In this document: positions 1 to 58,557 of the stretch, in pieces | Position numbering within the stretch: position 1 is the stretch's first letter | How the letters are laid out: each line of letters opens with the position of its first letter | Assembly (NCBI GenBank): GCA_049617695.1 | Contig: JBMZJT010000001.1 | Location: 1-58,557, forward strand | Source: Thermoplasmatota archaeon | GTDB taxonomy: Archaea > Thermoplasmatota > E2 > JACPAO01 > JAHFTW01 | Reading direction: 5' to 3' | DNA: 58,557 nucleotides | Made by a program: the position numbers and the translations under genes | The notes under the pieces: model-generated | Seen by the model: the letters and a program-made list of their open reading frames with translations, nothing else | Database searches by the model: none | Told to the model about the DNA's origin: nothing

Positions 1-86
1 ATCCACTGTCCTGGGTTGTTCTCACAGTTGCCGCGCGTGCGTAAATGTAGGGCTACCAAGGAAGCAGAGGAAGAAGGGCCTGAAGT

Positions 87-1400
87 TTAGACCAGGCGGT
101 TTTGGCGGCGTGGCCGGAAGTCGACGACGCTGCGAATCAATTCGTCCTCGGCCAGAACCTGGCGGGTAGAATCGATGGGGCAACTCATCTGGATTTCGCG
201 GGTGCGGCCGTAGCGTCCCTTGCTGATGACGCGGGCCGTGAAGATGCCGAGCATGTCCAGTTCGCTGATCAGGTCCGTGATGCGGCGCTGGGTCAGGATG
301 TCGCTGCCCGTCGCCTTGCACAGGTCCTTGTAGATCGCGAAGACCTCGCCCGTCGTCAGGGTGTGGACGCCGACGGCCTTGTTGTCCTCTTCACCGAGGA
401 TGGTGGCCAGCAAGACCAGCTTGCTCTGGGTCGGCAGGGTGCGCACGACTTCGCTGATGCGGTCCAGTTCAATCTTGTTCTGGGCCATGCGGACGTGGCT
501 TTCGCTCACGGTCTTCTGGCGTTCGCGTTCACAGAGTTCGGCGGCCACGCGCAGCAGGTCCAAGGCACGGCGGGCGTCGCCGTGTTCACGGGCTGCTAGG
601 GCGCTGCACAAGGGGATGACGCTGTCGTCCAGGACGCCTTCCTTGAGCGCCATGTGGGCGCGCTGGGTGAGGATGTCCTCGAGTTGTTGGGCGTCGTAGG
701 GGGCGAAGATCATGCTTTCTTCGCCGAGGCTGCTCTTGACCCGGGGGTCCAAGAATTCCGTGAACTTGAGGTCGTTGCTGATGCCGATGACGCTGACCTT
801 GTTGTTGGCCAGGTCGCTGTTGATCCGAGTCAGCGTGTAGAGGACTTCGTCGCCCTTGAGCTTGTCCACTTCGTCGAGCACGATGATGGTGACTTCGCCG
901 GGTTTGCGGTTGTTGTCCACGGTCCAGCGTTCGTCGTCGCCCTTGGTGTTGCCATCGACGTAGCGGCGCAGGGCATCGTACACTTCGTCCGTGGGCCAGC
1001 CGGTGAATGGAATGCGGTGGCTCCACTTGTCGGCGGGGACGAAGGCGTTGGCGATGTTCTGCAGGACGCGGTACTGGGTATCGACGACCTCGCAGTTGAT
1101 GTAGATGAGATTGACACGCTTGCCGAGCTCTTCGCCCTTCGCGCTCAGTTCTTTGCCGACGTACTTGACGCAGGCGGTCTTGCCGGTGCCGGTCTTGCCG
1201 TAGATGAAGACGTTGCTCGGCGTTTCGCCGCGCAGCGCCGGCACCAAGATGCTGCCCAGGCTGCGGATCTCGAGATCGCGGTGGGGCAGGTCATCTGGCG
1301 TGTAGGACGAGCGCATGACTTCCTTGTTCTGGAAGAGCGGCTCGACCTCCAGCAATTGTCCAAACAGATCATTGACCAATGGTGAATCCTCCCATGCCAT
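87..1400 (-). CDS. cdc6: Orc1/Cdc6 replication initiator (AAA+ ATPase plus C-terminal winged helix)
   Basis: Lies in ORF 87..1535. Walker A GKTGTGKT and Walker B IIVLDEVD are present, with an overall archaeal Orc1/Cdc6 layout. The ATG at 1400 (MAWEDSPL) is the more plausible start; the 45 upstream codons are Gly/Thr/Pro-rich and look non-native. Confidence 0.9.
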   Translation of the reverse strand: MAWEDSPLVNDLFGQLLEVEPLFQNKEVMRSSYTPDDLPHRDLEIRSLGSILVPALRGETPSNVFIYGKTGTGKTACVKYVGKELSAKGEELGKRVNLIYINCEVVDTQYRVLQNIANAFVPADKWSHRIPFTGWPTDEVYDALRRYVDGNTKGDDERWTVDNNRKPGEVTIIVLDEVDKLKGDEVLYTLTRINSDLANNKVSVIGISNDLKFTEFLDPRVKSSLGEESMIFAPYDAQQLEDILTQRAHMALKEGVLDDSVIPLCSALAAREHGDARRALDLLRVAAELCERERQKTVSESHVRMAQNKIELDRISEVVRTLPTQSKLVLLATILGEEDNKAVGVHTLTTGEVFAIYKDLCKATGSDILTQRRITDLISELDMLGIFTARVISKGRYGRTREIQMSCPIDSTRQVLAEDELIRSVVDFRPRRQNRLV

Positions 1401-1716
1401 GACCTTGATTTCCTCTGGAGGACACCTGGTTCCGCTCCCATCGGTTCCAGGCGCATCAACGGTCGTAGGCGAAGTAAAACCGTCCAATCCCGCACTGCAC
1501 ATAACCCCTCCCCCTTCCTTCTGCAACCCCTTCATTTCGCATGGAAATCTCTGCCAAGGAGAGCTTGGTCAAACGCTGGTTCGTGTGACGCAAAACGGCG
1601 TCGCGACCCATCCGTGCGATGGCCGCCGACAGCTCGAAAATGCCGTCCCTGGCCGAGCTTCCGCCCCAAATCAACATGCGCTGTGGCCGCGCGTGGCGTG
1701 CACAGGAAGCGTCGCT

Positions 1717-3879
1717 TCAGGCGATGCCGTCGCGGACCTTCACGGCCACGCCGTTCTCGAAGTCGAGCATCTCCTCGGCGTTCATCAGGGCCTGGCCCAC
1801 GGCGACCAGGTCTCCGCTGCCATCGACAATCAGGCACTCGTCGCCGGGGCGCAGCCCCTCATCGCAGGCGACAATGAACTTGGCAAACGCCGACTTGCCC
1901 TCGCGATTGAATGCCACGCTGTCATCGTGGACCGTCACGCGCATCGGAATGCCGGCAGCGTGCAGAATCTTCGCGCCCGCCGGTTTCAGGGTAAACAGGG
2001 CGTCCTGGGCGCGCAGGCTCAAGATGTGCTCCCCGTTGAGGTGCACCGTACGCATCTTGCCGGTCGCCTTGGAGCGTTCGCATTTCAGATTGCCATCCGT
2101 CAAGGCGTGGCCGGCGCCGGCGCCAAACTGCCAATCCGCGGTGCGCAGGACTTGCATGAGATCGCGGTCGAAACCGCCCTTGGGGCCCGGAGGTCCCGGG
2201 ATGCCAGGCATGAAGTCATGGGCTTCCAGGAAGGCGTCCTTGGTGGTGCCCACCCAGCCCATGTGGGCTTGATCGAGATCGCCCAGGGCCGGCAGGACGG
2301 ACTGGGCAAAGGGATACGCCTCGTCCAGTCCCAGGGGCACGGGGCCAAGGCTGCTGATGACGACGTGATCTTGTTCCTCGTCCAAGGGGAGCTTGCGCGC
2401 ACGTTCGTCGCCGCCGTCCTTGCGGGCCAAGGCAGGGCCAAACGGCTTGTTGGCGGGTTCCTTGTGCATGGCGACTTCGCGCTTCTCCTCGCCTTCCTCG
2501 GCATAGGGCGTCGAAACCTGGGCTTCGACGGGCTCGCCAATGGGCGTGAAGCGCTCCTGCATGCGGGTCTTGATGCGGTGGAACACGGGGCGGTTGTGGG
2601 TCAAGCCACCGGTGTAGCGCATGGCCTTGCCTCCGCTCAGGGGCTCGCGTTGTTCGAGCCACGCCTGGTATTCGGGGGCACGCAGGCGGCGGGTCGCCGC
2701 AGCCAGCAACGGGTGGCAGGCGGCGCGTTGTTCGACCAATTCCCACAAGACGCCGTCGCGAATCGCGGTGCGGATGCGGCGTAGGTCGGTGAAGCAGACG
2801 TCCAAGTTGTGCAGCGCTAAGGCCCGCTCTGCCGCGAATCCGGGGCTTTCAGCCTCCTTTTGGCGAATCCGCGCCTGGGCAGATGCATAGGTCCGGTCGG
2901 CATCGTCGGGAACGCCGGCGCGGCGGCGCTTCTGTTTGAGTGCCTTGCTCAATTCCTTCGGCGTCCATCCATCCAGCATCGGCGCGTGGACTGGCCATTC
3001 GTCCAAGTCAGCCACGTGCAGGGTGCCGCCTTCCCACATCATGCGGCCGTCCTTGGCGTACTTGGCGTAGCTGCTGCTGTCAAACAAGTCGCAGCCAAGC
3101 GCCGTCGCCAGGGGGAACACGAGGGGGTGCCCGGCGCCGAACAAGTGTACAGGGCGATCCTTGCGCAGGTGCTGCTGCGCGTTGAGGATGATGTCCACCA
3201 ATTCGGGGTACATCTGCTGCTCCATCACGGGCACGACGCCGCCGATGGTGGTGTAACCCGTGTCCAGTTCCCGGTGGGCGCCGGCGCAGGCTTGGCGCAG
3301 GTCCATGTGGAGGCCACCTTGGACGGTGGCATTGATGTAGGGCGTGTTGGCGCCACGTCCGCGACCGTCTGGCTCGGCGCGCCAGGCGGTGCGTTGCTTG
3401 CTGGCAGCCGCCGTGCGCTCCAGAGTCGTCGCCACGGCTTGCTCGGCTTCCTCCCGGGTCATGTCCGGGGTGACGAACAAGTCGAGGCAGGTCGCCACAT
3501 CGACGCCCATGTCCGCTTGGAACTGCACGATTTCCTCGGGGCCGACTTCGACGTCGCCGTAGACGTACATCTGGAACGTGCCGGAGTCCGTCATCAAGGC
3601 GCCGTCCCAGTCGACCAGGTCATGCACCCCGTTCTCCAGTGCATGTTTGCGCAGGTGGTCGTGTTTGTGGATGACGTAGCTGTTGGTGATGATCATCTCG
3701 GCACCAAACCGCTGGGCCATCTCCTTGGGGGGTACCAAATCGATGTTCGGATTGACCACCGGCATCATCGTCGGCGTCGTCACGGCTCCGTGTGGCGTCG
3801 TGAAGCGGCCGATGCGGCCCGCTGCGGCGCGGCTGATGATGTCGAAGGTCATGGGGTCGCCGACTCGGAGGTCCTTCAT
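1717..3879 (-). CDS. tgtA: archaeosine tRNA-guanine transglycosylase (ArcTGT) with C-terminal PUA-like domain
   Basis: 720-aa ORF. The N-terminus (GRIGRFTTPHGAVTTPTMMPVVNP ... ITNSY ... LMTDSGTFQ) matches the TGT TIM-barrel signature. The C-terminal region looks PUA-like (GLRPGDECLIVDGSGDLVAVGQALM). The start may instead be the internal M10 (MTFDII) at 3852. Confidence 0.88.
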   Translation of the reverse strand: MKDLRVGDPMTFDIISRAAAGRIGRFTTPHGAVTTPTMMPVVNPNIDLVPPKEMAQRFGAEMIITNSYVIHKHDHLRKHALENGVHDLVDWDGALMTDSGTFQMYVYGDVEVGPEEIVQFQADMGVDVATCLDLFVTPDMTREEAEQAVATTLERTAAASKQRTAWRAEPDGRGRGANTPYINATVQGGLHMDLRQACAGAHRELDTGYTTIGGVVPVMEQQMYPELVDIILNAQQHLRKDRPVHLFGAGHPLVFPLATALGCDLFDSSSYAKYAKDGRMMWEGGTLHVADLDEWPVHAPMLDGWTPKELSKALKQKRRRAGVPDDADRTYASAQARIRQKEAESPGFAAERALALHNLDVCFTDLRRIRTAIRDGVLWELVEQRAACHPLLAAATRRLRAPEYQAWLEQREPLSGGKAMRYTGGLTHNRPVFHRIKTRMQERFTPIGEPVEAQVSTPYAEEGEEKREVAMHKEPANKPFGPALARKDGGDERARKLPLDEEQDHVVISSLGPVPLGLDEAYPFAQSVLPALGDLDQAHMGWVGTTKDAFLEAHDFMPGIPGPPGPKGGFDRDLMQVLRTADWQFGAGAGHALTDGNLKCERSKATGKMRTVHLNGEHILSLRAQDALFTLKPAGAKILHAAGIPMRVTVHDDSVAFNREGKSAFAKFIVACDEGLRPGDECLIVDGSGDLVAVGQALMNAEEMLDFENGVAVKVRDGIA

Positions 3880-3940
3880 AACCGGACCCGGCCCTGGAAG
3901 CCAACCTTATCATCCACCTATTGTGAGGCGCCCCTTGGAC

Positions 3941-5029
3941 ATGGCCGACCTGCTGTCCTCCAAGCTGCCCATCGCCCCCCGCCCGACCGTGCAGGTCCAC
4001 GGCTTTGCGGAGGCTGAACTGGAAGCCGAATCGCAGCGCCTCGCCGCCCGCATCAACGACCCCGAACGGTGGGGTTTGGAGATGTGCCGGATGATTGCGC
4101 CGCTGACGCTGCGCATCAACCGGCTCAAGGAGGAACAAGGCGTGTTCCTCATGGCCCACAGCTATCAGACGCCGGACATCGTCTATGGCGTCGCGGATGC
4201 CGTCGGTGATTCCTATGGCCTGGCCAAGAAGGCCGCCCAGAGCGATGCTGACACGATTCTGTTTAGCAGCGTCCGTTTCATGGCCGAGACGGCCAAGATT
4301 GTCAATCCGACCAAGCGCGTTCTGCATCCAAGCCCCGAAGCCGGCTGCAGTCTCGCGGATGGTATCACGGCCGCTGACGTGCGCAACCTCAAGGAGCAAC
4401 ACCCTGGCGTGCCCGTGGTGTGCTACATCAACACCACTGCCGATGTCAAGGCCGAATGCGACGTCAGCGTCACGTCGAGCAACTACCTGGACATCTGCCG
4501 CAACCTGCCAGGCGACGAGATCGTCTTCGTTCCCGACCAATTCATGGGCGCCCACCTGCAGAAGGCCATCCCGGAGAAGACGTTCCACGTCTGGGCCGGC
4601 TCCTGTGAGGTCCACGACCAATTCACGGCCGACGCCGCCAAGGCCTGGCGGGAAGTCGCCAAGGAACAAGGCCGCGAACTCCACATCTTGGCTCACCCGG
4701 AATGCACGGGTGAAGTGCTCCTGGAAGCTGATTTCGTTGGCAGCAGCGAGAAAATGATGGACTACGCCCGGCAACTGGAAGCGCAGGGCAAGGTCGACGT
4801 CATGCCCGTCACGGAATGTGGCACGGCCGATCGCATGCGCGCCGAAATCAAGGGCCTCAACATCATGGGCGCCTGCGTCCTGTGTCCCCACATGAAGAAA
4901 ACCGGGCTAGGCGACATCCTGCAATGCCTGGAAGCGCCACGCGACGATCAGGTCATCCAGATTGATGCATCCGTGCTGGCTGGCGCGCAGGCCAACCTGG
5001 ATGCAATGTTCCGCTTGGCGGAAGCGTAG
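3941..5029 (+). CDS. nadA: quinolinate synthase
   Basis: In-frame ATG at 3941 (MADLLSS) inside ORF 3683..5029. NadA-like blocks are present: FLMAHSYQTPDIVYGVADAVGDSYGLA, VRFMAETAKI, VVCYINTTADVKA, VTSSN. Confidence 0.88.
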   Translation: MADLLSSKLPIAPRPTVQVHGFAEAELEAESQRLAARINDPERWGLEMCRMIAPLTLRINRLKEEQGVFLMAHSYQTPDIVYGVADAVGDSYGLAKKAAQSDADTILFSSVRFMAETAKIVNPTKRVLHPSPEAGCSLADGITAADVRNLKEQHPGVPVVCYINTTADVKAECDVSVTSSNYLDICRNLPGDEIVFVPDQFMGAHLQKAIPEKTFHVWAGSCEVHDQFTADAAKAWREVAKEQGRELHILAHPECTGEVLLEADFVGSSEKMMDYARQLEAQGKVDVMPVTECGTADRMRAEIKGLNIMGACVLCPHMKKTGLGDILQCLEAPRDDQVIQIDASVLAGAQANLDAMFRLAEA

Positions 5030-5573
5030 CCAGCCACCACATCCACGCGGCCAAGGCGACGACTTCGAAGCGTTCGGCGAGGCCGTGCCACGCGCCGATG
5101 CGGTCCGTGATCAGCAGCGCGACGGCACCGGCCACGAAGACGCCCGTGGCGATGTGGAGGCCTCGGTTTTTGGCATGGATGCTGAGCAAGATCGTACCCA
5201 GACCCACGTTGACGAAGGCGGCAAAACCGATCGCATAGTGCAGGCGACCGGTTGGGGTGAGCCACGCGCAGCCTGCATCGCAGGGCACGAGCGCCGCACC
5301 CATCCAGTGGAGCACGTAGAATGCAATCATGCAGGTCAAGCCCACGGCGTGTAAGGCGGAGTCCCCCTTGCGCCAGCGGCCTGCAAAGAACAGGATGCCG
5401 AGTCCGGCCGCAACCGTGCCGCCGGCCACATACCAAGCGCGCAAGGGCGCGTCCGTTTGGCTCAGGGTGCTGATGTAGCCATGGATCATGTCATGGCCGG
5501 GGCTCAGCCAGCCCACGAGAAAGACGGTGATGACGGAGGCGATGCCCGCGGCGGGTCCAGCCCAATTTACCAT
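4953..5573 (-). CDS. DUF998-like polytopic membrane protein
   Basis: 206-aa ORF with about six hydrophobic helices. Its start overlaps the upstream bactofilin-like gene stop by 7 nt. Its 3' end overlaps convergent nadA by 77 nt. Confidence 0.55.
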   Translation of the reverse strand: MVNWAGPAAGIASVITVFLVGWLSPGHDMIHGYISTLSQTDAPLRAWYVAGGTVAAGLGILFFAGRWRKGDSALHAVGLTCMIAFYVLHWMGAALVPCDAGCAWLTPTGRLHYAIGFAAFVNVGLGTILLSIHAKNRGLHIATGVFVAGAVALLITDRIGAWHGLAERFEVVALAAWMWWLATLPPSGTLHPGWPARQPARMHQSG

Positions 5574-6007
5574 GGCCGGGTCTGGATGCGACCGCCAGGG
5601 TCGAGGCGTCCGGTTTGCGGGCTGCCCACGATGACGATGTCGCCGCCGGCCTTGACGTCCTGTACGTGGGCTTGACCCAGTAGCAACACGTCGCCTCCGG
5701 CTTCGACATCGCCGTCAATCCTGGCGCCGTGTTCAATGACGACGCGGCCGACCGCGCGCACGGGGCCACGGACATGGCAGTCTGGGCCCACGATGACCTC
5801 GTGGCCACCTTGGACGTCTTGCCAGACCGTGACGCCGCGCGCAAGGATCACGCCGCCTGCATGCTCGATGAAGCCCTGCACGACGGCGCCGTGGCCGACG
5901 TTCAGGATGGCGGCATCATCGCCGGATTTCAGCGAAGGGACCGACGCCTTGGCGGGGACGAGGTGTCCCTGTTCAGTGCGGTGCAGCCCTTCGGCGATCC
6001 ACGCCAT
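5567..6007 (-). CDS. bactofilin-like (polymer-forming cytoskeletal, beta-helix repeat) protein
   Basis: 146 aa with a repetitive G/V/D-rich beta-helical pattern (GHGAVVQGFIEHAGGVILARGVTVWQDVQGGHEVIVGPDCHVRGPV...GDVEAGGDVLLLGQAHVQDVKAGGDIVIVG). The ATG directly abuts the upstream gene stop (TAAATG). Confidence 0.6.
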   Translation of the reverse strand: MAWIAEGLHRTEQGHLVPAKASVPSLKSGDDAAILNVGHGAVVQGFIEHAGGVILARGVTVWQDVQGGHEVIVGPDCHVRGPVRAVGRVVIEHGARIDGDVEAGGDVLLLGQAHVQDVKAGGDIVIVGSPQTGRLDPGGRIQTRPW

Positions 6008-6898
6008 TTAGCGGCGACGCAGCAGAGCAACGGCGACCAGGACGACGCCCAAGCCGAGGATGGGCAGGCCGGGGGCGTCTTCGCCGTCGCCATCGTCGGT
6101 GGTCGGGGTGGCGGCCATGTTCTTGATGACCCAGGTCACGTTCTGCTCGTTGGTGGGGCCGCAGGCGTCACTGGGGCCGTCCAGGCAGTGGCTGTAGGTG
6201 TAGAACGAGATGACGTCCTCTTCCCAGGCACCGGCCGGAGGCGTCCAAACGACGCTGAGGTTGCGCTGGCGTTCTTCGCCGGCGGGCAGGTTGACGACTT
6301 GGTGGAACAGGTTGCTGATGCTGCCGTTGACACCGATGTCAAGGAACATGACCATGGTGTTGCCGTTGGCCGTGATGTCGAGGCCGATGTCGAATGCGAC
6401 GCTGCCGTTGTCCGCTTCCGTGAATTCGTAGGGGAAGTCGATGCTGGTGGTCATCGTGTGGCCCGGCTTGTAGGCGATTTGGAGGGGCTCGTGGGCGACG
6501 GAGCCGGTCAGGCCGCCGCCGGTGGCCGTCACCGTGAAGGTCTCCGGCACGTAGGCCATGGCATCGCTGGTGGGGTTGATCGTCAGGTCGATTTCCTTGA
6601 CAATGCTCAGGGCGGGGTTGGCACAGTCGGCGCCAGGTGCGAAGTTGACCGTTTCACTGTCCGCGCCGAAGTAGTCGGGCAGATCGGTTTCCAGGGCGAT
6701 GTCGATGCTTGCGCTCTGGCTCGCCAGGAATTCGCTGCAACCCAGGGTGACTTCGAAGGGAATCGTGGTCGCCTGGTCGTGGGGAATGGTTTGAGAAGAA
6801 ATGCCTCCCGTGATGGAGAGGCCGGTGGCTTGCGCGGCACCCATCGGCGCGGCAAGGACAGCCGCCATCAGGAGGAACGGAAGCAGTTTCACGTTCAT
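6008..6898 (-). CDS. secreted surface protein with C-terminal APG-hydrophobic-RRR sorting/anchor signal
   Basis: ATG at 6898 gives the signal peptide MNVKLLPFLLMAAVLAAPMGAAQA. The C-terminus is DDGDGEDAPGLPILGLGVVLVAVALLRRR. The upstream part of ORF 6008..7177 is discarded. Confidence 0.75.
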   Translation of the reverse strand: MNVKLLPFLLMAAVLAAPMGAAQATGLSITGGISSQTIPHDQATTIPFEVTLGCSEFLASQSASIDIALETDLPDYFGADSETVNFAPGADCANPALSIVKEIDLTINPTSDAMAYVPETFTVTATGGGLTGSVAHEPLQIAYKPGHTMTTSIDFPYEFTEADNGSVAFDIGLDITANGNTMVMFLDIGVNGSISNLFHQVVNLPAGEERQRNLSVVWTPPAGAWEEDVISFYTYSHCLDGPSDACGPTNEQNVTWVIKNMAATPTTDDGDGEDAPGLPILGLGVVLVAVALLRRR

Positions 6899-6959
6899 GG
6901 TGGGTGAACGACGAGCCCGGTTTGATTTAGGCTTTCTCCCGACTTGGTTGCGCGCTGCA

Positions 6960-7721
6960 TCAACCCATCTGTATGGGCGCAACCAAGCGGCGCAGCGTGG
7001 CGATGGCGGAGAGGCTAGCCAAGTAGCTCGTGCGTGGATTGGTGGGGCTTGGCAGGTTTTCCACTTCAATCCGGGCCCGGCCAAAGTCGCCTTCAATGAT
7101 GACCTTGTGGCTGTTGCGCGTGGCCAACGGATCGACGGCGACTTGCACCCAGGTGTCATCAAACCCGAGCCCCGCAAGACTCAGGGCTGCGGCGACGTTG
7201 ACGTTCTTGGGGAAGCGCTCGACTGCTTCGCGTGCCGGCCCGTTGAACAGGAGCGTCCACTTGTCGACCGCGTGATCCAGGCCTTGTGGTGGCTTCGTGG
7301 TGACGAGGGTCACGCTCCGCACTTTGGCTTCATTGGCGGCCACGAGGCCATCGATGCCCATGACGGCGCCGCTGGGCAAATGGATCCGTCCGCCGTGGGC
7401 CCTGGCGAGGCCGGTCAGCTCCGCGCGCAGGTCGTCGTCGGCCAATGCGCCGATGGTCAGCATCATGACGTCCTTGCCTGCGGCCAGGGCGTCGCGCAGA
7501 ACGGTTTGAACGACGCCCTTGTTGGCACATTCCACCACGAGATCGCAGGCTTGCACCAGGGCATCCACGTCAGGGGCCACCTGGACCTTGGGCAAGGTGG
7601 ACAGCGCGGCGGTCGCATCGGGGTCCACGTCATGGATGTGAATGCCGTCCACGTCCATGGTCGAGGCGGCCCGGACCACGTCGCTGCCAATGGCGCCACA
7701 GCCGACGACTCCAATGTGCAC
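6960..7721 (-). CDS. nadX: L-aspartate dehydrogenase
   Basis: 253 aa with a Rossmann N-terminus (IGVVGCGAIGS) and the conserved aspartate dehydrogenase C-terminal block (HKVIIEGDFGRARIEVENLPSPTNPRTSYLASLSAIATLRRL). Confidence 0.85.
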   Translation of the reverse strand: MHIGVVGCGAIGSDVVRAASTMDVDGIHIHDVDPDATAALSTLPKVQVAPDVDALVQACDLVVECANKGVVQTVLRDALAAGKDVMMLTIGALADDDLRAELTGLARAHGGRIHLPSGAVMGIDGLVAANEAKVRSVTLVTTKPPQGLDHAVDKWTLLFNGPAREAVERFPKNVNVAAALSLAGLGFDDTWVQVAVDPLATRNSHKVIIEGDFGRARIEVENLPSPTNPRTSYLASLSAIATLRRLVAPIQMG

Positions 7722-7745
7722 GGAGGGTCCACTCGGGTCCGTCTC

Positions 7746-8597
7746 TTAACGGCGGCGGGCAAGCAATGCAATCAGCAGGCCCGGGAGCACCAAGGCGCCG
7801 GCGCTGGGAACATAGACGCCTTCCGTTTCTGCTCCCAATGTGAACGTCTCGGTCGGCCCCTTGCGGCTCGGGTCGTGAACGAACGACTGCGCCACTTGGA
7901 TGGAGAATTCCTCGTTCACCTGATTCTTGCCGTTCTCGAAGGGAGTCACGTACGTGACCGTGAACGTGGCACAGTCTCGCGGGTCGCCAGCGGCATCCAA
8001 AACGAGGGATTCCGGGGCCAGCGGGAAGCCTTTGGTGTCTTGCGTCACGACTTGGAATTCGAACAGGGACGCACCATTGGCGTGGTTGCAAATGGTCACT
8101 GGGTACGGAATTTGTTCCTGGGGTCGGCCTTGGGCTTCTGGTTCCTCCACGCGGAGCTCGAAACCGGGCAGGTACTCCATTTGCAGCACCATCTGGTTTT
8201 CCCAGGCCACGCTACCGTCGCTCCAAGAGAGGCGATATGTGGCCTCCTGCACTTCCAAAGCTCGCAGGATGTCGGTCGCCGTGACTTCCACGCTCACGCG
8301 CTCGTAGGCGGCATCGGCGCCGGCGCATGCCGTTCGGTCAAAATGCACGGCCGACGGTGCCGCGATGGTCACGCCATCGGGTGCAGCGAATTCGAGGTAC
8401 GCCGTGCGTGCGGCGCCCCCCGTCAGATCTCCTTCGAGTGGGTGCGTCAATTCATGGCATTCTGCCACCATGATGCCTTCCATCGTGACCGTGGTGTCGG
8501 GAAGGAGGGGCTCGCGCCACACATCCAAATCCATCGAGAGAGCTTGGGCCGGCGCAGCCACCAAGAGCGGAACGAGCAACCAACGAAGTGCGCGCAT
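7746..8597 (-). CDS. secreted surface protein with C-terminal hydrophobic-RRR anchor
   Basis: ATG at 8597 gives the signal peptide MRALRWLLVPLLVAAPAQA. The C-terminus is GVYVPSAGALVLPGLLIALLARRR. The size and paired-Cys layout resemble 6008..6898. Confidence 0.7.
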   Translation of the reverse strand: MRALRWLLVPLLVAAPAQALSMDLDVWREPLLPDTTVTMEGIMVAECHELTHPLEGDLTGGAARTAYLEFAAPDGVTIAAPSAVHFDRTACAGADAAYERVSVEVTATDILRALEVQEATYRLSWSDGSVAWENQMVLQMEYLPGFELRVEEPEAQGRPQEQIPYPVTICNHANGASLFEFQVVTQDTKGFPLAPESLVLDAAGDPRDCATFTVTYVTPFENGKNQVNEEFSIQVAQSFVHDPSRKGPTETFTLGAETEGVYVPSAGALVLPGLLIALLARRR

Positions 8598-8663
8598 CGG
8601 CAAACGTTTCGTCTCACGTACAAGTCCATTTTGGACAGTGGATGCAAGCGACGGCACGTTTTC

Positions 8664-9506
8664 ATGGCGCCTCGGCTGGGCCCCGCCGTGGACTGGATCG
8701 CCGCCTACTTGGAAGAGGATCGGGCCTTGCATGATGTGACGTCGCAGGCGATTTTCTCGAACCAAGTGCAGGGTGCCGCCATCATGCGTGCGCGCGACGC
8801 CGGTTGCATCGCCGGAATCGAGGCGGCGATCCAAGTTTTCGAGCGCGTGGATTGCCTGGCCGTGCCCCTCGTCCAAGATGGCGTGTGGGTGGACGCCGGC
8901 GCCGAATTGATGCGCATCGAAGGGCCGGTCCGAGGGCTGCTTGTCGGGGAGCGCCTGGCGTTGAACATGGTGGGCCGCATGTCCGGTATCGCCACGCAAG
9001 TCCGTCCGCTGGTTGAGCGCTTGGCCAAGGCATGCAGTGGTGCCGTCATTGCTGGGACGCGCAAGACGACACCGGGGTTCCGTGCATTCGAGAAAGCCGC
9101 GATCGTGATTGCCGGCGGGGCGCCTCATCGGATGACCCTCGAAGATGAGGCCATGATCAAGGACAACCACCGCGAAGCGGCCGGCAGCGTCGCGGCAGCC
9201 GTGCAGGCGGTCAAGGCAGCCCACCCTGAAACCATCCTCACAACGGAGATCGAATCGTTGGAGGATGCCTTGGCTGCGGCAGAGGCTGGCACGGATTGGA
9301 TCATGATCGACAACCAGACCCCTGCGACGGGCCAGGCGTGGGCGAAGGCGGTCTGGGCGGCGCATCCGAACGTGAAAATCGAGGCAAGTGGCGGCATTGG
9401 CCCCGATGACGTGGCGTCCTATGGTTGGGCTGACCGCATCAGTTTGGGCTGGATCACGCATCATGCGGTGAGTCTTGATGTGGGTCTGGACTGGGAGGCT
9501 GCATGA
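8664..9506 (+). CDS. nadC: nicotinate-nucleotide pyrophosphorylase (quinolinate phosphoribosyltransferase)
   Basis: ATG at 8664 inside the 901-aa ORF 6801..9506. NadC blocks are present: ERLALNMVGRMSGIAT, AGTRKTTPGFRAFEKAAIVIAGG, HRMTLEDEAMIKDNH, IEASGGI. Confidence 0.88.
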   Translation: MAPRLGPAVDWIAAYLEEDRALHDVTSQAIFSNQVQGAAIMRARDAGCIAGIEAAIQVFERVDCLAVPLVQDGVWVDAGAELMRIEGPVRGLLVGERLALNMVGRMSGIATQVRPLVERLAKACSGAVIAGTRKTTPGFRAFEKAAIVIAGGAPHRMTLEDEAMIKDNHREAAGSVAAAVQAVKAAHPETILTTEIESLEDALAAAEAGTDWIMIDNQTPATGQAWAKAVWAAHPNVKIEASGGIGPDDVASYGWADRISLGWITHHAVSLDVGLDWEAA

Positions 9507-10213
9507 CGAACATTCCAGACGACCACCCGCGGGCCGAGAGCCTGCGCACCCGGGAGGCCATGAAGGCAGCCGTCGAAGCTGGGCTTGTGCATGCTACGGG
9601 CTTGATTGCCCATGGACGCGGCGAGGCCTTCGACTATCTCTTGGGTGAGCGGACCGTGGATGCGGCCATGCCAGCGATTCGTCACGCCGCGGCGCTCATC
9701 GAGCGTGCCAAGCAACCGGTGCTGAGTCTCAACGGCAACGTCGTGGCGCTGGACGCCCCCGGCTGCGCCGCCATGCAACAGGCGTTTCCGGGGCTGCGCC
9801 TCGAAGTCAACTTGTTTCACCGGACGCCGGAACGCATCGAACGGCTCGTGCAGGCCGTGGAGGCTGCCGGCGCCGTGGATGTGCTCGGACGGGATCCCGA
9901 TGCACGGATTCCGGGACTCCAATCGGACCGCGCGCTGTGCTGTGAGGCAGGCATCGGCGGCGCCGACGTGGTCCTCGTGCCTCTGGAGGACGGGGATCGC
10001 TGCGAGGCGTTGGTCGCGATGGGAAAGACGGTCATCACCATTGACTTGAATCCACTGAGTCGCACGGCACAACGAGCCCATGTGACCATCGTGGACGAGT
10101 TGCGGCGGGCGCTGCGTGCCATCATCGCTGCGAAGGGAGCTCCACTCGCGGCTTTTGACAATGATACAAATTTGTCCACGATGCGTCGGGAAATGGCACA
10201 AACCTTGGCCTGA
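9503..10213 (+). CDS. archaeal 4-phosphopantoate--beta-alanine ligase (phosphopantothenate synthetase)
   Basis: 236 aa with IAHGRGEAFDYLLGE and LSLNGN blocks typical of the archaeal CoA-pathway enzyme family. The start overlaps the nadC stop by 4 nt. Confidence 0.7.
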   Translation: MTNIPDDHPRAESLRTREAMKAAVEAGLVHATGLIAHGRGEAFDYLLGERTVDAAMPAIRHAAALIERAKQPVLSLNGNVVALDAPGCAAMQQAFPGLRLEVNLFHRTPERIERLVQAVEAAGAVDVLGRDPDARIPGLQSDRALCCEAGIGGADVVLVPLEDGDRCEALVAMGKTVITIDLNPLSRTAQRAHVTIVDELRRALRAIIAAKGAPLAAFDNDTNLSTMRREMAQTLA

Positions 10214-10281
10214 ACGCCCCGATATTTCGGATCCAGACCAATCACCTTTTCTTCTCCCCCACCGACTAAATCACCATCACC

Positions 10282-12609
10282 ATGGTGCGAGCACTCCTCA
10301 TCGCCGCCGTGCTTCTGATCGGCACGGCCAGCGCGGCCGACGCAAATCGCCAAGAAGATACATGGCAGGCCGAGGCCGACATTGATGCAACCGCCATGGC
10401 CGCCCTCGAAGATTGGTACTTGTTTGGCACGGCGGACACCACGCCCACCACGGGCCAAGATATTGAGCCCAATCAGCCCGTCTGGTACCTCTGGAATGAA
10501 GCGGTCCGGGTTGGACAACCTCCCGAATGGCGGCAAGATCGCAGCGGCACCTCGGATCCTGAGTGCGTCATTGTCCCGAATCTCGCGGGTGTCCCTCCGG
10601 TGTTCACGGACTGTGTCGGCAACGTGGTGGCCGTTGATCTAGCTTGGCGCAGCGAAGGCCAAGACGGCATCGCGTATGTGTTGGGCGTCAACGACGGTGA
10701 TGGCGAAGGCAGCATGCAGTTGTTCACGAGTCAAGCTGGACTCCAGGATGCCTTCGCGTTTACTGGGGAAACCCTGAACGACGTGGCCATCAGTGGCGAC
10801 GGCGACTACGTGGCCGTTGCAACCACGGTTTCGGGTGACGAACTTGGCGATCCCGATACCGGCAACTTGCGTCTCTTCAACTTCAATGCGGGCACCCTCA
10901 TTTGGGAGCGCCCCCAGGATGATCCCGTGATGACCGTGGACATCGACGTGGCGGACAATGGCGCCACCGGGCGCATTGTCGCATCCTCGGACAGCTTCTT
11001 CCTCGGCTACGACCTGGGCGGTACGGTCTTCCGTCAAGCCCTTGGGGCCAACTTGGAAGCCACGAGCGTCGCGGTCTCCCACACGGCCACCCAGTGGGCT
11101 GTCGCGGGATTCACGCAGGGACATGTCAACTTGTATGGCTTGGAGACGCCACAAGTCTACGACCGACAAGCCAACGACAACCCGGACAACGAAGACATCG
11201 TCCAAGTCGCCATCACGGCCGATGGCCGCTTCTACGCTGCGGCCGACAGCGACGGGGATCTCTTCCTGTACAACAATGAATTCACAGACCTCGGCAGCCC
11301 TGGGCTGCTCGAAAAGATTGACCTCGGCACGACCATTCACGACCTGGCGTTCAGCCACAACGGTCGCTACCTCGTCGCCGCGGCCGACAGCACGGTCCAC
11401 TTCTACCGCGTCAGCACCGGCGGCCTCCAAGAATACTGGAGCGACACGCGCACCGGGGCCGTCGAACACGTCGACATCTCAGGAGATGGCGCCACGGTTC
11501 TGGCGACCGTGGGTGACACGGTCCATCGCTACGAAGAAGAGCGGAAATTGACGTTCACTGGGCCTGTCAGCGCCCTCACCATCGAGCCGGGTGCCAAGGA
11601 ACAGGCCACGGTCCAACTCAAGAATGATGGCAACCGAGATGTGGACATCGCGCTGAGCGCCGTCCTTCCGAAGGACTGGGGCGTTGAATTCGATCCCAAG
11701 AGCGTCACCCTGCCTCCTGGAGGCCAACAGAATGTCAAAGTCTCCTTGGTCGCAGCCGATGGTCACCCTGCCGGTGATGAACAGGTCATCATCAAGGCCG
11801 CCACGGGCTCCGGTAGCCAAGAAGTCACTCTTGACGTCGTGGTCCTCCAAGACCGTGTCTGGAACGTGCAGAGCAACGGCACACTCAACGTGGGCCTCGA
11901 TGCAGGCGGCAGCGCCACCCTGACGGTTCTCGTGACCAATGAGGGCAATGCCGTGGATGAAACGACGATCATTGCGACCACCGACAAAGAAGGCTGGAGC
12001 GTGACGGCACAGCCGGCCAGCGTCCGCCTGGATCCTGGTGAAATGACCAAGGTCCGCATCGTCGTACAAGCGCCCAGCGATGCCAAGGAGCTCGAAACGG
12101 CGATGATTCAGGTGTCGGCACTGGCTGAACCCGACGTCGTCGTGGATTTGACGGCGACGGTCGGCGCCAACTTTGGCATCTCCTTTGCTGGCACGCTGCA
12201 AGGCCCGCTTTACCCGGATGAGCGCAAGTCGTTCGAATTGAGCGTCACGAACACCGGCAACGCGCCGGACAGCATCCAGATTCAGACCGAAGGTCTCCCT
12301 CGGGGTTGGGACCTCATCTACCCCGATGGCAACAATCCATACACGGTCTTCAGCCTCCAACCCGGTGCCACGACGACCATTCCCGTCACGGTTGCCGTGG
12401 ATGACGATGCCGAGCTGGCCAACTATCAATTCCGCATCCGGGCCACGAGTCTTGGTGACAGCACCCAGAGTCAAGTCGTCACGATCACAGTCGCCGTGGA
12501 AGAGCTCCCGGTCGAAGAGCCGAAGGACAAGAAGAGTCCGGGGGCTCCGGTCGTTCTCCTGGTTTTGGCCCTGCTCGCCGTGGCCGGAACCCGCCGCTTC
12601 CGACCGTAA
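10282..12609 (+). CDS. secreted surface protein: beta-propeller-like N-terminal repeats plus NEW3/CARDB-like beta-sandwich domains, C-terminal SPG-hydrophobic-RR signal
   Basis: Signal peptide MVRALLIAAVLLIGTASAADA. Repeated propeller-like strands are seen (VAISGDGDYVAVAT, VAITADGRFYAAADSDGDLFLYN, LAFSHNGRYLVAAADSTVHFYR, VDISGDGATVLATVGD). The C-terminal half carries repeats of the L-P-x-G-W ... P-G ... pattern. The tail is KKSPGAPVVLLVLALLAVAGTRRFRP. Confidence 0.8.
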   Translation: MVRALLIAAVLLIGTASAADANRQEDTWQAEADIDATAMAALEDWYLFGTADTTPTTGQDIEPNQPVWYLWNEAVRVGQPPEWRQDRSGTSDPECVIVPNLAGVPPVFTDCVGNVVAVDLAWRSEGQDGIAYVLGVNDGDGEGSMQLFTSQAGLQDAFAFTGETLNDVAISGDGDYVAVATTVSGDELGDPDTGNLRLFNFNAGTLIWERPQDDPVMTVDIDVADNGATGRIVASSDSFFLGYDLGGTVFRQALGANLEATSVAVSHTATQWAVAGFTQGHVNLYGLETPQVYDRQANDNPDNEDIVQVAITADGRFYAAADSDGDLFLYNNEFTDLGSPGLLEKIDLGTTIHDLAFSHNGRYLVAAADSTVHFYRVSTGGLQEYWSDTRTGAVEHVDISGDGATVLATVGDTVHRYEEERKLTFTGPVSALTIEPGAKEQATVQLKNDGNRDVDIALSAVLPKDWGVEFDPKSVTLPPGGQQNVKVSLVAADGHPAGDEQVIIKAATGSGSQEVTLDVVVLQDRVWNVQSNGTLNVGLDAGGSATLTVLVTNEGNAVDETTIIATTDKEGWSVTAQPASVRLDPGEMTKVRIVVQAPSDAKELETAMIQVSALAEPDVVVDLTATVGANFGISFAGTLQGPLYPDERKSFELSVTNTGNAPDSIQIQTEGLPRGWDLIYPDGNNPYTVFSLQPGATTTIPVTVAVDDDAELANYQFRIRATSLGDSTQSQVVTITVAVEELPVEEPKDKKSPGAPVVLLVLALLAVAGTRRFRP

Positions 12610-12670
12610 CGACTATCAACTGACAAATCCACGAACGGCTAGAAAGGGCAGTTTGCCCTAGGAGTCGTGC

Positions 12671-15600
12671 ATGCGTGGACAAATCATTCCTCTAACGATC
12701 GTGGCAACCTTCGTGCTTGGCACGTTGGCGGCCGCCGCCCCGGCGACCGACAGCCAGATCACTGCCGCCGAGAACGCCCTTGACAACGTCGGTCCCCTCG
12801 GGGAAGACGTGCTTCAGGGCGACTGGGAAGAAAAACAGGAACGCCACCGCTGGTACTACCGCGACGGCGATGTCCTCAACTACGCGCGCGAAGGCCGCAA
12901 CGGCAACTGCTGCGGCTCCTGGTCGTACCTGTACGACCCCATCCAAGACCTGCCCGGCCTGGGCATCACCAGCGGCCCGGTCACCTTTGACTGGGGCACC
13001 ATCACCAACGACTTCGAGCTGGACCGCATCGTCTCGTCCGCGCACATCACGACCGGTGGCAGCACCGATGTCTATGTTGAACTCCTCGACGGCGACACGG
13101 TCATTCCTGGCGCCACCGTTATCCACCAATTCGATGCGCTCGTGTCCAACCAATACGACACGCCCGTCATCAGCCTCCTGACCAACGGCCCCGAATACGT
13201 CTCCCTCGTCGAATTCGACCCGCCAGTCGTCATTGCCGAAGGCACCGACCTCAAGGTCCGCGTGTCTGCCCCGGACCCCGTGCCGACCGACACCCAGCCG
13301 ACCGTCTTCAACTACGGCGCCGGCAGCATCGACAGCTACATTGAGCTCCATGGCAACATGGCGCGCGTCAACGCCTGGACCACGAACAACGACGGCGTCA
13401 CAACCGACTCCTTCCCTCTTGCCCAAGACGCGCCCAGTGAAGATCGCCACATCCGCACCTGGGTGGCGCACGTCAGCGCATTGGGCAGCGACCACACGCC
13501 GGGCCGCACGCCCCTCGACCCCGCCCAGCACGGCGTCCAAGTCCGCATTCTGGACAAGGATGGCAACGACCGCACTGGCATCACCGACATCCGTGTGAAC
13601 ACCCGGATCATCAAGGCCGCCGCCCCCGGCATGAACCTCGTCGAATTCGACATCCAATACCCGGACAACCTGCTCGATGAAGCCGGCAACCCGTACGACG
13701 GTCGCCTCATCATCGAGTTGTACGGTCAAAACCAGCAATGGGTCCACCGCATCCCGGTTGCCATCGCTGGCGCCCAAGTGGAGCTGGACCTGGCTGAATT
13801 TGAAGATGCGACCAAGACCATCCTCACGGGCGAGGACACCACGTTCCTCTTCGAGTTGCGCAATGGCGGCATCGTTCCCGATGACGTCATCATCACCGGC
13901 GATGAACTCAATGGCTGGAGCCTCGACGTGTTGGTGGATTCCATCAACTTGTCTCCTGGCGAAAGCCGCGTGTTCCCCATTACGATTCAGCCTCCGGCTA
14001 GCGGCCTGAGTGGCGACTTCCAAAGCTTTGACATCAAGGCCATCAGCAGCCGGACGGGCCAAACCGACACCGAGACGGTCACCGTCATCCTGACGGACAT
14101 TGAAACGAACGGCGTCGATTTGTTGGCCAGTCAATTGGAGACCGTCCAAATTTCGGCCGGTCAGACCAAGAGCATTGGCTTGACGATCAAGAACCTCGGC
14201 AACAGCGCTGAGGACTTCAGCCTCAGCACCGCTGGCGCGCCCCTTGGCTGGAAGGCCAAGCTGAGTCCGTCCAGTACGGAACTGGGTGCCAAGAGCCAGA
14301 GCGGTACCCTGCTGACTGTCACGGCGCCCGAAGATGCCCAACAGGGTGACAAATTCGCCTTGACCGTCACCGTGCGCAGCATCGTGGACAACACCATCAA
14401 GGACACCATCATCGTGCCCTACGAAGTGTTCTTCCGCGAGGACTTCACCCTTGAAGTGAGCCACGAAGCCATTGCCGGTGAATTCCAGAACTACATCACC
14501 ACCTTGGCAGACATGCAGGCGTTCTCGGACACCAACAGTCTGGTCCCTGCGCCCGGCATTCACACCCTGCGCGACGAAGGAACCGATGGCGACACGGCTG
14601 ATTACGCCAACACGGCCACGGTTCCCTGCTCGCCCCTGACCGTCGCAGGCGTTCGCCCCTGCCTCGATGCCAACCCTGGCTCCAACTGGGATGGCCGTGG
14701 CGACCCGGACATTGACTACGACCAATCCACACTGTTCCGCCTGGTCCTGACCAACCATGGCAACCGCGAGGACACCGTGCGCTTGACGCCCAACTGGGTC
14801 TTCGACGGCGCTTGGGAATCTCGCGACGTGGCCGAGTGCGAAGAGCGCGATGGCGGCAACACCGATGGTGTCCCTGATGGCTGGCGCTTCCGCTACTGGG
14901 AGGCCGGCACGCCCCTGCCGCCTGCCCTCGATGGCCCCTACGGCATGACCGATTCCAACAGCCACGACGAGAACCCCGCCGGCGGTCTTGGCAACCGCCG
15001 CCTGTCTGCAGACATCCGTACGGTGGACTTGGAAGCGGGCGAAGAGAAAATCATCTGGGTGGAGCTTGGCTGGCAAATGGTCAAGCGCATGGACGACTCG
15101 GACAACCAGAACACGGACAGCCTTGCAAATTCCGTGTGCACAGAAGGCACGGTCCAATCCGGTGCCGGCACCCGCATGGGTGGTGGCGCCTCCGACGGCG
15201 GTGACTACACGGACGCCACCAAGAACGCCGTCGTCAAGTTCACCGCCGAAAGCCTGCGCGACTTGACCAAGGTGCAAGACCTCTACGTCCGCGCCCACTA
15301 CGAACCCGATGGGTCCCAGGTGCGCGACGGCAGCCAACGCTACTCTGGCCAACACAACCAAGTCTACTTGGGTCTGGACACGGCGGACTACACCAACCCG
15401 GAACAGATTGGCGACCTCAATGTGCACCTCACCAAGGGCACCGAAGAGGAACGCACGGCGGACTTCCACCTGCGCGTCGTCAATGCCGGCAACGAACAGG
15501 ACACCATCCGCGTCGAGATTCCGATTGACACGGACGCCTACGAGTACTTCATCTCGGAAGCGGCCGCCGAACCCGGCGTCGTGACGGCAAACCGCGTGGA

Positions 15601-18124
15601 CCACAACCCCGGCAACCCTCGGGCCGTCGGCTGCACCGACCCTGCTGGCAAGTCCTTCATGGACTGCACTCTCGGTGCCTTCGACGAGATTGACTTCAAC
15701 GTCAACGTCCGTGCCAAGCTCGACAAGGTCCCCATTGGACAAATCCACACCTTGCAAGTGCGGGCAACCAGCCTGGACAGCCTCCAGGTGGCCGGCGGCG
15801 CCGTGACCAGCCTCGTGACGCTCCAAGCCTTGGCAACCGGAACCCATGCCTTTGCCATCACGGAGCCTGTCGTCGCCGATGGTATCCACGATGTCGATGT
15901 CGTTGCAGGGGAAACCTTCCGCGTTCCCTTCGTCATCCAAAACCAGGGCACCAGTTTCGACAACTACCAAGTCGATCTGCTCGAACAACCTCCGGCAGAC
16001 AGTGGCTGGGAAGGCATCATCGGCTTCAACAGCCCACAATTCGTGGCCGCTGGCAAGGACCATGTTGGCTTCCTGACGGTCGCTGCGCCGGAAGATGCCC
16101 AAGTCGGTGATTCGGAGACCTTCCGTGTTCGCGTCGCCAGCCTGGATGGCGTCGATGTGCCCCAACGCACCCTGCGCATCCAAGCCAATGTCGTGGCCGC
16201 ACCGGCCGGCATCGAACTGGTCGCCGATCCGATTGAAATCATTGGATTCCCGGGCAGCACCGTCGATGTCACGTACAAGGCGACGCGCACCAGTGGTCTT
16301 GCCACAAACGTCGACTTTGCCTTGGACGAAGACGCGCTTCCCAACGGATGGAGTGTCGTCGGTGACGCAACGCCAGCCGCCGTCGATTACGACGTCAACG
16401 GCCAAGCGACGTACACGTTCCAAATCCAAGTGCCGAGTGAAGCAATCGGCAGCAGCCGCTTGCCGGTCACGGCCACGGCGACGGACAGCAACGACAACGA
16501 AGCACGTGCGCAAGCGGTCATCAACCTCGACAGCTCTGTCTTCGGGGTCCGCTTGAGCAGTCCTGAAGACTTCGAAGCCGAAGAATTGACCACGAACGTT
16601 GTGGCTGGATCCAAGGTCGAAGTGCCTGTCCGCGTCCAGAACCTGGGCGGCGGCGTCGATCGCATCGCCTTGACAACGGAGCCGCTGCCGGAAGGCTGGC
16701 AGGTCATCTTTAGTGAAGGCAACCCCGACGCGGCAAGCTTCCAGCCATTCGAAGCACGCAACGTCATCGTGACTGTCGTGGCACCGGAAGGCGTTCCCGC
16801 TGGCCAAGGCATCGACGTGGTGCTCGTCGGCACCAGTACGGGTGATGTGACGCGCACGGACAACTTCGTGATCAAGGTCCGCACCGGCCAATCGATTCTC
16901 GAAGTCGGTGTCCCGACGGCGCCCACGCGCTACGTCGCGCCGCTCGAAGAGGTTGTGTACAACTTCGCCGTGCGCAACAACGGCACCGTGCGTGACGAGA
17001 TCACCTTCGGTGCGGGTCTCTCGGCAGCGTACGAAGACTTGCTCCAGGTGTCCTTCAACCCGGCGAGTGCAAACCTGGGCCCTGGTGAAAGCGCCAGTGT
17101 CACGGCGCGGCTGACGGTTCCTGAAGGCTTCCTGTCGGGTGCGGTCATTCCCATCAAGCTGCAAGCCACCAGTGATGGACCGTTCCTCAATGCCTTTGGC
17201 GAATCCTCCGTCGAAGTGCGGCTGCTCGAACACCGCACCCTGGACATTGATAACGATGGCAACCCGGAGTACGCCGTTGACCGCAACCGTGACGGCAGTG
17301 ACGGATTCGAAGACTACACGGATCCCGTCGCCGGAGGCAAAGCCAGTGCATCGATTGACATGAGCCAGTTCTTGACGCCGGAAGCGATCGATGACTGGAC
17401 CGTTCTCGTCACGGACAATGGCACGACGGTGAGCGTCTTCGCCTACAGCTTCGACCTGACTGGCGACGGCCGCATCGACCACTTCATCGACGATGACCAA
17501 GACAACCTGCCCGACACGTTCTGGGATCCCCACACCAACGGCCGCGACGACTTGGAAATTACGTACGATGTCACCAACGATGGCGTGCGTGAATACTTCG
17601 TCGACGTCAACAGCGACGGTCTGCTCGACGTCTGGTACGACATCACCACTGGCCAAGTCGGCCAACTTCTGAAGGTCGACGTCGATGGCGATGGTGCCCC
17701 CGACTTCGTGGTGGACCTCGATGGCGATGGCATGCAAGATGATGGCGAACCCGTGCTCTTTGGTAGCGACGGTCGCATCACGAAGATCACGCAGAGCCTC
17801 GACGTCAACGGCGACGGCCGCCCGGATTTGGTCGTCGATGAAGACGGCGACGGCATTCCGGACTACTTCGTCCCCGCCGGCAAGACTCGTGGTGTCGCGA
17901 TTGTCCTGGAAGACGTCAACGGCGACGGCGTGGAAGACTGGACCTACGACGCCAACAACGACGGCCGCCGCGACAGCTACTACGACCCGGTGACCGGCCA
18001 AACGGGCAGCATCGACACGGGCAGTGAATTCATCGACGGCCTGAGCCGCTACTGGTACGTCCCGACGCTTTTCGCGCTCGTCACCGTCCTGTTCGTCGTC
18101 CTTGTCGTGGTGACCCGGAGGTAA
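12671..18124 (+). CDS. giant (1817 aa) cell-surface protein with multiple NEW3/CARDB-like domains, a C-terminal Ca-binding DxDxDG repeat region and a C-terminal membrane anchor
   Basis: AGGAG-type SD lies 8 nt upstream of the ATG. Signal peptide MRGQIIPLTIVATFVLGTLAAAAPA. A recurrent domain signature is present (TVTAPEDAQQGD, TVAAPEDAQVGD, VVAPEGVPAGQG, LTVPEGFLSG). Twelve DxDxDG loops are present. The tail is YWYVPTLFALVTVLFVVLVVVTRR. Confidence 0.85.
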   Translation: MRGQIIPLTIVATFVLGTLAAAAPATDSQITAAENALDNVGPLGEDVLQGDWEEKQERHRWYYRDGDVLNYAREGRNGNCCGSWSYLYDPIQDLPGLGITSGPVTFDWGTITNDFELDRIVSSAHITTGGSTDVYVELLDGDTVIPGATVIHQFDALVSNQYDTPVISLLTNGPEYVSLVEFDPPVVIAEGTDLKVRVSAPDPVPTDTQPTVFNYGAGSIDSYIELHGNMARVNAWTTNNDGVTTDSFPLAQDAPSEDRHIRTWVAHVSALGSDHTPGRTPLDPAQHGVQVRILDKDGNDRTGITDIRVNTRIIKAAAPGMNLVEFDIQYPDNLLDEAGNPYDGRLIIELYGQNQQWVHRIPVAIAGAQVELDLAEFEDATKTILTGEDTTFLFELRNGGIVPDDVIITGDELNGWSLDVLVDSINLSPGESRVFPITIQPPASGLSGDFQSFDIKAISSRTGQTDTETVTVILTDIETNGVDLLASQLETVQISAGQTKSIGLTIKNLGNSAEDFSLSTAGAPLGWKAKLSPSSTELGAKSQSGTLLTVTAPEDAQQGDKFALTVTVRSIVDNTIKDTIIVPYEVFFREDFTLEVSHEAIAGEFQNYITTLADMQAFSDTNSLVPAPGIHTLRDEGTDGDTADYANTATVPCSPLTVAGVRPCLDANPGSNWDGRGDPDIDYDQSTLFRLVLTNHGNREDTVRLTPNWVFDGAWESRDVAECEERDGGNTDGVPDGWRFRYWEAGTPLPPALDGPYGMTDSNSHDENPAGGLGNRRLSADIRTVDLEAGEEKIIWVELGWQMVKRMDDSDNQNTDSLANSVCTEGTVQSGAGTRMGGGASDGGDYTDATKNAVVKFTAESLRDLTKVQDLYVRAHYEPDGSQVRDGSQRYSGQHNQVYLGLDTADYTNPEQIGDLNVHLTKGTEEERTADFHLRVVNAGNEQDTIRVEIPIDTDAYEYFISEAAAEPGVVTANRVDHNPGNPRAVGCTDPAGKSFMDCTLGAFDEIDFNVNVRAKLDKVPIGQIHTLQVRATSLDSLQVAGGAVTSLVTLQALATGTHAFAITEPVVADGIHDVDVVAGETFRVPFVIQNQGTSFDNYQVDLLEQPPADSGWEGIIGFNSPQFVAAGKDHVGFLTVAAPEDAQVGDSETFRVRVASLDGVDVPQRTLRIQANVVAAPAGIELVADPIEIIGFPGSTVDVTYKATRTSGLATNVDFALDEDALPNGWSVVGDATPAAVDYDVNGQATYTFQIQVPSEAIGSSRLPVTATATDSNDNEARAQAVINLDSSVFGVRLSSPEDFEAEELTTNVVAGSKVEVPVRVQNLGGGVDRIALTTEPLPEGWQVIFSEGNPDAASFQPFEARNVIVTVVAPEGVPAGQGIDVVLVGTSTGDVTRTDNFVIKVRTGQSILEVGVPTAPTRYVAPLEEVVYNFAVRNNGTVRDEITFGAGLSAAYEDLLQVSFNPASANLGPGESASVTARLTVPEGFLSGAVIPIKLQATSDGPFLNAFGESSVEVRLLEHRTLDIDNDGNPEYAVDRNRDGSDGFEDYTDPVAGGKASASIDMSQFLTPEAIDDWTVLVTDNGTTVSVFAYSFDLTGDGRIDHFIDDDQDNLPDTFWDPHTNGRDDLEITYDVTNDGVREYFVDVNSDGLLDVWYDITTGQVGQLLKVDVDGDGAPDFVVDLDGDGMQDDGEPVLFGSDGRITKITQSLDVNGDGRPDLVVDEDGDGIPDYFVPAGKTRGVAIVLEDVNGDGVEDWTYDANNDGRRDSYYDPVTGQTGSIDTGSEFIDGLSRYWYVPTLFALVTVLFVVLVVVTRR
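17243..17990 (+). repeat. array of 12 FG-GAP/VCBS-like DxDxDG calcium-binding loops in six pairs (protein-level repeat within the giant gene)
   Basis: The loops, read from the translation, are DIDNDGNPE, DRNRDGSDG, DLTGDGRID, DDDQDNLPD, DVTNDGVRE, DVNSDGLLD, DVDGDGAPD, DLDGDGMQD, DVNGDGRPD, DEDGDGIPD, DVNGDGVED and DANNDGRRD. Confidence 0.7.
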
Positions 18125-18128
18125 ATCG

Positions 18129-19784
18129 ATGCGCATCCAGCTTGTTGCCCTGATGACGGCGCTGGCGCTGCTTCCCGCTGCGCAGGCGCAAGAAGCCCAG
18201 GATCCAATCGTCCATGACGTCCGCCTGATGCTCGGCGATGCCGAAATTTCGAGTATCGACATCATCGACGATCACGCCAAGGCGTTCACCTACGAAGTCG
18301 ATGTCGAAGACCCAGACTTTGGTGGAGAAATCCTGCTCGTTGAATTGGTCGTGCACCTGCCCAACGGGGCGCTCACCTTGCGCCCGACCCTGGCAGAACG
18401 CGATGGGGACATCGAAACTTGGAGTGGCAGCCACCCCGTCGACGACGTGCGCCTCGTGGTCGGCACCCACCCCGCCGAGCTACGCGTCTTCGATCGCAAC
18501 GGAGGCCAGACCTTCTGCGCCATCGAAGGCAACCAAGGCTCCTGCTTCAATGGGCCCGACGTGGACAGCCTCGGCGTCACGTGGACGTCTCAGAGCAGCT
18601 ACCAGCTGGGCCTGGACTTGCTGGACGCCGATGCCGATGAAACCCAAGTTCTTGGACCCGGAGGCAAAATCCGTCTCGACGTCGGTGTCAGCAGTGCCAC
18701 GCAAGATGCCCCCTGGGCATTGCAACATGTCCGCTTCGTCAACGAATACGGCGAATTCACCACGGCTGCCAAGAGTCTCCGCGTCCCCTACGTCATCGGC
18801 CCGCAGGATTTGCAGCAAGGCATGCAGGCCCTGACGATCACGGCAACTGACCGCGCAGGCCGAGCTGTCAGCCTCGAAGTCGATGCCGATGTGGATACGA
18901 AGGCACCGCTGGTCGATGTCGCGCTGCCGGCCTTGACCTACCAAGGTGTCCCCTTCGACGTGCGCGTCCAAGTTGATGACGCCAACGACTACACGGCAAC
19001 CGCCATCCTCGATGATGTGCGGATCAACCAGACCGGTGGCCCGGGCGTAGGATTGGTGCCGTTCACATTCGAACGCGATTTGCTGGGCAACGGCAGTCTG
19101 CTCGTTCGTGTTGTTGACGTTTATGGCAACCAGTTCCTGCGCCAAGTCAACGTGACAACGGTGGAAGCTCGCACCGATTCGACGGTTCGCGTGGAAGTCA
19201 CGCCGAGCCATCCGCTGCCGCAAGAGAACGTCACCGTGCGCTTCACCGCCCAGCAACAAAGCGGTGTTGCGACGTTGCCATTCAACCTCACCTTGACCGT
19301 CGATGGCCTGGGCGTCGTTTGCTGCGATGAAGGCGTCGATGTACCGCTCAACGTGCCATACGAGTATGCGTTCAGCCGCTTCTACCTGCCCGGGCAATAC
19401 GCATTCAATGCAACGATTGCCCCGGTCCCTGGCGTCAACGAAACGGACGACAGCGACCAAACCGATGTCGGCTTCTTCGAGGTGTTCATGGGAAAGGTGG
19501 TCTACAATGATGAGACCTACTTCATGCGCCTTGGCGACGGCGGCATCGAACCCAGCCATGCCGTCAGCCCAGGTGGTAGCCTGTATGACGTCACGGCGCG
19601 GGAGCAGAATGGTGGCACGGTGTTTGCTTTCACGGCCAAAGGCGTCGACCTGTACTGGGATCCGCTCATGCGCGTCACGGACCTGACGCCGGAAGAGACG
19701 GAGCCTGGCGAAGAGAGTCCCGGGGTGCCGGTCGCCCTCGTGCTGCTCCTGGTTGGCATGCTTGCCTGGGCGCGTCGCAGGTAA
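18129..19784 (+). CDS. secreted surface protein with C-terminal SPG-hydrophobic-RRR signal
   Basis: Starts 4 nt after the giant gene stop. Signal peptide MRIQLVALMTALALLPAAQA. The tail is TPEETEPGEESPGVPVALVLLLVGMLAWARRR. Confidence 0.8.
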   Translation: MRIQLVALMTALALLPAAQAQEAQDPIVHDVRLMLGDAEISSIDIIDDHAKAFTYEVDVEDPDFGGEILLVELVVHLPNGALTLRPTLAERDGDIETWSGSHPVDDVRLVVGTHPAELRVFDRNGGQTFCAIEGNQGSCFNGPDVDSLGVTWTSQSSYQLGLDLLDADADETQVLGPGGKIRLDVGVSSATQDAPWALQHVRFVNEYGEFTTAAKSLRVPYVIGPQDLQQGMQALTITATDRAGRAVSLEVDADVDTKAPLVDVALPALTYQGVPFDVRVQVDDANDYTATAILDDVRINQTGGPGVGLVPFTFERDLLGNGSLLVRVVDVYGNQFLRQVNVTTVEARTDSTVRVEVTPSHPLPQENVTVRFTAQQQSGVATLPFNLTLTVDGLGVVCCDEGVDVPLNVPYEYAFSRFYLPGQYAFNATIAPVPGVNETDDSDQTDVGFFEVFMGKVVYNDETYFMRLGDGGIEPSHAVSPGGSLYDVTAREQNGGTVFAFTAKGVDLYWDPLMRVTDLTPEETEPGEESPGVPVALVLLLVGMLAWARRR

Positions 19785-19817
19785 CCCCTTCAAGTCCTCC
19801 TTCTCCTTCCTTCCCCT

Positions 19818-21071
19818 GTGCCCTTTGACTGCCGTTTCCTTGGCGCTGCCGAGGACATTGGCCGCCTCGGTTTCGTGACCGAGATGGACGACCTGCGTTT
19901 CCTCTTCGACTATGGGATTGCGCCGGACAAGCCGCCGCTGTACCCCATTGAATCACCGAACATTGACCAAGTGTTCCTGACCCACGCTCACTTGGATCAC
20001 AGTGGCATGGTTCCTTGGCTGACGCGCTACGAAGCCACGGTCATGACGACCGGACCAACGGCCGAAGTGTCGACTTTGATGCATCGTGACAGCCTCAAGA
20101 TTGCGCGGATGGAAGGGTTCCCGGAGCCGTTCCAAGACGACGACATCGAGGCCACCCAGGACATGTATGACATCGTAGACCACCGCCACCCTCGCTGGGT
20201 CGGCGGCGTGGAATCCAGCTTCCACAGCGCGGGACACATTCCTGGCGCGTCGCAGGTCAAGTTGAATGCAGATCAAGGCACGATGGTGTTCACGGGCGAT
20301 TTGTACACTCGGCCACAGCGACTCGTTGGCGCCGGCAAGCCCCTGGATTGTGATGTGTTGCTGATGGAGACGACCTACGCTGGCCGCGAACACCCGGACC
20401 GCCGTGAAACCGAGCGGGAATACCTCGATTACGTGGATGATGTGACGCGCGCTGGCGGCACATTGCTGACGGCCGTGTTCGCCGTGGGTCGTGCCCAGGA
20501 AGTGGCCATGGTCTTGGCAGATCAAGGCTACAATGTCTGGCTTGACGGGATGGGTCGCCAAGTCAGTCGCATCTTCAGTCAATACCCCGAGTACCTGGCC
20601 GACCCCGCCAAGTATGAACGCGCCATGGGGCAAATCAAGTTCATCCGCAACCACCGGGGTCGCGGCGTCGCCCTGCGAGAAGCGGATGTCATCTTGACAA
20701 CCAGTGGCATGATGGATGGCGGCCCCATTCTGTACTACTTGGATCGTTTGCGCAACGATGCCAAGAGCGGCGTCGCCCTGACCGGCTACCAGGTCCGGGG
20801 CACGAACGGCCGCCGGTTGCTCGACGAAGGCGTGATTGACTTCGACACGCGCGACCCCGGAAAAAAGGTCCACAAGGTCCACACCCAAGTGCGGCACTTC
20901 GACTTCAGCGCGCACGCAGGCCATCAAGATCTCGTCAAGTTCGCAAAGGACACGGGTGCGGACGACATCGTGTTGTTCCACGGTGACAACCGGGAAGAAC
21001 TGGTGCCGGATCTCAGTGATTTCGCGACGGTTCACACGCCCAATCGCGGTGAAAACTTCCGCATCGGCTAG
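19818..21071 (+). CDS. metallo-beta-lactamase / beta-CASP ribonuclease (aCPSF2-like size class)
   Basis: 417 aa with a GTG start. It has the HxHxDH motif (THAHLDHSG), beta-CASP-like middle blocks (VLLMETTYAGREH, FAVGRAQE) and a C-terminal SAHAG motif. Confidence 0.8.
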   Translation: MPFDCRFLGAAEDIGRLGFVTEMDDLRFLFDYGIAPDKPPLYPIESPNIDQVFLTHAHLDHSGMVPWLTRYEATVMTTGPTAEVSTLMHRDSLKIARMEGFPEPFQDDDIEATQDMYDIVDHRHPRWVGGVESSFHSAGHIPGASQVKLNADQGTMVFTGDLYTRPQRLVGAGKPLDCDVLLMETTYAGREHPDRRETEREYLDYVDDVTRAGGTLLTAVFAVGRAQEVAMVLADQGYNVWLDGMGRQVSRIFSQYPEYLADPAKYERAMGQIKFIRNHRGRGVALREADVILTTSGMMDGGPILYYLDRLRNDAKSGVALTGYQVRGTNGRRLLDEGVIDFDTRDPGKKVHKVHTQVRHFDFSAHAGHQDLVKFAKDTGADDIVLFHGDNREELVPDLSDFATVHTPNRGENFRIG

Positions 21072-21114
21072 ACCCGCCAAGCCCTGGGCTCAGAGAAACC
21101 AGGGTGCCCCGATA

Positions 21115-21187
21115 AGCCGCTGACGTGATTTGAACACGTGACCTGCTGATTACGAATCAGCTGCTCTACCAACTAAGCCACAGCGGC
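21115..21187 (-). tRNA. tRNA-Thr (anticodon CGU)
   Basis: The reverse complement folds as a cloverleaf. Acceptor GCCGCUG/CAGCGGC, D arm GCUU/GAGC, anticodon stem GCUGA/UCAGC with loop UUCGUAA, T arm ACGUG-UUCAAAU-CACGU. No CCA is encoded. Confidence 0.9.
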
Positions 21188-21288
21188 GGATGGGCGCACG
21201 CGTTGACTCAAAGCGAGCCATCGGCGTGAGCAGACCACAAGGCGGAACGTGCCTTGCAGAGGGGCAATCGCCGCCGACACGGGACCCC

Positions 21289-21297
21289 CATTTAAAC
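21289..21297 (+). promoter_or_regulatory. TATA-like box (CATTTAAAC) about 27 nt upstream of the GTG at 21320; suggests a leaderless transcript
   Basis: This is the only A/T-rich octamer in the 132-nt spacer, and its spacing to the start codon fits an archaeal TATA-to-TSS distance. The call is based on position only. Confidence 0.3.
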
Positions 21298-21319
21298 GCC
21301 GCGACCGGGTCGCGCCATC

Positions 21320-21997
21320 GTGACTCGTGGCCTCATCCTCGCAGCCGGCATCGGCAGCCGTCTTGGACGAGATATGCCCAAGGCGCTGATTCCGTGGGGC
21401 GACGGCTGCATCGTGGATCAGCAACTCGAGAATTTGGCCGCCGCCGGCATTGATGACGTCACGATCGTGCTCGGATTTCAGGCGGATCGCGTCAAGAGTC
21501 ATGTCGCGGCTCGCTGGCCCCGCGTCACGTTCGTGGACAATCCCGATTACCTGGACACGAACACCGCGAAGTCCATGCTGATTGGCCTCAAGGGTGTGAG
21601 CGACGACGTCATTGCCCTCAATGGCGACGTGGTCTTCGACGCCCAAGTCCTCGATTTGCTCGCGCAAGCTCCTGGCACAGCCGTCGCCGTGGATCCGCGC
21701 GTCTGCGGCGATGAGGAAGTCAAGTACCGCGTGCGTGATGGGCGTCTCGTCGCGTTGTCCAAACAAGTCCACGGTGAAGGCGAAGCGGTTGGAATCAATC
21801 GATTCGCGGCGCAAGATTTGGACGCCCTACGAGTCGCGCTTGCCTATGTTGAAGACGGTGCCTACTTCGAGCGGGCCGTCGAGCACTTGCTCCCCTATGC
21901 GCATGTGCCAGTAGCCGTCGTGCCCATTGGCGACCTGCGGGCCGTGGAAATCGATTTCCCGGAAGATCTGGACCAAGCGCATCGGATGTTTCCATGA
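21320..21997 (+). CDS. nucleotidyltransferase (sugar-phosphate / phosphobase NTP-transferase family)
   Basis: 225 aa with the N-terminal signature LILAAGIGSRLG...PKAL, followed by DNPDY..TN..S. Confidence 0.75.
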   Translation: MTRGLILAAGIGSRLGRDMPKALIPWGDGCIVDQQLENLAAAGIDDVTIVLGFQADRVKSHVAARWPRVTFVDNPDYLDTNTAKSMLIGLKGVSDDVIALNGDVVFDAQVLDLLAQAPGTAVAVDPRVCGDEEVKYRVRDGRLVALSKQVHGEGEAVGINRFAAQDLDALRVALAYVEDGAYFERAVEHLLPYAHVPVAVVPIGDLRAVEIDFPEDLDQAHRMFP

Positions 21998-22770
21998 AGG
22001 TCTCGGTCATCGTCACGACCTATAACGAAGCCAAGCACATTCGTCACTTGCTTGACAGCCTACGCCATCAAGACGGACTTCACGAAGTGATCCTCGTGGA
22101 TGCCGGCAGCAGCGACGACACGGTTGCCATCGCCAAGCGCATTGCAGACGTGCCCCTGCGGGTTATCGTTGAGCCATGTAGCCGCGGTGCCGGACGAAAC
22201 ATTGGCGCTCGGGAGGCCACGGGCGACTTGCTTGCCTTCATCGATGGAGACTGCATCGCCAACAGCCGCTGGTTGGAGGCAATGTTGGCGGCGTGGGATG
22301 GCGAATCGGTGCTGGCCGGCCGCACGGAAATGCTGGGCTATTGGGCCTTCACCAAACTGCACCGCGTGGAGTTGCCCCACCAGAATCAGGACACGACGTG
22401 GCCAAGTTGCAACCTCGCGTATCCTCGTGGCCTGTTCGAGGCCATCGGTGGCTTCGATGAGCGGTTCGTCACGGCCGAAGACATTGACCTGAACTTCCGC
22501 GCCGTGGATGCCGGCGCGCGCATCCAGCATGTGCGGGCGGCCATCGTGTATGCGCGGGCTCGCGACAGCATTACGGGATTCCTGCGCCAAGCCTATTGGA
22601 ATGGATTTGGCCGCAAGCAACTCACCCAGAAACATGGGCGATTGTGGCACGAGTACAAGATCACCGACATGATTCGATTGCAAGGGGGATCCTTCTGGGG
22701 CTTGCTTCGCATGGGGTTCGGGTTCTTTGGCTACATGGCGGCCAAGGCAGGTCGCAGGCCGCCGCACTGA
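21994..22770 (+). CDS. family 2 glycosyltransferase
   Basis: KVSVIVTTYNEAKHI ... ILVDAGSSDDT ... FIDGDC (DxD). The start overlaps the upstream stop by 4 nt. Confidence 0.8.
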   Translation: MKVSVIVTTYNEAKHIRHLLDSLRHQDGLHEVILVDAGSSDDTVAIAKRIADVPLRVIVEPCSRGAGRNIGAREATGDLLAFIDGDCIANSRWLEAMLAAWDGESVLAGRTEMLGYWAFTKLHRVELPHQNQDTTWPSCNLAYPRGLFEAIGGFDERFVTAEDIDLNFRAVDAGARIQHVRAAIVYARARDSITGFLRQAYWNGFGRKQLTQKHGRLWHEYKITDMIRLQGGSFWGLLRMGFGFFGYMAAKAGRRPPH

Positions 22771-22795
22771 AGAAGGTGGGCTGCGTCAACCGCCT

Positions 22796-23491
22796 GTGCG
22801 CGTCACGATCTGCATTCCCACGCTCAACGAAGAGCAGGGCATCGGCCCAACCTTGGACAGTGTGGATCGAGCCGCGTTCCAGTCGTTGGGCCACGAGGTG
22901 GACTTCTTGGTCGTCGATGGTGCGAGCCAAGATCGGACGCAGGTCGAGGCGGAAGCGCGGGGCGCCAAGGTCCTGATCGAGCCGCGCAAGGGCTACGGCC
23001 GGGCGTACAAATCCGGATTCGCAGCCGCCGAGGGGGACATCCTTGTCACCGGCGACGCCGACGGAACCTACCCGTTTGACAAGGCCCACGAATACGTCCA
23101 GTATCTCTTGGAGAATGATCTCGACTTCGTCACCTGCGATCGCTATGGTCAATTGATGCCCGGCTCCATGAGCGGCAAGCATCGCCTGGGCAACTGGGTC
23201 TTGAGCCAAACGACGCGGACGCTGTTTCGAGTTCGGCTGCGCGACAGCCAAAGCGGCATGTGGATCATCCGCAAGGGCGCCCTGGCCAAGTTGCCCATTG
23301 AGCGGTTGCCTGACGGGATGGCGTTCAGTCAGGAAATCAAAATCCATGCCCTGAGGCAGCGGGAACTGCGCGCCGCGGAGATTCCGTCCGAGCTTCATCC
23401 TCGCATCGGCGATGCCGTCATTGAATCCTGGCGCGACGGCTTGGGGAACCTCAAGGCGCTTTTCGGACTGCGCCTGCGCGGCTCAAGGTAG
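22796..23491 (+). CDS. family 2 glycosyltransferase, dolichyl-phosphate hexose synthase-like
   Basis: A GTG at 22796 gives VRVTICIPTLNEEQGIGPTL ... VVDGASQDRT ... TGDADGTY ... SQSGMWIIR. The longer ORF from 22727 would overlap the previous gene by 44 nt. Confidence 0.75.
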   Translation: MRVTICIPTLNEEQGIGPTLDSVDRAAFQSLGHEVDFLVVDGASQDRTQVEAEARGAKVLIEPRKGYGRAYKSGFAAAEGDILVTGDADGTYPFDKAHEYVQYLLENDLDFVTCDRYGQLMPGSMSGKHRLGNWVLSQTTRTLFRVRLRDSQSGMWIIRKGALAKLPIERLPDGMAFSQEIKIHALRQRELRAAEIPSELHPRIGDAVIESWRDGLGNLKALFGLRLRGSR

Positions 23492-24049
23492 ATTGGGCAT
23501 CCGGGCCGGCTGCAACGCGTCCAGGTCACAATCCAATGCAGATGCCAGCTCCGCATGGAGCGCCTCGATGCGTTTCCAGGCTTCGGGGAGGGCCTTGGCT
23601 TCGTACTTGCGCTGCACTTGTTCTAGATCAAGGCGCTTGGCACCACTGTACAAGTTGTCTGCGTGCGCGACGATGCGTTCCTCCCAGCTGCGCGGCATGT
23701 AGTCCCGCGCAGGCAAGCCCGCGGCGGCGGCCTCAGGGGGTTCGAGTCCGGCGCCGGTGTGGCATTCGACGACGCGTGCCAGCACCTCGCTTGCCCCGTC
23801 GGTGCGCAGCATGTCTGCCCCCAGGTATGCGTGCCGGAGATCTTGGGTGATGCTTCGGCCGATGTCGTGAAGCAAGGCGCCGCGCGACACGAGTCCTTCG
23901 TGGACTGGAATGCCTTGGCGCGTTGCTTGTTGCGTCATCGCAATGGCGAGGCCTTCGACGGCTCGTACATGATCGAGCACCCAGTCGGGGGGCGCCGCTT
24001 GGCGCAGGCGTTGCCAGGCTTCAATCCTGGAAGGCAGGTGCAAGTTCAT
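23483..24049 (-). CDS. HD-domain metal-dependent phosphohydrolase
   Basis: The ATG at 24049 (MNLHLPS) gives 188 aa. It has the LLHDIGR motif and a downstream HTGAG / HADN block. Confidence 0.7.
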   Translation of the reverse strand: MNLHLPSRIEAWQRLRQAAPPDWVLDHVRAVEGLAIAMTQQATRQGIPVHEGLVSRGALLHDIGRSITQDLRHAYLGADMLRTDGASEVLARVVECHTGAGLEPPEAAAAGLPARDYMPRSWEERIVAHADNLYSGAKRLDLEQVQRKYEAKALPEAWKRIEALHAELASALDCDLDALQPARMPNLP

Positions 24050-24551
24050 CGACGCGCTCCTGCATCTTGGCAATGATGTCGCCATTGTCCACGGGAGCCA
24101 TGGGTTCCTGGCAGACGGGGCACTGGAATCCAATGTCCATCGCGTCTTCGAAGATGATGCGCCGGTGGAGTTGGGGGCAGGCGTAGAATTCGTGGTCCTG
24201 CTCGAATTGGATTTGCTTGCGCAGGCTGGCAAGTTCGTCGGCCCAGCGGCGGCGCAGAATCAACCCGATTTCGGGCAAATCCAGATTCCAGATGAACGTC
24301 TCCCAGCCGCTGGAGTCGGTTTCCTTCTCGTATTCGGCCGCGTGGGCTTCCATGAGGCGGTAGAGGACTTTGCGCACATCGCTGGGCTTGCGGTCCTCGA
24401 AGTGTTCCACGATGTCGACGCCACTGATGGGATTGTTTTCTTCCATGTAGCGCGCCATCTCCAGGGCTTCCTCGCCGACCTCTTCAAAGAGATAGGCTTG
24501 GACTTCCGGATCGCTCAACTTGGGCTTCCAGTCAGGGCCGCGGACGCTCAC
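24021..24551 (-). CDS. tfe: transcription factor E (TFIIE-alpha homologue)
   Basis: A GTG at 24551 gives 176 aa. It has an N-terminal winged helix (EEALEMARYMEENNPISGVDIVEHFEDRKPSDVRKVLYRLMEAH) and a C-terminal zinc-ribbon remnant (YACPQ...FQCPVCQEPM). Confidence 0.7.
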   Translation of the reverse strand: MSVRGPDWKPKLSDPEVQAYLFEEVGEEALEMARYMEENNPISGVDIVEHFEDRKPSDVRKVLYRLMEAHAAEYEKETDSSGWETFIWNLDLPEIGLILRRRWADELASLRKQIQFEQDHEFYACPQLHRRIIFEDAMDIGFQCPVCQEPMAPVDNGDIIAKMQERVDELAPAFQD

Positions 24552-24585
24552 TGCTGGATGATGGAGCTCGCGAGGATAACCGTTG

Positions 24586-25113
24586 TCAATCCTGCGGTTC
24601 CAGCTTCTTGCCGTGGGCTTGCGGGATGACCTTGACTTGGGCGCCATCGAAATCGTCGTGCTCCCAGGCGCCGCGACGCAGGCGATCCAACAGGAGTGCC
24701 AATGCCGCAACCTCGGAGTGGGGTTGGTTGCCGACGGCGACGTTTTCGTCGGCGAGCTTGTAGAGGTCACCGGGGACCTTTTCGGCGCCGACCACGACGA
24801 GGACATCGCTGCCGCGCTCATGGATGGCTGGCACCGCTTCGTGAAGGGGTCGGCCGTACATGGTCAGGTGGACGACTTGACCGCCGTCGGCTTTCCATTG
24901 CTTGACGACGCCCTTCCAGCCGGTATTGTCGTCGACCTCGAAGCCGCCGCCAAACCGCGTGCTGAGGTCACGAACCGATTCGACGACATGGCCGTCTTCT
25001 TCGGCGATGTGGGCTGCGCGGGCACCCATGGCGCGGGCCGTAAGGCAGACATGGGTCGTGATGCGCTTGTCACGCTGTGGACGGTGGCCGAGGCGTAAGA
25101 CTTCGATGTTCAT
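24586..25113 (-). CDS. trm56: tRNA (cytidine56-2'-O)-methyltransferase aTrm56 (SPOUT)
   Basis: 175 aa. LRLGHRPQRDKRITTHVCLTARAMGA and VVVGAEKVP blocks are typical of aTrm56. Confidence 0.8.
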   Translation of the reverse strand: MNIEVLRLGHRPQRDKRITTHVCLTARAMGARAAHIAEEDGHVVESVRDLSTRFGGGFEVDDNTGWKGVVKQWKADGGQVVHLTMYGRPLHEAVPAIHERGSDVLVVVGAEKVPGDLYKLADENVAVGNQPHSEVAALALLLDRLRRGAWEHDDFDGAQVKVIPQAHGKKLEPQD

Positions 25114-25778
25114 GCAGCACGCAACATGACGGACAGGTCAATGGCTTCGTCGTCGCGCACCGGCAAGGCATCGCGCAGGCAAACTGGCGCGATGACTTCG
25201 AGGACCGTGGTGTAGTGGCTTCGGTGGGGCAGGATGGCGGCGCAGGCGATGTCGCCGATGGTTGCTGGATGGCAGGTGACGCCACCGAACGTGCGGCCCT
25301 CCGCACGGAAGCCTTCGATCTGGAAGACGGGGTTCTTGCGCAGGAATCGGATCTTGTTGGCTTCGGCGCCGCCGAGTTCCAGGTTCAACGTGCCTGGGTA
25401 CGGCGTCCAGCCGAGATGTTCCTCAAATTGTTGCTCGTAGCCGGGACGGCTCAGGTAGTAGCGGCCTTCACCGAGGCCACTTTGCACCCGGCCGCGGATC
25501 TGGATGCGGTCCTGTCCCTCGAAGAGGCGCTGGTAGAGCATGTGTTCGGCGCGCAGGACGTCGCGACCGTTTTGCGTGAGTCGGATGCGTTGTTTGCGGA
25601 CGCCCATTTCGCGGTGAATCAAGTCGCCATCGGCGAGTTCGATGAGGCGCCGACTCGCTGTTTGCTGGCTGACGTCAATCAGCGCGGCGAAGTCGCCACT
25701 GGCAAGTTCCACATGGTCGTCCATGCCGCCGAGCAAGGCGAGTTGTTTGAGGGCCTCCACGTCTGCGGGTCGCACCAC
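25110..25778 (-). CDS. ribK: HTH-fused CTP-dependent riboflavin kinase (RbkR/RibK type)
   Basis: GTG start. It has an N-terminal wHTH (FAALIDVSQQTASRRLIELADGDLI) and a C-terminal kinase domain with PYPGTLNLEL and GRTFGGVTCHPA blocks. Confidence 0.8.
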   Translation of the reverse strand: MVRPADVEALKQLALLGGMDDHVELASGDFAALIDVSQQTASRRLIELADGDLIHREMGVRKQRIRLTQNGRDVLRAEHMLYQRLFEGQDRIQIRGRVQSGLGEGRYYLSRPGYEQQFEEHLGWTPYPGTLNLELGGAEANKIRFLRKNPVFQIEGFRAEGRTFGGVTCHPATIGDIACAAILPHRSHYTTVLEVIAPVCLRDALPVRDDEAIDLSVMLRAA

Positions 25779-27684
25779 AGCCGCGCCACCAAAGCCCCTT
25801 ACTTACGCGTTTCCGGGTCGGTGAGCGTCGCGTGTAGGTCCTCGAACAACGCCTTGTCGCAGCGAGCCGTTGGACGATCAATTCGGGGGTGCTGCGGGCC
25901 ACGTGCCCCATCTTGGGGCAGCGGTCCACGAGAAGTTGGTCGTTCTCATCGAGGCCAATTGCATCAATGCCGTCGACGCGAACTGGAGCGCGCACGTGAC
26001 TGAGGATCGCTTCACTCATGTGCGTCACCAGGACGCAGAGGCTGTCGCTGGCCGCCATGCGGTCGAGGAAGAATGCCAGGATGCGGCCTGCGGCTTCCAG
26101 TTCCGTGACGGACTCCACTTCATCTGCCAGAACCAACCGCTTGGCATCGCCGCCTGCAATCGGCAGGAAGCTGCGCAGGAACGTCTCGAATGCGCCAGCG
26201 TCCAACCCCCGCCGCGCTGTGACGTAGTGCAATTCGTCCACCCATGGCACCGTGACGCCTTGGCCGACAACGGGTAGGCCCATGCGGGTCATCAACGACA
26301 ACTGGGCCAGGTGTTCAAGGAGTGTCGATTTGCCACCACTGTTGGCGCCGGTCAGGACGACGAGGCGCTCGTCGCCGCCGAGGCGGTAGGGAATGCGCTG
26401 TGCCGATTCTTGGTCGGCTAGAGCCAGGTGAATGCTGGCTTCAAAGGCAAAGCCGTCCCCGAGTTTGGGCGCGTGCAGATCGTGGTGGAGTGCAAAGCAA
26501 CCCAAGGCAAAGTCGGCATCGTATTCGAGCCACGTCGCGACTTCCGCGTGCAGGGCTTCTTGGTGGCGGGCAATGACTTGTGCTGCTTTCTGGGCATCCC
26601 TGTGTTGCTGCGCGCGGCCCAGGCTGCGGTGTTCATCCACCACGCGATCCACTTCGTCCTCGTCGATGCTGACGGGGAATGTGGCTTCCAATGCACGGAG
26701 GCTGCAGCCGGTGGCTGCCTGCAATTCTTTGTGAACGGCGGCAAGGACGTCGTCCAGCACGGCGCGGACGGCCGGTGGGGGCGTGTTGGCGCTCAGGGCT
26801 CGCATCAATTCCACTGCGGGCAGCGCAAGGTTGCCCAAGGCTTCCTCGATGCGCTGGTCGGCATCCACGCGGGCAGCTTCGACGGCGTCGCGTAGTTTTC
26901 GTTCGTCAAACGGCCGGACGCCTGGGACTTCCAGCGCTTCGAGCACGTCCGGCGACACCGTTTCGCGGCCAAAACGCTCGGCGAGTTCTTGGCACGCTTC
27001 GATGACGGGGCGGTTGGCGTGTCCCCAGGAAAGAAGGGCTTGGGGGGCGGCTTGCCATAGCTCGGGTAATTCCGGGATTTCCAGGTCCGCTGGCAAATCC
27101 AAGTCGCCCGCGGCGAGGATCAATTCGGCATCCGCCGAGGCGCCGTCTCGGGCGGTTCCGAGGTAGCACCATCGGCCGGCGCCGATGCCGTGCAAGTGTT
27201 CGTAGGCATCGTCCGTTGCCGCGACGAGGAGTGTGGTCGTGTCGCAGACTGGATTTGGGGCCTTCAGCGCACGAAGTTGTCGCAGGGCACGGCGGACGGC
27301 CTCGCGGTCGATGGCGGCGACGGCTTCCTTCTGGGCCATGACGTGCGCGATGCGCTCCAGGGCGGCATCTTCATTGGCCAGCGGGGCCAGCAAGCGCAGC
27401 CGGTTGCGGCCTGCATCCGTCGTGGCAAAGCGCATGAGGCGGCGCATGACTTCATCGTGCAGCTTGCGCGTGGCGGGCGTGGCCAGGAAATCGTGGGCAC
27501 CGTCGTGGCCGTTGATGTGGCGCACGAGATCGATGGCACGTTTCGGGCTCAAGCCTTCGACCTGCTGGATGGCTTCGAGATCGAGGCGTTTGGCGGCTTG
27601 GATGAAGGCATCGTCGCCGTCGAAGCGGCGGCGAATGGCCACGGCGAGTTGAGGTCCGATGCCGGGGAGTTCTTCGAGGTTCAC
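25675..27684 (-). CDS. MutS-family ATPase with N-terminal helix-hairpin-helix region (archaeal MutS-like; not canonical MutS1)
   Basis: GTG start. HhH motif ELPGIGPQLAVAI; Walker A TGANSGGKST; Walker B/D-loop LVLADEVESVTE. The last ~65 codons are Arg-rich and overlap ribK by 104 nt. An alternative frame ends cleanly at 25799 (see findings). Confidence 0.8.
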   Translation of the reverse strand: MNLEELPGIGPQLAVAIRRRFDGDDAFIQAAKRLDLEAIQQVEGLSPKRAIDLVRHINGHDGAHDFLATPATRKLHDEVMRRLMRFATTDAGRNRLRLLAPLANEDAALERIAHVMAQKEAVAAIDREAVRRALRQLRALKAPNPVCDTTTLLVAATDDAYEHLHGIGAGRWCYLGTARDGASADAELILAAGDLDLPADLEIPELPELWQAAPQALLSWGHANRPVIEACQELAERFGRETVSPDVLEALEVPGVRPFDERKLRDAVEAARVDADQRIEEALGNLALPAVELMRALSANTPPPAVRAVLDDVLAAVHKELQAATGCSLRALEATFPVSIDEDEVDRVVDEHRSLGRAQQHRDAQKAAQVIARHQEALHAEVATWLEYDADFALGCFALHHDLHAPKLGDGFAFEASIHLALADQESAQRIPYRLGGDERLVVLTGANSGGKSTLLEHLAQLSLMTRMGLPVVGQGVTVPWVDELHYVTARRGLDAGAFETFLRSFLPIAGGDAKRLVLADEVESVTELEAAGRILAFFLDRMAASDSLCVLVTHMSEAILSHVRAPVRVDGIDAIGLDENDQLLVDRCPKMGHVARSTPELIVQRLAATRRCSRTYTRRSPTRKRVSKGLWWRGCGATRRRGGPQTTRLARRHGRPCGTCQWRLRRAD

Positions 27685-28208
27685 AGGTCGGTACCTCCGT
27701 CAGCCGGGCGAATCTTGTTTTCGTCGCGCAGCTCGTAATCTTGGTCCATCCGGTAGACTTGGAAGTACATGTCATCGAGCAGTTCGCCGGTGCGCTTGTC
27801 TTTGCGGCCGCGCTTGGAGCCGACCCAGCGCCAGATTTCGACTTCGTCGAACAATTCGTCCCACGGGACTTCCGCCAAGTCCGCCTTTTTCTGGCCGATG
27901 CCGCTGTGGGCCGTGACCTGAATCCATCGCGTCCGTTGGCCGCGTTTCTTGGCCACGAGGTCGATGCAGCCAAAGACGTCGTTGCTCTGGCTGAAATACA
28001 TCTTGCCGCGCTTGACACCGGTCCGGACGCAGCGGTGGACCTTGTATCCCTGGGCCTCGAGCATTTTGATGGCTGTCAGCTCGATGGCCGTGCCTTTGGC
28101 GCTGGTGTTGACCTTCTTCGGGCGGGCGGGCTCGGTCGCGGGAATGGCCACGCCGGGAAGTCGTGGTCGCAGCTTACAGCGGAGAGGGTCGGGCAGGTGA
28201 AAGTACAC
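27681..28208 (-). CDS. putative PD-(D/E)xK-fold nuclease (Hjc/Hje-like core), 175 aa
   Basis: The core KGTAIELTAIKMLEAQGYKVHR ... VFGCIDLVAKKRG ... WIQVTAH resembles the E...D...(E/Q)xK arrangement of archaeal Holliday-junction-resolvase-like nucleases, although the third motif deviates. Its stop overlaps the MutS-like GTG (GTGA). Confidence 0.45.
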   Translation of the reverse strand: MYFHLPDPLRCKLRPRLPGVAIPATEPARPKKVNTSAKGTAIELTAIKMLEAQGYKVHRCVRTGVKRGKMYFSQSNDVFGCIDLVAKKRGQRTRWIQVTAHSGIGQKKADLAEVPWDELFDEVEIWRWVGSKRGRKDKRTGELLDDMYFQVYRMDQDYELRDENKIRPADGGTDL

Positions 28209-28403
28209 TTTTGGGCAAGGGTGCAGGGCCCCGGTCCAAACCGTTCTATATCCCCGAAGTCAATACAGAAGTCTGCGTGGCACACCCGATTCTCGCGGGC
28301 CTTGCGCCGACCGCCGGCAACCTCCGGCACCCCCGACGGGGCGATTGGACAGCGGACAAGGGCCACGCCATTTCCCTTTGACCAGAAACCCTGAGGCCAG
28401 ACC

Positions 28404-29186
28404 ATGAAAGTACGAGACGTGATGACCGCGGAACTGATCACCGTGGACAAGGACCGGAACCTGAAGGACGTGCTGCACCTAATGGAGCAGAACCACGTCA
28501 CGAAATTGCCCGTCGTGGACAGCGACGGCTTCCTGCAAGGCATCGTGACGGACGGACGCATCGCCGACAAGCTCGGCCGTGCCCACAACAAGGACATTCA
28601 GACCGGCACGTTGCGTGCCTCCGGTGTCATGGAGAAGGATTTCCTGCTCGCCCATCCCGATGAGCCCCTGGAAACGCTTCTGGCGGACGTCGGCAAACCC
28701 GGCCTCACCATGATTCCCGTGGTGCAAGGCAAGAAGCTTGTCGGCGTCATCACGAAGTCCGACCTGCTGCCCTTCGTGGAATCGCAAGCCAAAGTAGCCG
28801 ATGTCATGAAACGGGAAGTCCACGCCGTCAGCGCCAGTGAACGCATCGTCCATGCCCGGCGGTTGATTCTTGACAACGACGTGGCGCGGCTGCCGGTGCT
28901 CAATGGCGGCCACGTGGAAGGCATCATCGCGGAACATGAAATCGCCAATGCCTTCGCTGGCTTCAAGCAAGCCGACGGCCACGTGCAGAAAGTCATGATT
29001 CGTGACATGAATGTCGGCGACCACATGCGGCGCGACGTCGTGACCGCCAGCGCCGACATGTCCTGCCAGGAAGCTGCCATGAAGATGCGCGAGCATCACG
29101 TCGGCGCGCTTCCCGTCGTGGACGGTGATGGCACGATCCAGGGCATCATCACGCGCACGGACCTGATTCGCACCTACGCGTCCTAG
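28404..29186 (+). CDS. CBS-domain protein (four tandem CBS motifs)
   Basis: There are four repeats of the pattern V.DVM....(V/A) ... LPV(V/L)(D/N).G...GI(V/I)T..D(L/I). Confidence 0.85.
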   Translation: MKVRDVMTAELITVDKDRNLKDVLHLMEQNHVTKLPVVDSDGFLQGIVTDGRIADKLGRAHNKDIQTGTLRASGVMEKDFLLAHPDEPLETLLADVGKPGLTMIPVVQGKKLVGVITKSDLLPFVESQAKVADVMKREVHAVSASERIVHARRLILDNDVARLPVLNGGHVEGIIAEHEIANAFAGFKQADGHVQKVMIRDMNVGDHMRRDVVTASADMSCQEAAMKMREHHVGALPVVDGDGTIQGIITRTDLIRTYAS

Positions 29187-29231
29187 CGGCGACCCCGTGC
29201 CTTTTTCCTTCCTTCTCCTGCTCACCGCCTG

Positions 29232-30599
29232 ATGCGACGCAGTGGTGCGGTGGCCCTTGCTTTGATGATGGCCATGATTGCGACTCCGGCCGAGGCCCAA
29301 GTCAGCAGTTGTGGCGACGGCTTCGAGTTGTTCATGCGCAACCCGGACATGGTGCCCCAATCCGACGGGAAATTCCATGTCAGTGGCGACTTCTTCGTCC
29401 AATTCCAAGTGATTGGCGACAACGCCGACCAAATCGAGACCTTCGCCTTCAGCGTCGGCTTGCCCCCGGAAAACCCGGAATCCATCTGCGATTTGCCCGT
29501 GTGGCCCGCCGGCTTGATGCTGGAAGCGTACAAGGTGGATCAAGACAAGTCGGATGGCTTCTTCATCCTCATGCGCACCAGTGGGCAGACCACGCCGCAG
29601 AACACGGACTTGACCGTCGCCGTGCACGGCTACGATGCCAGCGGCCAGGAAGTTGCTCGCTTCTGGGGGACGGCGGTCGTGGAATCCTGCCCAGGCCAGA
29701 CCCAAGGTGGATGCAGCACCATCAAAGATGAACAAATTCCGTGGCCCGTTTTGCTTCCCGGCGACGGCGAAGTGGCCCTCGTCGATGGTTTCACCGTGGA
29801 ATTTGCCGAGCCCCTCGAATCGTACACTGTGTTCCTCAACGGCGAGGACATCACGGATCAAATGCAGGACTGGGAAGGCCGCCAATGGGATGCGGATACC
29901 TACTACGACTACGGTCCCGCCGGCGTCTTTGCCACGGCCACGCCCATGTGCACGCTCCCGCCGCCGGTCCAAACGTGTGTCACCAAGCCCGGTCCGGCCC
30001 TGCAATGGACGCAGCGCCCCATCAACGACGACGACGTCATCCGCGTCGAAGCGATCGATCTGGCTGGCAACGTCGCCAAGAAGGAAATCCACGTCGGCAG
30101 CAGTGTCGCAGGCGGCACCATCGCCGATGGCTTGCCCCTCTTGACCATGACCTTCGACGAGACCTCCAAAATGGTCGAACCCGGCAAGACCGCCATCTAC
30201 CAGGCTCGCATGGAGAACACCGGCGGCGGCACGGGCCATCCCCTCGTCTCGGCCATCATGCCCGATGCCAACTGGACGTTCGACTGGTTCCCCGGGCACA
30301 AACCAGTCGATGCGGCCAGCGCCGAGACCCAAGAACTCAACGTGCACGTCCCCGCCACGGTGACGCCCGGCATCTACGAAGTCATCGCCGTCATGGAATA
30401 CCAACGCGGCCAAGGAGACGAACGCATCGAATTCCCCTTGGAAGTGCTCGTCGGAGGCGCCCCCGGGGCGGCGAATACGACCGCGCAGCCCGATGACAGC
30501 GACGATGGGGAGGAGTCGCCGGCACCGCTTCTCGTGCTCCCAATTCTCGCCGCGGCGGCCCTGCGACGCAAGCAACGCGCGCACAGCAACCCTTTTTGA
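29232..30599 (+). CDS. secreted Cys-containing surface protein, paralogue 1, with C-terminal SPA-hydrophobic-RRK signal
   Basis: Signal peptide MRRSGAVALALMMAMIATPAEA. The tail is DDSDDGEESPAPLLVLPILAAAALRRKQRAHSNPF. It is clearly alignable with 30621..31935. Confidence 0.8.
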   Translation: MRRSGAVALALMMAMIATPAEAQVSSCGDGFELFMRNPDMVPQSDGKFHVSGDFFVQFQVIGDNADQIETFAFSVGLPPENPESICDLPVWPAGLMLEAYKVDQDKSDGFFILMRTSGQTTPQNTDLTVAVHGYDASGQEVARFWGTAVVESCPGQTQGGCSTIKDEQIPWPVLLPGDGEVALVDGFTVEFAEPLESYTVFLNGEDITDQMQDWEGRQWDADTYYDYGPAGVFATATPMCTLPPPVQTCVTKPGPALQWTQRPINDDDVIRVEAIDLAGNVAKKEIHVGSSVAGGTIADGLPLLTMTFDETSKMVEPGKTAIYQARMENTGGGTGHPLVSAIMPDANWTFDWFPGHKPVDAASAETQELNVHVPATVTPGIYEVIAVMEYQRGQGDERIEFPLEVLVGGAPGAANTTAQPDDSDDGEESPAPLLVLPILAAAALRRKQRAHSNPF

Positions 30600-30620
30600 A
30601 CTGAGCCCTGTGGCTCGGGC

Positions 30621-31382
30621 ATGGTGATGATGCGTGTCCTGGGCGTTGCAGCCCTCTTGGCCCTGGCGATGGTGCCGCAAACGTCGGCCCAGATGGCCTT
30701 CGAACAGTGTGGCGACATCCAGTTGATCTTCCGGAATCCCGACCTGCAACGGGAGAACGACGGCAACATCCACGCCCAAGGCAGCTTCTTTGCCCAATTC
30801 CAGGCCATCGGCCCCGACGCCGACAAGATCACGTTCTTCGGCTTCAGCTTCGGCCCCGCGCCAAGCCCCATCCAAGATGACAGTGGCGTCTGCGATACGC
30901 CTCCGGGCACCTGGCTGACGGGTGCTTACATCCTGAACTACCGCGCCGACACGAACCCCGATGACGGCTTCTTCATCAACCTCCAAACGGACTTGGTCCC
31001 CGATGGCGCCTACACGGCCGCCGTCCACGCCTATGATGCCAACAACCAGGAATTGGCTCGCGCCTGGACCAACGCCCTCGTCGACAACTGCGACGGCGAC
31101 CCGCCGGCCCGCTGCGACGGCGACACGGCCCAGCACGCCAACCAGGACCAAACGGCGCCCTGGCCCATCCTCCTGCCCGGCGACGGCGACATCGAAGCCG
31201 CCCCGGACACGCCCGACGGCGCCACGCTGACCATCGAATTCGCCGAAGCCCTGAGCGACTTGCAAGTCACGATCAACGGCAACGACGAAACCCAGAACCT
31301 TACCGAATGGCCGGGTCGCCAATGGGACGACGACTTGATTCCCGGTTACGGCCCCGCCGGCCTCGGCTCCATTCTCGGGTGA
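30621..31382 (+). CDS. surface protein paralogue 2, N-terminal fragment (gene interrupted by a frame change)
   Basis: Signal peptide MVMMRVLGVAALLALAMVPQTSA. It is collinear with paralogue 1 up to ...GYGPAGL, then reaches a TGA at 31380..31382. Confidence 0.65.
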   Translation: MVMMRVLGVAALLALAMVPQTSAQMAFEQCGDIQLIFRNPDLQRENDGNIHAQGSFFAQFQAIGPDADKITFFGFSFGPAPSPIQDDSGVCDTPPGTWLTGAYILNYRADTNPDDGFFINLQTDLVPDGAYTAAVHAYDANNQELARAWTNALVDNCDGDPPARCDGDTAQHANQDQTAPWPILLPGDGDIEAAPDTPDGATLTIEFAEALSDLQVTINGNDETQNLTEWPGRQWDDDLIPGYGPAGLGSILG

Positions 31383-31395
31383 AGATCTGGTTCGC

Positions 31396-31935
31396 GTGGT
31401 CGCCACCGATGTGGCCGGCAACATCGCGATCAAGGAACTGCACATCGGCAGCGGCGCCGCAGGTGCCATTACGGAAGAACTTCCGAACCTGCAAATCAGT
31501 GTCGACGAGCCCACGAAGACCCTCGGCGCTGGCGACACGGCCATTTTCAAGTTCACCTTGAACAACATCGGCGGCACCACGGCCCACCCGTACAACGGTC
31601 AGGACGTCCCTGAAGGCTGGGGTGCCAGTTGGTTCCCGTCCCACGTCCCCACTGGCCCCGGTGACAAGAATACCCAGGAGCTCAACGTCGAAATTCCGGC
31701 CGAAGCGGCTCCTGGCACCTACAAGGTCAACGCCACGATCTTCTACGAACGCGGCGGCCAAGAAGAGACGCGGACCTTCCCCCTGACGATCAACGTCGGC
31801 AGCGGCGGCGCGCTCCAAGCCGAAGCCCCGGGTGAAGAGGAAGACGAACCCACCGCGGAAGAGAGTCCGGGTGTCGGCGTCGTGGCATTGTTGGCCGTTT
31901 TGGCGGTCGCGATGCTGCGCCGCAAGTCGGCTTGA
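31396..31935 (+). CDS. surface protein paralogue 2, C-terminal fragment with SPG-hydrophobic-RRK signal
   Basis: This frame is open from 31339. EDLVRVVATDVAGNIAIKELHIGS aligns with DDVIRVEAIDLAGNVAKKEIHVGS of paralogue 1. The tail is EESPGVGVVALLAVLAVAMLRRKSA. Confidence 0.65.
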   Translation: MVATDVAGNIAIKELHIGSGAAGAITEELPNLQISVDEPTKTLGAGDTAIFKFTLNNIGGTTAHPYNGQDVPEGWGASWFPSHVPTGPGDKNTQELNVEIPAEAAPGTYKVNATIFYERGGQEETRTFPLTINVGSGGALQAEAPGEEEDEPTAEESPGVGVVALLAVLAVAMLRRKSA

Positions 31936-31996
31936 TGCTCAATACCTAAATACGGCCCAGGAGTCGCGCGACGCAGGGGCCTCAAAAGGGCTCTAT

Positions 31997-33760
31997 GTGG
32001 GGGAATCCACCATTCCGAGCTTCACGTTCCGCGTCGCCGGCGAATCCGGTGAAGGCGTCATTTCCGCAGGCGAGATTGCGACTCTGGCAATCAGTGACAT
32101 TGGCTTCAACGTCTTCACGTTCGAGTCCTACCCGGCCGAGATCAAAGGCGGCCACTGCATGTACCAAGTCCGTGCGAGCACGGATGAAGTGCTGAGTGCC
32201 GGTAGCAGCGTCGATTTGCTGTGTGCTTTCAACCAGGAAGCCATTGACAAGCACCTCGACTCCCTTGGCCCTGGTGGCGTACTCGTGTACGACCCCAGCC
32301 AGGTCAAGGAGCTCCCGGACAAGCCGGAAGTGACGGTTTACCCGATTGAATTCGACACCCTGGTCAAGGAGAAGGTCGGCTCCCCGAAGAGCAAGAACGT
32401 CTTCGCCGTCGCCATCACGCTCGCGCTCTTTGATGTCCCTGCGGACAACATCAAGAAGACCGTGCGCAAGAAGTTCAAGGGCAAGAACCCGGCCATCCTC
32501 GAAAAGAACGACGAGGCCGTGGACGCCGCCTTCGAGCACGTCAAGACCCTCACCCGCAGCCACGAAGGCAGCCTCGCCATCATCGGCGAAGACGACGAAC
32601 GCCTCCTGATCGACGGCAACCAAGCCATCGCCCTGGGCGCCATGGTCGCCGGTTGCGACTTCTTCGCGGGTTACCCGATCACGCCGGCCAGCACGGTCCT
32701 CGAGACCCTGGCCAGTGAATTGCCCAAGCTCGGTGGCAAGGTCGTCCAAGCGGAAGACGAAATCGCCGCCATCAGCATGATCGTCGGTGCCTCCTACGCC
32801 GGTGCCAAGTCCATGACCGCCACGAGCGGCCCGGGCCTGAGCCTGATGCAGGAAATGTTTGGCCACGCCAGCACCCTGGAATTGCCCATCGTCATCGTCG
32901 ACGCCATGCGCGGCGGCCCCAGCACGGGCCTGCCCACCAAGGCGGAGCAATCCGACCTGAACCAAATGGTGTACGGCAGCCACGGTGAAGCCAGCCGCAT
33001 CGTCCTTGCCCCCAGTGGCGTGCGCGACTGCTTCTACCAGACCATCTGGGCCTTCAACCTCGCCGAGAAGTACCAGGTCCCCGTCGTCTTGGCCACGGAT
33101 CACGCCCTGGCCAACCGTCGCGAGAACCTGCCTCCGCTCACCCTTGAGGAAACGCCGATCATCCGCCGCAAGCTGGCGGAGGGTCCTCAAGAGGACTACA
33201 AGCGCTACAAGTTCACCGAAGATGGCGTCAGCCCGCAAGCCATTCCCGGCGTCCCCGGCGGTATGCACGTCGCCGAAGGTCTCGAACACAACGAGAAGGG
33301 CGACCCCACCTACACTGGCGAGAACCACACCGCCATGATGGACAAACGCATGGGCAAGATCGCCGATGCCTGGCAATACCCTCGCGCCGTCGAACACTTT
33401 GGCGACGAGAACCCCGATGTCCTCGTGGTCACCTGGGGTAGCAGCAAGGGCCCCGTCAAGGAAGCCACGCAGCGCCTTCTGGAAGATGGCAAGAAGGTCG
33501 CCTACGTCTGCCCCAAGATCCTGAACCCCCTGCCCAAGGAAGGATTCCTCGATCTGGTGGACAACGCCAAGGAAGTCCTCGTCGTCGAAATGAACTACAC
33601 TGGTCAGCTGGAGGGCCTGCTGCGCAAGCACCACACCCGCCACTACCACCGCCTCAACAAGATCATGGGCACGCCCATCACCTGGCTTGAAGTCCGGGAA
33701 GCCGCCGAAGCGGTCCTTGCCGGCGAAAACCTGGAACGCCCTGAGGAGGTTGCAGCATGA
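31997..33760 (+). CDS. korA: 2-oxoacid:ferredoxin oxidoreductase, alpha (fused gamma-alpha) subunit
   Basis: A GTG at 31997 avoids overlap with the preceding gene. GNQAIALGAMVAGCDFFAGYPITPAS and the following pyruvate/2-oxoglutarate oxidoreductase blocks are present. Confidence 0.88.
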   Translation: MGESTIPSFTFRVAGESGEGVISAGEIATLAISDIGFNVFTFESYPAEIKGGHCMYQVRASTDEVLSAGSSVDLLCAFNQEAIDKHLDSLGPGGVLVYDPSQVKELPDKPEVTVYPIEFDTLVKEKVGSPKSKNVFAVAITLALFDVPADNIKKTVRKKFKGKNPAILEKNDEAVDAAFEHVKTLTRSHEGSLAIIGEDDERLLIDGNQAIALGAMVAGCDFFAGYPITPASTVLETLASELPKLGGKVVQAEDEIAAISMIVGASYAGAKSMTATSGPGLSLMQEMFGHASTLELPIVIVDAMRGGPSTGLPTKAEQSDLNQMVYGSHGEASRIVLAPSGVRDCFYQTIWAFNLAEKYQVPVVLATDHALANRRENLPPLTLEETPIIRRKLAEGPQEDYKRYKFTEDGVSPQAIPGVPGGMHVAEGLEHNEKGDPTYTGENHTAMMDKRMGKIADAWQYPRAVEHFGDENPDVLVVTWGSSKGPVKEATQRLLEDGKKVAYVCPKILNPLPKEGFLDLVDNAKEVLVVEMNYTGQLEGLLRKHHTRHYHRLNKIMGTPITWLEVREAAEAVLAGENLERPEEVAA

Positions 33761-34635
33761 GCGAACAAACCACCTACACTGCCAAGGACTACAAGGGTCG
33801 CCTGCCCCCGGTTTGGTGCCCTGGCTGCGGCGACTTCGGTGTCCTGGCCGCCATGCAGCGCGCCCTCGCCGAGAAGCAGATTGCCCCAGAGAACACCGTG
33901 TTCATCAGTGGCATCGGCTGCTCCAGTCGCTTCCCCCACTTCATGAACGCCTACGGCTTCCACTCCTGCCACGGCCGCGCCCTGCCGGTCGCCACGGGAA
34001 CCAGCCTCGTCGTTCCTGAAGGCATCAAGGTCCTGGCCGTCGGCGGCGACGGTGACGGCATGGCCATCGGTGGCGGCCACTTCCTGCACGCGGCGCGCCG
34101 CAACATCGACGTGACCTACGTCATGATGGACAACGAGATCTACGGCCTGACCAAGGGTCAAATCAGCCCCACCACGGAGCAGGGTCTGGCCAGCAAGTCC
34201 ACGCCGTACATGAGCAAGGAAGCCAGCAGCGACATGCCGCTCAATCCGCTCGCCCTGGCCATCACGGCCGGCGCCACCTTCGTGGCCCGCGGCTACAGTG
34301 GCAAGATGAAGGAACTCGTCGAGATCATCGGCAAGGCCATCGACCACCCCGGCTACTCGTTCGTGCAGGTCATCAGTCCCTGCGTGACCTTCCACGACAT
34401 TTACGAGAAGGCCCGCGCCGAGCAGAAGGCCCTGAACCCGGAGCACGACACCAGCGACCAAATGGCCGCCCTCGTCGCCTCCATGGGGGAGCCGTTCATC
34501 ACCGGCGTCTTCTACGAGTCCGAGCGCCAGACGCTGCGCGAAGCCGTGGATGGCCAAGTGGCTGCAGCGCAGTCCGGCCGCGAGAAGGGTCTGGGCGCTG
34601 TGGCCCTGGACATCCTCGCCAAAGCTGGCCAGTAA
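33757..34635 (+). CDS. korB: 2-oxoacid:ferredoxin oxidoreductase, beta (TPP-binding) subunit
   Basis: WCPGCGDFGVL, GIGCSSR and GGDGDGMAIGGGH motifs are present. There is a 4-nt overlap with the alpha subunit. Confidence 0.9.
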   Translation: MSEQTTYTAKDYKGRLPPVWCPGCGDFGVLAAMQRALAEKQIAPENTVFISGIGCSSRFPHFMNAYGFHSCHGRALPVATGTSLVVPEGIKVLAVGGDGDGMAIGGGHFLHAARRNIDVTYVMMDNEIYGLTKGQISPTTEQGLASKSTPYMSKEASSDMPLNPLALAITAGATFVARGYSGKMKELVEIIGKAIDHPGYSFVQVISPCVTFHDIYEKARAEQKALNPEHDTSDQMAALVASMGEPFITGVFYESERQTLREAVDGQVAAAQSGREKGLGAVALDILAKAGQ

Positions 34636-34641
34636 GCGCTT

Positions 34642-35445
34642 CTAGCTTTGAGACAGGAGCGACGCTTCGGTTTCGACACCGGCACGGTAACCAGCGGCTA
34701 GCTCGCGCTCCGGTTCGTTGCGCGGACCGTCGATGCCGTCCGGCAAGACCCAGATTTCCAGGGGTGTCCGTTCGCGGGGGCCGGCATAGTAGCTGGCCAC
34801 GAGCCGGTGCAGGTTTCCGACGTCTTTGGCACACGCATGGCAGACCGCCATGCTTTCGCCGCCGGCAAAGCCCACTTCGACGAGGCCTCGCTCAGGGTGC
34901 GCACAGGTGCGGCAGCGGTGCTGCTGCCATTCGATGCCGAGCTTGTCTGCGATGAAGGTCCACCAGGAATCAGGCACATGGGGTTGGTCGCCGCTGCACG
35001 TGACGCCGGTGTCGGCGAAGAAGTGGAGGCTGGATTCCTTGGCCATTTTGCGGTAGGCCATCAGGAGGACTTGCGGGTCGTCGTGATTCTGGACGCCGAG
35101 CATGCAGGCCCGGTGGACTTGTCCGCGCATCAAGTAGAAGCGGCGGCGGCCGCCGACTTTGTGATCCACGAGGCGGGGCACGGATTCCAGTTGGGCCAGT
35201 TGCATGCTTTGCCACACGGCGCCGACAATGCCTCGGTCCCGTTTCGTCGTGAAGCCGGCTTTACCTTGGGCCAATTTTTCGAGGCCCGCTTGCACCTTGG
35301 CCAGGGGCTTGGGGGTGCCGTGCGGCATGGCGGGCAGGGCACGCAACGGGTCGTCGGCGAGGCTGCGGATGCGACCAAGAAACAGGTCTTGGGCGGTGCC
35401 TGCGGCGGTTCGGATGCTGGTGCGCTTCTTCTTTCGCTTGGCCAT
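34642..35445 (-). CDS. hypothetical 267-aa protein, basic N-terminus and CxxC...CxxC pair; last gene of the archaeosortase operon
   Basis: The ATG at 35445 shares one base with the upstream TGA (TGATG). N-terminus MAKRKKKRTSIR; CRTCAHPERG...VCHACAKD. I recognise no family. Confidence 0.6.
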   Translation of the reverse strand: MAKRKKKRTSIRTAAGTAQDLFLGRIRSLADDPLRALPAMPHGTPKPLAKVQAGLEKLAQGKAGFTTKRDRGIVGAVWQSMQLAQLESVPRLVDHKVGGRRRFYLMRGQVHRACMLGVQNHDDPQVLLMAYRKMAKESSLHFFADTGVTCSGDQPHVPDSWWTFIADKLGIEWQQHRCRTCAHPERGLVEVGFAGGESMAVCHACAKDVGNLHRLVASYYAGPRERTPLEIWVLPDGIDGPRNEPERELAAGYRAGVETEASLLSQS

Positions 35446-36176
35446 CAGGAAGTCTCCAAGTGGGTGGGCCCGATGCGGGCCAGGACATAGAACGGTCCGG
35501 CAAGGACATAGAAGGCCATGAAGCCAAGCATGCCCCACACGGGGATGTCGCCCGAATCGACGATGTGGCCAATGACCGTTGCGAGAATCAGGAGGACGGC
35601 CACGATGCCGAGCCAGCCACGCAGCTTGGGGTAGCGGATGCGGCTGATCATCAGGAGTCCGCTCACGGCCCCCACGGCAAGAAGCCACGTCACGTCCAAC
35701 CGGAGCAGGACTGCGCTGACGATGAGCAGGGCACCGCCAGGACTCGACAGGCCACTGAAGTAGCGGCTGTCCTTGGTTTCGCGCAGGGCTTCAAAGCGAG
35801 CCAACCGAAGCGTGACGGCGACGAGGAAAAACGCCCCGACGGCGACGGTGGCAGGTTGGAATTCAACGGATGCCAGCAACACCGCAGGGGCCACGGCGAA
35901 GGTCACGACGTCGCTCAATGCATCCAGGAAGCCACCCAGGGGGCCTCCGCCGCCACCAAGGCGGGCCACGGCGCCATCGGCCCCGTCCAGCAGGATGCCA
36001 ACGAGGATCAGGATGCCTGCCAGGGTGGGGTCTTCACGGGCCACAAGAATGGCAATGAGGCCCACAACGGCGTTGGACATGGTGACGACGTCGGCGGGTC
36101 GGATGTCGCGGGTGATGCGTTCCAGGCCGTCCCATTCGTCGCGCAATGCGGCGTTCAGGTATGCTTTCAATCCCAA
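35445..36176 (-). CDS. pssA: CDP-alcohol phosphatidyltransferase, archaetidylserine synthase-like
   Basis: TTG start. The signature DGAVAR-LGGGGGPL-G-GFL-D-ALS-D (D-G-x2-A-R-x8-G-x3-D-x3-D) is present, and the protein is polytopic. Confidence 0.8.
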   Translation of the reverse strand: MGLKAYLNAALRDEWDGLERITRDIRPADVVTMSNAVVGLIAILVAREDPTLAGILILVGILLDGADGAVARLGGGGGPLGGFLDALSDVVTFAVAPAVLLASVEFQPATVAVGAFFLVAVTLRLARFEALRETKDSRYFSGLSSPGGALLIVSAVLLRLDVTWLLAVGAVSGLLMISRIRYPKLRGWLGIVAVLLILATVIGHIVDSGDIPVWGMLGFMAFYVLAGPFYVLARIGPTHLETS

Positions 36177-36802
36177 GCCGCGACCTCGCTTCGGCCTGCT
36201 TGGACGCGGTCGCCCACTTGGACGGTCCAGGTCAAGGTGCCCTCGGGAACCAGCAAGTCGCAGCGGCTGCCAAGGCGGATGAGGCCGAGCTTCTCGCCCT
36301 TGGCCACCGTGTCGCCCTTGGTGGCGTAGGGTACGATGCGGCGGGCCACGGCGCCGGCGATTTGGATGACCTTGATCTCGCCAAGCTCGGTCTTCATGTG
36401 GGTGATGACGCGCTCGTTGCGGTCACTGTCCTTGTTGAATGCCGGCACATGTTTGCCGGGAATGTGGGTCACGCTCACGACGTTGCCCGGCACGGGAAAT
36501 CGGTTGACGTGCACGTCGAGGGGGCTCATGAAAATGGAAAGCCGATCGACGCGCCCCAGATCCGGATCATCGATCTGATCCACGCGGACGACCTTGCCGT
36601 CGGCGGGGCTGCAGACGCCGGAGGCAATCGCGCGTTCGGGATCTCGGAAGAAGTACCAGAAACTCATCGCCAGGAAGAAGGGCACCATGCTGGCGGCGAC
36701 CATCCAGGGTTGGCCGAGGGTTGGGCCGAAGCTGGCCATGAGAATCGCGATGCTCACGGGGATGACGATCCAATTGGCGCCGCCGTGGGCGATCTTGAGC
36801 AC
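36167..36802 (-). CDS. psd: phosphatidylserine (archaetidylserine) decarboxylase-like proenzyme
   Basis: GTG start, 211 aa. It has an N-terminal membrane segment, an FMSPLDVHVNR block and a C-terminal LGS self-cleavage-type motif (GLIRLGSRCDLLVP). Confidence 0.75.
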   Translation of the reverse strand: MLKIAHGGANWIVIPVSIAILMASFGPTLGQPWMVAASMVPFFLAMSFWYFFRDPERAIASGVCSPADGKVVRVDQIDDPDLGRVDRLSIFMSPLDVHVNRFPVPGNVVSVTHIPGKHVPAFNKDSDRNERVITHMKTELGEIKVIQIAGAVARRIVPYATKGDTVAKGEKLGLIRLGSRCDLLVPEGTLTWTVQVGDRVQAGRSEVAAWD

Positions 36803-36838
36803 AGGGGTTCGACACCGGGCTGCCTGAAAGGGTTGGCG

Positions 36839-38140
36839 CTATTCCAGCAACTCGTCTAGGGTGTCGACGGTCTCGCCGGCATCTGGTTGGGTGGCCGCGG
36901 TTGGCTCGGGGCGGCGCCGGCCGATTTTGAGGGTCCGTTCAATGGGGCCGTCGCGATCGGGCAAATCCAAGACGTCCACGAGGCTCTTGAAGAACTCCGG
37001 GAACCATTTGAACACGGCGAAGGCGATGCCCACCATGGCAAGCAGGCTGCCGCCTTTGCCAATGGCATTGTGCATCGTCCAGAAGCTGCTGTGGCCTTGG
37101 CCGTAGAACCAAATGATGCCGGTGTTGCGCACCAGATTCAGCACGTAGACGACGGCGCCGACGATGACGCTGAACTGGATTTTGCGCTTCAAGGGCGCAT
37201 TGGTGCCAAAGAAGAGGCCGACGAAGAGCATGATGCTCTGGATGGCAGTGCAGGCCAGAATGATGCTCACGGGCACGACGCCGTCAGCGCTGTTGTTGTA
37301 GAACAGAAGATCCTGCCACAGGCTACCATCGCTTTGCGGGTAGCTGCGCACGGAGGAAAAGCCGGGCCCGTTGCCCGGCGGCAGGGTGCGGCAGTATTCG
37401 CCGACCAAGTCGCCGCGGTTCGGGCTGCAGTATTTGTCGGGATAGAAGAACCAGACCGGGCCGGCCGGGTCGACCTCATCGACGATGAATTGGAGGTTGG
37501 CTTTGTCGCCTTGACCGAACAGGTCGAGCATCCATTTCGTGTGGTCGCTGACGACGTGAATCAGCCAGACACGCAGGAATTGAATCTTGGCGATGACGAA
37601 GTAGCTGCCCGCAGCAATGAATGCCGTGACGTTCAGGAAGTGGACGGCTTCGTTGCGCACGCCGCGCGCCAGGCTGAGCCATTGATGGTAGGCGAGGTAG
37701 ACGAAGAAGTAGACGCCGATGATGGCGAAGGCGAAGTTGACGTAATCCTGGTCTTCCTTGATGAAGAGGTCCTTCGCCGTCAAGGCCCAGTAGAAGGCAA
37801 AAAGAATCCAGCCGACCATCGTGATGCGCTGGGTCCAGGGTTGTCGGATGAAGCCGAATCCCAGGAGTGCCAAACCAGTGAACAGCGGCACGAGGGTCCA
37901 TTGTTCCCAGCCGGGGCTCAGGGTGACCTTGTTGCTGATGTAGCCATGTTGGGCCTGCAACAGGAGGCCGGCGATGACCATGGCCGTCGCGATGGAGCCA
38001 AAGAACAGCGTGATGTGGAGCGGCTTGTAGCGGGATTCCGCCTCCGTAGAGGCTTCTTCCGCGTAGGGGTGTGGGCGGGGCTTGCGCTCCCGGTCCTTGG
38101 GGCCTAGGATGCGCTGCATGATCGAGGCCTCGCCTGCCAC
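36839..38140 (-). CDS. archaeosortase (exosortase/archaeosortase family transpeptidase)
   Basis: 433-aa polytopic protein. It has ordered Cys, Arg and His contexts (IILACTAIQSIMLF, VLNLVRNTGIIWFY, FWTMHNAIGKGG) and a large extracytoplasmic loop before the Cys helix. The start may be the internal M8 at 38119. Confidence 0.75.
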   Translation of the reverse strand: MAGEASIMQRILGPKDRERKPRPHPYAEEASTEAESRYKPLHITLFFGSIATAMVIAGLLLQAQHGYISNKVTLSPGWEQWTLVPLFTGLALLGFGFIRQPWTQRITMVGWILFAFYWALTAKDLFIKEDQDYVNFAFAIIGVYFFVYLAYHQWLSLARGVRNEAVHFLNVTAFIAAGSYFVIAKIQFLRVWLIHVVSDHTKWMLDLFGQGDKANLQFIVDEVDPAGPVWFFYPDKYCSPNRGDLVGEYCRTLPPGNGPGFSSVRSYPQSDGSLWQDLLFYNNSADGVVPVSIILACTAIQSIMLFVGLFFGTNAPLKRKIQFSVIVGAVVYVLNLVRNTGIIWFYGQGHSSFWTMHNAIGKGGSLLAMVGIAFAVFKWFPEFFKSLVDVLDLPDRDGPIERTLKIGRRRPEPTAATQPDAGETVDTLDELLE

Positions 38141-38232
38141 GACCCCCCTTCAGGTCGGGCCTTGGATAGCGGTTGTGGTGCGGGTCCGTCGCCAACCGGG
38201 CGGTTCAAGGCCCACTCGACGCTCGTCGCTTC

Positions 38233-38982
38233 GTGGCGGATGTCCCTGGACGCATTGTCTCACTTGTGCCGAGTCACACGGAGAGCCTGCATGACTTGGG
38301 CATCAAGGAGCGCGTCGTCGGACGGACCCGTTTCTGCATTCATCCCAAGCCATGGGTTGACTACGTGACGCCCGTCGGCGGCACCAAGGATGCCAAACTC
38401 GACAAGATCCTCGCTTTGGAACCGGATTTGGTCGTGGCGGACAAGGACGAGAATCCCAAGGCCCTCATCGACAGCATCCAGGAGGCTGGCGTCGAGGTGC
38501 TCTGGTCCGAAATCGACACGGTGCCTGACGCCGCGGATTTCCTGGAAGTCCTCGGGGAGCGTTGCGGGGTGCCGACGGCGGGTCACGTGGTCGCGCAGCA
38601 GATCCGGCACGGGCTCGAAGCGGTGGCCGGCGCCGAGCCGGTCCCGGTTTGGTGCCCGATCTGGTATGATCCCTGGATGACCTTCGATCGCACAGCGTAT
38701 CCCCATGCGATGTTGGCGGCCGTGGGCTTGGAGAATGTCTTCGCCGATCACCCGGGGCCCAAGTATTTCGAAACGAGCGCCGACGAAGTGGCTGCGACCC
38801 GGGCCGCGTGGACGTTGCTGCCATCGGAGCCCTATCCGTTCCACGACCGGCACGACAAGGTCGAGGCCGGGGGCTTGCCGCCGTCGCGCCTCATCGATGG
38901 CGAGGCCCTGACTTGGTTTGGCACGCGCACTGTCTCCGGATTGCAGGTGCTTGCCGAAACGGCGGACGCATTGCGTGCTTGA
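38233..38982 (+). CDS. periplasmic-binding-protein fold (BtuF/cobalamin-binding-like) protein without signal peptide
   Basis: RIVSLVPSHTESLHDLG ... VGGTKDAKLDKILALEPDLVVADKDEN is the typical class III binding-protein N-lobe. A GTG at 38233 is preferred over the TTG at 38173, which would leave only 32 nt to the divergent archaeosortase start. Confidence 0.55.
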   Translation: MADVPGRIVSLVPSHTESLHDLGIKERVVGRTRFCIHPKPWVDYVTPVGGTKDAKLDKILALEPDLVVADKDENPKALIDSIQEAGVEVLWSEIDTVPDAADFLEVLGERCGVPTAGHVVAQQIRHGLEAVAGAEPVPVWCPIWYDPWMTFDRTAYPHAMLAAVGLENVFADHPGPKYFETSADEVAATRAAWTLLPSEPYPFHDRHDKVEAGGLPPSRLIDGEALTWFGTRTVSGLQVLAETADALRA

Positions 38983-39134
38983 ACCGGTTCGGCGACGACG
39001 AGGCCGGCGCCCAGAAACAAGACCAAGACGACCAGGAGCCAGCGCATGTGGCGCCATAGATGCCCGGTTGACTTGAGGGCTGGGCGATCGTCGGGAACCG
39101 ACCGAATGATGTACAATCCCGAACTCCGAAGCTC

Positions 39135-39806
39135 ATGGAGGCCGGCATCGACGAAGCAGGGCGAGGCCCTGTCATGGGTCCGCTCGTGGTTGCCGGCGTG
39201 GCCACCCAAGACCCGGAGAGGCTCTGGCACCTGGGCTGCAAGGACAGCAAGAAGCTGAGTCCCGCCAAACGTGTTCGATTGGCGCGTCTCCTGGAAGATG
39301 ACTCTGGGGTGCAGATTGAGGTCCGCGTGATTCCGGCAGAGGTGCTGGATGCGGACATGGCGGATGCGACGCTCAATGAAGTGGTCCTGCGTCGCTTCCA
39401 GGACATCGGCGCGGCACTCGGCGCGCCACGCACGGTTGTGGACGCTGCCGATGTCGACGCGGCCCGCTTTGGCCGCCGCATGGCGGAGCGGGTCTCCGGC
39501 GACATCGTGGCCCAGCATCGAGCGGACGCGGACCATGCCACCGTCGCCGCCGCCAGCATCATCGCCAAAGTCACGCGCGACGCCGCGATGGATGAATTGG
39601 CCCGGCGATTGGAACGCCGGATTGACCGAGAACTTGGCAGTGGCTACCCGAGTGACGCGAAAACCGTGGCCTTCCTGGAGGCGTGGCTGGAGCGATTCGG
39701 GGATTTGCCGGAAGGCACCCGGCGCGCATGGAAAACGAGTCGGCGCCTGCTGGAAGCCCAAGCTGTGCGTCCGACCCGTCTCGATGATTTTGGGCCCAAT
39801 GCTTAG
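39135..39806 (+). CDS. rnhB: ribonuclease HII
   Basis: GIDEAGRGPVMGPLVVAG, KDSKKL and AASIIAKVTRD motifs are present. Confidence 0.9.
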   Translation: MEAGIDEAGRGPVMGPLVVAGVATQDPERLWHLGCKDSKKLSPAKRVRLARLLEDDSGVQIEVRVIPAEVLDADMADATLNEVVLRRFQDIGAALGAPRTVVDAADVDAARFGRRMAERVSGDIVAQHRADADHATVAAASIIAKVTRDAAMDELARRLERRIDRELGSGYPSDAKTVAFLEAWLERFGDLPEGTRRAWKTSRRLLEAQAVRPTRLDDFGPNA

Positions 39807-39830
39807 AACCGGGAGCCGGCTGGCCGCCGC

Positions 39831-41627
39831 ATGCGCGCCATCCTCATGGCCCTCCTGATGAGTACGGTCGTCCTGGCCGGCTGTGCCACCAACGACGAAC
39901 CGGCCCCTGAGCCGACCCCGGAACCCCGCGTGGATCCGGGCCCTGGTTTTGAGGTCACGGAGGTCGATTTCTTCGGCAACCCTGTGCCTCGTTTGCTCTG
40001 CTTCGACCTGGCAACGTTTGACACCAAGGCGACGCCCGAACAGGAAGCCGCTGGCACGCGTTGCAACTTCGAAATGACGCCAGATGATGGTCGCGAAGGC
40101 AACGAAGTGACCATCGCGGTCAACCCGACCGATCCGGGCAACATTGTCGGCGGCGCCAAGGACTACTACCCGCCGGACGCCGGCGAATGCGTCTGGAATG
40201 GCGTCTACGTCACCCACGACGGCGGCCGCACCATCTATCAGGACCGCAGCTTCGATGGCAGCCCCTGGCACCTCTACAATGGCGACCTTGGCGGCTTCAC
40301 CCCCAACTACGCCAGCACGTTCTGGTGCACCACCGACCCGGTTGCCTACTTCAATACGGCTGGCACGCTCTACTATCTCCTGATGGCCTACCAGACGGAC
40401 CCGGTCACGGGCAGCAAGGCCTGCGAGGATGTGTGCCCCAACGGCGCCCTCAATGACTGGGCGTTCAACCGCGCCACGCAAATCGTTGCGGTCAGCGACG
40501 ACGGTGGCGACACCTTCCACACGTTCACGCCCGTCCTCGAAGGCACCTTCCCGGCCAACTTCGCAGACAAGGGCTGGATCGCGGCCAGTGCAGACGGCAC
40601 CATCCACGTCATGTGGTGGAGTGCCTTCCTTCCGGGCAACATGTACTTCCGCAGCACCGACGGCGGCCAGACCTACAGCGATCCTGAGATCCTGTCCGTC
40701 TTCCTGGGCCCCGGCGCCGGCAGCGTCGACACGCCCGACCCCGCGCCGTCGGTCGGCACGGGCCCCGCGGGCCAAGGCAGCTTCGTGGATGTTGGCACGG
40801 GCGCCGAAGTGTACGCCATCTGGAACAGTGGTGGCGTCCAATTGCGCCGCAGCTTCGATCACGGCTCGACGTGGGATGAGCAGCGCACCATCCAGGAAAT
40901 CAACGGCCGCTCCATGCCCACCATTGATGGCCGCGACCGCCGCGGCGGCCACCCGCAGCTGGCCACCGATCGCAACCCCGACTCGCCCTTCGCCGACGCG
41001 CTCTACATTGCCTGGCAAGACGGATGCCAAGCCAGCGTCTGGAGCGCTGGCTGCGCAGGTTCTGACCTCGACGAGAGCCTCACCGGCACGGGCATCTGGG
41101 TTGCCAGCAGTTTCGACAAGGGCGAAACTTGGAACGCCCCGGTCCGCGTCAGCGACGCCCCCGAGGGTGCCGATGAATGGCGCATCTTCCCCACGGTGAG
41201 CGTCAGTCCCGGCGGCGTCGTGGACGTCAGCTGGATGGATAGCCGCGATACGCGTTGGCTGCCCTGTGCCGGCGCCGACGCGCCCCACGGCGAACCTGAC
41301 TGCGGCGAGGAGTACCAGGCGCTGAACCAACGCTACAGCTACTCCCTGGACGGTGGCAAGACGTGGAGCGCCGACTTCTCTGTGCGTGACGCCAGCGACG
41401 ACGGCTGGGATCCGGCCAACTGTCACCACCAGAATGGCGACATCTTCATCGGCGACTACAACGACATCGACAGCAGCTGGCAAGCAGCCCACCCGGTCTG
41501 GCCGGACACCCGCGAGGGCCACTGCGACGTCTACACGGCGACGATCCAGCGACCCATGTTCGCCGAGGGTTGGGATGCCGACAAGCGCGCCGACGCCGAG
41601 GCGTTCATCCTCGCCAACCCGCTCTAG
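39831..41627 (+). CDS. lipobox lipoprotein with six BNR/Asp-box repeats (sialidase-like beta-propeller)
   Basis: Lipobox VVLAGC. The Asp-boxes are THDGGRT, SDDGGDTF, STDGGQTY, SFDHGSTW, SFDKGETW and SLDGGKTW. Confidence 0.75.
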   Translation: MRAILMALLMSTVVLAGCATNDEPAPEPTPEPRVDPGPGFEVTEVDFFGNPVPRLLCFDLATFDTKATPEQEAAGTRCNFEMTPDDGREGNEVTIAVNPTDPGNIVGGAKDYYPPDAGECVWNGVYVTHDGGRTIYQDRSFDGSPWHLYNGDLGGFTPNYASTFWCTTDPVAYFNTAGTLYYLLMAYQTDPVTGSKACEDVCPNGALNDWAFNRATQIVAVSDDGGDTFHTFTPVLEGTFPANFADKGWIAASADGTIHVMWWSAFLPGNMYFRSTDGGQTYSDPEILSVFLGPGAGSVDTPDPAPSVGTGPAGQGSFVDVGTGAEVYAIWNSGGVQLRRSFDHGSTWDEQRTIQEINGRSMPTIDGRDRRGGHPQLATDRNPDSPFADALYIAWQDGCQASVWSAGCAGSDLDESLTGTGIWVASSFDKGETWNAPVRVSDAPEGADEWRIFPTVSVSPGGVVDVSWMDSRDTRWLPCAGADAPHGEPDCGEEYQALNQRYSYSLDGGKTWSADFSVRDASDDGWDPANCHHQNGDIFIGDYNDIDSSWQAAHPVWPDTREGHCDVYTATIQRPMFAEGWDADKRADAEAFILANPL

Positions 41628-42175
41628 GCGTCCACGACGGCGCGCAAGGCTTCCCGGAGGCGATCCGTTGATGGTCCTGCGGCGAGGATGAAGTCGCCCG
41701 GCGTCTGGGCACGGCGCAGATCGTTGACCATGGCATGGCAGAACACCTGGGCCAACTCCTCGCCCATGGCGGCGGCCAACTGATCGACGCTGTCCAGAAG
41801 CACATGGCTCGGTGCTTGTCGGCATACCAATCGGCTGCGCATGGCGATGGCTTCCAGGTGCGCGGGTCCGCCGACGTACAGGACATTGCCCATGAATCGG
41901 CGGCCTTCGAGGGCGCGGGTTGTGGCGTCGATGAAGAACAAGCGGGTCGGGTCGATGTCGGCGTCCTGCAACCTGCGCCGCCAATCCTCAACGGGTCGCC
42001 GCAAGGTCACAAGCACGGGGCGACGTCCGGCGTCGAGGGCCTCGTGGATGCGTTTCAGGATGCGAGCTTCTCCGTCCTGGGTGGCATCCAGGGCGCGTAG
42101 TTCAGACAAGATCGAGGGCGTCCAGCATGTGGCCCCGCCGGATGGGTTTCGTGATGAAGCCGTCCGCTTTGCCAA
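41624..42175 (-). CDS. hypothetical protein, possibly a degenerate RecA/KaiC-like domain lacking a P-loop
   Basis: It lies directly downstream of the response regulator. VLVTLRRPVEDWRRRLQDADIDPTRLFFIDA resembles KaiC-like core strands, but no Walker A is visible. The real start may be the TTG at 42109, because the annotated start overlaps the regulator by 74 nt. Confidence 0.4.
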   Translation of the reverse strand: MAKRTASSRNPSGGATCWTPSILSELRALDATQDGEARILKRIHEALDAGRRPVLVTLRRPVEDWRRRLQDADIDPTRLFFIDATTRALEGRRFMGNVLYVGGPAHLEAIAMRSRLVCRQAPSHVLLDSVDQLAAAMGEELAQVFCHAMVNDLRRAQTPGDFILAAGPSTDRLREALRAVVDA

Positions 42176-42476
42176 GCACCGCGTGTTCCACGTCCCGTTC
42201 GGCGTCGGAGGTGGTCAGCATGACAACACGGATCTTAGCGAGGCGTGGATCGGCGCGCAGCTGCGCCAATACTTCATGCCCATTCTTGCGCGGCATGTTG
42301 ATGTCCAAAAAGATGAGGTCGGGCAGCGGCGCCGCCTTGGATAGCCGGTCGTTCAATTGGTCCAGGGCGCTGTCTCCGTCGGGCGCGTGGGCAAATTGCA
42401 AGTCGAATTCCTTGGCGACGCGCTGGGTGAGCCAGACGTCGTCGGGGTCGTCTTCAATCAGTAAGATGTCGTGCAT
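42102..42476 (-). CDS. single-domain response regulator (CheY-like receiver)
   Basis: The ATG at 42476 gives MHDILLIEDDPDD...DLIFLDINMP...MLTTS...KP, with a complete receiver signature. Confidence 0.9.
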   Translation of the reverse strand: MHDILLIEDDPDDVWLTQRVAKEFDLQFAHAPDGDSALDQLNDRLSKAAPLPDLIFLDINMPRKNGHEVLAQLRADPRLAKIRVVMLTTSDAERDVEHAVLGKADGFITKPIRRGHMLDALDLV

Positions 42477-42477
42477 G

Positions 42478-44145
42478 TCAGGTCTCCAAAGTGAATCTGA
42501 ATGTGGCACCGCCGCCCGGCGTCTCTTCGATCCAGATGCGGCCGCCGTGGCGCTCAATGACTTTCTTGACCGCGGCCAAGCCGATGCCCGTGCCTTGGAC
42601 TTCATGGCCGTGGAGGCGCTGGAACATCTGGAATGCCTTGTCGCGATGCGTCGGGTCGATGCCGTCGCCGTGGTCGCGCACGAAGTAGCTGCCGTCGTGG
42701 CCGACGTGGATGGGGCTGCGTCCGTACTTGACGGCGTTTTCGATGAGGTTGTGCCAAATCTGGCGCATCTGAATGGGGCTTGCGATGACGGGGGGCAGTG
42801 CATCCACGCGGATCTCGTGGTCGCTGTGCAGTTCCGCGACGATGTCCGACGCAAGGCCGTGCATGTCCACTTCGCGAGCCAGGTCGGGCCGGTCAATACG
42901 TGAGAAGTCCAACAGTTCCCGAATGAGGTCTTGGCTGCGGCGTGCATTGGCGAGGCTGCGTTCAATCAGCATGCGGGCCTCCCCGTCGAGGCCCTCGGCG
43001 CATTCCTCGGCCAAGATTTCGTTGAAGCTGACGACTTTGCGAATCGGTTCCTGCAAATCGTGGCTCGCCACGAAGGCAAATTCCTCCAATTCGCGGTTCG
43101 TCCGCTGCAATTCTTCCTGTTGGCGAGTCCGCGCCGCCAATTGTTCATGGATTTCGACCTGGGCCCGATGCAAGGCGCCGGTGAGGGCGTCCATTTCGGC
43201 GACGCCGGATGCCATGGGCGGTTCGACGGGTCCCATCGGATCAACCCGGGCGACGCGTTGTGCCAGCGCCTTGACGGGTTTGGCAACGTATCGATGAATG
43301 GCGATGTTGGCTACGATGGCGGTGCCCAGGACAAGGCCCACGGCGCCCAGGATGTTGATGCGCATCACCGTCGCGGCGGCGGCCCGGCCTTCCGTTGGAT
43401 CGATGCCGGTCACGATGTGGACGGGGGCTTCTGTGGCATCATCGAGCACGCTGCTGCTCCACATCCACGTGCCACGTGGCAGCAACCCGGACGCTTCGAA
43501 GAAGCCGCGTCCTTCGAGGACGCCGGTGACCGCTGTCGGCTCGGGATAAATCCATGCGCCCACGAGATCTTGCCACGGGGTGCTGGCGCCCAGTACCAAG
43601 CCGGTCTCATCGATGAGAAACACGGCACCGTCGAGCAGGCCGTCCGCCACGAGCACTTGCGTGAACCGTTCCGGCGCGGTCACGGCATAGGCCATGTGTT
43701 CACCGACGGCGTGGAGGAACACGAGATCCTGGCCAGCCGTGCCGAAATCTGCAATCCCGAAGCCCTGGGTGCTGCGGATGCGCGGCCATGCGGCCCCCAA
43801 ATGGACATCGCCTGGCGGCGTGCCCCACGTGCAGGCGGCGGTGCCGTCATCGCCCAGGATGCCGGCGCCCGTGAAGTCTGGAAATTCGCTGGCCAAGGTC
43901 GCCAAGTCTTTGGGGCACGACGCCCACGGGAGCAGACTTGCAGCGAGACTGAGATGCCTGGCCTGGTCCACGAACGCAGCTTCCCGGTCCGCAGCCGCTT
44001 GAGCAACGAGTCGCTGCCTTGATTCCAATTCGGACAACTCGTTGTCCCATTGGGCGATGCCCAAGGCAAGGAGCACCACGAGTGCGGGCAGCAGCGCCAG
44101 CACCACGGGCACGAGGATGCGGCGCTGGATGCTCGGGGCCTCCAT
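42478..44145 (-). CDS. sensor histidine kinase with extracytoplasmic sensor domain between two TM helices
   Basis: The ATG at 44145 gives MEAPSIQRRILVPVVLALLPALVVLLALG (TM1). There is a second TM (INILGAVGLVLGTAIVANIAI). H-box FAFVASHDLQEP, N-box NLIENAVKYG, G-boxes DHGDGID and GTGIGLAAV. The stop lies 1 nt before the regulator ATG. Confidence 0.9.
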   Translation of the reverse strand: MEAPSIQRRILVPVVLALLPALVVLLALGIAQWDNELSELESRQRLVAQAAADREAAFVDQARHLSLAASLLPWASCPKDLATLASEFPDFTGAGILGDDGTAACTWGTPPGDVHLGAAWPRIRSTQGFGIADFGTAGQDLVFLHAVGEHMAYAVTAPERFTQVLVADGLLDGAVFLIDETGLVLGASTPWQDLVGAWIYPEPTAVTGVLEGRGFFEASGLLPRGTWMWSSSVLDDATEAPVHIVTGIDPTEGRAAAATVMRINILGAVGLVLGTAIVANIAIHRYVAKPVKALAQRVARVDPMGPVEPPMASGVAEMDALTGALHRAQVEIHEQLAARTRQQEELQRTNRELEEFAFVASHDLQEPIRKVVSFNEILAEECAEGLDGEARMLIERSLANARRSQDLIRELLDFSRIDRPDLAREVDMHGLASDIVAELHSDHEIRVDALPPVIASPIQMRQIWHNLIENAVKYGRSPIHVGHDGSYFVRDHGDGIDPTHRDKAFQMFQRLHGHEVQGTGIGLAAVKKVIERHGGRIWIEETPGGGATFRFTLET

Positions 44146-44276
44146 GGTGCCGGGGGTTTCGCATGCCAGCAAAGGCTTCGCAATAGAGAAGCAATGGAAT
44201 CCTGTCTGCGCTGCACGGTTTCGCGGGGGCGACGCGCCTTCGACGACGTCTTTCAAGGGAACGTCGCTGCCCGTCT

Positions 44277-45161
44277 GTGGCACGCATCGCGGTGACCGGC
44301 GGCACCGGCATGATTGGCAGGGTCCTGTGCAGGCACCTCGGCGATCAAGGGCATGACGTGGTGGCTCTGAGCCGCCGCGGGCAAGAAGTTCCTGGCATCA
44401 CGGTCCAATCGGCCAACATCCTCGATCCGAGCCTCGATTTCTCGGGCTTCGATCAAGTCGTCCACGCGGCGGCGTTCGTTGGCTTCGGTTTGTCCAAACA
44501 GAAAGCGGCGCTCATGCACCGCACGAATGTGGATGGCACACGCAATGTTCTCGATGCGGCCGTCGCCGCCGGCATCGAGCGTGTCTTGCACGTCAGCAGC
44601 GTCGCTGCCATCGGACGCACTGGAGGCATTCCGCGTGATGCGGCTTGGATCGACCGGCGTCCGCAGGAATTCCACAGCGCCTACGAGCGCAGCAAGTACG
44701 AAGCCCACATCCAGGCCCACCGTCGTGATGACGTCGACGTGGTCTCGGTGCTGCCGAGCATCGTCCTCGGGCATGGTGAATCCAGTTCCGGACTCCTCGT
44801 CAAAGCGTACCTGGAACGGCGGCTACCCGCGGTGCCACGCCATCCAGGTCGCTTGGCCTTCGTGCACGTAGAAGACGTGGCCGCCGGCGCCGTGGCGGCT
44901 TTGGAACGTGGATCTGGTGCCTACGTCCTGAGCGAGGACTCAATGGATTTGCCCACGCTGTTTTCCCGCTTGGAAACCGCGACTGGCGTTCCGGCGCCAC
45001 GGGAGATTCCCTTCTGGTTGCTACGGCTCGCGGCGCCGTTCGTGCCAGCGCTGAACCGGGACTTCATGCGCAACCTCGCACTGGATACGGCCTACGACAG
45101 CAGCCGGGCCCGCGATGAATTGGGATGGCGGCCCAACATGGATCGCCACCTGGCCGCCTAG
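44277..45161 (+). CDS. NAD(P)-dependent epimerase/dehydratase (extended SDR)
   Basis: GTG start. IAVTGGTGMIGRVL Rossmann motif and YERSKYEA (YxxxK). Confidence 0.8.
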   Translation: MARIAVTGGTGMIGRVLCRHLGDQGHDVVALSRRGQEVPGITVQSANILDPSLDFSGFDQVVHAAAFVGFGLSKQKAALMHRTNVDGTRNVLDAAVAAGIERVLHVSSVAAIGRTGGIPRDAAWIDRRPQEFHSAYERSKYEAHIQAHRRDDVDVVSVLPSIVLGHGESSSGLLVKAYLERRLPAVPRHPGRLAFVHVEDVAAGAVAALERGSGAYVLSEDSMDLPTLFSRLETATGVPAPREIPFWLLRLAAPFVPALNRDFMRNLALDTAYDSSRARDELGWRPNMDRHLAA

Positions 45162-45619
45162 TTGGGGTGCTGGGCGTCCCAGATGCGCAAGTGCGCAATT
45201 ACGGGCATGATCAAGTCGCCAAAACGCAGGCCCTTGGGCGTCAAACTGTATTCCACGCGGACGGGCACCTCCGGGTACACTTCGCGGTGCACCAGGCCTT
45301 GGCTTTCCAAGTCCTTGAGTCGTTGGCTCAGGGTCCGGCTGCCGACGCCGGCCAAATCCTTGACCTTGGCACCGATGCCACGTTGGCCGACGCTGGTCAA
45401 TTCCTCCTTGAGCTGATTGAAGCGCATCGTCCGGCGCATGCGCAGCAGGAACAAGATTTCGAAGCTCCACTTCTGGAAAATCGCGCCCAGGCTCTCCACG
45501 CTTTGGTGGATTTCGGATTCCAAGTCGCCGGTTTTGAAGAGCCAGGAGACCACTTCCTCCATGGCATGGCGATGGCCTTCGGCTTGTTCGTCCAGGAAGG
45601 CATCCAGGCGCTGGAGCAT
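45158..45619 (-). CDS. HxlR-family winged-helix transcriptional regulator
   Basis: WSFEILFLLRMRRTMRFNQLKEEL...GSRTLSQRLKDLESQGLVHREVYPEVPVRVEYSLTPKG is present. It is divergent from the desaturase gene. Confidence 0.75.
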   Translation of the reverse strand: MLQRLDAFLDEQAEGHRHAMEEVVSWLFKTGDLESEIHQSVESLGAIFQKWSFEILFLLRMRRTMRFNQLKEELTSVGQRGIGAKVKDLAGVGSRTLSQRLKDLESQGLVHREVYPEVPVRVEYSLTPKGLRFGDLIMPVIAHLRIWDAQHPN

Positions 45620-45742
45620 CGCCTCATTCCCCTTACGTGGCTGCGTGGCTTTCGTTTCGGACACCGGGTTCCCCTCCGGCCACCTGGCAACCAGGGGCCC
45701 ACTGGCCGCCTTATCTTCGACGCTCGTTTCAATGCTCCTACC

Positions 45743-46702
45743 ATGAGCGAGCAAACGAACGCCCACGACCGTGTCTACCCCTTCAAGGGCAAGCACCTGG
45801 GCAACAAGATCGCCGTGACTCTCGTTTCCGTGATTCCCCTGGCCTTGACGGTCTTCGCGATCATCCGCCTCTGGGGTCTCCACGTCACCTGGCTGGACAT
45901 GGCCCTGCTGTTCGGCTTCCACATCCTCGGCGGCATCGGCATCACGCTGGGCTACCACCGCATGACGACCCACGGCGCCTTCAAGGCACGCCGACCCATT
46001 CAGGCGCTCTTCGTTTGGATGGGCGTCAATGCCGTCCAAGGCGGCCCCGCCAGCTGGGCGGCCACCCACCGACGCCACCACAGCCTGAGCGACCAACCCG
46101 GCGACCCGCACAGTCCCCTGGAAGGCCTCTGGCACGCCCATTGGGGTTGGATGGTCAAGGGCAACCTGGTCCACAGTGGCCCCGGCTACGACCGCCTCAT
46201 GCGCGACCCTGTGATTCGCTTCTTTGAGAAGACCCAGCTCTTCTGGTACGTGATGACCTTCGTGATGCCCGGCATCGTCGCGGGCTTCGTCGCCCCCGCC
46301 GTCGGCCTCGGCGCGGGTGTCTTTGCCTGGGGGGCCTTCTGGCAAGGTGTGCTGTGGGGTGGCGCCGTGCGCGTCTTCCTGATGCACCACATTACATGGA
46401 GCATCAACAGCATCTGCCACGCCTGGGGCACCCGCCCCTACACGAGTCCCGACGTTGCGCGCAACAACGCCATCTTCGGGGTCCTGGGCTACGGCGAAGG
46501 CTGGCACAACAACCACCACGCCTTCCCTGACAGTGCTCACATCGGCATGCGCTGGTACCAAATCGACCTGGGCCGCTACGTCCTGGCCGTGCTGCGTCCA
46601 TTCAAGCTGGTCTACGATCTGAAGTTGCCCAGCAAGGCCGAGCGTCAAGCGCGCAGCGCCAAGCAAGCCAAGCAGGCAAAGGCTCAGCGCATCGCGACGT
46701 AA
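45743..46702 (+). CDS. membrane fatty-acid (acyl-CoA/acyl-lipid delta-9 type) desaturase
   Basis: The ATG at 45743 gives 319 aa. There are three histidine boxes (HRMTTH, HRRHH, HNNHH) with intervening hydrophobic helices. Confidence 0.85.
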   Translation: MSEQTNAHDRVYPFKGKHLGNKIAVTLVSVIPLALTVFAIIRLWGLHVTWLDMALLFGFHILGGIGITLGYHRMTTHGAFKARRPIQALFVWMGVNAVQGGPASWAATHRRHHSLSDQPGDPHSPLEGLWHAHWGWMVKGNLVHSGPGYDRLMRDPVIRFFEKTQLFWYVMTFVMPGIVAGFVAPAVGLGAGVFAWGAFWQGVLWGGAVRVFLMHHITWSINSICHAWGTRPYTSPDVARNNAIFGVLGYGEGWHNNHHAFPDSAHIGMRWYQIDLGRYVLAVLRPFKLVYDLKLPSKAERQARSAKQAKQAKAQRIAT

Positions 46703-47277
46703 CCGCCCACTTCGATGCCGCGCAAGGTTTCTTCGTGGAAACTGAAGCGAGCATCAAGCGGGTAGTCCCAACGGCCGACGCGTTCCACTTCCAGGCCCTG
46801 CTCCTTGTAGAATGCGGAGAGGAAGCGCTCGTTGACGGGTTGCTGCAAGAACCAAATCGACCCCCGGCGCGCCGCCGTGGCCTCGATGGCGCGCTGATGG
46901 AACACTCGATCGGCGTACTTGCGCTGGCTGCCAAAGGGCGGATTCATGACGACGGTGTCGACGGCGGGCGCATCATAGTCGGCCAAATCGGCCACGTGGA
47001 AGTCGCCGTCGACGTGCTCCGCGGATATGGCAATCGCGTCCGCGTCCACGTCGACGCCCGTCACGCGGCCACCAAGCGCATGCACGCCCCGACTCAGGGT
47101 CCCCGTGCCGCAGCCCAAGTCCAAGACGTCCTTGGAAGCGATGCAGCCGTCTTGATGGGCTTCCCAGAGGAACGCCGCCGCAACCCGGCTTGGGGTGCGG
47201 TACTGCTCCCGACTCGCGTCCGGGGTCGGAAAATCTGGAACCGCATCCAGGAGTCGCTCCAAGTCCCGCAGGCGCAC
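46684..47277 (-). CDS. SAM-dependent N6-adenine methyltransferase, METTL5-like
   Basis: VLDLGCGTG SAM motif and NPPFG catalytic motif; 197 aa. Confidence 0.7.
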   Translation of the reverse strand: MRLRDLERLLDAVPDFPTPDASREQYRTPSRVAAAFLWEAHQDGCIASKDVLDLGCGTGTLSRGVHALGGRVTGVDVDADAIAISAEHVDGDFHVADLADYDAPAVDTVVMNPPFGSQRKYADRVFHQRAIEATAARRGSIWFLQQPVNERFLSAFYKEQGLEVERVGRWDYPLDARFSFHEETLRGIEVGGYVAMR

Positions 47278-47321
47278 GGCAGGGCCACAAAGCGATGCCT
47301 TAAGACGCCTGAGGCCAAATT

Positions 47322-47942
47322 TTGCTTGTGGGGCAATTGTACGTCATCCGACATGGTCAAACCACGTGCAACCAGGAGGCCATCATCCAAGGCCCGCGCG
47401 TGGACGCCGCATTGTCCGAGACGGGCCGACAACAAGGGGTCCGGCTCGGCGAGGCCTTCGCCCACACGCCCCTCGACGCCGTCATCACGAGTCCACTGCA
47501 ACGGGCACGAGACACGGCGCAGGCACTCTTGGAGGGCCACGCCGGCGGCTTGAGTTCCCAAGTCGCGCCTGAGCTGTATGAACTCGATTTTGGCGACTTC
47601 TGTGGCCGCCGCATGCCGGATGTGGCAGACGCCTTCGCCCAAGTGGTCGATGCTTGGGATCTCGGCTTCGTCGATCAAGCCTTTCCTGGAGGCGAATCGC
47701 CGGCCTTGGCCCAGCATCGCATCCGCCCCGTCGCCCAACAACTGCGAGCCCATGTGGCCGACCATGACGTCGCCGTCGTCGCCCACGGGCGCATCAACAA
47801 AATCTTGCTCGCCACGTTGTTGGGGCGTCCTCTCGTCGAAATGGGCCAATACCCCCAAGACAACGCCTCGATCACGCAGATTGCCTGGACGGAAGCGGGC
47901 CCGGTTGTGCGCCGCATCAACGACACGATGCATTTGACCTGA
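47322..47942 (+). CDS. histidine phosphatase family protein (phosphoglycerate mutase-like)
   Basis: LYVIRHGQTTCN (RHG motif), a downstream SPLQRARDTA block and VVAHG. Confidence 0.8.
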   Translation: MLVGQLYVIRHGQTTCNQEAIIQGPRVDAALSETGRQQGVRLGEAFAHTPLDAVITSPLQRARDTAQALLEGHAGGLSSQVAPELYELDFGDFCGRRMPDVADAFAQVVDAWDLGFVDQAFPGGESPALAQHRIRPVAQQLRAHVADHDVAVVAHGRINKILLATLLGRPLVEMGQYPQDNASITQIAWTEAGPVVRRINDTMHLT

Positions 47943-47983
47943 TTTGGGAAAACCTGCTTTAGAAACGCCGCCACTTCTCTCCT

Positions 47984-48976
47984 ATGCGCGTCGTCCTCCT
48001 GTTGCTCGTGGCGGGGCTTGCCGGATGCACCCAATTCACGGATCCGACTCCGCCGGGCTTTCCCAGTGAAGGCCCATGGCTGCAAAGCGAGCCGTTGACG
48101 CGCAGTGGATTGGAAGGCCAAGTGGTCCTCGTTGATTTCTGGACCTACAGTTGCATCAACTGCATCCGGACACTGCCCCACTTGACGGCCTGGTACGATA
48201 CCTATGCGCCGTTTGGGTTCGTCATCGTCGGCGTCCACACGCCGGAGTTCGATTTCGAGAAGGACACCGCCAACGTGGAAGCCGCCCTGGAGAAGTACGG
48301 CATCAACTATCCCGTGGTCCAAGACGACGATCGCACCATTTGGCGCGCATGGGAGCAGCGCTTCTGGCCAGCCAAGTATCTCATCGCGCCCGACGGCGAC
48401 GAAGTGTACCGGCACTTTGGCGAAGGCGCGTATTTTGAGACCGAAACCAAGATTCGTGAGCTCTTGGAAGCCCAAGGCCACGTGCTGCCCGAGCGCGTCT
48501 CGCCCCCTGATGGCAGTGCGCCTCGCGTGTCCTTGACGCGGGAGCTCTACGCCGGCACATGGCGCCAGCATGATGCCATCGGGAACGCGGAAGGCTACCG
48601 GCCCGGCCAAACCGTGACCTATACGTTGCCCGAGAATCCCGGCGCCGACCGCATCTACTTGGAAGGCGATTGGTTCAACGGCGAAGAAGCGCTCACGGCC
48701 CAAGGCCCTGGAAAGGTGTCGCTCTGGTTCCGGGCAGGCGCCGCCAATTTCGTCGCAGAGGGGCCTGGATGCGTGACGGTTCTTCTGGGTGGCGAACCGG
48801 TTTCGGCGTGGGGTCCCGACGTGGACGACGACGGGCAGATTTGCCTCGACGGCGCCGACAGCTACGACTTCTTTGCCGGTGAGTACGGCAGCCACCGCGT
48901 GCTGTTCGAGGTGCCTGATGGTTTTTCTCTGTACACGTTCGCGTTCAGCCGCGGCCCAGCTACAGCGCCTCAATAG
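47984..48976 (+). CDS. lipobox thioredoxin-fold (redoxin/DipZ C-terminal-like) lipoprotein
   Basis: Lipobox GLAGC. VLVDFWTYSCINCIRTLPH (CxxC), followed by a beta-sandwich-like C-terminal domain. Confidence 0.75.
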   Translation: MRVVLLLLVAGLAGCTQFTDPTPPGFPSEGPWLQSEPLTRSGLEGQVVLVDFWTYSCINCIRTLPHLTAWYDTYAPFGFVIVGVHTPEFDFEKDTANVEAALEKYGINYPVVQDDDRTIWRAWEQRFWPAKYLIAPDGDEVYRHFGEGAYFETETKIRELLEAQGHVLPERVSPPDGSAPRVSLTRELYAGTWRQHDAIGNAEGYRPGQTVTYTLPENPGADRIYLEGDWFNGEEALTAQGPGKVSLWFRAGAANFVAEGPGCVTVLLGGEPVSAWGPDVDDDGQICLDGADSYDFFAGEYGSHRVLFEVPDGFSLYTFAFSRGPATAPQ

Positions 48977-49083
48977 AACATGGAATGAAGCCTTAGGCTC
49001 ATGTCATCCCAATACGGCTTGGAACCACGCAACAAACTGGAGGCCAACATCGCCATCGATGCCAGACAGGTCCAGTGGGTTCC

Positions 49084-49263
49084 ATGACGCCCATGAAGAA
49101 CCAAATGATCGACCACCTACGAGCCGCCGGACGCCCACTGAGCCACGCAGCCCTCGCCCGGCTCTACGCCGACCCCCAACAACGGAACGAAGACCGTGAC
49201 CAACTCCGCAGGCAACGCCTCGTGCGCCTCGACGGCCGCGGCATCCATTGGACCCGCACCTGA
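49084..49263 (+). CDS. small hypothetical protein (possible winged-helix)
   Basis: 59-aa ORF (MTPMKNQMIDHLRAAGRPLSHAALARL...). The only support is codon bias and its position before the DUF488 gene. Confidence 0.3.
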   Translation: MTPMKNQMIDHLRAAGRPLSHAALARLYADPQQRNEDRDQLRRQRLVRLDGRGIHWTRT

Positions 49264-49298
49264 ACCATGATGAAGCCCCGCCCCTGTCCCTGGACATC

Positions 49299-49622
49299 AT
49301 GCAAGTGCGCCGCGTCTACGAAGCACCCCGCCCCGACGACGGCCGCCGCATCCTCGTCGATCGGCTCTGGCCGCGGGGCCTGACCCGGGAAGCCGCCGCC
49401 ATTGATCACTGGGCCAAAGACCTCGCCCCGAGCCATGGCCTGCGCAAGGCGTATCATGCGGGCGAGCTCGATCACGCTCACTTCTGCGCCCAATACCAAG
49501 CCGAACTGGCCGACGCGGACCTCGGCCCACTCGCCGGCGACGTCACCCTCGTCACCGCCGCCAAGAATGTTGAGCTGAGCCATGTCCCGGTGCTCGTCCA
49601 TCTCATGAGAAACCGTGGTTGA
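49299..49622 (+). CDS. DUF488-family protein
   Basis: MQVRRVYEAPRPDDGRRILVDRLWPRGLTREAAAIDHWAKDLAPSHGLRKAYH matches the DUF488 N-terminal pattern. The ATG at 49299 is preferred to the ORF start at 49248. Confidence 0.65.
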   Translation: MQVRRVYEAPRPDDGRRILVDRLWPRGLTREAAAIDHWAKDLAPSHGLRKAYHAGELDHAHFCAQYQAELADADLGPLAGDVTLVTAAKNVELSHVPVLVHLMRNRG

Positions 49623-49785
49623 CGGCCATGGCGTTCAACGCCGAGCAGCGATTGGCCGGTATCATGAGCCGCCTCAGCGACTTTGCCACGGCCTGGAATG
49701 AAGACCAACGCATCCAGCCCCTGTGGTGGCGGATGCTCGTCAAAGCCATGCGGCGTCCCCTATGGGCCCGGCGCATCTTGACCGC

Positions 49786-50184
49786 TTAAACGCCCCACAA
49801 GTCGGCGACTTCGTCGAGCCACATGGCTTCTGAATTGGCCACGACGCCATCGCTTCGAGCCACGCCAACGAGGAATTCCAGAATCGCCGCCAAAATCGGC
49901 GAGCCCTTGCCGTACGCCGCGAGCAATCGATCCATGGTGTCCGCGATTTCAGGCCGCACTTCGTCGGTCTCATGAAACGCATCGCACGCATCCAACACCA
50001 TCTGATCGACGCGTCCCGAATCAAGGCCCGCCGCGAGCCCCATGCGTTGGGCCGCCATGGCCAATTCCCGTTGCTCCTCCGGGCTGACGAAACGATCGGC
50101 TTGAGCCAAGTGGAGGGCTAGGAACACGAACCGGTGGGTGGTCGTCCAACGCATCGACGCCGGCTCATGCCGGCGGGCTGGCAT
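49786..50184 (-). CDS. hypothetical protein, TerB-like helical domain (tentative)
   Basis: 132 aa. The pattern LALHLAQADRFVSPEEQREL...LVGVARSDGVVANSEAMWLDEVADLWGV resembles TerB/DjlA-N type repeats. The call is weak. Confidence 0.35.
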   Translation of the reverse strand: MPARRHEPASMRWTTTHRFVFLALHLAQADRFVSPEEQRELAMAAQRMGLAAGLDSGRVDQMVLDACDAFHETDEVRPEIADTMDRLLAAYGKGSPILAAILEFLVGVARSDGVVANSEAMWLDEVADLWGV

Positions 50185-50316
50185 AAACGAAGCGTTGGCA
50201 AGGCGCGGCCTGGTTCGCCTTCACGTCCCTAACGGGCATTGGCGGCGCATTTGTCGCCCCGACGGCCTGCTAGGCCGCTGGGTCCACTCGGCAGTGCCTC
50301 GCTCGCCCCCACTTCC

Positions 50317-51348
50317 CTAACGGGAATTGGCGGCGTACGTATCGAACAGGTACTTGTCCATGGAGCGAAGACCCAACACCATGTCGAGCTCCTGCGGCGT
50401 CAGGAACGGCTTGTTGTAGCGTCCCTGGTCATCGATGGGCACGCGGGGGCATGCCACGCCGACGAAGGCATCCAAGTGGCGGAAGTAGAGCAAGTCGCCG
50501 GGACTGATTTGCTTGTTCTGAATCAAGTAGCCCCGCTTGCCGTGGTCGCGCAGCTTCTTGAGGATCCGCTTGGCCGATTCCATGCGCATTTGGCCGCCCT
50601 TGGTCGAAATGACGATGCCAAAAGTCTCCGCTTCCTGGGCATTGGCAATGGCGGCGTAGCGCTGCTTGAGGATCTTGTGCTTCGGCTCGTCGAAGGTGTG
50701 GATTTCGCCGTCGTAGGGATTGGCGCCGACGATGCGCTTCTCCGTTTCCAGCGCCAATGCGAGGGGGTGGAAGTCGCCGCTGCCGACGAACAAGAACTCG
50801 TCCACGTCCATCAGTTTGGTCGCGGCCATGACATTGCAGCCAAGGAGTTGTCCCTGCAGCTTGGTGCGCTTGTCACCGAAGCCCAACACGGGCTCGAAGC
50901 CTTCCTCGCGCAGGATGTCGCAGGCCTCCTCCATCTTGTGGGTGTGCTGCGCCGTGGTGCACACACCGATGCGCTTGCCGGTCAAGTGTTCCTTGGCGGC
51001 CTTGCGAACAACGGGTTCGATGGTGTGCGTGGACCATGCTTGGATGTAGTAGACGTGGACGCCGCCCAGTTCCGGGACGCTGGGCATGTCACTGTGGCCA
51101 AAGTGCAAAAGCACCTTGACGTCGAGCTTGGCCATTTCGTCGTCGCACAGGTCGCAGGCGCCGTAGCACGGATCGGCCGAGATGACGACGGGGACCCCGA
51201 GTTCGGCTTCCACGATGTCGGCAATCTCCGTGCCGTGGTCGCGCAGGCCATCCGGGAACTGCACGCCGATGCTCTCCAACTCCGGGTGGTCTTTGCGCAC
51301 TTGGGGCAGGACCTCCTCGAACGGAATGAGGTAGTTGTAGAGCTCCAT
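50317..51348 (-). CDS. dph2: 2-(3-amino-3-carboxypropyl)histidine synthase (diphthamide synthesis Dph2)
   Basis: 343 aa. IGVQFPDGL, ADPCYGACDL, LLHFGHS and ISPGDLLYF blocks are typical of archaeal Dph2. Confidence 0.8.
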   Translation of the reverse strand: MELYNYLIPFEEVLPQVRKDHPELESIGVQFPDGLRDHGTEIADIVEAELGVPVVISADPCYGACDLCDDEMAKLDVKVLLHFGHSDMPSVPELGGVHVYYIQAWSTHTIEPVVRKAAKEHLTGKRIGVCTTAQHTHKMEEACDILREEGFEPVLGFGDKRTKLQGQLLGCNVMAATKLMDVDEFLFVGSGDFHPLALALETEKRIVGANPYDGEIHTFDEPKHKILKQRYAAIANAQEAETFGIVISTKGGQMRMESAKRILKKLRDHGKRGYLIQNKQISPGDLLYFRHLDAFVGVACPRVPIDDQGRYNKPFLTPQELDMVLGLRSMDKYLFDTYAANSR

Positions 51349-51392
51349 GGGCTTGCGGGGCCAGCGCGTGGTTATCAGGGTTGCGGACGCGG

Positions 51393-52685
51393 CTACTCGT
51401 AACTCAGCGCTTCCACCGGCTGAATCTTCGTCGCTCGCCTGGCTGGCAGGAATCCCGCCAGCACACCGGTTAGCACACCGACGCCGACGCTGATGCCCAC
51501 CCAGTCCCAGGGCATGACGAAGCTGACGTCTTCGCCGGAGAACAGGCCATTGATGAGTGCGGCGCCGCCGCCGATGCCGAGCAGGATGCCGATGAGGCTG
51601 CCGACGAGGCCAATGATGGCTGCTTCCAGGAGGAACATCCAGAGGATGTCGCGGTCGAGGCCGCCGATGGCCTTCATGACGCCGATTTCCTTGGTGCGTT
51701 CCGTGACGGTGATGAGCATGATGGTGCCAATCATGACGCCGCCCACCAGGAGGCTCACGCCTGCAATGCCGGCGATGAAGATCGTGATCTGGTCGAATGC
51801 GCTGCCGATTTGGTCTTGGATGTCGCTGGCGGTGGCGACGAAGACGGTCAGGCCTTCCACGTCTTGCAGCAGGGCGTATGCGTCACTGTCGTCGAGCATG
51901 TAGTCTTCGACATCGGCCTTGACGTCCCGAGCCACGGCGGCGGTTTCGGCGACGACCGTGAAGCCCAGGTACACGCGCACATTTTCGCCGGTGGTGGGGC
52001 TGGCGCGGCTGTCCGTGTAGAATGGGTCCAAGGCAACGAAGACCTGGCCGTTGAGGCTGCCAAAGAGGCTCTCTTCCTTGGCCAAGATGCCCGCGACGGC
52101 GACGTCTTGGGTGCTGGCGTCGGGCCGCGTGATGGTGACCGTGTCGCCAATCGCAATGGTGGGATCGGTGCTGCCTGTGACGCCGCTGAGTTGCTGCGCA
52201 ATGGCGTAGCCGAGCACCATTTCCAATTCGCCATCCGTGAACGGGCCGCCGACGAGGTAGTTGTCGCCTTCGGGATTGACGCGCACTTCGTCGGCGTCCT
52301 GCGTTGTCGCTGTCAGCGTACGGAATTGCAGGTCGTCTTCGCCGTAGCGCAGATTCGTAACCGCGGATTCGCCACTGGCAATGACGCGATCGACGCCATC
52401 GATGTCCAGCAAGGCCTGTCGGTCCACTTCCGTGAACACCAGGCCAAATTGCCCTGCATCGGGAGGACCATTTTGGACGCCGTCGGCGCCGGCGGTCACG
52501 AAGATGCTGCGGTTGTCCACTTCATCGAATTGGCTCGTGACGCTCTCTTCAAAGGCGGCACCAAGGCTGACGACGGCGATGACGGAGCCAATGCCAATGA
52601 CGACGCCCAGGATCGTGAGGACGCTGCGCATTTTGCGGTTCCACAGGCTTCGCAGGGCCATGCGAAGGGCTTCGAATCCGAGCAT
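51393..52685 (-). CDS. ABC transporter permease, MacB/FtsX type
   Basis: N-terminus LRSLWNRKMRSVLTILGVVIGIGSVIAVVS, a large extracytoplasmic domain, and a C-terminal FtsX helix bundle ending PARRATKIQPVEALSYE. Confidence 0.85.
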   Translation of the reverse strand: MLGFEALRMALRSLWNRKMRSVLTILGVVIGIGSVIAVVSLGAAFEESVTSQFDEVDNRSIFVTAGADGVQNGPPDAGQFGLVFTEVDRQALLDIDGVDRVIASGESAVTNLRYGEDDLQFRTLTATTQDADEVRVNPEGDNYLVGGPFTDGELEMVLGYAIAQQLSGVTGSTDPTIAIGDTVTITRPDASTQDVAVAGILAKEESLFGSLNGQVFVALDPFYTDSRASPTTGENVRVYLGFTVVAETAAVARDVKADVEDYMLDDSDAYALLQDVEGLTVFVATASDIQDQIGSAFDQITIFIAGIAGVSLLVGGVMIGTIMLITVTERTKEIGVMKAIGGLDRDILWMFLLEAAIIGLVGSLIGILLGIGGGAALINGLFSGEDVSFVMPWDWVGISVGVGVLTGVLAGFLPARRATKIQPVEALSYE

Positions 52686-53365
52686 CAGGCACCTCCGGAG
52701 CGCACGATGCGGCCATCCTTGACGACGATGATGCGCTCGCCGTAGGCGGCCATGTCGCGGTCGTGGGTCACTTGGACGATGGTTTTGCCTTGATTGTGAA
52801 GGTCCGCGAACAATTCCATGATTTCCTGGGTCGTGCGGCTGTCCAGGTTGCCGGTGGGTTCATCGGCCAAGAGAATGGGTGGCTGCAAGGCCAAGGCGCG
52901 GGCGATGGCGACGCGTTGCTTCTGGCCGCCGCTGAGTTCGCTCGGCTTGTTGCCCATGCGGTCGCCCAGGCCCACGCTACGCAGGGCTTGCTGGGCCATT
53001 TCCTTGCGCCGGCCGTACGGTGTGCCGCCCAGCGCAAGCGGCAGCATGACATTCTGGAGGGCGGAGGTGCGGGGAATCAAGTGGAATGCTTGGAAGATGA
53101 AGCCCATGTGCTTGCGCCGGGCCAAGGTGCGTTGCTTGTCCGTCAGGCGGCTGGCGACTTGGCCCATGACGCGGATGCCGCCACTTGTGGGTGCATCGAG
53201 CAAGCCAAGCAAGTGCATCAACGTCGATTTGCCGCTGCCGCTGGGGCCCATGATGCTGACGAATTGGCCTTGCGGAATGTCGAGGTTGACGCCGCGCAGG
53301 GCGTGGACTTCGTTGCCCGGCTTGCCGTAGGTCTTGCTCAACCGCCGTGCTTGGATGGCGTGCAC
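52685..53365 (-). CDS. ABC transporter ATP-binding protein (MacB/LolD type)
   Basis: Walker A GPSGSGKST, signature LSGGQKQRVAIAR, Walker B ILLADEPT. The stop overlaps the permease start by 1 nt. Confidence 0.9.
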   Translation of the reverse strand: MHAIQARRLSKTYGKPGNEVHALRGVNLDIPQGQFVSIMGPSGSGKSTLMHLLGLLDAPTSGGIRVMGQVASRLTDKQRTLARRKHMGFIFQAFHLIPRTSALQNVMLPLALGGTPYGRRKEMAQQALRSVGLGDRMGNKPSELSGGQKQRVAIARALALQPPILLADEPTGNLDSRTTQEIMELFADLHNQGKTIVQVTHDRDMAAYGERIIVVKDGRIVRSGGA

Positions 53366-53396
53366 GGCCAGTCAATCCATCCTTTGGGCTAAAACG

Positions 53397-53945
53397 TCAA
53401 GGGTCCACGTGGACGCGCTGGTCGACGTGGATGCGATGCATGGCTTGGATCGGCAATCCCGTGTCATCGCGAATGGCTTGGGCGCCTGTGCCTTTTTCCA
53501 CGATGGCCAAGCAACCGATCACGGTGGCGCCGCGTTCGTCCAGGGCCGCCATGAGGCCACGTAGGGTGCCGCCGGTGCTGATCAGATCATCAACGATGAG
53601 CACCTTGTCATCTGGACGAATGTCGTTGAGGTAGATGCAGCTCTCGCCGTAACCGGTTTCACAGTACGCAATCGTCTCGCCCGGTAGGCCGTATTGCCGT
53701 TTGCGCGCAATCACCATGGGCTTTCCAGACAGCAAGCTGAGGGCGGTCGCCACGGGAATCGCCATGGCCTCGGGCGCCAACAACAAGGTCGCCTGGTCGA
53801 CGCCGGGCTGTTGCATGGCCCAGGCTGCCCATTCACGCAGTTCTTCCACGTCCATGCGGGGCACGCCATCTGTCAAGGGATGGATGATGTATGGATATCC
53901 GGACTTGTCGAGAATGGGTGCGGCGGCGAGGCTATCCTTGATCAT
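53397..53945 (-). CDS. purine phosphoribosyltransferase (archaeal Hpt-like)
   Basis: The ATG at 53945 (MIKDSL) gives 182 aa. PRPP-binding motif VLIVDDLISTGGT. Confidence 0.75.
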   Translation of the reverse strand: MIKDSLAAAPILDKSGYPYIIHPLTDGVPRMDVEELREWAAWAMQQPGVDQATLLLAPEAMAIPVATALSLLSGKPMVIARKRQYGLPGETIAYCETGYGESCIYLNDIRPDDKVLIVDDLISTGGTLRGLMAALDERGATVIGCLAIVEKGTGAQAIRDDTGLPIQAMHRIHVDQRVHVDP

Positions 53946-55155
53946 AGGACTCCAGGAATCGGTCGATGATGTCGTCGGTAACGTGCGGGCCGACAACGAT
54001 GCGTAGGGCCTCAAATCGGGGCACGATGTTGAGTCGGAAGCCCGCGGACATGAGCCTGGCATGGCGGCTCTTGACGTCGCCGTGATGGAACGTGACGACG
54101 TTCAACTCAGGCTCGGCAACGAGGCTCGCGCCGCGTGCCTTGAGGCCTTGTGCCAGCCGCTTGGCAGATGCGATGCATCGGTGGGCATTGGATTCGTAGC
54201 CGTCCAGGCCAGTGGCGCGGTGCGCGGCCCACGTGGCGGCGACGGCGGCGCCGGGCCGGGTGCCCATGAGCGTGCTTTGGCTGTCGGTGCTAACGTAGCT
54301 CGTCTCGACCGCCGTGGCCTGCCAAATGCTCGCGTCGGCGACGACCAACGCACCGGCCGGAACGGGAGCCATGCCCATTTTGTGGGGGTCCAGCGCGACA
54401 CTTGTCACGCCAGGCACGCGCAAATCCCAGGGTATCTCCAGGAATGGGAGAACGTAGCCGCCAAAGGCGCCGTCCACGTGGCAGTGGGCGCCGACGCGTT
54501 GGGCTGCGGCTGCAATGGCCGGGATGTCATCGACCAAGCCGAGTTCCGTGCTGCCGGCGATGGCCACGACCAGAGCCGTGTCATCGCTGATGGCTGCCGC
54601 CATGGCGTCGGGGTCGCTGCGCAAGTCGTCGCCGGCGGGCACGCGGATCAACTCCATGCCCAGCATGCGGGTGGCCTTCTCGAAACTGAAGTGCGCGGCG
54701 CCACTGATGACGACTTGGTTGCGGCCCGTAGTTTCCCTGGCCAGGTAGCAGGCTTGCAGGTTGGCTTCCGTGCCACCTGTGAGGAACCGCGCATGCTCGG
54801 CGCCGGGCGCGCTGACAAGTTGTGCCAGGTCCGCTAGGACGTCGCGTTCGAGTTGGGCCGTGCCTGGGAAATGATCTGGATCGCCGAGGTTCGTCGGCAG
54901 GAACCATCCGTAGACCTCTTGGGCCAACGCATGGGGCTCCGTGCACATCGAGCCCAGAATTTCGCCTTGGGCAAAGGAGAGGTCCTTGCTGCGGGCGTCG
55001 TGCAAGGCGGTGCGCACCGCCTCGGGCGGCCACGGCTGGCGGTCCACGAAGTCTCCATGGCGCCTCGGATAAAAGGGCAGGCCTGTAGATTCACCAATCT
55101 CTGAACCAAGGCCTTCTCCCCAAAGCGGTCTCTTGCCCGCCATGGCCGGAAGCAT
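53932..55155 (-). CDS. mfnA: PLP-dependent L-tyrosine/L-aspartate decarboxylase
   Basis: GSMCTEPH, TGGTEANL, HVDGAFGG and the PLP-lysine context DPHKMG are present. The start is at 55155 or 55143. The longer ORF to 55407 is rejected. Confidence 0.8.
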   Translation of the reverse strand: MLPAMAGKRPLWGEGLGSEIGESTGLPFYPRRHGDFVDRQPWPPEAVRTALHDARSKDLSFAQGEILGSMCTEPHALAQEVYGWFLPTNLGDPDHFPGTAQLERDVLADLAQLVSAPGAEHARFLTGGTEANLQACYLARETTGRNQVVISGAAHFSFEKATRMLGMELIRVPAGDDLRSDPDAMAAAISDDTALVVAIAGSTELGLVDDIPAIAAAAQRVGAHCHVDGAFGGYVLPFLEIPWDLRVPGVTSVALDPHKMGMAPVPAGALVVADASIWQATAVETSYVSTDSQSTLMGTRPGAAVAATWAAHRATGLDGYESNAHRCIASAKRLAQGLKARGASLVAEPELNVVTFHHGDVKSRHARLMSAGFRLNIVPRFEALRIVVGPHVTDDIIDRFLESYDQG

Positions 55156-55417
55156 CCTCGCACAGCTCACGATGGCAGGCGTGATTGAACGATCGGGACG
55201 CGGTCGCGCCGTCTTGCGCGTGACACCACGATTCCTGGCCCACGTCGAACGCACCGCAGGCCTGCGCCACATCACAGGCGATGAAGCGGTTCGTGCTGCA
55301 TTGGCGTCCTGGGCCGATCCGACGCCGCGCGGCGCCACTGCCACGGTTGCAGCCATCCTGGAAGGGCAACAATCCGTCGTGACGTTCGGCACGGCGACGC
55401 GCTGCATTGCTGCCTAA
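55142..55417 (+). CDS. small hypothetical protein (91 aa)
   Basis: The ORF is divergent from mfnA (MAGSILAQLTMAGVIERSGRGRAVLRVTPRFL...). Codon bias is compatible with coding, but I recognise no family. Confidence 0.3.
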   Translation: MAGSILAQLTMAGVIERSGRGRAVLRVTPRFLAHVERTAGLRHITGDEAVRAALASWADPTPRGATATVAAILEGQQSVVTFGTATRCIAA

Positions 55418-55436
55418 ACGTGCCCGAATGGCTCTG

Positions 55437-55530
55437 CCGCTCAACCCCGCACAAATCCTTGGTGAACCGATGCTCCGCTGAACGAAACAAAGGCAATACG
55501 CCTGCGAAGGCGCCGTTGGCAGGATGTGAA
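55437..55530 (-). repeat. distal 94-nt copy of the tRNA-Asn T-loop-to-3'-end plus 74-nt downstream flank
   Basis: 91 of 94 positions are identical to 55571..55664 at an offset of 134 nt. The mismatches are at 55464, 55480 and 55526. Confidence 0.9.
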
Positions 55531-55553
55531 TGCAAACGCCCACGTTTGCATTC
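55528..55553. repeat. perfect 11-bp-stem hairpin GAATGCAAACG-CCCA-CGTTTGCATTC (conserved module, copy 1)
   Basis: Read directly from the sequence. The same module occurs at 57332..57357 when both are read in the orientation of their tRNA. Confidence 0.9.
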
Positions 55554-55570
55554 GGAGCGAGGTATTCGCT

Positions 55571-55664
55571 CCGCTCAACCCCGCACAAATCCTTGGTCAA
55601 CCGATGCTCCGCTAAACGAAACAAAGGCAATACGCCTGCGAAGGCGCCGTTGGCAGGATTTGAA
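55571..55664 (-). repeat. proximal 94-nt copy (includes the genuine 3' 20 nt of tRNA-Asn)
   Basis: See 55437..55530. Positions 55645..55664 belong to the intact tRNA. Confidence 0.9.
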
Positions 55665-55716
55665 CCTGCGACCCTCGGATTAACAGTCCGATGCTCCACC
55701 ACTAAGCTACAACGGC
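55645..55716 (-). tRNA. tRNA-Asn (anticodon GUU)
   Basis: Reverse-complement cloverleaf. Acceptor GCCGUUG/CAACGGC, D arm GCUU/GAGC, anticodon stem UCGGA/UCCGA with loop CUGUUAA, T arm GCAGG-UUCAAAU-CCUGC, discriminator G. Confidence 0.9.
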
Positions 55717-55816
55717 AGAGCAGGCGTATCACGTGCCTCAGGGGCACAATCGCCGCCGACTTGGGTCTCCATCATAACCGTTTCTAACCAGCCGGCGCCG
55801 AATCAAGGCCAAACGG

Positions 55817-55824
55817 TTTCAAAT
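55817..55824 (+). promoter_or_regulatory. TATA-like box (TTTCAAAT) about 26 nt upstream of the ATG at 55846; suggests a leaderless transporter mRNA
   Basis: The call is based on position and A/T richness only. Confidence 0.3.
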
Positions 55825-55845
55825 CCCGCCTCCCGTCGTCAGCCG

Positions 55846-57171
55846 ATGGCAGGTCGGGGAGCGTTCAACAGTCGCATCGGTTTCATCATGGCAGCCGTAG
55901 GCAGCGCCGTGGGGCTGGGCAACCTCTGGCGGTTCCCGCAATTGGTCAGTGAAAGTGGCGGCGCGGCGTTTGTGCTGCTCTATCTCATCCTACTGTTTGT
56001 CATCGGCTTGCCGGCTTTGCTTGCCGAATTGAGCATCGGTCGCAAGCGCGGCGTCAATGCCATCCAAGCCTTCAGCGTTGTCAAGGGACGCAACTGGGGT
56101 TGGATTGGCATCATCTACATCTTCACCGCCGTCCTGCTGCTCTCCTATTACTCCGTGGTCGCTGGGCATGCCTTGCGCTACCTCGCGGAAAGCTTCACAG
56201 CGCCCTATTTCGATGCGCCCGGCGACTACTACGCAGGCATCGCAAGCGGCGGGCCGGCCATCATCTACCACGCCTTGTTCATGCTGATCACCATCGGCAT
56301 CCTCGTTCGCGGCGTCGGCCCCGGCATCGAAAAGGCGAACCTCGTCATGATGCCGTTCCTGTTCCTGTCGGTCGTCGCCATTGCGATTTACGGCCTGACC
56401 CTGGACAGCCCCGGCTTCGAGGGCTTCAAATTCTACACCGAGCCCGATCTCAGCGCCCTGACCGCCGGTGGATTCAGTGGCACGGCTGCGCTCCTGGGCG
56501 ACGCCGCGGGCCAGACGTTTTTCAGCATCGGCCTCGGGTTGGGTACCATGCTGACGTACGCCAGCTACATCGACCGCAAGAGCGACCTGCAAAGCACCGG
56601 CATGACCATCGGCTTTGCCGACACCGGTGTCGCCGTCATCGCCGGCCTCATGGTCTTCCCGCTGCTCTTTGGACTCGGCCTGGGCGGTCTTGCCGAGGAA
56701 GGCAACGGTCTCTTCGTCGCACTCCCCGCCGCATTTGCTGAAATCGGCGGCACCCTCGGCGGCGTCTTTGCGGGCGGCTTCTTCCTCCTGCTCGTTTTTG
56801 CTGCTCTGAGCAGCGCCTTGAGCCTCCTGGAAGTGCCCGTGAGCTACATCATCGACCGGACCAACTGGGGCCGCCCCCGTGCCGTCTTGCTGATGGGCCT
56901 CAGTGTCTACGTTTTGGGCCTCCCGGCAGCCCTGTGGGGCGATTACATGGACTTCGCGGATTCCTTGGTCGGCCCGTTGCTCCTGCTCGGTGGCTTCCTG
57001 CTCGCCATTTACGTGGGCTGGCTCGATCGCAGCATCCTCGATGAAATGCGCATCGGCGCCAAGCGCGACTGGGGCAAGATGTGGGCGAGCATCATCCGCT
57101 ACCCGCTGCCTGTGGTGCTGGGAAGCCTGTTCATTTTCTCCGTGATTGGGTTCTTCCGCAACTTATTCTGA
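55846..57171 (+). CDS. sodium-dependent transporter, neurotransmitter:sodium symporter (SNF/NSS) family
   Basis: RIGFIMAAVGSAVGLGNLWRFPQLVSESGGAAFVLLYLILLFVIGLPALLAELSIGR is the NSS TM1-TM2 signature. The protein has about 11-12 TM helices. Confidence 0.9.
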   Translation: MAGRGAFNSRIGFIMAAVGSAVGLGNLWRFPQLVSESGGAAFVLLYLILLFVIGLPALLAELSIGRKRGVNAIQAFSVVKGRNWGWIGIIYIFTAVLLLSYYSVVAGHALRYLAESFTAPYFDAPGDYYAGIASGGPAIIYHALFMLITIGILVRGVGPGIEKANLVMMPFLFLSVVAIAIYGLTLDSPGFEGFKFYTEPDLSALTAGGFSGTAALLGDAAGQTFFSIGLGLGTMLTYASYIDRKSDLQSTGMTIGFADTGVAVIAGLMVFPLLFGLGLGGLAEEGNGLFVALPAAFAEIGGTLGGVFAGGFFLLLVFAALSSALSLLEVPVSYIIDRTNWGRPRAVLLMGLSVYVLGLPAALWGDYMDFADSLVGPLLLLGGFLLAIYVGWLDRSILDEMRIGAKRDWGKMWASIIRYPLPVVLGSLFIFSVIGFFRNLF

Positions 57172-57195
57172 GCCGGGGCAAGCCCCGATTCATAC

Positions 57196-57278
57196 GCGGG
57201 GGTGGCGGAGTTGGCCAAACGCGCCCGACTTAAGATCGGGTCCTACGTGGTTCGCAGGTTCGAGTCCTGCCCCCCGCA
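57196..57278 (+). tRNA. tRNA-Leu (anticodon UAA), class II with long variable arm
   Basis: Acceptor GCGGGGG/CCCCCGC, anticodon stem CCCGA/UCGGG with loop CUUAAGA, a variable arm, T arm GCAGG-UUCGAGU-CCUGC, discriminator A. Confidence 0.9.
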
Positions 57279-57309
57279 TTCTGTTGTTTTTGGGGGTTGT
57301 GCGTGGTCG
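57262..57309 (+). repeat. proximal 48-nt copy: last 17 nt of tRNA-Leu plus 31-nt downstream flank
   Basis: 42 of 48 positions are identical to 57359..57406 at an offset of 97 nt. All six differences are C/T transitions. Confidence 0.85.
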
Positions 57310-57331
57310 AGCGTGGCGAGTGCCGCGCTCC

Positions 57332-57357
57332 GAATGCAAACGTGGGCGTTTGCGTTC
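57332..57357. repeat. hairpin GAATGCAAACG-TGGG-CGTTTGCGTTC (conserved module, copy 2)
   Basis: Read directly from the sequence. It has one G-U wobble relative to the perfect copy at 55528..55553. Confidence 0.9.
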
Positions 57358-57358
57358 T

Positions 57359-57406
57359 GAGTCCTGCCCCCCGCATTTTGCTGCTTTCGGGGGTTGTGTG
57401 CGGTCG
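57359..57406 (+). repeat. distal 48-nt copy of the tRNA-Leu 3' end plus flank
   Basis: See 57262..57309. It ends 2 nt before the stop codon of the convergent ABC-2 permease gene. Confidence 0.85.
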
Positions 57407-57408
57407 TA

Positions 57409-58443
57409 CTAGAGGCGATCCATCTTGAGGCTGCGCGTCGTCCAAGCAATGGCCAGTGTCAGGGCGCCCGCGGCTGCGGCGGCGAGGCCTATGACGACCC
57501 GCCAAGTTGTGCCATCAGCGACGCCTTGGGCGAGCCGCGCGATGAGATTCAATGGATCTTGGGGCAGCGCGGCACTGGCCAGTGCAAGGCTCAGCAGCAA
57601 GACGGCATAGGCGGCCTGGGTCAGCGATTCGTCGCGAACCACGCTGGCGACCCAGGTGCCGAGGCTTGTCAGCAGGATGCCGAGGATGGTGGCCAATGCA
57701 AGCACTGGACTCGGGTGCGGCGTGGCAAACCCATTGATCCAGAAGAGGCCCAGCCACAAGATGACCTGGATGGGCACGAGAAGTACAGGAATGGCCAGTT
57801 TGCCGATGACAATCCGCCAGGCGCCAAGGGGTGCGGCGCGCAGGAGAAGCAGGCTGCGGCTCTTGGATTCCTGGCTCAATGCATCTCCGGCGATGGCGCC
57901 GCTTAGGAAAACCGGCGTGATGACCAGAAGCGGCAGGAGTGTTGCATGCACGAATGTGTACGGCCGATCGGGTCGAATGTCTCGATCCAAGTGTTGCAAC
58001 TCATGATCGAGCCGGTCTTGCCGCTCCGTTTGGAGGCGTTGCTCGTAGTCCAGGAGCAAGTCACGAAACTGGGTGACGAGCAAGGTCGCCTGGATTTCGC
58101 CGTCGGCGACGACGAGCGTGATGTCTCTGGCGTCTTCGCCCCGTTCCTCGACGATGGCGTCGATGCTGCCAGCTTGGAATGCTTGCAAGGCGGCCGATCC
58201 ATTGAGCCGGACCACATCGAGGTTCGGGGCACGTTCGAGGTGCAAGTCGAATCCGCCGGGGCCGACGTAGGCGATGTCGGCGTCGGGTTGGCCGCCCACG
58301 CTGCCCGGGTCATGCAGGGCGGTGAGGCCCGTGAGCAAGAGCGCACTAAAGCCCGCAAGGACGGCTTGCACCAGGAACGCCGTGATGAGGCTCTTTTCCC
58401 GCAGGACGTCCCGCAATTCCTTGCGCAGGAGCGCGCCAATCAT
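57409..58443 (-). CDS. ABC-2 type transporter permease (NatB-like)
   Basis: 344 aa. N-terminus LLRKELRDVLREKSLITAFLV, a long extracytoplasmic loop, then five hydrophobic helices. The ATG overlaps the upstream gene stop (ATGA). Confidence 0.6.
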   Translation of the reverse strand: MIGALLRKELRDVLREKSLITAFLVQAVLAGFSALLLTGLTALHDPGSVGGQPDADIAYVGPGGFDLHLERAPNLDVVRLNGSAALQAFQAGSIDAIVEERGEDARDITLVVADGEIQATLLVTQFRDLLLDYEQRLQTERQDRLDHELQHLDRDIRPDRPYTFVHATLLPLLVITPVFLSGAIAGDALSQESKSRSLLLLRAAPLGAWRIVIGKLAIPVLLVPIQVILWLGLFWINGFATPHPSPVLALATILGILLTSLGTWVASVVRDESLTQAAYAVLLLSLALASAALPQDPLNLIARLAQGVADGTTWRVVIGLAAAAAGALTLAIAWTTRSLKMDRL

Positions 58444-58557
58444 AGCACCCCTCCGAGCAGCACTTGATCATAGATGCCATGCACGGCCAGCGCGGCGAGC
58501 AACCCAAGCACGGGTCGCCCACGGGTCATGCCGATGGCGAGCATACCGGCCGTGATG
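58440..58557 (-). CDS. 3' end of a membrane protein gene running off the window (possibly a second ABC-2 permease)
   Basis: Hand translation of the frame ending in the TGA at 58440..58442 gives ...ITAGMLAIGMTRGRPVLGLLAALAVHGIYDQVLLGGVL*. It is hydrophobic and partial. Confidence 0.3.
   Translation of the reverse strand, partial: ITAGMLAIGMTRGRPVLGLLAALAVHGIYDQVLLGGVL

Follow-up and report, generated by a model that had tools for sequence, protein, structure and literature searches.

Several secreted proteins of an uncultured Thermoplasmatota archaeon end in a small Pro-Gly motif, a hydrophobic helix and an arginine cluster, and an archaeosortase gene lies on the same stretch of DNA. Are these tails a sorting signal, and is that archaeosortase the enzyme that reads it? 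To address this we analyzed the 58,557-nucleotide stretch as a whole (the window) together with its host genome, a MAG of 1.67 Mb that is 85% complete and has a GC content of 63%.

Tail-bearing proteins of the window

An earlier note on this DNA had assigned a common C-terminal signal to seven secreted proteins. All of the C-termini that it quoted are present at their positions and on their strands, and the tripartite, exosortase/archaeosortase-type architecture that it described was borne out, the motif abutting the transmembrane helix and RRR following. The number of carriers was not: five of the proteins match an HMM derived from the host genome's own tails, with E-values from 7e-13 to 8e-7, whereas 7746-8597 and 12671-18124 do not (Table 1). 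The protein at 6008..6898 has no Pfam or NCBIfam match, while that at 10282..12609 falls in the choice-of-anchor T family (NCBIfam choice_anch_T, 76.9 bits; cut-off 70). The tail of 18129..19784 is among the two top-scoring in the host genome, and in that of 29232..30599 Ala replaces the motif Gly. A frameshift near 31340-31380 divides the fifth gene into two pieces, 30621-31382, which bears the signal peptide, and 31339/31396-31935, which bears an NPCBM_assoc domain and the tail; residues 18-232 of its paralogue match the first piece (41% identity, 6e-53) and residues 263-408 the second (43% identity, 5e-37). The note had also given every tail protein a signal peptide. Signal-peptide-like N-termini are indeed found by a crude heuristic in 32 of the 39 tail proteins genome-wide, against 34% of control ORFs, but 31396-31935 is a back half whose signal peptide lies upstream.

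The two remaining proteins differ from these five and from each other. Homologues of 7746..8597 occur in 29 of 30 genomes of the family and end in 'KGVYVPGP..RRR' or 'RGVYVPSLEP..', and the protein is absent from the tail-HMM matches even at E<1; with its GVYVP(G/S) tail, it may be an ArtA substrate of another kind. The giant protein at 12671..18124 has no PG in its tail and no tail-HMM match, and in 13 orthologues it is the sequence of the helix that is conserved ('YWY[VI]xxLFxLVxxLFVVLxxVTRR'); it ends in an ordinary conserved transmembrane anchor and is probably not a sortase substrate. The earlier suggestion that much of the cell envelope is encoded in this region is an overstatement: the window holds 5 of the genome's 39 motif tails where 1.4 are expected (P=0.013), a mild enrichment, and housekeeping genes are interleaved (aspartate dehydrogenase, a beta-CASP RNase, TFE-alpha, a CBS protein and 2-oxoacid:ferredoxin oxidoreductase). 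No protease gene in the window lies consistently beside the tail-bearing genes.

Table 1. Genes and C-terminal tails of the window, with positions in the window
Feature	Position	Strand	Evidence and remarks
Secreted protein, 296 aa, with signal peptide	6008..6898	-	translation
Tail ...GDGEDAPGLPILGLGVVLVAVALLRRR of 6008..6898	6011-6100	-	tail HMM E=2e-11, 0 aa from C-terminus; A1 match 40.7 bits
Secreted protein, about 283 aa	7746..8597	-	own family-specific tail ...TEGVYVPSAGALVLPGLLIALLARRR
Surface protein, 775 aa	10282..12609	+	beta-propeller-like region, NPCBM_assoc/CARDB-like and FixG_C Ig-like domains (Pfam)
Tail ...KDKKSPGAPVVLLVLALLAVAGTRRFRP of 10282..12609	12514-12597	+	tail HMM E=5e-9
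Giant surface protein, 1817 aa	12671..18124	+	C-terminal TM anchor (YWYVPTLFALVTVLFVVLVVVTRR)
Secreted protein, 551 aa, fast-evolving	18129..19784	+	only 2 homologues in 5.8 billion proteins
Tail ...TEPGEESPGVPVALVLLLVGMLAWARRR of 18129..19784	19692-19781	+	tail HMM E=7e-13; A1 match 48 bits
Secreted protein, 455 aa	29232..30599	+	tail-HMM match
Tail ...DDGEESPAPLLVLPILAAAALRRKQRAHSNPF of 29232..30599	30492-30572	+	tail HMM E=8e-7, 8 aa from C-terminus; A1 30.4 bits
Frameshifted paralogue of 29232-30599	30621..31935	+	BLASTP of both pieces
Tail ...TAEESPGVGVVALLAVLAVAMLRRKSA of 30621..31935	31840-31926	+	tail HMM E=3e-12
pssA-like CDP-alcohol phosphatidyltransferase (archaetidylserine synthase)	35445..36176	-	PF01066 37.9 bits; overlaps pssD end
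pssD-like archaetidylserine decarboxylase	36167..36802	-	PF02666 149.2 bits; directly downstream of artA
artA, long subtype, 426-433 aa	36839..38140	-	TIGR04125 132.7 bits (cut-off 75); exosortase/archaeosortase signature TIGR04178 59.2-63.7 bits

The tail motif in the host genome

When the host genome was scanned with the tail HMM at E<0.01, 39-40 ORFs matched, every one of them with the match ending 0-8 aa before the stop codon; reversed ORFs gave 0 matches against 40 real ones. The consensus is E-[ED]-[SA]-P-G-[L/V/x]-[G/P/A], followed by about 15 hydrophobic residues and then RRR. Over 39 tails, the column counts are E in 26, E/D in 31, S/A in 38, P in 37 and G in 29, and the residue after PG is variable (L12 V7 A5 P4 I3 F3). 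The motif P sits 19-24 aa from the C-terminus, and 11-19 residues (median 15), mostly hydrophobic, separate the motif from the first basic residue. A non-circular test used the 93 ORFs of the genome that have a generic C-terminal transmembrane helix and a basic tail: PG occurs at the junction in 39 of these (6.8 expected) and [ED][SAT]P[GA] in 26 (0.2 expected). Similarly, among 66 occurrences of [ED][SA]PG in likely genes, 22 lie at 18-36 aa from the C-terminus where 4.9 would be expected. The tail signal is thus far above chance in this genome.

The tail is also modular. Its carriers represent 28 unrelated protein families, including cupredoxins, M14 carboxypeptidases and one choice-of-anchor T protein, and among them the motif is conserved and the helix sequence is not. 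The motif likewise persists elsewhere in the host's family, in 40 tails drawn from 15 further genomes (P 39/39, G 29/39), with a similar array of residues after PG (L19 V8 A4 F4; F in 4/39), and, across 30 related genomes, in proteins both orthologous and non-orthologous.

Comparison with known C-terminal signals

The tails share with the PGF-CTERM/ArtA system their extreme C-terminal position, a P-G signature abutting a transmembrane helix and followed by an Arg cluster, and the pairing of many diverse secreted substrates with a single ArtA-family enzyme. [quoted passage not shown] They differ from PGF-CTERM in placing L, V, A, P or I where Phe stands (Phe in 3/39) and in adding a conserved E-[E/D]-[S/A] prefix. 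The earlier note's view of the motif as a departure from known signals was upheld by the curated models (NCBIfam 20.0 and Pfam): 38 of the 39 tails fall under the 24.5-bit cut-off of the PGF-CTERM model TIGR04126, and the five window tails reach at most 15.2 bits. The sole ORF of the genome to pass it lies at C11:27722-27799 (26.5 bits), and a few canonical PGF tails (1-2) coexist with the others. PEF-CTERM/ArtC, VPXXXP-CTERM/ArtB and MYXO-CTERM/myxosortase also combine a short motif, a transmembrane helix and a basic cluster, but the host tails remain under their cut-offs (PEF 14.4 against 23 bits; VPxxxP 9.9 against 30; MYXO mostly <20), and no enzyme subtype matching any of these signals was found in the host genome. 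One tail gives a 23.1-bit MYXO-CTERM match; like the other host tails, it does not have the invariant Cys of that system.

A long ArtA beside pssD and pssA

The product of 36839..38140 is the sole archaeosortase found in the host genome; no other exosortase or archaeosortase signature was detected there, and the ArtE, ArtD, ArtH and paceosortase models all scored far under their cut-offs, although at 85% completeness the genome may encode a second sorting enzyme. Judged by its sequence, the protein is a bona fide ArtA-family member, but it exceeds the compact form of about 270-320 aa and does not match the ArtA model end to end: an insertion of about 58 aa, which contains Cys residues and directly precedes the catalytic-Cys helix, breaks the match into model positions 19-122 and 140-262. 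Its homologues of the long type, about 100 in number, form a distinct clade with a conserved N-terminal 'RPHPYA' extension, followed by a gap down to 313-aa ArtAs at 33% identity. An AF2 model has a pLDDT of 89.3. All 51 aligned homologues retain C290 (ACTAxQS), R331 (LNLxRN) and H350. The spacing from Cys to Arg, 41 residues, equals that from Cys-173 to Arg-214 in Haloferax volcanii ArtA, where we take Arg-214 to be the catalytic Arg. Cys-173 is the catalytic Cys of the latter enzyme as cited in PMC7157517.

The archaeosortase gene heads an artA-pssD-pssA operon, whose synteny is kept in 5 of 6 related loci from related species. A genetic link to PssA and PssD is likewise a feature of PGF-CTERM/ArtA, and in H. 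volcanii ArtA-dependent cleavage and lipidation require both (PMC7157517). In the artA-pssA-pssD cluster of Methanosarcina spp. (Abdul-Halim et al. 2020, PMC7157517) the archaeosortase also stands beside the archaetidylserine synthase and decarboxylase on one strand; the host cluster differs in its order, in belonging to an uncultured Thermoplasmatota and in the relaxed motif of its substrates.

Distribution of tails and ArtA

In a sample of 201 Thermoplasmatota genomes, ArtA was found in all 36 tail-bearing genomes and tails in none of the 51 genomes without ArtA, in line with the correlation that the earlier note had proposed as a check; these counts overstate the independent support, because the genomes are related to one another, and the co-occurrence is partly expected, since ArtA is present in 75% of the sample. 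Within the host's order, all 30 genomes sampled carry 4-42 tails and 29 have ArtA. Members of the host's class with ArtA have almost no detectable tails, so the presence of ArtA is no predictor of the relaxed signal. Furthermore, sister families carry [DE][STA]-P-G-[P/L/F/A] tails, as do three more Thermoplasmatota families with ArtA of normal length, and relaxed (S/T/A)-P-G-x tails are present in other high-GC Thermoplasmatota. The variant is therefore broader than the host lineage, contrary to the proposal that it is lineage-specific; the host's family stands out by its E-[ED]-[SA] prefix and by the high number of tail copies.

Discussion

These data are best explained, with a probability that we put at about 0.78, if the tails are a relaxed, diverged and currently unmodelled PGF-CTERM signal that is read by the host's single ArtA to give lipid-anchored products. 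Since the enzyme is of the ArtA family and canonical PGF tails coexist, we regard the signal as relaxed PGF-CTERM and not as a separate class, and the coexistence points to a single enzyme that tolerates variation at the third position. That the host ArtA tolerates residues other than Phe is an assumption, because permuting the PGF motif blocks processing in H. volcanii, according to a title cited in PMC7157517. By this mechanism, precursors would be exported via N-terminal Sec-type signal peptides, and their C-terminal helix would retain them in the membrane, with RRR as a stop-transfer cluster. ArtA would then cut at or near P-G, using the Cys as nucleophile together with the conserved Arg and His, and the new C-terminus would be moved onto archaetidylethanolamine supplied by the co-operonic PssA and PssD. 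The outcome would be a set of about 40 lipid-anchored surface proteins, some 2-3% of the genes, including cupredoxins, M14 carboxypeptidases and large Ig/CARDB-like proteins.

The tails could instead be permanent type-I membrane anchors that stay uncleaved, the motif acting as a conserved juxtamembrane hinge or as a helix cap to position the ectodomain, and shared phylogeny accounting for the co-occurrence with ArtA. A plain conserved anchor with an RR end does exist at the same locus (12671-18124), many generic 'TM + RRR' models, MYXO-CTERM and GC_trans_RRR among them, give the tails scores below threshold, and ArtA is common in the phylum. However, that genuine anchor conserves its helix and the tails conserve their motif, this one short motif is common to 28 unrelated families, ArtA-less genomes lack the tails, and a lipid-anchoring operon is present and conserved; we consider permanent anchoring unlikely. 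Less likely again is a signal for another enzyme, a rhomboid or an unrecognised protease, with ArtA serving only the few canonical PGF tails. The failure of 38 tails against PGF_CTERM alongside those canonical ones would fit such a division of labour, as would the incompleteness of the genome and its rhomboid-family genes, but rhomboids occur in 14 of 14 control genomes and their presence is thus uninformative. Against a second enzyme stand the lack of any further exosortase or archaeosortase signature in the host genome, the P-G common to the tails and PGF-CTERM, tail counts that track ArtA across the phylum, and the lack of a protease gene consistently adjoining the tail genes of the window. 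A GC content of 63%, abundant spurious long ORFs and weak matches to GC-rich TM+RRR models raised the further concern that the motif is a chance or compositional artefact of Ala/Gly/Pro/Arg-rich, partly spurious ORF ends; this is refuted by the reversed-ORF, junction and relatives controls.

A more specific form of the ArtA reading, which we hold to be doubtful, is that the long ArtAs and the E-[E/D]-[S/A]-P-G prefix evolved together into an enzyme and signal of distinct specificity, a new archaeosortase subtype with an 'ESPG-CTERM' signal. The Cys-containing insertion of the clade is taken to be extracytoplasmic, beside the catalytic helix, and through such a pair the family would have been able to enlarge its set of lipid-anchored surface proteins to 2-3% of its genes.

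We read the system itself as a known one, of the PGF-CTERM/ArtA type, in which it is the variant of the signal that is new. About 97% of the host genome's likely ArtA substrates escape the curated models; in high-GC Thermoplasmatota most such substrates are probably missed too, and their annotation would be that of hypothetical proteins. Recognising the relaxed signal would supply a natural series of motif and ArtA insertion variants with which to study archaeosortase specificity, and it would demonstrate that ArtA has no general requirement for the Phe of 'PGF'. Recognition of (S/T/A)-P-G-x would also define the surface proteome, cupredoxins, carboxypeptidases and large adhesin-like proteins included, of abundant uncultured sediment and marine archaea.

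A portable Pro-Gly tail recurs at protein C-termini

The seven secreted-protein C-termini that the earlier note had quoted were all found exactly where it placed them (see table). Base composition makes ORF lists noisy (the GC content of the window is 63%). Enrichment of the tail motif was assessed in two ways. A tail HMM, seeded with 26 tails picked by regular expression and built in three rounds, was scanned over the six-frame translation of the full assembly, which comprises 72 contigs totalling 1.67 Mb and is 85% complete. It matched 39-40 ORFs at E<0.01, with every match ending at most 8 residues from the C-terminus, as against zero matches among reversed ORFs. Independently of the HMM, we took 93 ORFs whose C-terminus has a generic helix and a basic end; 39 of them carry PG at the helix junction where 6.8 would be expected, in agreement with the HMM result, and 26 carry [ED][SAT]P[GA] there against an expectation of 0.2. 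The motif is thus enriched genome-wide, as the earlier note had anticipated.

Anchored on the proline, the 39 tails have E in 26, E or D in 31, S or A in 38, P in 37 and G in 29 at successive columns. The residue after PG is variable (L12, V7, A5, P4, I3, F3) and is followed by G, P or A; then come mostly hydrophobic residues (median 15) and RRR. Once the tails are cut off, 28 unrelated families can be told apart among the 39 proteins, which identifies the tail as a portable module rather than an inherited protein end. Among the passengers that could be identified are two cupredoxins and two M14 carboxypeptidases; the window contributes a choice-of-anchor T protein of propeller/CARDB-like type. 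A homologue search for the 551-aa substrate returned just two relatives, neither named. Two paralogues on contig C5 of the assembly are nearly identical over their last 60 residues (...EAMAVLYEAEVPLDE[E/Q]SP[G/S]I...), and the shorter resembles a truncated duplicate.

Known signal models do not describe these tails. PGF_CTERM (TIGR04126) passes a single ORF in the genome (...NDAPGFEIAALL...) and gives the window tails at most 15 bits; comparison with the PGF-, PEF- and VPXXXP-CTERM models left the window tails sub-threshold on all three. Against models of the generic "helix + RRR" kind (MYXO-CTERM, GC_trans_RRR, JDVT, PEF, VPxxxP), isolated tail peptides gave only sub-threshold matches. A Pfam search found no PGF-CTERM domain, and no model in NCBIfam 20.0 or Pfam captures the tails. 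In signals that membrane-embedded enzymes cut, the motif is described as abutting the helix with no spacer (10.1101/2023.06.07.544157), and the same arrangement is seen here.

Features discussed in the text (window coordinates unless a contig is named)
Feature	Location	Strand	Description
Quoted tail protein	6008-6898
Quoted tail protein	10282-12609
Quoted tail protein	18129-19784
Paralogue of split gene	29232-30599		455 aa
Split surface-protein gene	30621-31935	+	frameshift at ~31340-31380; pieces 30621-31382 and 31339/31396-31935
Secreted family	7746-8597 (window); C10:28445-29659 (source assembly); loci L107-L119 (related genomes)	- (window)	~300 aa; 1-3 copies per genome; tail K/R-G-V/W-Y-V/I-P-G/S, helix, RRR
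Giant protein	12671-18124; loci L121-L133 (related genomes)	+	1817 aa
Two adjacent family-2 (GT2) glycosyltransferase genes	21994-23491	+	between surface-protein clusters
artA	36839-38140	-	archaeosortase A
BNR/Asp-box repeat protein	39831-41627	+	lipobox-like N-terminus (...VVLAGC); ~1.7 kb from artA operon
C5 paralogue, longer	C5:6912-8015	-
C5 paralogue, shorter	C5:19140-19484	-	114 aa
Genomic tail of relaxed type			reads ...EESPGVPVALVLLLVGMLAWARRR

Signal peptides and the two looser tails

Each of the seven proteins had been credited with an N-terminal signal peptide. Six have an obvious Sec-type one; the protein at 31396-31935 has none, being the downstream half of a frameshifted gene. 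Its intact paralogue aligns over residues 18-232 to 30621-31382 and over residues 263-408 to the frame of 31339-31935, and the split gene is a pseudogene, unless the frameshift is an assembly error.

The two looser tails had been read as versions of the same signal, a view that orthologue alignments do not bear out. Orthologues of the giant protein in 13 genomes keep the helix YWY[VI]..LF.LV..LFVVL..VTRR without PG, which on alignment evidence is the pattern of a retained, plain membrane anchor; so strong a conservation of the helix is unusual and suggests a membrane partner for it. Homologues of 7746-8597, present in 29/30 family genomes, have C-termini that read KGVYVPGP... or RGVYVPSLEP..., followed by the helix and RRR. 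This tail is conserved and has P-G/S, and its motif differs from that of the main tails and is confined to one protein family; proteins with such tails may be ArtA substrates of a second type. We considered a separate signal class, "YVP[ST]", uniting the two loose tails with C10:28445-29659, and rejected it, since the orthologues show a family-specific GVYVP(G/S) tail and an unrelated transmembrane anchor.

A single archaeosortase A in a conserved operon

Only one exosortase/archaeosortase signature was found in the assembly, that of artA. On the ArtA model (TIGR04125; cut-off 75) its product reaches 132.7 bits, with all other archaeosortase subtype models far under their cut-offs. The ArtA match is split (model positions 19-122 and 140-262). 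In an alignment with 20 relatives, ~58 extra residues sit directly before the ILACTAIQS helix, and this insertion has conserved cysteines (FFYPDxYC...VGxYC). C290, R331 and H350 are invariant across 51 homologues; for Haloferax volcanii ArtA, Cys-173 has been reported as the active-site residue (PMC7157517). The AlphaFold model has a pLDDT of 89.3 and is confident as a whole, with lower confidence over the insertion at residues ~205-285; a fold search with this model against the PDB gave no significant match (best E=0.95). Public data contain ~100 long ArtAs, all from Thermoplasmatota or Thermoplasmata MAGs, and a clear gap sets them apart from the ArtAs of 313 aa. The long forms also have a conserved cytoplasmic N-terminal extension (motif R-P-H-P-Y-A-x-E), which compact ArtAs lack.

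Directly downstream of artA on the same strand lie homologues of phosphatidylserine decarboxylase (149 bits; pssD) and CDP-alcohol phosphatidyltransferase (37.9 bits; pssA). The artA-pssD-pssA order is retained in 5/6 related species. The operon agrees with the Methanosarcina synteny and with the genetics of H. volcanii, where both ArtA-dependent cleavage and lipid anchoring need PssA and PssD (PMC7157517). Near this operon, the lipobox-like N-terminus of the BNR/Asp-box protein is a different, N-terminal anchoring route.

Tails co-occur with ArtA across Thermoplasmatota

Among 30 genomes of the same order, the tail model gives 4-42 matches per genome and PGF_CTERM 0-6 (E<=0.01; fewer pass its cut-off); ArtA is present in 29, the exception being 83% complete. 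Forty tails from 15 other genomes of the same family reproduce the logo of the source genome, with P in 39/39 and G in 29/39; the position after PG has L19 V8 A4 F4. Ten class-mates from other orders, with small, low-GC genomes, have a compact ArtA in nine (110-175 bits). Almost no PGF- or SPG-type tails were found in these ten by either model, the few found reading PGFE/PGME, and PGF_CTERM at E<=10, run on five class-mates, gave just a few weak tails of this kind; from these searches, their substrates appear to be few, or spelled yet another way.

We then drew 201 Thermoplasmatota genomes evenly and scored up to 40 candidates per genome at E<=0.001. At least one tail occurred in 36/201 genomes, all 36 of which have ArtA, as against 0/51 ArtA-less genomes, supporting the proposed correlation of tail and enzyme in a sample of mutual relatives that are not independent, and with a model trained on the source genome. 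Five or more tails were confined to the same order, except for one genome of family f14; searched directly at E<=0.01, f14 genomes gave 7-12 matches each.

The signal had been proposed to be lineage-specific, and here the proposal fails: sister families have [DE][ST]PG[LVFP], and families f14, f31 and f32 have ETPGL, DTPGF, QAPGP, DSPGL and similar tails with ArtAs of normal length. High-GC Thermoplasmatota have therefore widely lost the Phe, and the loss is not linked to the insertion found in the source family. As a simple cause of the relaxed motif the insertion can be rejected, because (S/T/A)PGx tails occur together with insertion-free ArtAs in families f2, f3, f14, f31 and f32.

A model for processing of the tails

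The features of the tails, the identity of the enzyme, its operon and the co-occurrence are best explained if the tails are a relaxed signal processed through the known ArtA pathway, and from this we infer cleavage, its site and lipidation. Tail proteins would be exported via Sec and the precursors retained in the membrane by the helix and RRR; the Cys enzyme ArtA would then cut near S/A-P-G and transfer the product to archaetidylethanolamine, which the operon partners PssD and PssA would supply. In the route proposed for ArtA itself, archaetidylethanolamine resolves a thioester intermediate (PMC7157517). The main alternative is that the tails are permanent anchors with a conserved hinge. We disfavor it because the tail helix varies freely in sequence around a fixed motif, the reverse of the genuine anchor of the giant protein. 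Rhomboids are present, yet they are universal in control genomes, and the search was uninformative on an alternative processing enzyme.

The window holds 5/39 substrates (1.4 expected, P=0.013). The suggestion that it encodes much of the cell envelope is nevertheless too strong, because housekeeping genes (aspartate dehydrogenase, beta-CASP RNase, TFE-alpha, a CBS protein and 2-oxoacid:ferredoxin oxidoreductase) are interleaved with the substrate genes and similar clusters occur on other contigs, C5 holding six substrates. The paired glycosyltransferases may have a role in surface glycosylation. A literature search found no paper linking archaeosortases with Thermoplasmatota or Poseidoniales. 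We regard the tails as a variant of the known ArtA system, of use mainly for annotation and for the study of ArtA specificity.

What the first reader, a model, noticed from the sequence alone, without database searches (positions are those of the whole stretch)
34642..38140. Archaeosortase / archaetidylserine decarboxylase / archaetidylserine synthase operon extended by a translationally coupled, unrecognisable CxxC protein
Seen: four tightly packed minus-strand genes. Gene 36839..38140 is a polytopic protein with ordered Cys, Arg and His contexts (ILACTAIQS, NLVRNTGIIW, WTMHNAIGKG), as in exosortase/archaeosortase transpeptidases. Gene 36167..36802 is PSD-like with a C-terminal LGS motif. Gene 35445..36176 has the full CDP-alcohol phosphatidyltransferase signature and overlaps the decarboxylase stop by 10 nt. 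Gene 34642..35445 starts at an ATG that shares a base with the synthase TGA (TGATG). Established: in Haloferax volcanii, archaeosortase ArtA-dependent C-terminal processing and lipid anchoring of PGF-CTERM proteins depends on PssA and PssD homologues, and these genes are neighbours in some other archaea. Inference: the fourth gene (267 aa, MAKRKKKRTS N-terminus, CRTC...CHAC) is co-expressed with this pathway and could be an undescribed component. At least seven candidate substrates lie in the same window.
Basis: partly seen in the sequence, partly recalled or inferred. Interest (0 to 1): 0.75.

Follow-up and report, generated by a model that had tools for sequence, protein, structure and literature searches.

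The report
Archaeosortase lipid-anchor operon plus orphan gene
This is a genuine archaeal gene cluster for clipping surface proteins and attaching them to a membrane lipid, and its fourth gene is a real, well-folded protein of unknown function that sits next to these genes only in one archaeal lineage, so it is at most a lineage-specific helper.

Summary
Four tightly packed minus-strand genes encode archaeosortase A (TIGR04125, 132.7 bits against a cutoff of 75), a phosphatidylserine-decarboxylase-type enzyme, a CDP-alcohol phosphatidyltransferase with the complete motif, and a 267-aa protein ("X") whose ATG overlaps the synthase stop (TGATG). The artA-pssD-pssA part is a new member of a known arrangement (Methanosarcina; functional link shown in Haloferax volcanii).

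X is a real gene: GC3 is 0.78, and relatives range from 36 to 86% identity. It is soluble and basic and matches nothing in Pfam, NCBIfam, PHROGs or PDB sequences. A confident AlphaFold model (pLDDT 92) has no Foldseek match.

- X is the N-terminal domain of an unannotated ~500-aa, two-domain Thermoplasmatota family. The C-terminal domain appears to have been lost repeatedly in this lineage.
- The "CxxC" feature is a family-wide C-x-H...C-x-x-C site. It is intact here but lost in several short relatives.
- pssD-pssA-X is contiguous in 20 of 20 loci of the high-GC lineage (gaps -14 to +41 nt, SD-like motif upstream of X).
- None of 84 loci of the wider family has artA, pssD or pssA nearby.
- The whole neighbourhood, including unrelated oxidoreductase genes, is syntenic in the lineage, so adjacency alone is weak evidence.

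X is therefore co-expressed, but it is not a general archaeosortase component. A lineage-specific accessory role and a passenger role are about equally likely.

The parts
36839..38140 (-). artA: archaeosortase A, 433 aa. It is a polytopic membrane protein. Compared with the ~280-300-aa ArtA of Methanosarcina and Haloferax, it has an N-terminal extension and a ~70-aa Cys-containing loop (about residues 216-286).
   Evidence: TIGR04125 132.7 bits (cutoff 75) and TIGR04178 signature 59.2 bits (cutoff 23). Seven hydrophobic peaks. C297, R338, H357 and K362 are invariant in 15 orthologues. No Pfam hit at E<0.1, but the L003 orthologue carries PF09721.
36167..36802 (-). pssD: phosphatidyl/archaetidylserine decarboxylase-type proenzyme, 211 aa, with LGS (S179) as the predicted pyruvoyl-forming site.
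   Evidence: PF02666 E=1.5e-43. NF003685 202.7 bits (cutoff 183). TIGR00164 and NF038088 are below their cutoffs. S179, H98, H113 and D68 are invariant in 19 orthologues.
35445..36176 (-). pssA: CDP-alcohol phosphatidyltransferase, probably archaetidylserine synthase, 243 aa (241 aa if the TTG at 36170 is the start).
   Evidence: PF01066 37.9 bits (cutoff 22). The best NCBIfam hits are archaetidylserine/phosphatidylserine synthase models, all below their cutoffs; TIGR00473 scores 106.1 against 107. The motif DGx2ARx8Gx3Dx3D at residues 67-89 is invariant. Eight hydrophobic peaks.
34642..35445 (-). X: 267-aa soluble basic protein (pI 9.5). It is the N-domain-only form of an unannotated ~500-aa Thermoplasmatota family.
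   Evidence: GC3 0.78 and no transmembrane segment. 22 close homologues. Profile search gives 178 hits, mostly 480-535 aa, with X matching their N-terminal ~265 aa. AF2 pLDDT 92.1, pTM 0.87. No Pfam, NCBIfam, PHROGs, PDB or Foldseek match.
35386..35445 (-). Conserved Lys/Arg-rich N-terminal tail of X (MAKRKKKRTSIRTAAGTAQD), partly predicted as disordered.
   Evidence: T9, R12, T13, G16 and Q19 are invariant in 19 sequences. pLDDT is below 50 for residues 1-11.
34828..34917 (-). Putative zinc-binding hairpin region of X (C177, C180, H182 ... C203, C206).
   Evidence: C-x-H ... C-x-x-C is invariant in the wider family. It is intact in the window protein and lost in P0007, P0009, P0012, P0015 and P0022. 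Metal binding is inferred, not shown.
35454..35457 (-). Shine-Dalgarno-like GGAG, 8 nt upstream of the X start, inside the 3' end of pssA.
   Evidence: Sequence read. Comparable GGAG/GAGG motifs lie 6-10 nt upstream of the X start in related loci.
6008..7180 (-). Candidate ArtA substrate. C-terminus: ...DAPGLPILGLGVVLVAVALLRRR.
7746..8600 (-). Candidate ArtA substrate (~285 aa). Signal peptide MRALRWLLVPLLVAAPAQA. C-terminus: ...VPSAGALVLPGLLIALLARRR. The start coordinate is approximate.
10270..12609 (+). Candidate ArtA substrate, a choice-of-anchor T family surface protein. C-terminus: ...KSPGAPVVLLVLALLAVAGTRRFRP.
   Evidence: NF041740 76.9 bits (cutoff 70)
12662..18124 (+). Candidate substrate, a 1820-aa surface protein. 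Its C-terminus has a hydrophobic stretch followed by RR but no PG motif (...YWYVPTLFALVTVLFVVLVVVTRR).
18114..19784 (+). Candidate ArtA substrate. C-terminus: ...EESPGVPVALVLLLVGMLAWARRR.
29187..30599 (+). Candidate substrate. C-terminus: ...EESPAPLLVLPILAAAALRRKQRAHSNPF.
31339..31935 (+). Candidate ArtA substrate. C-terminus: ...EESPGVGVVALLAVLAVAMLRRKSA. This is the best PGF-CTERM model score in the window.
   Evidence: TIGR04126 15 bits (cutoff 24.5)

Best explanation
**Shown**
- The locus is a genuine artA-pssD-pssA cluster.
- By analogy with H. volcanii, PssA would make archaetidylserine from CDP-archaeol and serine. PssD would decarboxylate it to archaetidylethanolamine. ArtA would cleave the C-terminal signal (here [S/A]-P-G-[V/A/L], hydrophobic stretch, RR) of secreted proteins and join them to that lipid.
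- A fourth gene, X, sits in the same transcription unit and is translationally coupled to pssA. The stop and start overlap, and an SD-like motif lies inside pssA.
- X is a soluble, basic, probably zinc-binding protein with no recognisable fold. It descends from a stand-alone ~500-aa, two-domain Thermoplasmatota protein that is not linked to this pathway in other lineages.

**Inferred**
- In the ancestor of this high-GC lineage the gene moved behind pssA and acquired a lineage-specific role with PssA/PssD at the cytoplasmic face of the membrane.
- That role could be binding the anionic membrane surface or the synthase through its invariant Lys/Arg tail, to assist or regulate head-group synthesis.
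- After that shift, the C-terminal domain and in some cases the zinc ligands became dispensable and were lost repeatedly.
- X is not a universal archaeosortase component.
For: **Gene identities**

**Conserved placement of X**
- pssD-pssA-X is colinear on one strand in 20 of 20 lineage loci, down to 36% identity of X.
- In the 18 loci measured, the pssA-X spacing is -14 to +41 nt, and it overlaps or abuts in 10. GGAG/GAGG motifs lie upstream of the X start.
- Insertions occur between artA and pssD (L005, L016, L021, L110) and between X and the POR genes (L001, L005), but never inside pssD-pssA-X.

**Changed constraints within the lineage**
- The N-terminal tail is near-invariant in the lineage.
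- Short forms are scattered among long forms in a neighbour-joining tree.
- C-domains are present right after the N-domain in 11 lineage loci. They are absent from the window and from the other short-form loci.
- Zinc ligands are lost in five short forms.
- This pattern fits a functional shift after the gene joined the operon.

**X is a real folded protein**
- pLDDT is 92 and GC3 is 0.78.
Against: - None of 84 loci of the wider family has artA, pssD or pssA within the fetched flanks. There the gene looks monocistronic. Its neighbours are information-processing or miscellaneous genes: Trm5/TYW2, DUF835, RFC small subunit, TyrRS and primase.
- The whole neighbourhood is syntenic across the lineage, including functionally unrelated POR genes on the other strand. 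Adjacency may therefore reflect shared ancestry only.
- X has no membrane-binding feature beyond a basic tail. A basic tail plus a zinc knuckle suits nucleic-acid binding equally well.
- There is no structural or sequence homology to any lipid enzyme or sortase accessory protein.
- No expression, interaction or genetic data exist.
Confidence: 0.4

Rival explanations
1. Operon passenger. X keeps the still unknown housekeeping function of its ~500-aa family, perhaps binding nucleic acid or another polyanion through the basic tail and zinc knuckle. It merely landed downstream of pssA in the lineage ancestor. Compact genome organisation then produced the overlapping junction, and there is no functional link to lipid anchoring.
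For: - The wider family is never next to artA, pssD or pssA (0 of 84 loci). It sits beside RFC small subunit, TyrRS, primase and Trm5/TYW2 genes.
- The whole region is syntenic in the lineage, including unrelated POR genes.
- X is soluble, has pI 9.5 and has no transmembrane segment.
Against: - A housekeeping protein would not be expected to lose half its length repeatedly, and its zinc ligands as well, only in the lineage where it is coupled to pssA.
- Insertions have broken other junctions in the region but never pssA-X.
- In the wider family the neighbours are on the opposite strand, so they give no functional lead either.
Confidence: 0.38
2. One reading: X is an undescribed, general component of the archaeosortase/PGF-CTERM anchoring pathway.
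For: - X is co-oriented with artA-pssD-pssA and translationally coupled to pssA in all lineage loci.
Against: - The X family was recovered only from Thermoplasmatota-type records, plus one record labelled Altiarchaeales.
- It is unlinked to the pathway genes outside one lineage.
- The Methanosarcina and Haloferax systems are described with three genes only (PMC7157517).
- artA itself is separated from pssD by inserted genes in several loci, whereas X follows pssA.
Confidence: 0.05
3. X is a DNA-binding regulator of the operon (zinc ribbon plus basic tail), autoregulated by being encoded as the last gene.
For: - Basic pI, a C-x-H...C-x-x-C site and a conserved Lys/Arg tail.
Against: - No helix-turn-helix or known archaeal regulator domain in Pfam or NCBIfam.
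- No Foldseek similarity to regulators. The best hit for the long form is a TetR protein at E=0.57, TM 0.12.
- The zinc ligands are lost in five orthologues that keep the operon position.
- The ancestral form is a 500-aa stand-alone protein.
Confidence: 0.08
4. X is a decaying remnant (pseudogene-like truncation) of the long-form gene.
For: - The C-terminal domain is missing, and the convergent POR-beta gene ends 6 nt after the X stop.
Against: - The N-domain is intact and full length, with no frameshift. It has gene-like GC3 and 60% mean column identity over 19 sequences.
- Independent assemblies give 263-272-aa proteins.
- The AF2 model is compact and confident.
Confidence: 0.03

Closest known systems
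artA-pssA-pssD gene cluster of Methanosarcina spp., and the ArtA/HvPssA/HvPssD system of Haloferax volcanii (Abdul-Halim et al. 2020, PMC7157517)
   Same: - The same three protein families are present: archaeosortase A, a PssA-type CDP-alcohol phosphatidyltransferase and a PSD-type decarboxylase.
- The genes are adjacent and co-oriented.
- Secreted proteins with a tripartite C-terminal signal are encoded nearby.
   Different: - The gene order here is artA-pssD-pssA.
- ArtA is 433 aa, against 277-303 aa, and carries an extra loop and extensions.
- The sorting signals read PG[V/A/L] or variants rather than PGF, and they fail the TIGR04126 cutoff.
- PssA and PssD score below the 'protein sorting system' NCBIfam models NF038086 and NF038088.
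- A fourth coupled gene is present.
Unannotated ~480-535-aa two-domain protein family of Thermoplasmata/Thermoplasmatota (for example P0043, P0170, P0181; all 'hypothetical protein')
   Same: - X aligns over its whole length with their N-terminal ~265 aa.
- Shared motifs are GVQxxDxP, C-[TS]-G, PP and C-x-H...C-x-x-C, plus a basic N-terminus.
   Different: - X lacks the ~230-aa helical C-terminal domain.
- X is operonic with pssA, whereas the wider family is stand-alone and unlinked to lipid or sortase genes.
Exosortase/archaeosortase family signature (TIGR04178) and H. volcanii ArtA catalytic residues Cys173/Arg214/Arg253 (as summarised in PMC9263693)
   Same: - The full-length signature matches.
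- C297 and R338 are invariant and spaced 41 residues apart, the same spacing as Cys173 and Arg214.
   Different: - The equivalent of Arg253 could not be assigned. K378 lies at about the expected offset.
- An invariant His357 is present, but its role is unknown.

Membership tests
Archaeosortase A (ArtA, TIGR04125) | Score above the curated family cutoff | tested here: met
   132.7 bits against a cutoff of 75, E=1.6e-38, matched in two stretches.
Archaeosortase A (ArtA, TIGR04125) | Exosortase/archaeosortase signature domain (TIGR04178) containing the conserved Cys and Arg | tested here: met
   59.2 bits against a cutoff of 23, covering model positions 1-97 of 97. C297 and R338 are invariant in 15 orthologues and spaced 41 residues apart, as for HvArtA C173/R214.
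Archaeosortase A (ArtA, TIGR04125) | Third residue critical in H. volcanii (Arg253) | tested here: inconclusive
K378 lies near the expected offset, and H357 and K362 are invariant.
Archaeosortase A (ArtA, TIGR04125) | Polytopic membrane protein | tested here: met
   Seven hydrophobic peaks by Kyte-Doolittle analysis.
Archaeosortase A (ArtA, TIGR04125) | Cognate PGF-CTERM substrates in the genome | tested here: inconclusive
   Seven ORFs carry a C-terminal hydrophobic stretch plus basic residues, and four have PG[L/A/V]. None reaches the TIGR04126 cutoff (best 15 bits against 24.5).
Archaeosortase A (ArtA, TIGR04125) | Proteolytic/transpeptidase activity on substrates | not testable with these tools
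   Requires C-terminal peptide mapping or genetics.
Phosphatidyl/archaetidylserine decarboxylase (PF02666) | Family model above cutoff | tested here: met
   PF02666 149.2 bits (cutoff 22). NF003685 202.7 bits (cutoff 183).
Phosphatidyl/archaetidylserine decarboxylase (PF02666) | Self-cleavage G-S site that yields the pyruvoyl group | tested here: met
   LGS at residues 177-179. S179 is invariant in 19 orthologues. Cleavage itself was not tested.
Protein-sorting-system archaetidylserine decarboxylase (NF038088) and synthase (NF038086) | Score above the curated cutoffs of the sorting-specific models | tested here: not met
   NF038088 scores 163.7 against 240. NF038086 scores 96 against 200. The genes are therefore not filed as members of these haloarchaeal-type subfamilies, despite their linkage to artA.
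CDP-alcohol phosphatidyltransferase (PF01066) | Family model above cutoff and the motif D-G-x2-A-R-x8-G-x3-D-x3-D | tested here: met
   37.9 bits against a cutoff of 22. The motif at residues 67-89 is invariant in 19 orthologues.
Archaetidylserine synthase (NF038087 / TIGR04217 / TIGR00473) | Score above curated equivalog cutoffs (serine specificity) | tested here: not met
   107.5 against 240, 98.6 against 200, and 106.1 against 107. Serine specificity is inferred from the best hits and from the overlapping gene junction (possible translational coupling) with the decarboxylase.
artA-pssA-pssD cluster (Methanosarcina type) | Adjacent, co-oriented artA, pssA and pssD | tested here: met
   The arrangement is conserved in all lineage loci with enough upstream DNA.
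Zinc-ribbon/zinc-knuckle proteins (for X) | Four conserved Cys/His ligands in two knuckles | tested here: inconclusive
   C-x-H...C-x-x-C is invariant in the wider family and present in the window protein. It is absent from five lineage orthologues. No Pfam zinc-ribbon model matches.
Any described protein family or fold (for X) | Significant sequence or structure match | tested here: not met
   - Pfam and NCBIfam: no hits.
- PHROGs: no hits.
- PDB sequence profiles: no hits.
- Foldseek against PDB: best E=3.8 for X and 0.57 for the long form.
- Foldseek against BFVD: best E=0.53.

The most novel reading that the evidence does not exclude
The N-domain of this orphan family is a new-fold cytoplasmic partner of archaetidylserine synthase/decarboxylase. 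It was recruited in one Thermoplasmatota lineage to control the supply of the lipid that archaeosortase attaches to surface proteins. That would make it the first accessory factor of the archaeal lipid-anchoring pathway. Repeated shedding of its C-terminal domain would mark the change of function.
Probability: 0.25. Interest if true: 0.7.

Novelty: new variant of a known kind. Interest (0 to 1): 0.45.

Why it matters
ArtA-dependent lipid anchoring is the main way many archaea fix their S-layer and other surface proteins to the cell. Only ArtA, PssA and PssD are known players, and how lipid supply is coordinated with processing is open.

- **If X acts with PssA/PssD:** it would be a first accessory factor and would give a function to a sizeable orphan family with an apparently new fold.
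- **If X is only a passenger:** the locus still extends the artA-pssD-pssA linkage to uncultured Thermoplasmatota. It also shows a non-PGF variant of the sorting signal and an enlarged ArtA. Current models (TIGR04126, NF038086, NF038088) under-call these features.

Tried and rejected
**Annotation of X and the long form: nothing found**
- Pfam, NCBIfam and PHROGs scans of X, 19 relatives and long-form members gave only noise, for example Copper-fist at E=0.06.
- Profile searches against PDB sequences found nothing.
- Foldseek of both AF2 models against PDB, and of the X model against BFVD, found nothing with E<0.5. The recurring clamp-loader, TetR and PPR rows have TM scores of about 0.1 and were disregarded.

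**Searches that failed technically or could not be completed**
- A search for stand-alone C-domain proteins, to separate gene fission from domain loss, failed: 8000 low-complexity candidates were scored and none passed. Fission remains untested.
It was repeated with a narrower alignment.
- Haft et al. 2012 and Abdul Halim et al. 2018 are not held in the library. The catalytic residues are therefore cited from a review.

**Ideas considered and rejected**
- A lipid link through geranylgeranyl-reductase-family and UbiA-family neighbours of the wider family. These lie on the other strand or two genes away, occur in only one or two of the context groups seen, and sit among RFC, TyrRS, primase and Trm5 neighbours.
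- Trm5, DUF835 and GGR genes near X in the lineage. None was found.
- The sigma-70 promoter/terminator scanner was not used, because it does not apply to archaea.

Full report
**1. Observation**

ORF listing and direct reading confirm four co-oriented minus-strand genes at 36839-38140, 36167-36802, 35445-36176 and 34642-35445.
- The last gene starts at an ATG whose A is the final base of the pssA TGA (TGATG).
- pssA overlaps the decarboxylase stop by 10 nt if it starts at TTG 36176, or by 4 nt at TTG 36170. The 4-nt overlap matches the ATGA/GTGA junction in most related loci.
- artA and pssD are 36 nt apart.
- All four genes have the third-position GC (0.78-0.83) typical of real genes in this 62-65% GC window.

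**2. The three recognisable genes**

*ArtA (433 aa).*
- It passes the archaeosortase A model (TIGR04125, 132.7 bits, cutoff 75) and the exosortase/archaeosortase signature (TIGR04178, 59.2 bits, cutoff 23).
- It has seven hydrophobic peaks.
- The Cys-Arg spacing of 41 residues equals that of the H. volcanii catalytic Cys173 and Arg214.
- I could not assign the counterpart of Arg253.
- The protein is about 130 aa longer than the Methanosarcina and Haloferax enzymes. It has an N-terminal extension and a ~70-aa Cys-containing loop.

*PssD (211 aa).* It matches PF02666 (E=1.5e-43) and one PSD equivalog above its cutoff. Its LGS serine (S179) is invariant.

*PssA (243 aa).* It passes PF01066 and carries an invariant D-G-x2-A-R-x8-G-x3-D-x3-D motif. 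Its best NCBIfam hits are archaetidylserine/phosphatidylserine synthases, but all are below their cutoffs. Serine specificity is therefore an inference.

Neither enzyme reaches the cutoffs of the 'protein sorting system' models NF038086 and NF038088.

The link between artA, pssA and pssD is established knowledge. The genes are neighbours in Methanosarcina. HvPssA and HvPssD are needed for ArtA-dependent processing and lipidation in H. volcanii, where the genes are not clustered (PMC7157517).

**3. Candidate substrates**

- Seven ORFs in the window end in a hydrophobic stretch followed by RR(R) or RRK.
- Five have clear signal peptides.
- One is a 'choice-of-anchor T' protein above its cutoff.
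- The motif before the hydrophobic stretch is [S/A]-P-G-[L/A/V] in four of them and looser in the other three.
- None reaches the PGF-CTERM model cutoff (best 15 bits against 24.5).
- The lineage therefore appears to use a variant signal without Phe.

**4. The fourth gene, X**

- X is soluble (no 19-residue window above 1.1 on the Kyte-Doolittle scale) and basic (pI 9.5).
- A search of 5.8 billion proteins found only 22 close relatives (39-100% identity over the full-length members). All those with names are 'hypothetical protein' of Thermoplasmatota MAGs.
- The alignment shows strong conservation (60% mean column identity). The conserved elements are an almost invariant Lys/Arg-rich tail (MAKRKKKRTSIRTAAGTAQ), DHKVGGRRRFYL, LGVQNHDDP..LLMAYR.MAK..LHFFA, YAGPxxRxP and AAYRAG.
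CRTC occurs only in the nearest relatives, and five orthologues lack the second pair as well.
- AlphaFold2 with this alignment gives a compact α/β model (pLDDT 92.1, pTM 0.87), with only the first 11 residues disordered.
- Foldseek finds nothing in PDB (best E=3.8) or BFVD (best E=0.53).
- Profile searches of PDB sequences, Pfam, NCBIfam and PHROGs are empty.

**5. X is half of a larger protein**

- A profile search of 1.84 billion representatives returned 178 hits. Most are 480-535 aa, with X matching residues 1 to ~265.
- These long forms also have no Pfam or NCBIfam match.
- They add a ~230-aa helical C-terminal domain. The AF2 model has pLDDT 87.5 and again no Foldseek match.
- Family-wide invariant features are GVQxxDxP, C-[TS]-G, PP and a C-x-H...C-x-x-C site. 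In the window protein that site corresponds to C180, H182, C203 and C206.
- Within the high-GC lineage both forms occur. tblastn finds the C-domain directly after the N-domain in 11 loci. It finds none in the window or in the other short-form loci.
- In a neighbour-joining tree of N-domains, short forms fall in at least five places among long forms. This suggests repeated loss of the C-domain. Fission with relocation could not be excluded.

**6. Synteny**

*Within the lineage.*
- Every locus with enough sequence has pssD-pssA-X on one strand, preceded by artA where enough upstream DNA is present: 20 of 20 loci, down to 36% identity of X.
- In the 18 loci measured, the pssA-X spacing is -14 to +41 nt. 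It overlaps or abuts in 10 of them. A GGAG/GAGG motif usually lies 6-10 nt upstream of the X start. In the window, GGAG lies 8 nt upstream.
- Insertions have occurred between artA and pssD (L005, L016, L021, L110) and between X and the downstream POR genes. In L001 the insertion is a SIR2/AbiEi island, and in L005 it is a histidine kinase.
- No insertion lies inside pssD-pssA-X.

*Evidence that weakens the inference.*
- The whole region is syntenic over most of the lineage: periplasmic-binding protein, artA, pssD, pssA, X, POR-beta, POR-alpha, a secreted protein and a CBS protein.
- In 4 contexts found by exact look-up and 80 metagenome loci of the wider family, tblastn finds no artA, pssD or pssA at all.
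- In those loci the gene is flanked mostly by opposite-strand genes: Trm5/TYW2 (convergent, with overlapping 3' ends), DUF835, RFC small subunit, TyrRS, primase and a UbiA-family protein. There is no recurrent same-strand partner.
- None of those neighbours is near X in the lineage.

**7. Interpretation**

*Shown.* A real artA-pssD-pssA cluster, with a real and strongly conserved fourth gene that is co-oriented and has an overlapping start.

*Inferred.* Co-transcription, and translational coupling of X to pssA.

*Excluded for practical purposes.* X as a general archaeosortase-pathway component.

Two readings remain and are about equally likely.
- **(a) Lineage-specific recruitment (0.40).** The changed pattern of constraint supports this reading: an invariant tail, with a dispensable C-domain and dispensable zinc ligands. 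So does the unbroken pssA-X junction. X would work at the cytoplasmic face with PssA/PssD.
- **(b) Passenger (0.38).** X keeps an unrelated housekeeping role. The wider family's contexts and the lineage-wide synteny support this reading.

A regulator role and a pseudogene remnant are minor alternatives. I found no paper that mentions archaeosortase together with Thermoplasmatota or Poseidoniales.

**8. Novelty and score**

- The three-gene cluster is a new member of a known kind.
- The appended orphan domain, the enlarged ArtA and the non-PGF signals make the locus a new variant.
- The orphan family has a confidently predicted fold with no detectable relative. It is the most interesting element, but its connection to lipid anchoring is unproven.
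- Interest is 0.45.

Noticed in passing
window 6008-7180, 7746-8600, 10270-12609, 18114-19784, 29187-30599, 31339-31935: The C-terminal sorting signals of this lineage read [S/A]-P-G-[V/A/L] (or SPAP, VPSAG), then a hydrophobic stretch, then RR(R). They lack the Phe of PGF-CTERM and fall below the TIGR04126 cutoff, so standard annotation would miss these ArtA substrates.
   Followed up: partly
window 36839-38140 (ArtA residues ~1-45 and ~216-286): ArtA is 433 aa, against ~280-300 aa in Methanosarcina and Haloferax. It has a conserved N-terminal extension and a ~70-aa loop with two Cys (YCSPNRGDLVGEYC). Length and extensions are conserved in orthologues (438-451 aa). No function is assigned.
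   Followed up: partly
L001 8810-12797 (GCA_041601615.1 contig JBFIHX010000007.1): A small defence-like island has been inserted between X and the POR genes in one relative. It carries a SIR2_2 protein, an AbiEi_4 antitoxin-like protein and small ORFs. This shows where the otherwise conserved neighbourhood tolerates insertions.
   Followed up: no
L029, L051, L054, L063, L065 and about 30 further metagenome loci: In the wider family the long-form gene and a convergent Trm5/TYW2 tRNA methyltransferase gene overlap at their 3' ends by 4-14 nt. A geranylgeranyl-reductase-family gene often lies next. The arrangement is conserved across many contigs of 55-65% GC.
   Followed up: partly
window 30600-31382 and 31339-31935: Two adjacent same-strand ORFs overlap by 44 nt. 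The second carries the C-terminal sorting signal but has no signal peptide of its own. They may be one surface-protein gene split by a frameshift or an assembly error.
   Followed up: no
window 6801-9506 (+) versus 7746-9464 (-): A 901-aa stop-free plus-strand ORF is largely an artefact of high GC content. The real genes appear to be a ~285-aa secreted protein on the minus strand (7746 to ~8600) and what looks by eye like a nicotinate-nucleotide pyrophosphorylase gene on the plus strand (~8660-9506). That identity was not checked against any family model.
   Followed up: partly
L005 2671-3174 and L110 203-703: A ~166-aa gene (DUF4760 in L110) lies between artA and pssD on the same strand in some relatives of the lineage. 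It is absent from the window. Whether the L005 and L110 genes are homologous was not checked.
   Followed up: no

Follow-up and report, generated by a model that had tools for sequence, protein, structure and literature searches.

Integration by the tyrosine recombinases of archaeal viruses, plasmids and islands, PYG1 and TKV among them, leaves an intact tRNA gene and a displaced partial copy of its 3′ part, with a repeat that runs from a tRNA loop to or past the 3′ end, empty sites, and a break in gene order at the tRNA (PMC9897764, PMC8371274). The known cases enclose 9-23 kb of DNA including an integrase gene (PMC9897764, PMC8371274). Integrase sublocations within tRNA genes include the 5′ part of the T-loop and the edge of the anticodon stem, and the identity blocks of archaeal att sites measure 8 to 243 bp and may extend beyond the tRNA (PMC8371274). 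The same arrangement is found at two tRNA genes in the 58,557 nucleotides analysed here (the window), which are a piece of chromosome from an uncultured Thermoplasmatota-like archaeon. Unlike the known cases, however, these arrays have only 43-81 nt of non-repeated DNA between their repeats, without any gene; one short insert is present at two tRNAs, the arrays are tandem, and a truncated cassette stands at the end.

In the direction of the tRNA, each array consists of the tRNA, its trailer, a 55-nt cassette, the tRNA 3′ part from the T-loop onward, a second trailer and a truncated start of the cassette (X′). The features, in window positions, are as follows.

55437-55455, minus strand: truncated cassette start X′, Asn locus
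55437..55530, minus strand: distal direct repeat, Asn locus (partial tRNA-Asn copy, second trailer, X′)
55509-55530, minus strand: partial tRNA-Asn copy, with an A to C change in the T-loop
55528..55553, minus strand: hairpin HP2, Asn locus, GAATGCAAACG-TGGG-CGTTTGCATTC, exact (pattern match, fold)
55530..55584, minus strand: 55-nt cassette, Asn locus (GCGGGGTTGAGCGG...GCAT), a variable X-HP1 part and the conserved palindrome (collinear without gaps with the Leu-locus and species B copies)
55571..55664, minus strand: proximal direct repeat, Asn locus (T-loop to tRNA 3′ end, trailer of ~70 nt, first ~14 nt of the cassette, X)
55643..55716, minus strand: functional tRNA-Asn(GTT) (ARAGORN; Rfam tRNA, 76.7 bits)
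57196..57278, plus strand: functional tRNA-Leu(TAA) (ARAGORN; Rfam tRNA model)
57262..57309, plus strand: proximal direct repeat, Leu locus (T-loop to 3′ end, T-rich trailer, first 9 nt of the cassette)
57301..57355, plus strand: 55-nt cassette, Leu locus (GCGTGGTCG...GCGT) (repeat search, alignment, fold)
57309-57330, plus strand: HP1, Leu locus (fold)
57332..57357, plus strand: HP2, Leu locus, one mismatch (one G.T position) (pattern match)
57359..57406, plus strand: distal direct repeat, Leu locus (partial tRNA-Leu copy, trailer copy, X′)
57359-57376, plus strand: partial tRNA-Leu copy, with one extra T in the T-loop
57393-57406, plus strand: truncated cassette start X′, Leu locus
57409-58443, minus strand: convergent ABC-2 permease gene; the Leu distal repeat stops 2 nt short of its stop codon

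The original prediction, made from the letters of the window, placed a hairpin between duplicated tRNA 3′ ends at both loci, and pattern matching, folding and the repeats all bear this out. HP2 folds into the expected perfect 11-bp stem with a 4-nt loop (-15.4 kcal/mol, z = -3.2). No match to it arose in 100 shuffles of the window, and the 58.5 kb contain no other perfect hairpin with 9 bp or more in its stem. Both copies lie 3′ of a tRNA gene, on its sense strand, and are followed by a partial tRNA copy that begins in the T-loop. The shared module proved longer than the ~31 nt first given, extending over 61 nt at 87% identity (55528-55588 versus 57297-57357), and the Asn cassette is 86-88% identical to the Leu-locus and species B copies over 57-59 nt. 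An accompanying AGCG...CGCT stem (HP1) is indeed present in the window copies, but its pairing register differs from copy to copy, and HP1 was rejected as a conserved structure. The flanks are not otherwise unrelated, as had been supposed, since the T-arm CGCAGGTTCRARTCCTGCC is common to tRNA-Asn and tRNA-Leu.

The duplication of the 3′ ends was likewise confirmed, although each repeat also covers the trailer and 9-14 nt at the start of the cassette. Repeat searches give a pair of 94 nt with 97% identity at the Asn locus and a pair of 48 nt with 88% identity at the Leu locus, the copies differing from each other by fixed substitutions. The starting point of the repeats is the T-loop in the window arrays and the edge of the anticodon stem in species B, a relative described below. 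Because a truncated X′ ends both window arrays, neither a single simple integration nor a single simple tandem duplication suffices to produce them. The Asn repeat reaches ~70 nt beyond the tRNA, and the first ~50 nt of this trailer can be aligned with the native trailers of relatives, which a simple incoming element cannot explain and which argues for duplication in place.

This native-like trailer favours an enzyme-independent origin that we consider a serious possibility and the main rival to the view preferred below, namely local duplication by replication template switching, or by unequal or ectopic homologous recombination, around two neighbouring, inverted tRNA genes with a T-arm in common. 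In this scenario the Leu locus would first have gained a tandem pseudo-tRNA, the palindrome would then have formed by fold-back repair, and a switch with the inverted tRNA-Asn 1.6 kb away would have seeded the Asn array. Microhomology of 3-4 nt (TTCA, GTTC, ATCG) at every junction, with a mismatch or 1-nt indel adjoining, is in keeping with such events, whereas the presence of the same array architecture at two loci is not readily accounted for by them.

Contigs of relatives were those reachable from the window proteins and homologues of these. At the Asn locus three relatives have an empty site, A′ (88% at the amino acid level), B (81%) and C (74%), while the Leu cassette is found in two relatives and its site is empty in five (C, D, G, H and I). 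The check for unoccupied orthologous sites that had been proposed for the two tRNA loci thus shows that the cassette arrays are gains. The same cassette lies 3′ of tRNA-Leu in related species, and with the empty sites this upholds the original prediction that the module is no local accident and is linked to tRNA 3′ ends. Gene order immediately after tRNA-Leu varies between relatives, as it does at integration hot spots.

In species B the Leu array comprises one or two tandem 122-nt units, and sequence X lies within the insert rather than within the repeat. The variable copy number, together with the recovery of all three expected crossover products (3/3) in this species, is consistent with template switching or unequal recombination; the occurrence of one- and two-unit tandem arrays also counts in favour of att-type cassettes. 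The working tRNA 3′ part and trailer of species B read GAATCC...GCAC TGGA..., as against GAGTCC...GCAT TTGC in the distal copy; it is this distal copy that adjoins the native flank, which fits a cassette that supplied a new tRNA 3′ end. Other duplications near tRNA genes have different breakpoints, a point in favour of template switching: in species D the duplicated copy runs from the anticodon stem onward and is 75% identical, and in species E a 49-nt repeat comprises the promoter and first 11 nt of tRNA-Leu. Against it, T-loop junctions recur. Of six junctions between foreign sequence and partial tRNA, five fall at sublocations used by integrases: window Asn, window Leu and two in species F within the 5′ part of the T-loop, and one in species B at the edge of the anticodon stem. 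The remaining junction, from species D, is inside the anticodon stem. Partial 3′ copies occur at 6 of 12 loci with a CGCAGG/CCTGCC T-arm and at 0 of 8 with other T-arms, an association that is weak after allowing for shared ancestry (~4 independent events, p ~0.1).

That the arrays are artefacts of a metagenome-assembled contig is very improbable. Logan contigs do break within the repeated sequences, and two of them (L059 and L060) end inside the Leu-locus HP2; and since the 122-nt unit of species B falls short of k = 141, its one-unit forms might be collapsed repeats. Nevertheless, independent Logan assemblies from two other runs (contigs L001, L059 and L060) reproduce both sides of the Leu array, with L001 matching the start of the cassette, and for the species B arrays there are at least 9 contigs, which come from different samples and assemblers. 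The fixed substitutions between repeat copies also speak against an artefact. For the Asn trailer, the tRNA-proximal 18 nt are reproduced in independent Logan assemblies, and the distal Asn array is known from the window alone.

The cassette is 55 nt long in all four full copies. Variable columns number 1 of 26 in the palindrome and 11 of 29 elsewhere in the cassette (Fisher p = 0.0027), demonstrating that the palindrome is under sequence constraint. Its strong conservation between species whose adjoining cassette sequence differs by ~30% is difficult to reconcile with template switching, as is the observation that the Asn cassette is no nearer to the window's Leu cassette than to those of other species.

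The variable part of the cassette weakly resembles the 5′ half of tRNA-Leu (z = 1.8-2.6, p = 0.011-0.047, against the genome's own tRNA-Leu only), and this likeness to a resident gene suits template switching. The 3′ part matches tRNA (17-21 of 18-22 nt for the window copies, 39 of 41 nt for species B), and the Rfam tRNA model has no match to the pseudo-copies at E <= 10. Since the Asn-locus cassette has a tRNA-Leu-like start (GCGGGGTTGAGCGGAG versus GCGGGGGTGGCGGAG), this unit is a Leu/Asn chimera whose two parts meet in the T-loop. The cassette is probably the decayed 5′ half of a tRNA-Leu(UAA) copy in which a palindrome of 22-26 nt has replaced the anticodon loop.

Both the anatomy of the arrays and their pattern of gain and loss across relatives are established by these comparisons, as is the confinement of partial 3′ copies to one T-arm type among the loci compared. 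As to their origin, we tentatively favour the view that they are gene-less att-type cassettes created by recombination in the T-arm and later amplified and eroded by homologous recombination. Of the three options originally offered, an att-type remnant or miniature non-autonomous element fits best, whereas a terminator or processing hairpin has lost ground (see below). Recombination in the T-loop or T-arm (CGCAGGTTCRARTCCTGCC, in tRNA-Leu(UAA) and tRNA-Asn) would join the cassette to the tRNA, leaving the tRNA intact and displacing a copy of its 3′ part, as in integration by tyrosine recombinases. The putative recombinase would act in trans, with the palindrome as a likely candidate for its binding site, and unequal homologous recombination between repeats would then alter copy number and erode the array ends. 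The T-loops of the two copies differ (A/C at Asn, an extra T at Leu), and further site-specific exchange would be blocked by such differences. These T-loop changes could also be decay after the event.

Counting against the att model are the lack of an integrase or other gene between the repeats and the lack of a free or viral copy of the palindrome in IMG/VR, phage and plasmid collections; IMG/VR scans for the palindrome gave nothing, and blastn against phage and plasmid collections gave chance fragments only. In agreement with the original prediction, no integrase or transposase, and no Phage_integrase-type Pfam match, was found in the 40 window ORFs scanned, nor any within 10 kb on either side of the locus in species B (21 kb). 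As a free element, a circle of 97-134 bp is physically implausible. We rejected a large element with a distant attR on finding no more partial tRNA copies in the window or at the relatives' loci examined, and a composite transposon of two inverted cassettes around Asn-SNF-Leu was rejected on finding identical gene order in cassette-free relatives.

Several wider searches yielded look-alikes only. A scan of GTDB-representative genomes for ATGCAAACGNNNNCGTTTGCRT returned 33 loci in unrelated phyla, none with a flanking cassette, close to the 17-35 estimated by chance for an 18-base palindromic pattern in 596 Gb. The sole look-alike among them, from Chloroflexia (L007), lies within a gene-like region without a tRNA, and the one match to the 20-nt core in JGI metagenomes is apparently coding, on a contig without a tRNA. 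Within the 58.5-kb window the palindrome is confined to the two tRNA loci, and 21 kb of species B has it at tRNA-Leu alone. Over these stretches it is therefore not a ubiquitous intergenic repeat lacking a preference for tRNA genes, the case named in advance as contrary to the prediction.

The same absence of dispersed copies bears on a non-autonomous transposable element (of the MITE, REP or hairpin-element type) that is served by a transposase elsewhere and makes unusually long target duplications downstream of tRNAs. Such an element would explain an insert of 43-49 nt (HP1 plus HP2) between duplicated target DNA at two loci, the internal palindrome and the empty sites in relatives. We nonetheless judge it improbable: the insert ends (AGCG..., ...GCATTC) are not inverted repeats, neither terminal inverted repeats nor short target duplications were found at either array, the duplications are unequal (48 and 94 nt), and species B carries X inside the insert and outside the repeat. 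To our knowledge, duplications of 48 and 94 nt far exceed any target duplication described.

It appears similarly doubtful that the hairpin is a functional RNA copied together with the tRNA 3′ end, whether as a terminator, as a signal for processing or stability, or as a tRNA-like small RNA. The hairpin is stable, conserved in sequence and on the tRNA sense strand, as this would predict, but it is absent from most orthologous tRNAs, has no match to an Rfam family even at permissive thresholds, and sits in an Asn chimera whose acceptor pairing is broken. T-runs are the usual archaeal transcription termination signal. Here the T-rich stretches are upstream of the cassette, a tRNA fragment (T-loop remnant) rather than a T-run follows the hairpin, and the 58.5-kb window holds no other such hairpin, all of which make a terminator role unlikely. 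Rfam searches at gathering and permissive thresholds recovered three tRNAs only, and a weak YrlA match (E = 0.24) rests on a genuine T-arm. By inspection, we also rejected a split tRNA or one with an intron (the palindrome forms an uninterrupted helix without a bulge-helix-bulge, and acceptor pairing fails), an H/ACA sRNA (ACA follows the hairpin at Asn only) and a C/D sRNA (C/D boxes are absent).

If the arrays are att-only cassettes, as we tentatively prefer, they mark an active recombination system specific for the tRNA T-arm, and the palindrome is a candidate recombinase binding site that is directly testable. We know of no cultured members of this lineage and of almost no mobile elements described in it. 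A bolder proposal, which we regard as rather unlikely, is that uncultured Thermoplasmatota harbour a new class of gene-less, tRNA-targeting cassettes of ~100-130 bp, pseudo-tRNAs in which a palindromic recombinase site has taken the place of the anticodon loop. A recombinase supplied in trans would move or copy them into the T-loop of any tRNA with a CGCAGG/CCTGCC T-arm, building short arrays of tRNA tails. If instead the arrays arose independently of an enzyme, they neatly illustrate how template switching can recur at tRNA genes, and their general interest is modest. On either account, partial tRNA duplications can occur without an integrated island in between, the arrays cause breaks in short-read assemblies at tRNA-Leu and tRNA-Asn, and the tRNA fragments within them can mislead annotation.

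Several other known systems share individual features with these arrays. The CIMEs of Streptococcus ICEs are bacterial, kilobases long and adjoin a known ICE. Like CIMEs and the products of tandem accretion at att sites, the arrays would on the att model be non-autonomous, att-bounded DNA in tandem, with integrase supplied in trans; unlike CIMEs, they have no known partner element. REP and BIME palindromes have many dispersed intergenic copies, whereas the copies here are found only at tRNA loci (58.5 kb of window and 21 kb of species B). As in tRNA pseudogenes and fragments (PMC9897764), the 3′ part is a clear tRNA fragment and the 5′ part is weakly tRNA-Leu-like, but the cassette has a conserved perfect palindrome in what would be the anticodon-loop region, and at the Asn locus the unit is a Leu/Asn chimera. 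The hallmarks of casposons are terminal inverted repeats, duplications of 14-15 bp and a casposase gene (PMC6614799, PMC4779613). Integration of the casposon or Cas1 type resembles the present case in targeting the 3′ region of a tRNA gene and duplicating target sequence, although the window arrays have no terminal inverted repeats, 14-15-bp duplication or Cas1-like gene. The Xer/dif site consists of two 11-nt inverted repeats with a 6-nt spacer and is single-copy per chromosome (PMC8371274). HP2 shares the dyad symmetry of a recombinase core and is readable as 10-6-10; in contrast to dif, its dyad is of the 10-6-10 or 11-4-11 form, the window has two copies at a distance of 1.8 kb, and species B has copies in tandem. 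Among these systems, the arrays look like a gene-less recombination scar or mini-element directed at one type of tRNA arm, familiar in general kind but unusual in detail.

Two of the three tRNA genes that ARAGORN and Rfam find in the window carry the same short cassette on their 3′ side, placed between the tail of the working tRNA and a second, partial copy of that tail. Within it lies the palindrome HP2, GAATGCAAACG-TGGG-CGTTTGCATTC, whose 11-bp stem and 4-nt loop fold at −15.4 kcal/mol (z = −3.2). Nowhere else in the 58.5 kb does a perfect hairpin reach a stem of 9 bp, and 100 shuffles of the window yielded no match to HP2.

tRNA genes and HP2 copies in the window
21115-21187, minus strand: tRNA-Thr (ARAGORN and Rfam)
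55528-55553, minus strand: HP2, exact
55643-55716, minus strand: tRNA-Asn(GTT) (ARAGORN and Rfam)
57196-57278, plus strand: tRNA-Leu(TAA) (ARAGORN and Rfam)
57332-57357, plus strand: second copy of HP2, one mismatch

The original prediction that the Asn and Leu loci share a hairpin module with an 11-bp stem is thus borne out, although the proposed length of ~31 nt was too short: the similarity extends over 61 nt at 87% identity (55528-55588 versus 57297-57357). Read in the direction of the tRNA, both loci consist of the tRNA, a trailer containing T-runs, a 55-nt cassette, a partial tRNA, a second trailer copy, X′ and the flank. The cassette starts with GCG(G/T)GG, finishes with GC(A/G)T and comprises a variable part, X-HP1, followed by HP2; X′ corresponds to the first 9-14 nt of a further cassette. 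Both partial tRNA copies start in the T-loop, in agreement with the predicted start within the T-arm, and have one substitution or one extra T adjoining the junction. The duplicated segments measure 94 nt at the Asn locus (97% identical, start-to-start 134 nt) and 48 nt at the Leu locus (88%, start-to-start 97 nt). Beyond X′ the sequence is unrelated, with 19 nt on the Asn side to the stop codon of a convergent ORF (55133-55417) and 2 nt on the Leu side to that of a convergent ABC-2 permease (57409-58443).

The distal Leu repeat with X′ is reproduced by contigs from two sequencing runs (L059 and L060), both of which terminate inside HP2, so the Leu array was not created by the window's assembly; the defining features of an assembly artefact do not fit. 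A Logan contig (L001) spans the Asn-symporter-Leu core and terminates within the repeats. For the distal Asn copy the window is the sole source. Contig ends (L001, L047, L059, L060) and N-gaps (L038, L041, L054) are located exactly inside the cassette or repeats, indicating that the arrays fragment short-read assemblies at tRNA-Leu and tRNA-Asn.

Orthologous Asn-symporter-Leu loci were fetched by means of symporter homologues.

State of these loci in relatives of the window's organism (species A), with amino acid identity to the window; 3′ sides unless stated
Species A′ (88%): Asn empty; Leu with cassette start, then contig end
Species B (81%; at least 9 contigs, different samples): Asn empty; Leu with 1 or 2 tandem 122-nt units
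Species C (74%): Asn and Leu empty
Species D (72%; L045:3710-3870): Asn with a decayed copy 108 nt downstream of the working tRNA, starting inside the anticodon stem and reaching the 3′ end (75% over 53 nt); Leu empty
Species E (61%; L048:3468-3618): Asn empty; Leu 3′ side empty, 5′ side with a 49-nt direct repeat at 94% identity and a spacing of 102 nt, which takes in the upstream region and the first 11 nt of tRNA-Leu
Species F (59%; L049:2036-2310): Asn empty; Leu(TAA) with two successive partial 3′ copies from the T-loop, at spacings of 88 and 99 nt
Species G and I (57%): Asn and Leu empty
Species H (56%): Asn off contig; Leu empty

The comparison proposed with the original prediction thus did reveal empty sites, as at both loci of species C, and the mixture of empty and occupied sites indicates that the arrays are lineage-specific gains. 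The Leu cassette is common to A, A′ and B; only the window's lineage has the Asn array. Repeat units measure 88-134 nt at all loci. In species B each consists of a trailer, a cassette and a partial tRNA that begins at the variable arm; in the working tRNA the 3′ part and trailer read GAATCC...GCAC TGGA..., unlike the last copy, which reads GAGTCC...GCAT TTGC and adjoins the native flank. The 1-unit and 2-unit forms display exactly the three marker combinations predicted by unequal crossover, although, with a 122-nt unit below k = 141, collapse during assembly could produce them too. The first filler of species F contains CTCGCACCGAATGC, matching CTCGCTCCGAATGC of the cassette, and both of its fillers have common 3′ ends (ATCCNNTGCG). 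In species D the native trailer motif comes after the distal tRNA-Asn copy. The filler of species E, which includes a 7-bp hairpin (CGACCTT-CAGA-AAGGTCG), has the appearance of a decayed copy of tRNA-Leu.

The varied duplications of species D and E would be expected if the arrays arose by enzyme-independent template switching, or by ectopic recombination, between two inverted neighbouring tRNA genes. This main rival is also favoured by microhomology at every junction and by ∼50 nt of trailer in the Asn repeat that can be aligned with relatives' native trailers. It offers no one-step explanation for the X′ that ends both window arrays, a difficulty that an att-type model shares. We consider it possible, and only slightly less probable than the att-type model.

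All four complete cassettes compared (window Asn, window Leu and species B units 1 and 2) are 55 nt long and align without gaps. Eleven of 29 columns vary in X-HP1 versus one of 26 in the palindrome region CCGAATGCAAACGTGGGCGTTTGCRT (Fisher p = 0.0027; n = 4 copies), which implies that the palindrome is constrained at the sequence level; folding of the copies revealed no conservation of HP1 as a structure. The cassette start resembles the tRNA-Leu 5′ end (at the Asn locus, GCGGGGTTGAGCGGAG versus GCGGGGGTGGCGGAG), and global alignments of the cassette with the 5′ half of the genome's own tRNA-Leu score above shuffles (z = 1.8-2.6, p = 0.011-0.047), whereas control alignments with tRNA-Asn, tRNA-Thr and tRNA-Leu of two more distant relatives mostly do not (1 of 12 at p = 0.04). 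In species B four extra base pairs corresponding to the anticodon stem carry the palindrome, and the copy remains in register across the variable arm. These observations suggest, but do not prove, that the cassette is the decayed 5′ half of a tRNA-Leu in which the anticodon loop turned into a palindrome; if so, the Asn-locus unit would be a chimera of Leu and Asn parts that meet in the T-loop.

The T-arm CGCAGG-TTCRART-CCTGCC is found at all six loci that have 3′ partial copies. Such copies occur at six of 12 loci with this arm versus none of eight with other arms, including the window's tRNA-Thr, yet once shared ancestry is allowed for, a tie to one T-arm type is only suggestive. Neither the palindrome nor X recurs in the rest of the window, 21 kb from species B or the remaining fetched loci, which argues against a ubiquitous intergenic repeat. 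Scans covering GTDB representative genomes, JGI metagenomes, IMG/VR, phages and plasmids yielded no genuine relatives, and the lineage appears confined to ENA, NCBI MAG and Logan data. The Patescibacteria MAG H51-bin166_1 carries one GC-rich extended palindrome (…GAGGAGCGCC-ATGCAAACG-AAAA-CGTTTGCAT-GGCGTCCGAGCG…) on two contigs (L002:1-60 and L027:6560-6640), at intergenic sites of an AT-rich genome; no tRNA accompanies it, Rfam gives no match, and it is apparently an unrelated repeated element caught by the pattern scan. In an uncultured bacterium (L034:140-252), a hairpin sharing this stem (ATGCAAACG...CGTTTGCAT) is found 15 nt upstream of tRNA-Arg(TCT); with unrelated flanks, it is probably a chance match.

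Judged by its Pfam matches (Orc1/Cdc6, archaeosine TGT with PUA, TFIIE-alpha, diphthamide synthase and RNase HII), the window is archaeal chromosome, and homologues of the Na+ symporter between tRNA-Asn and tRNA-Leu are labelled Thermoplasmatota. The Orc1/Cdc6 gene at the window start (87-1535, minus strand) suggests that a replication origin may be near. ORFs of 775 and 1817 aa, both very large (10282-18124, plus strand), have NPCBM-associated and Ig-like repeats and probably encode surface proteins; an antisense ORF just as long (12692-18265) has the look of an artefact of high GC. Gene order directly 3′ of tRNA-Leu varies (L035, L044, L045, L048, L049, L055, L057, L058): an ABC-2 transporter operon in the window and species B, DUF1405 and an XPD-like helicase in C, D, F, G, H and I (C with an extra 259-aa ORF), and a 1245-aa AAA_11/AAA_12 helicase with an MTES_1575 domain in E. 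In species C the first tRNA-Leu base directly follows the symporter stop codon (L044:5320-5321). In line with the original prediction, the 40 window ORFs scanned gave no match to an integrase or transposase family.

The defining features of MITE or REP-type elements, casposons, dif sites and tRNA introns do not fit, nor do those of the terminator or processing hairpin that had been proposed. The earlier suggestion of an att-type remnant or miniature non-autonomous element comes closest, and our best, if tentative, explanation is a gene-less att-type cassette handled in trans. A recombinase would act on the cassette from elsewhere, and the conserved palindrome would probably serve as the protein site; afterwards the arrays would grow and erode by homologous recombination.

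The feature is genuine, and it is both reproducible and recurrent. In general pattern it carries the signature of tyrosine-recombinase integration into tRNA genes, through its intact tRNA with a displaced partial 3′ copy, its junction in a tRNA loop, the empty sites in relatives, the tandem units and the break in gene order directly after tRNA-Leu. In archaea, att identity blocks are 8 to 243 bp long and may run past the tRNA (PMC8371274). However, known cases of tRNA-att integration enclose 9-23 kb (PMC9897764), whereas the repeats here enclose an insert of 43-81 nt and nothing else, with no recombinase within reach. The arrays are a fresh variation on the familiar theme of tRNA att duplication rather than a novel kind of system.

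Follow-up and report, generated by a model that had tools for sequence, protein, structure and literature searches.

The 94-nt direct repeat beside the tRNA-Asn gene of this archaeon is probably, though by no means certainly, one copy of a dispersed family of structured, non-coding cassettes (module E) that mark the replacement of gene ends, and it points to an undescribed form of gene-end remodelling with no visible integrase or transposase. The repeat lies in a stretch of 58,557 nucleotides, called here the window, from a Thermoplasmatota MAG of 1.67 Mb in 72 contigs that is 85% complete (G000). The evidence lies in the family itself, in its fixed layout and orientation, in a joint at the foot of one hairpin (H2), in the selected hairpins and in the empty sites of a sister species (G001).

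The intact tRNA-Asn(GTT) gene occupies 55643..55716 on the minus strand (ARAGORN; Rfam RF00005 at 55645-55716, 76.7 bits). An earlier note made from the sequence had reported that 55437-55530 and 55571-55664 repeat one another, and a repeat finder confirms that they are identical at 91 of 94 positions (97%) with a spacing of 134 nt. The proximal copy (55571..55664, minus strand; repeat finder and pairwise alignment) is the genuine 3' end of the tRNA, that is, its last 20-22 nt from the T-loop onward with 72-74 nt of trailer, or, as we delimit it, 22 nt followed by a 72-nt T-rich trailer. The distal copy (55437..55530, minus strand; repeat finder, alignment and a Logan contig) is a displaced partial copy of the same 3' end and trailer with one mismatch in the T-loop (TTCACATCC vs TTCAAATCC), and ARAGORN calls no tRNA there. 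Between the two is a unique spacer of 40 nt (55531..55570, minus strand) in which folding and a pattern search recover the small hairpin and the 11-bp hairpin that the note had described; it consists of the 3' part of a first hairpin (H1), a CC-GAAT linker and H2. The small hairpin, GGAGCGA-ATACC-TCGCTCC, lies within H1 (55554-55572, minus strand, by folding). H2 has the stem GCAAACG/CGTTTGC and the loop TGGG on the tRNA strand (55532-55549, minus strand, by folding and pattern search), and the full 11-bp hairpin reads GAATGCAAACG/TGGG/CGTTTGCATTC on that strand. The whole module (H1, CC-GAAT and H2) spans 55528..55584 on the minus strand (covariance model R1, 77.1 bits, E=6e-13); the final ~14 nt of the proximal copy (GCGGGGTTGAGCGG) also align with its start, which both nhmmer and the covariance model place at 55584, and the distal copy starts, with ATTCACATCC, immediately at the foot of the H2 stem.

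Chance is ruled out as the origin of this repeat by the count of a 22-mer from the tRNA-Asn 3' end, which occurs twice in the window against an expectation of 0. A simple tandem repeat was likewise rejected: TRF finds none, and the arrangement is copy-module-copy, without a second spacer, and not unit-unit. An Rfam 15 search of 55300-57500 at E<=1 matched the two tRNAs there and otherwise returned sub-threshold noise, and an inverted copy of the tRNA 3' end, of the kind that another module family shows, is not significant within the trailer at Asn (p=0.07).

The concern that the duplication might be an artefact of assembly, raised in the earlier note, was checked against Logan contigs, which are independent assemblies that we located via neighbouring proteins. 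They reproduce both flanks and the copy-specific variants. A contig from run SRR27204715 is 100% identical to window positions 55630-57322, and a contig found in SRR32540794 and one further sample is 100% identical to 53234-55510 and has the variants specific to the distal copy beside the neighbouring ORF. Both Asn-side contigs end inside a 46-nt stretch common to the two copies, where a k=31 graph has to stop if two copies exist. The genome is a MAG in 72 contigs, and its contigs often terminate in these repeats, which is what an artefact or a collapsed mixture of strains might produce; against this, the two Asn copies differ at 3 positions, the Logan assemblies of several runs break only in shared k-mers, and at a second locus, behind tRNA-Leu, the joint between hairpin and second copy is crossed in at least two runs. 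An assembly artefact is very unlikely as the source of the duplication, and we attach next to no weight to either error.

The second locus has the same architecture and lies on the plus strand. The tRNA-Leu(TAA) gene (57196..57278; ARAGORN) is followed by a proximal copy at 57258..57309, which runs from the T-loop GTTC to the tRNA 3' end and on through the trailer into the first ~9 nt of the module (aligned at 46/53 positions), by module E at 57301..57357 (nhmmer E=2.9e-18; covariance model 81.6 bits), and by a distal copy at 57354..57406 (alignment; Logan contigs from at least two runs). The 11-bp hairpin lies 54 nt behind the tRNA, at 57332-57357. The distal copy, which reads GTTC-T-GAGTCC from the foot of the H2 stem onward, reaches to 3 nt short of the stop of a convergent ABC-2 gene, and contigs from SRR27204715 and SRR32540796 span the sequence from that gene through the second copy to the hairpin. 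A third case in the window concerns a protein gene: the end of the CDS at 50317-51348 is repeated within 50226..50335 on the minus strand (genome-wide repeat scan and reading of the sequence), its final codons and stop (GCCGCCAATTCCCGTTAGGGA) recurring 88 nt downstream, beyond a hairpin-rich spacer.

Genome-wide, a profile and a covariance model find 14-16 copies of module E in G000. The module is ~60 nt long and consists of H1 (GCGTGG...GCCGCGC, with a nested hairpin), the CC-GAAT linker and H2 (a 7-bp stem with a TGGG loop). Copies stand behind 11 tRNAs (Asn, Leu-TAA, Val-GAC, Pro-TGG, Ser-GGA, Val-CAC, Glu-CTC, Arg-GCG, Gly-GCC, Met and Gln-TTG, the last a two-unit array) and at 3 protein-gene ends, namely the stop of an SdhB-like gene on contig C23, the stop of a dihydrolipoamide-dehydrogenase-like gene on contig C21 and the 5' end of an MBL-fold gene on contig C41 (all by profile and covariance model). 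The note's description of the hairpin as conserved is borne out. A search of G000 for the H2 hairpin returned 9 places, each directly behind a tRNA and in the orientation of that tRNA, and at all 9 a copy of the tRNA's own 3' end, from the T-loop onward, comes directly after the hairpin. Every copy of the module is flanked by a duplicated segment, always as copy-module-copy and in fixed orientation; among the copies found in G000, none is free of a flanking duplication. Arrays occur at the Gln locus, at Met (at a contig end) and at Val-GAC, and also in a relative assembled in 10 contigs (G004).

The association with tRNA genes extends beyond this one module. End copies accompany 15 of the 40 tRNAs of G000, some of them through other hairpin modules. 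Among the direct repeats of at least 20 nt lying 30-300 nt apart (n=63), 15 touch tRNA ends, 12 at the 3' end and 3 at the 5' end, whereas tRNA genes make up ~0.2% of the DNA; several of the remaining repeats fall on CDS stops. The type of T-loop differs only weakly between occupied tRNAs, of which 10 of 15 have GTTCAAATC, and unoccupied ones, of which 9 of 25 have it, and no preference for convergent gene pairs is evident among the loci, which divide about half and half.

Duplication of a tRNA 3' segment starting in the T-loop had led the earlier note to propose the footprint of an integrase, with a caution that the case was unusual. The duplicated segment and its attL/attR-like layout are as it said: the 94-nt repeat includes the last 22 nt of tRNA-Asn in the manner of an att site. 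Its judgement that the case is unusual also stands. The proposed integrase footprint does not, since the same 40-60-nt module recurs at 11 tRNAs and 3 protein-gene ends and no integrase is nearby; one module at so many tRNAs and protein-gene ends cannot be explained by one tRNA-specific integrase. Only 40 nt separate the repeats, and the assembly holds a single match to PF00589, a 424-aa ORF on another contig, C34. This sole tyrosine integrase lies within a classical ~9-kb element between tRNA-Pro(CGG) (C34:12793-12866) and an exact 24-nt copy of its end (C34:3743-3766), beside the distal repeat; the element has lower GC, its repeat ends at the tRNA end, and the trailers on the two sides differ, in agreement with the published description of archaeal att sites (PMC8371274). 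It serves as an internal control, a genuine integrase footprint within the same genome, and the E loci are unlike it. We looked for a deleted island or a nearby integrase at the E loci and found none, the only integrase being that of the separate 9-kb element.

There is accordingly only a slim chance that the Asn repeat is a classical scar, left by an island that integrated specifically at tRNA-Asn and of which only ~40 nt remain. In its favour, the repeat has its start in the T-loop and takes in the tRNA 3' end, and archaeal att sites may extend past the tRNA (PMC8371274). Against it, deletion would have to have spared the same 40-60 nt, with identical end points, at 14 or more loci; there is no remnant of an integrase; and the control in the same genome differs, with an integrase gene and 9 kb of lower-GC DNA and a repeat of 24 nt. 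The multi-locus family already contradicts this reading.

In 10 of 10 tRNA loci tested the second copy begins 0-6 nt past the H2 stem, and in eight of the ten it begins with GTTC (Asn has ATTC and Gly-GCC has GTTG), corresponding to G53-C56 of the T-loop. Pairing of the GAAT on the 5' side of the H2 stem with the GTTC on its 3' side extends the stem to the 11-bp helix. Set beside archaeal tRNA introns, which have a bulge-helix-bulge (BHB) motif at both borders and are removed from the transcript, H2 is a continuous helix of up to 11 bp, free of bulges, and ARAGORN in intron mode made implausible calls only. The 1-2 bases after GTTC in the second copies are recurrent variants unlike the resident tRNA: GTTC-T-G at Leu, Val-CAC and Gln, TTCAC at Asn, Pro and Glu, and GTTC(C)G at Ser and Met (GTTGG at Gly-GCC). 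Because of these recurrent, non-resident bases, the module seems to carry a T-loop-like end of its own, with the switch to resident sequence falling within the loop. The joint lies directly at the 7-bp stem, without GTTC, at the protein loci, Val-GAC and Arg-GCG, so the GAAT:GTTC pairing is not general. As a guide-target rule for targeting it was rejected: GAAT is complementary to a GTTC or ATTC joint in 9 of 14 copies and shows no co-variation where the joint differs, remaining GAAT at joints that read CTGC, TTGC, GGCC and CGCT.

The other borders are looser. On the H1 side the repeat takes in between 0 and 31 nt of H1, and segments of about 20 to 199 nt are duplicated. For tRNA-Lys, tRNA-Arg and tRNA-Met, where it is the 5' end that is copied, the break lies in the D-loop, next to another shared hairpin module, and the rule common to all of these cases is a hairpin placed directly against the end at which the partial copy is broken. 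The copies at Val-CAC and Gly-GCC cease to resemble one another sharply at the end of the tRNA, with the module pristine, which fits an incoming gene end that brought a trailer with it. Even with their trailers counted, the two copies are 93-100% identical at Asn, Ser, Glu and Met; this means a donor of the same lineage, a recent event or gene conversion, and the Asn locus alone cannot distinguish these.

Breakpoints in tRNA loops, in the T-loop for 3' copies and in the D-loop for 5' copies, recall the tyrosine recombinases, which cross over in tRNA loops (PMC8371274), and we have weighed whether the module is a miniature integrative element mobilised in trans by a T-loop-targeting enzyme of this kind, which would give attL/attR-like repeats around an element with no integrase of its own. 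A unit of ~100-130 nt (tRNA 3' end, trailer and module) would then be excised and integrated between a core in the T-arm and one at the H2 foot. The module-type bases next to H2 (GTTC-T-G three times, TTCAC three times) are what a hybrid att site would contain, and G000 has an active-looking integrase whose att starts GAGTTCAAATC. Nevertheless we regard mobilisation in trans, the excised unit and the borrowed integrase all as rather unlikely, since a single family would have to act on 11 or more tRNAs and on protein sites without a T-loop (C23, C41, C21), the only integrase found resides in its own 9-kb element, a circle with the end of one tRNA cannot seed another tRNA, and the duplicated segments vary from about 20 to 199 nt. 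Integrative elements of one type target one cognate tRNA, or a few close ones, whereas here one module serves 11 tRNAs and 3 protein-gene ends.

Comparison among the copies indicates that the hairpins themselves are maintained. Compensatory changes are found in 7 of 17 predicted pairs among 14 copies of the module, with both hairpins represented. The 24-nt core from CCGAAT through H2 (CCGAATGCAAACGTGGGCGTTTGC) has 0 differences over 192 nt at the 8 loci tested and recurs in the Gln array, while the pairs of flanking copies show 33 differences in about 408 positions; for copies that were identical at birth and then drifted, the expectation for the cores would be about 8 changes, a rough figure that gene conversion could distort. 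These sequence comparisons show the hairpins to be under selection.

None of the 40 relatives searched, one from the same genus included, yielded the core, and its pattern gave chance matches only in public genome, metagenome and viral collections, which also disposes of an autonomous partner element elsewhere as a candidate. Parts of the module are more widely distributed. A genome of another genus (G003) has one strong match to the structure model, again behind tRNA-Ser(GGA) and again as copy-module-copy, which retains GAAT, the TGGG loop and GTTC and shows one compensated pair change; H1 is present, identical at 31 of 31 positions, behind a protein gene in G006, and variant forms occur in G006 and G014. 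Since the module of G003 and the H1 of G006 and G014 lie outside the species, the parts of the module predate the G000 species, to which the burst of copies is specific. Relatives also have systems of their own: G001 carries different modules at Ser-GGA and Glu-CTC, and G004 has end copies at 10 of 32 tRNAs, two-unit arrays included.

The note had proposed a comparison of the locus with related genomes, in case the duplicated flank should be a conserved functional RNA. We made this comparison, and the flank is not conserved: G001 has empty sites, with no module, at Asn, Leu-TAA, Gln-TTG and Arg-GCG, so that this objection does not hold. At Arg-GCG the downstream flank (TTCCAGTGG) is conserved in G001, and the state of G000 is therefore that of G001 plus one module and one extra copy.

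In related genera, modules that share H1 stand between copies that are diverged alleles. Around the H1 module of G006 an acyl-CoA-dehydrogenase-like gene has its last 66 codons in duplicate, with differences in 8 codons, all synonymous, and 22 codons are duplicated around the H1-bearing module of G014 with differences in 7, again all synonymous, giving a combined 15:0 of synonymous to non-synonymous changes; in G000 the cysS end and its copy, compared over 11 codons, have 3 differences, all synonymous. A copy that is no longer in use and drifts in place acquires mostly changes of the non-synonymous type, and the 15:0 ratio is therefore incompatible with such drift. Each copy evolved as the functional end of a gene, the two in different lineages, and recombination brought one of them in.

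These data bear on a further alternative, in which the hairpin is a resident functional one, maintained by selection in the cell (for example as a 3'-end, terminator-like or protein-binding structure), and the duplication arose by slippage or template switching between the GTTC of the T-loop and that at the H2 foot and was later trimmed. Conservation of H2 across genera with covariation, the GAAT-GTTC pairing into an 11-bp helix, the existence of full tandem units, and the near identity of many copies, trailers too, would all be accommodated by it. We think it unlikely, because the module never occurs without a second copy, so that its arrival and the duplication look coupled; simple slippage predicts two modules and not copy-module-copy; the 15:0 pattern in the relatives excludes duplication in place followed by drift; and the absence of the H2 core from the same-genus relative searched and from 39 others argues against a housekeeping role.

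Selected hairpins in many near-identical copies, with an H2 core that turned up in none of the 40 relatives searched, are also what one would look for in a non-autonomous transposon of MITE, REP or PATE-like type, here with a long and variable target duplication and an enzyme, for example of the HUH type, that recognises hairpins and uses GAAT as guide and GTTC as target; it would suit such a scheme that in 9 of 14 copies the joint reads GTTC or ATTC and is complementary to the GAAT before the stem. No match to the Y1 (HUH) transposase PF01797 was found in G000 (85% complete), with positive controls, nor any in the same genome to Cas1 (PF01867), reverse transcriptase or TnpB (PF07282). At that completeness an enzyme gene could be missing from the MAG. 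The ends of the element, GCGTGG... and ...CGTTTGC(GTTC), are not inverted copies as those of a MITE would be, the duplication varies in length from about 20 to 94 nt, and the left border varies; REP and IS200/IS605-derived elements would be expected with a Y1 or RAYT gene, of which there is no match, and to insert without duplicating their flanks, whereas every E copy is flanked by a duplication; and casposons would have Cas1 and a 14-15-bp target duplication at the 3' end of a tRNA or other gene, whereas here there is no PF01867 match and the duplications are long and variable. HUH elements are not known to make a target duplication. With no Y1/HUH transposase or TnpB found, no terminal inverted repeats, an unfixed left end and duplication length, an orientation constant relative to the duplicated segment, and a GAAT that stays constant at CTGC, TTGC, GGCC and CGCT joints, transposition of this kind appears distinctly improbable.

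We return to the replacement of gene ends by a cassette, which we consider the best account of the family. A short piece of DNA consisting of a gene 3' end, its trailer and the hairpin module would be joined upstream of the resident 3' end, its left side anchored by homology to the gene and its right joint falling exactly at the 3' foot of H2. In a tRNA gene the joint would lie in the T-loop, at G53-TTC-56 or immediately beyond it, where the conserved GTTC(R)AATC supplies 4-9 nt of homology, and we propose that the bias towards tRNAs exists because the T-loop would supply this homology. The gene would read into the proximal copy and so stay intact, the old end and its trailer being pushed downstream as a fossil, and repeated events would stack into tandem arrays. 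The Asn event would have arisen likewise, with the proximal copy and the module as the newcomer. The joining would be assisted by homology or microhomology, for example by out-of-register re-invasion from a break or DNA end at the hairpin or by Campbell-type recombination of a small cassette, and we infer that neither a tRNA-specific integrase nor a classical transposase performs it.

Several observations weigh against this account. Neither a donor nor an intermediate has been seen; the 93-100% identical copies at Asn, Ser, Glu and Met fit duplication in place or gene conversion equally well; the variable H1 border (0-31 nt) is not predicted by a cassette with fixed ends; and a single module behind 11 tRNAs must change partners, which the account leaves unexplained. 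The evidence of synonymous-only differences comes mainly from relatives and protein genes, not from Asn, and H2 may be conserved across genera for a role in the cell and not because it is mobile. A bolder version is possible but doubtful: module E may be a new class of gene-less archaeal mobile or recombinogenic element, whose hairpin would direct a break or joint at its 3' foot and homology-guided copying into gene termini, with the universally conserved tRNA T-loop preferred and each event regenerating the gene end and leaving a displaced copy.

Parts of this behaviour are familiar from other systems. Prophage e14 and phage 21, in the 3' end of icd of E. coli, bring a replacement gene end and leave the displaced pseudo-end behind. 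As there, the gene remains intact and the working end and the displaced copy differ mostly by synonymous changes (15:0 in the relatives), but in place of a prophage of at least 20 kb with an integrase we find a non-coding module of ~60 nt. Successive replacement of 3' ends with older ends stacked downstream is also seen in the C-terminal displacement arrays of rhs and CDI genes, with their orphan toxin ends; unlike those, which carry toxin domains and immunity genes, the E end re-supplies the same sequence, encodes nothing new and acts mainly on tRNAs. Short, GC-rich intergenic hairpins in many copies, with lineage-specific families and compensatory stem changes, are shared with REP/BIME sequences and MITEs. 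REPs do not duplicate the neighbouring gene end as E does, and the RAYT (Y1) genes linked to them were not found in G000, while MITEs have terminal inverted repeats and short, fixed target duplications and E has variable ones. A homology anchor on one side, a joint of a few bases on the other, variable length and no dedicated enzyme are as in homology-facilitated illegitimate recombination or MMBIR, yet such events are sporadic, and the E joint falls every time at the foot of the same conserved hairpin, in a module that is a selected, dispersed family.

In layout the E loci resemble attL/attR, for which the comparison set was tyrosine integrases with T-loop sublocation and the archaeal SSV-, pNOB8- and pTN3-type elements (PMC8371274). 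A partial tRNA copy from the T-loop lies downstream of an intact, regenerated and functional tRNA gene in both, and the setting of the E-type loci also includes 5'-half tRNA copies like those of pTN3-type elements. The E loci differ in having 24-62 nt of hairpins and no integrase between the copies, one module for 11 or more tRNAs and for protein-gene ends, and a repeat of no fixed length that takes in up to 72 nt of trailer. Our full-text searches of the literature found no description of such hairpin cassettes; the 1.8-kb insert described by Sugahara et al. in 2012 bears a recombinase and is distinct from them (PMC3293823).

More than a third of the tRNA genes of G000 carry partial copies that derive from something far smaller than an island and without a recombinase gene of its own. 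Partial tRNA copies beside intact tRNAs are routinely taken as footprints of integrases and used to delimit islands, and, if the proposed mechanism is true, it would caution against calling islands from tRNA fragments alone. It would also mean that small structured modules could spread without a transposase, and it would offer a testable route to interrupted, duplicated or split archaeal tRNA genes. If the bolder version holds, such a route would be widespread in archaeal tRNA genes and free of integrases, and would lead to partial tRNA copies and insertions, and possibly to introns or splits.

Module E, a ~60-nt unit made up of hairpin H1, the linker CC-GAAT and hairpin H2, lies between two copies of a gene end not only at tRNA-Asn but also at tRNA-Leu(TAA) in the window (57196-57406), where a first copy of ~52 nt is followed by the module (57301-57357), after which comes a second copy that starts with GTTC-T-GAGTCC. 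A convergent ABC-2 permease gene has its stop 3 nt beyond the end of this second copy. At tRNA-Asn the T-loop reads TTCAAAT in the intact gene (window 55652-55660) and TTCACAT in the displaced copy of its 3' end, while TTCGAGT is found in the tRNA-Asn genes of eight out of nine loci inspected in relatives (L011-L019), including that of the sister species. In the neighboring 491-aa ORF (53932-55417, minus strand) the PLP-dependent decarboxylase sequence begins only at about residue 185; the N-terminal ~100 codons of the ORF overlap a plus-strand ORF of 91-94 aa (55142-55417), and the decarboxylase's true start probably lies near 55090. Judged by raw sequence, tRNA-Asn seems to be followed by a comparable short convergent ORF in relatives.

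Duplicated ends are also found at protein genes. Within 50226-50335 of the window, the CDS at 50317-51348 (minus strand) has its final codons and stop repeated 88 nt downstream, the copy encoding ...AANAR* versus ...AANSR*, and the spacer ahead of it holds the hairpin CGGCCT-AGC-AGGCCG and the motif TGCCGAG. In related genera, protein-gene 3' ends are duplicated around an H1-type hairpin over 199 nt (L135, G006 contig C3 around 212924) and 71 nt (L119, G014 contig C260 around 1762); the copies differ at 8 and 7 codons respectively, synonymously in every case.

Outside the window, the source genome (G000) carries a classical integrated element on C34 (3743-12866), bordered on one side by tRNA-Pro(CGG) (12793-12866) and on the other by a 24-nt sequence (3743-3766) that repeats its T-loop-to-3'-end exactly, with ~9 kb of lower GC (0.54-0.60 vs 0.63) between them and a tyrosine integrase of 424 aa adjoining the distal repeat. 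Partial copies of tRNA 5' ends lie 77-136 nt upstream of intact tRNA-Lys(TTT) (C67:95-306), tRNA-Arg(TCG) (C3:10517-10723) and tRNA-Met (C48:151-350); for Lys and Arg the break falls in the D-loop, and both copies adjoin a common module, CCGA(G)ACGGC...GGTCCGCTCG..TTCGC.CGCTGG. A second module family has an inverted copy of the tRNA's own 3' end, then TTTGCC(C)GAGC with hairpins, then a direct copy, and is found in G000 at tRNA-Gly-TCC (C33:3722-3898) and tRNA-Leu-GAG (downstream of C4:16547-16629) and in the relative G004 at L072, L073, L074 and L094, that genome also having arrays of two units. The inverted and direct tRNA-end copies of this family could form a long stem.
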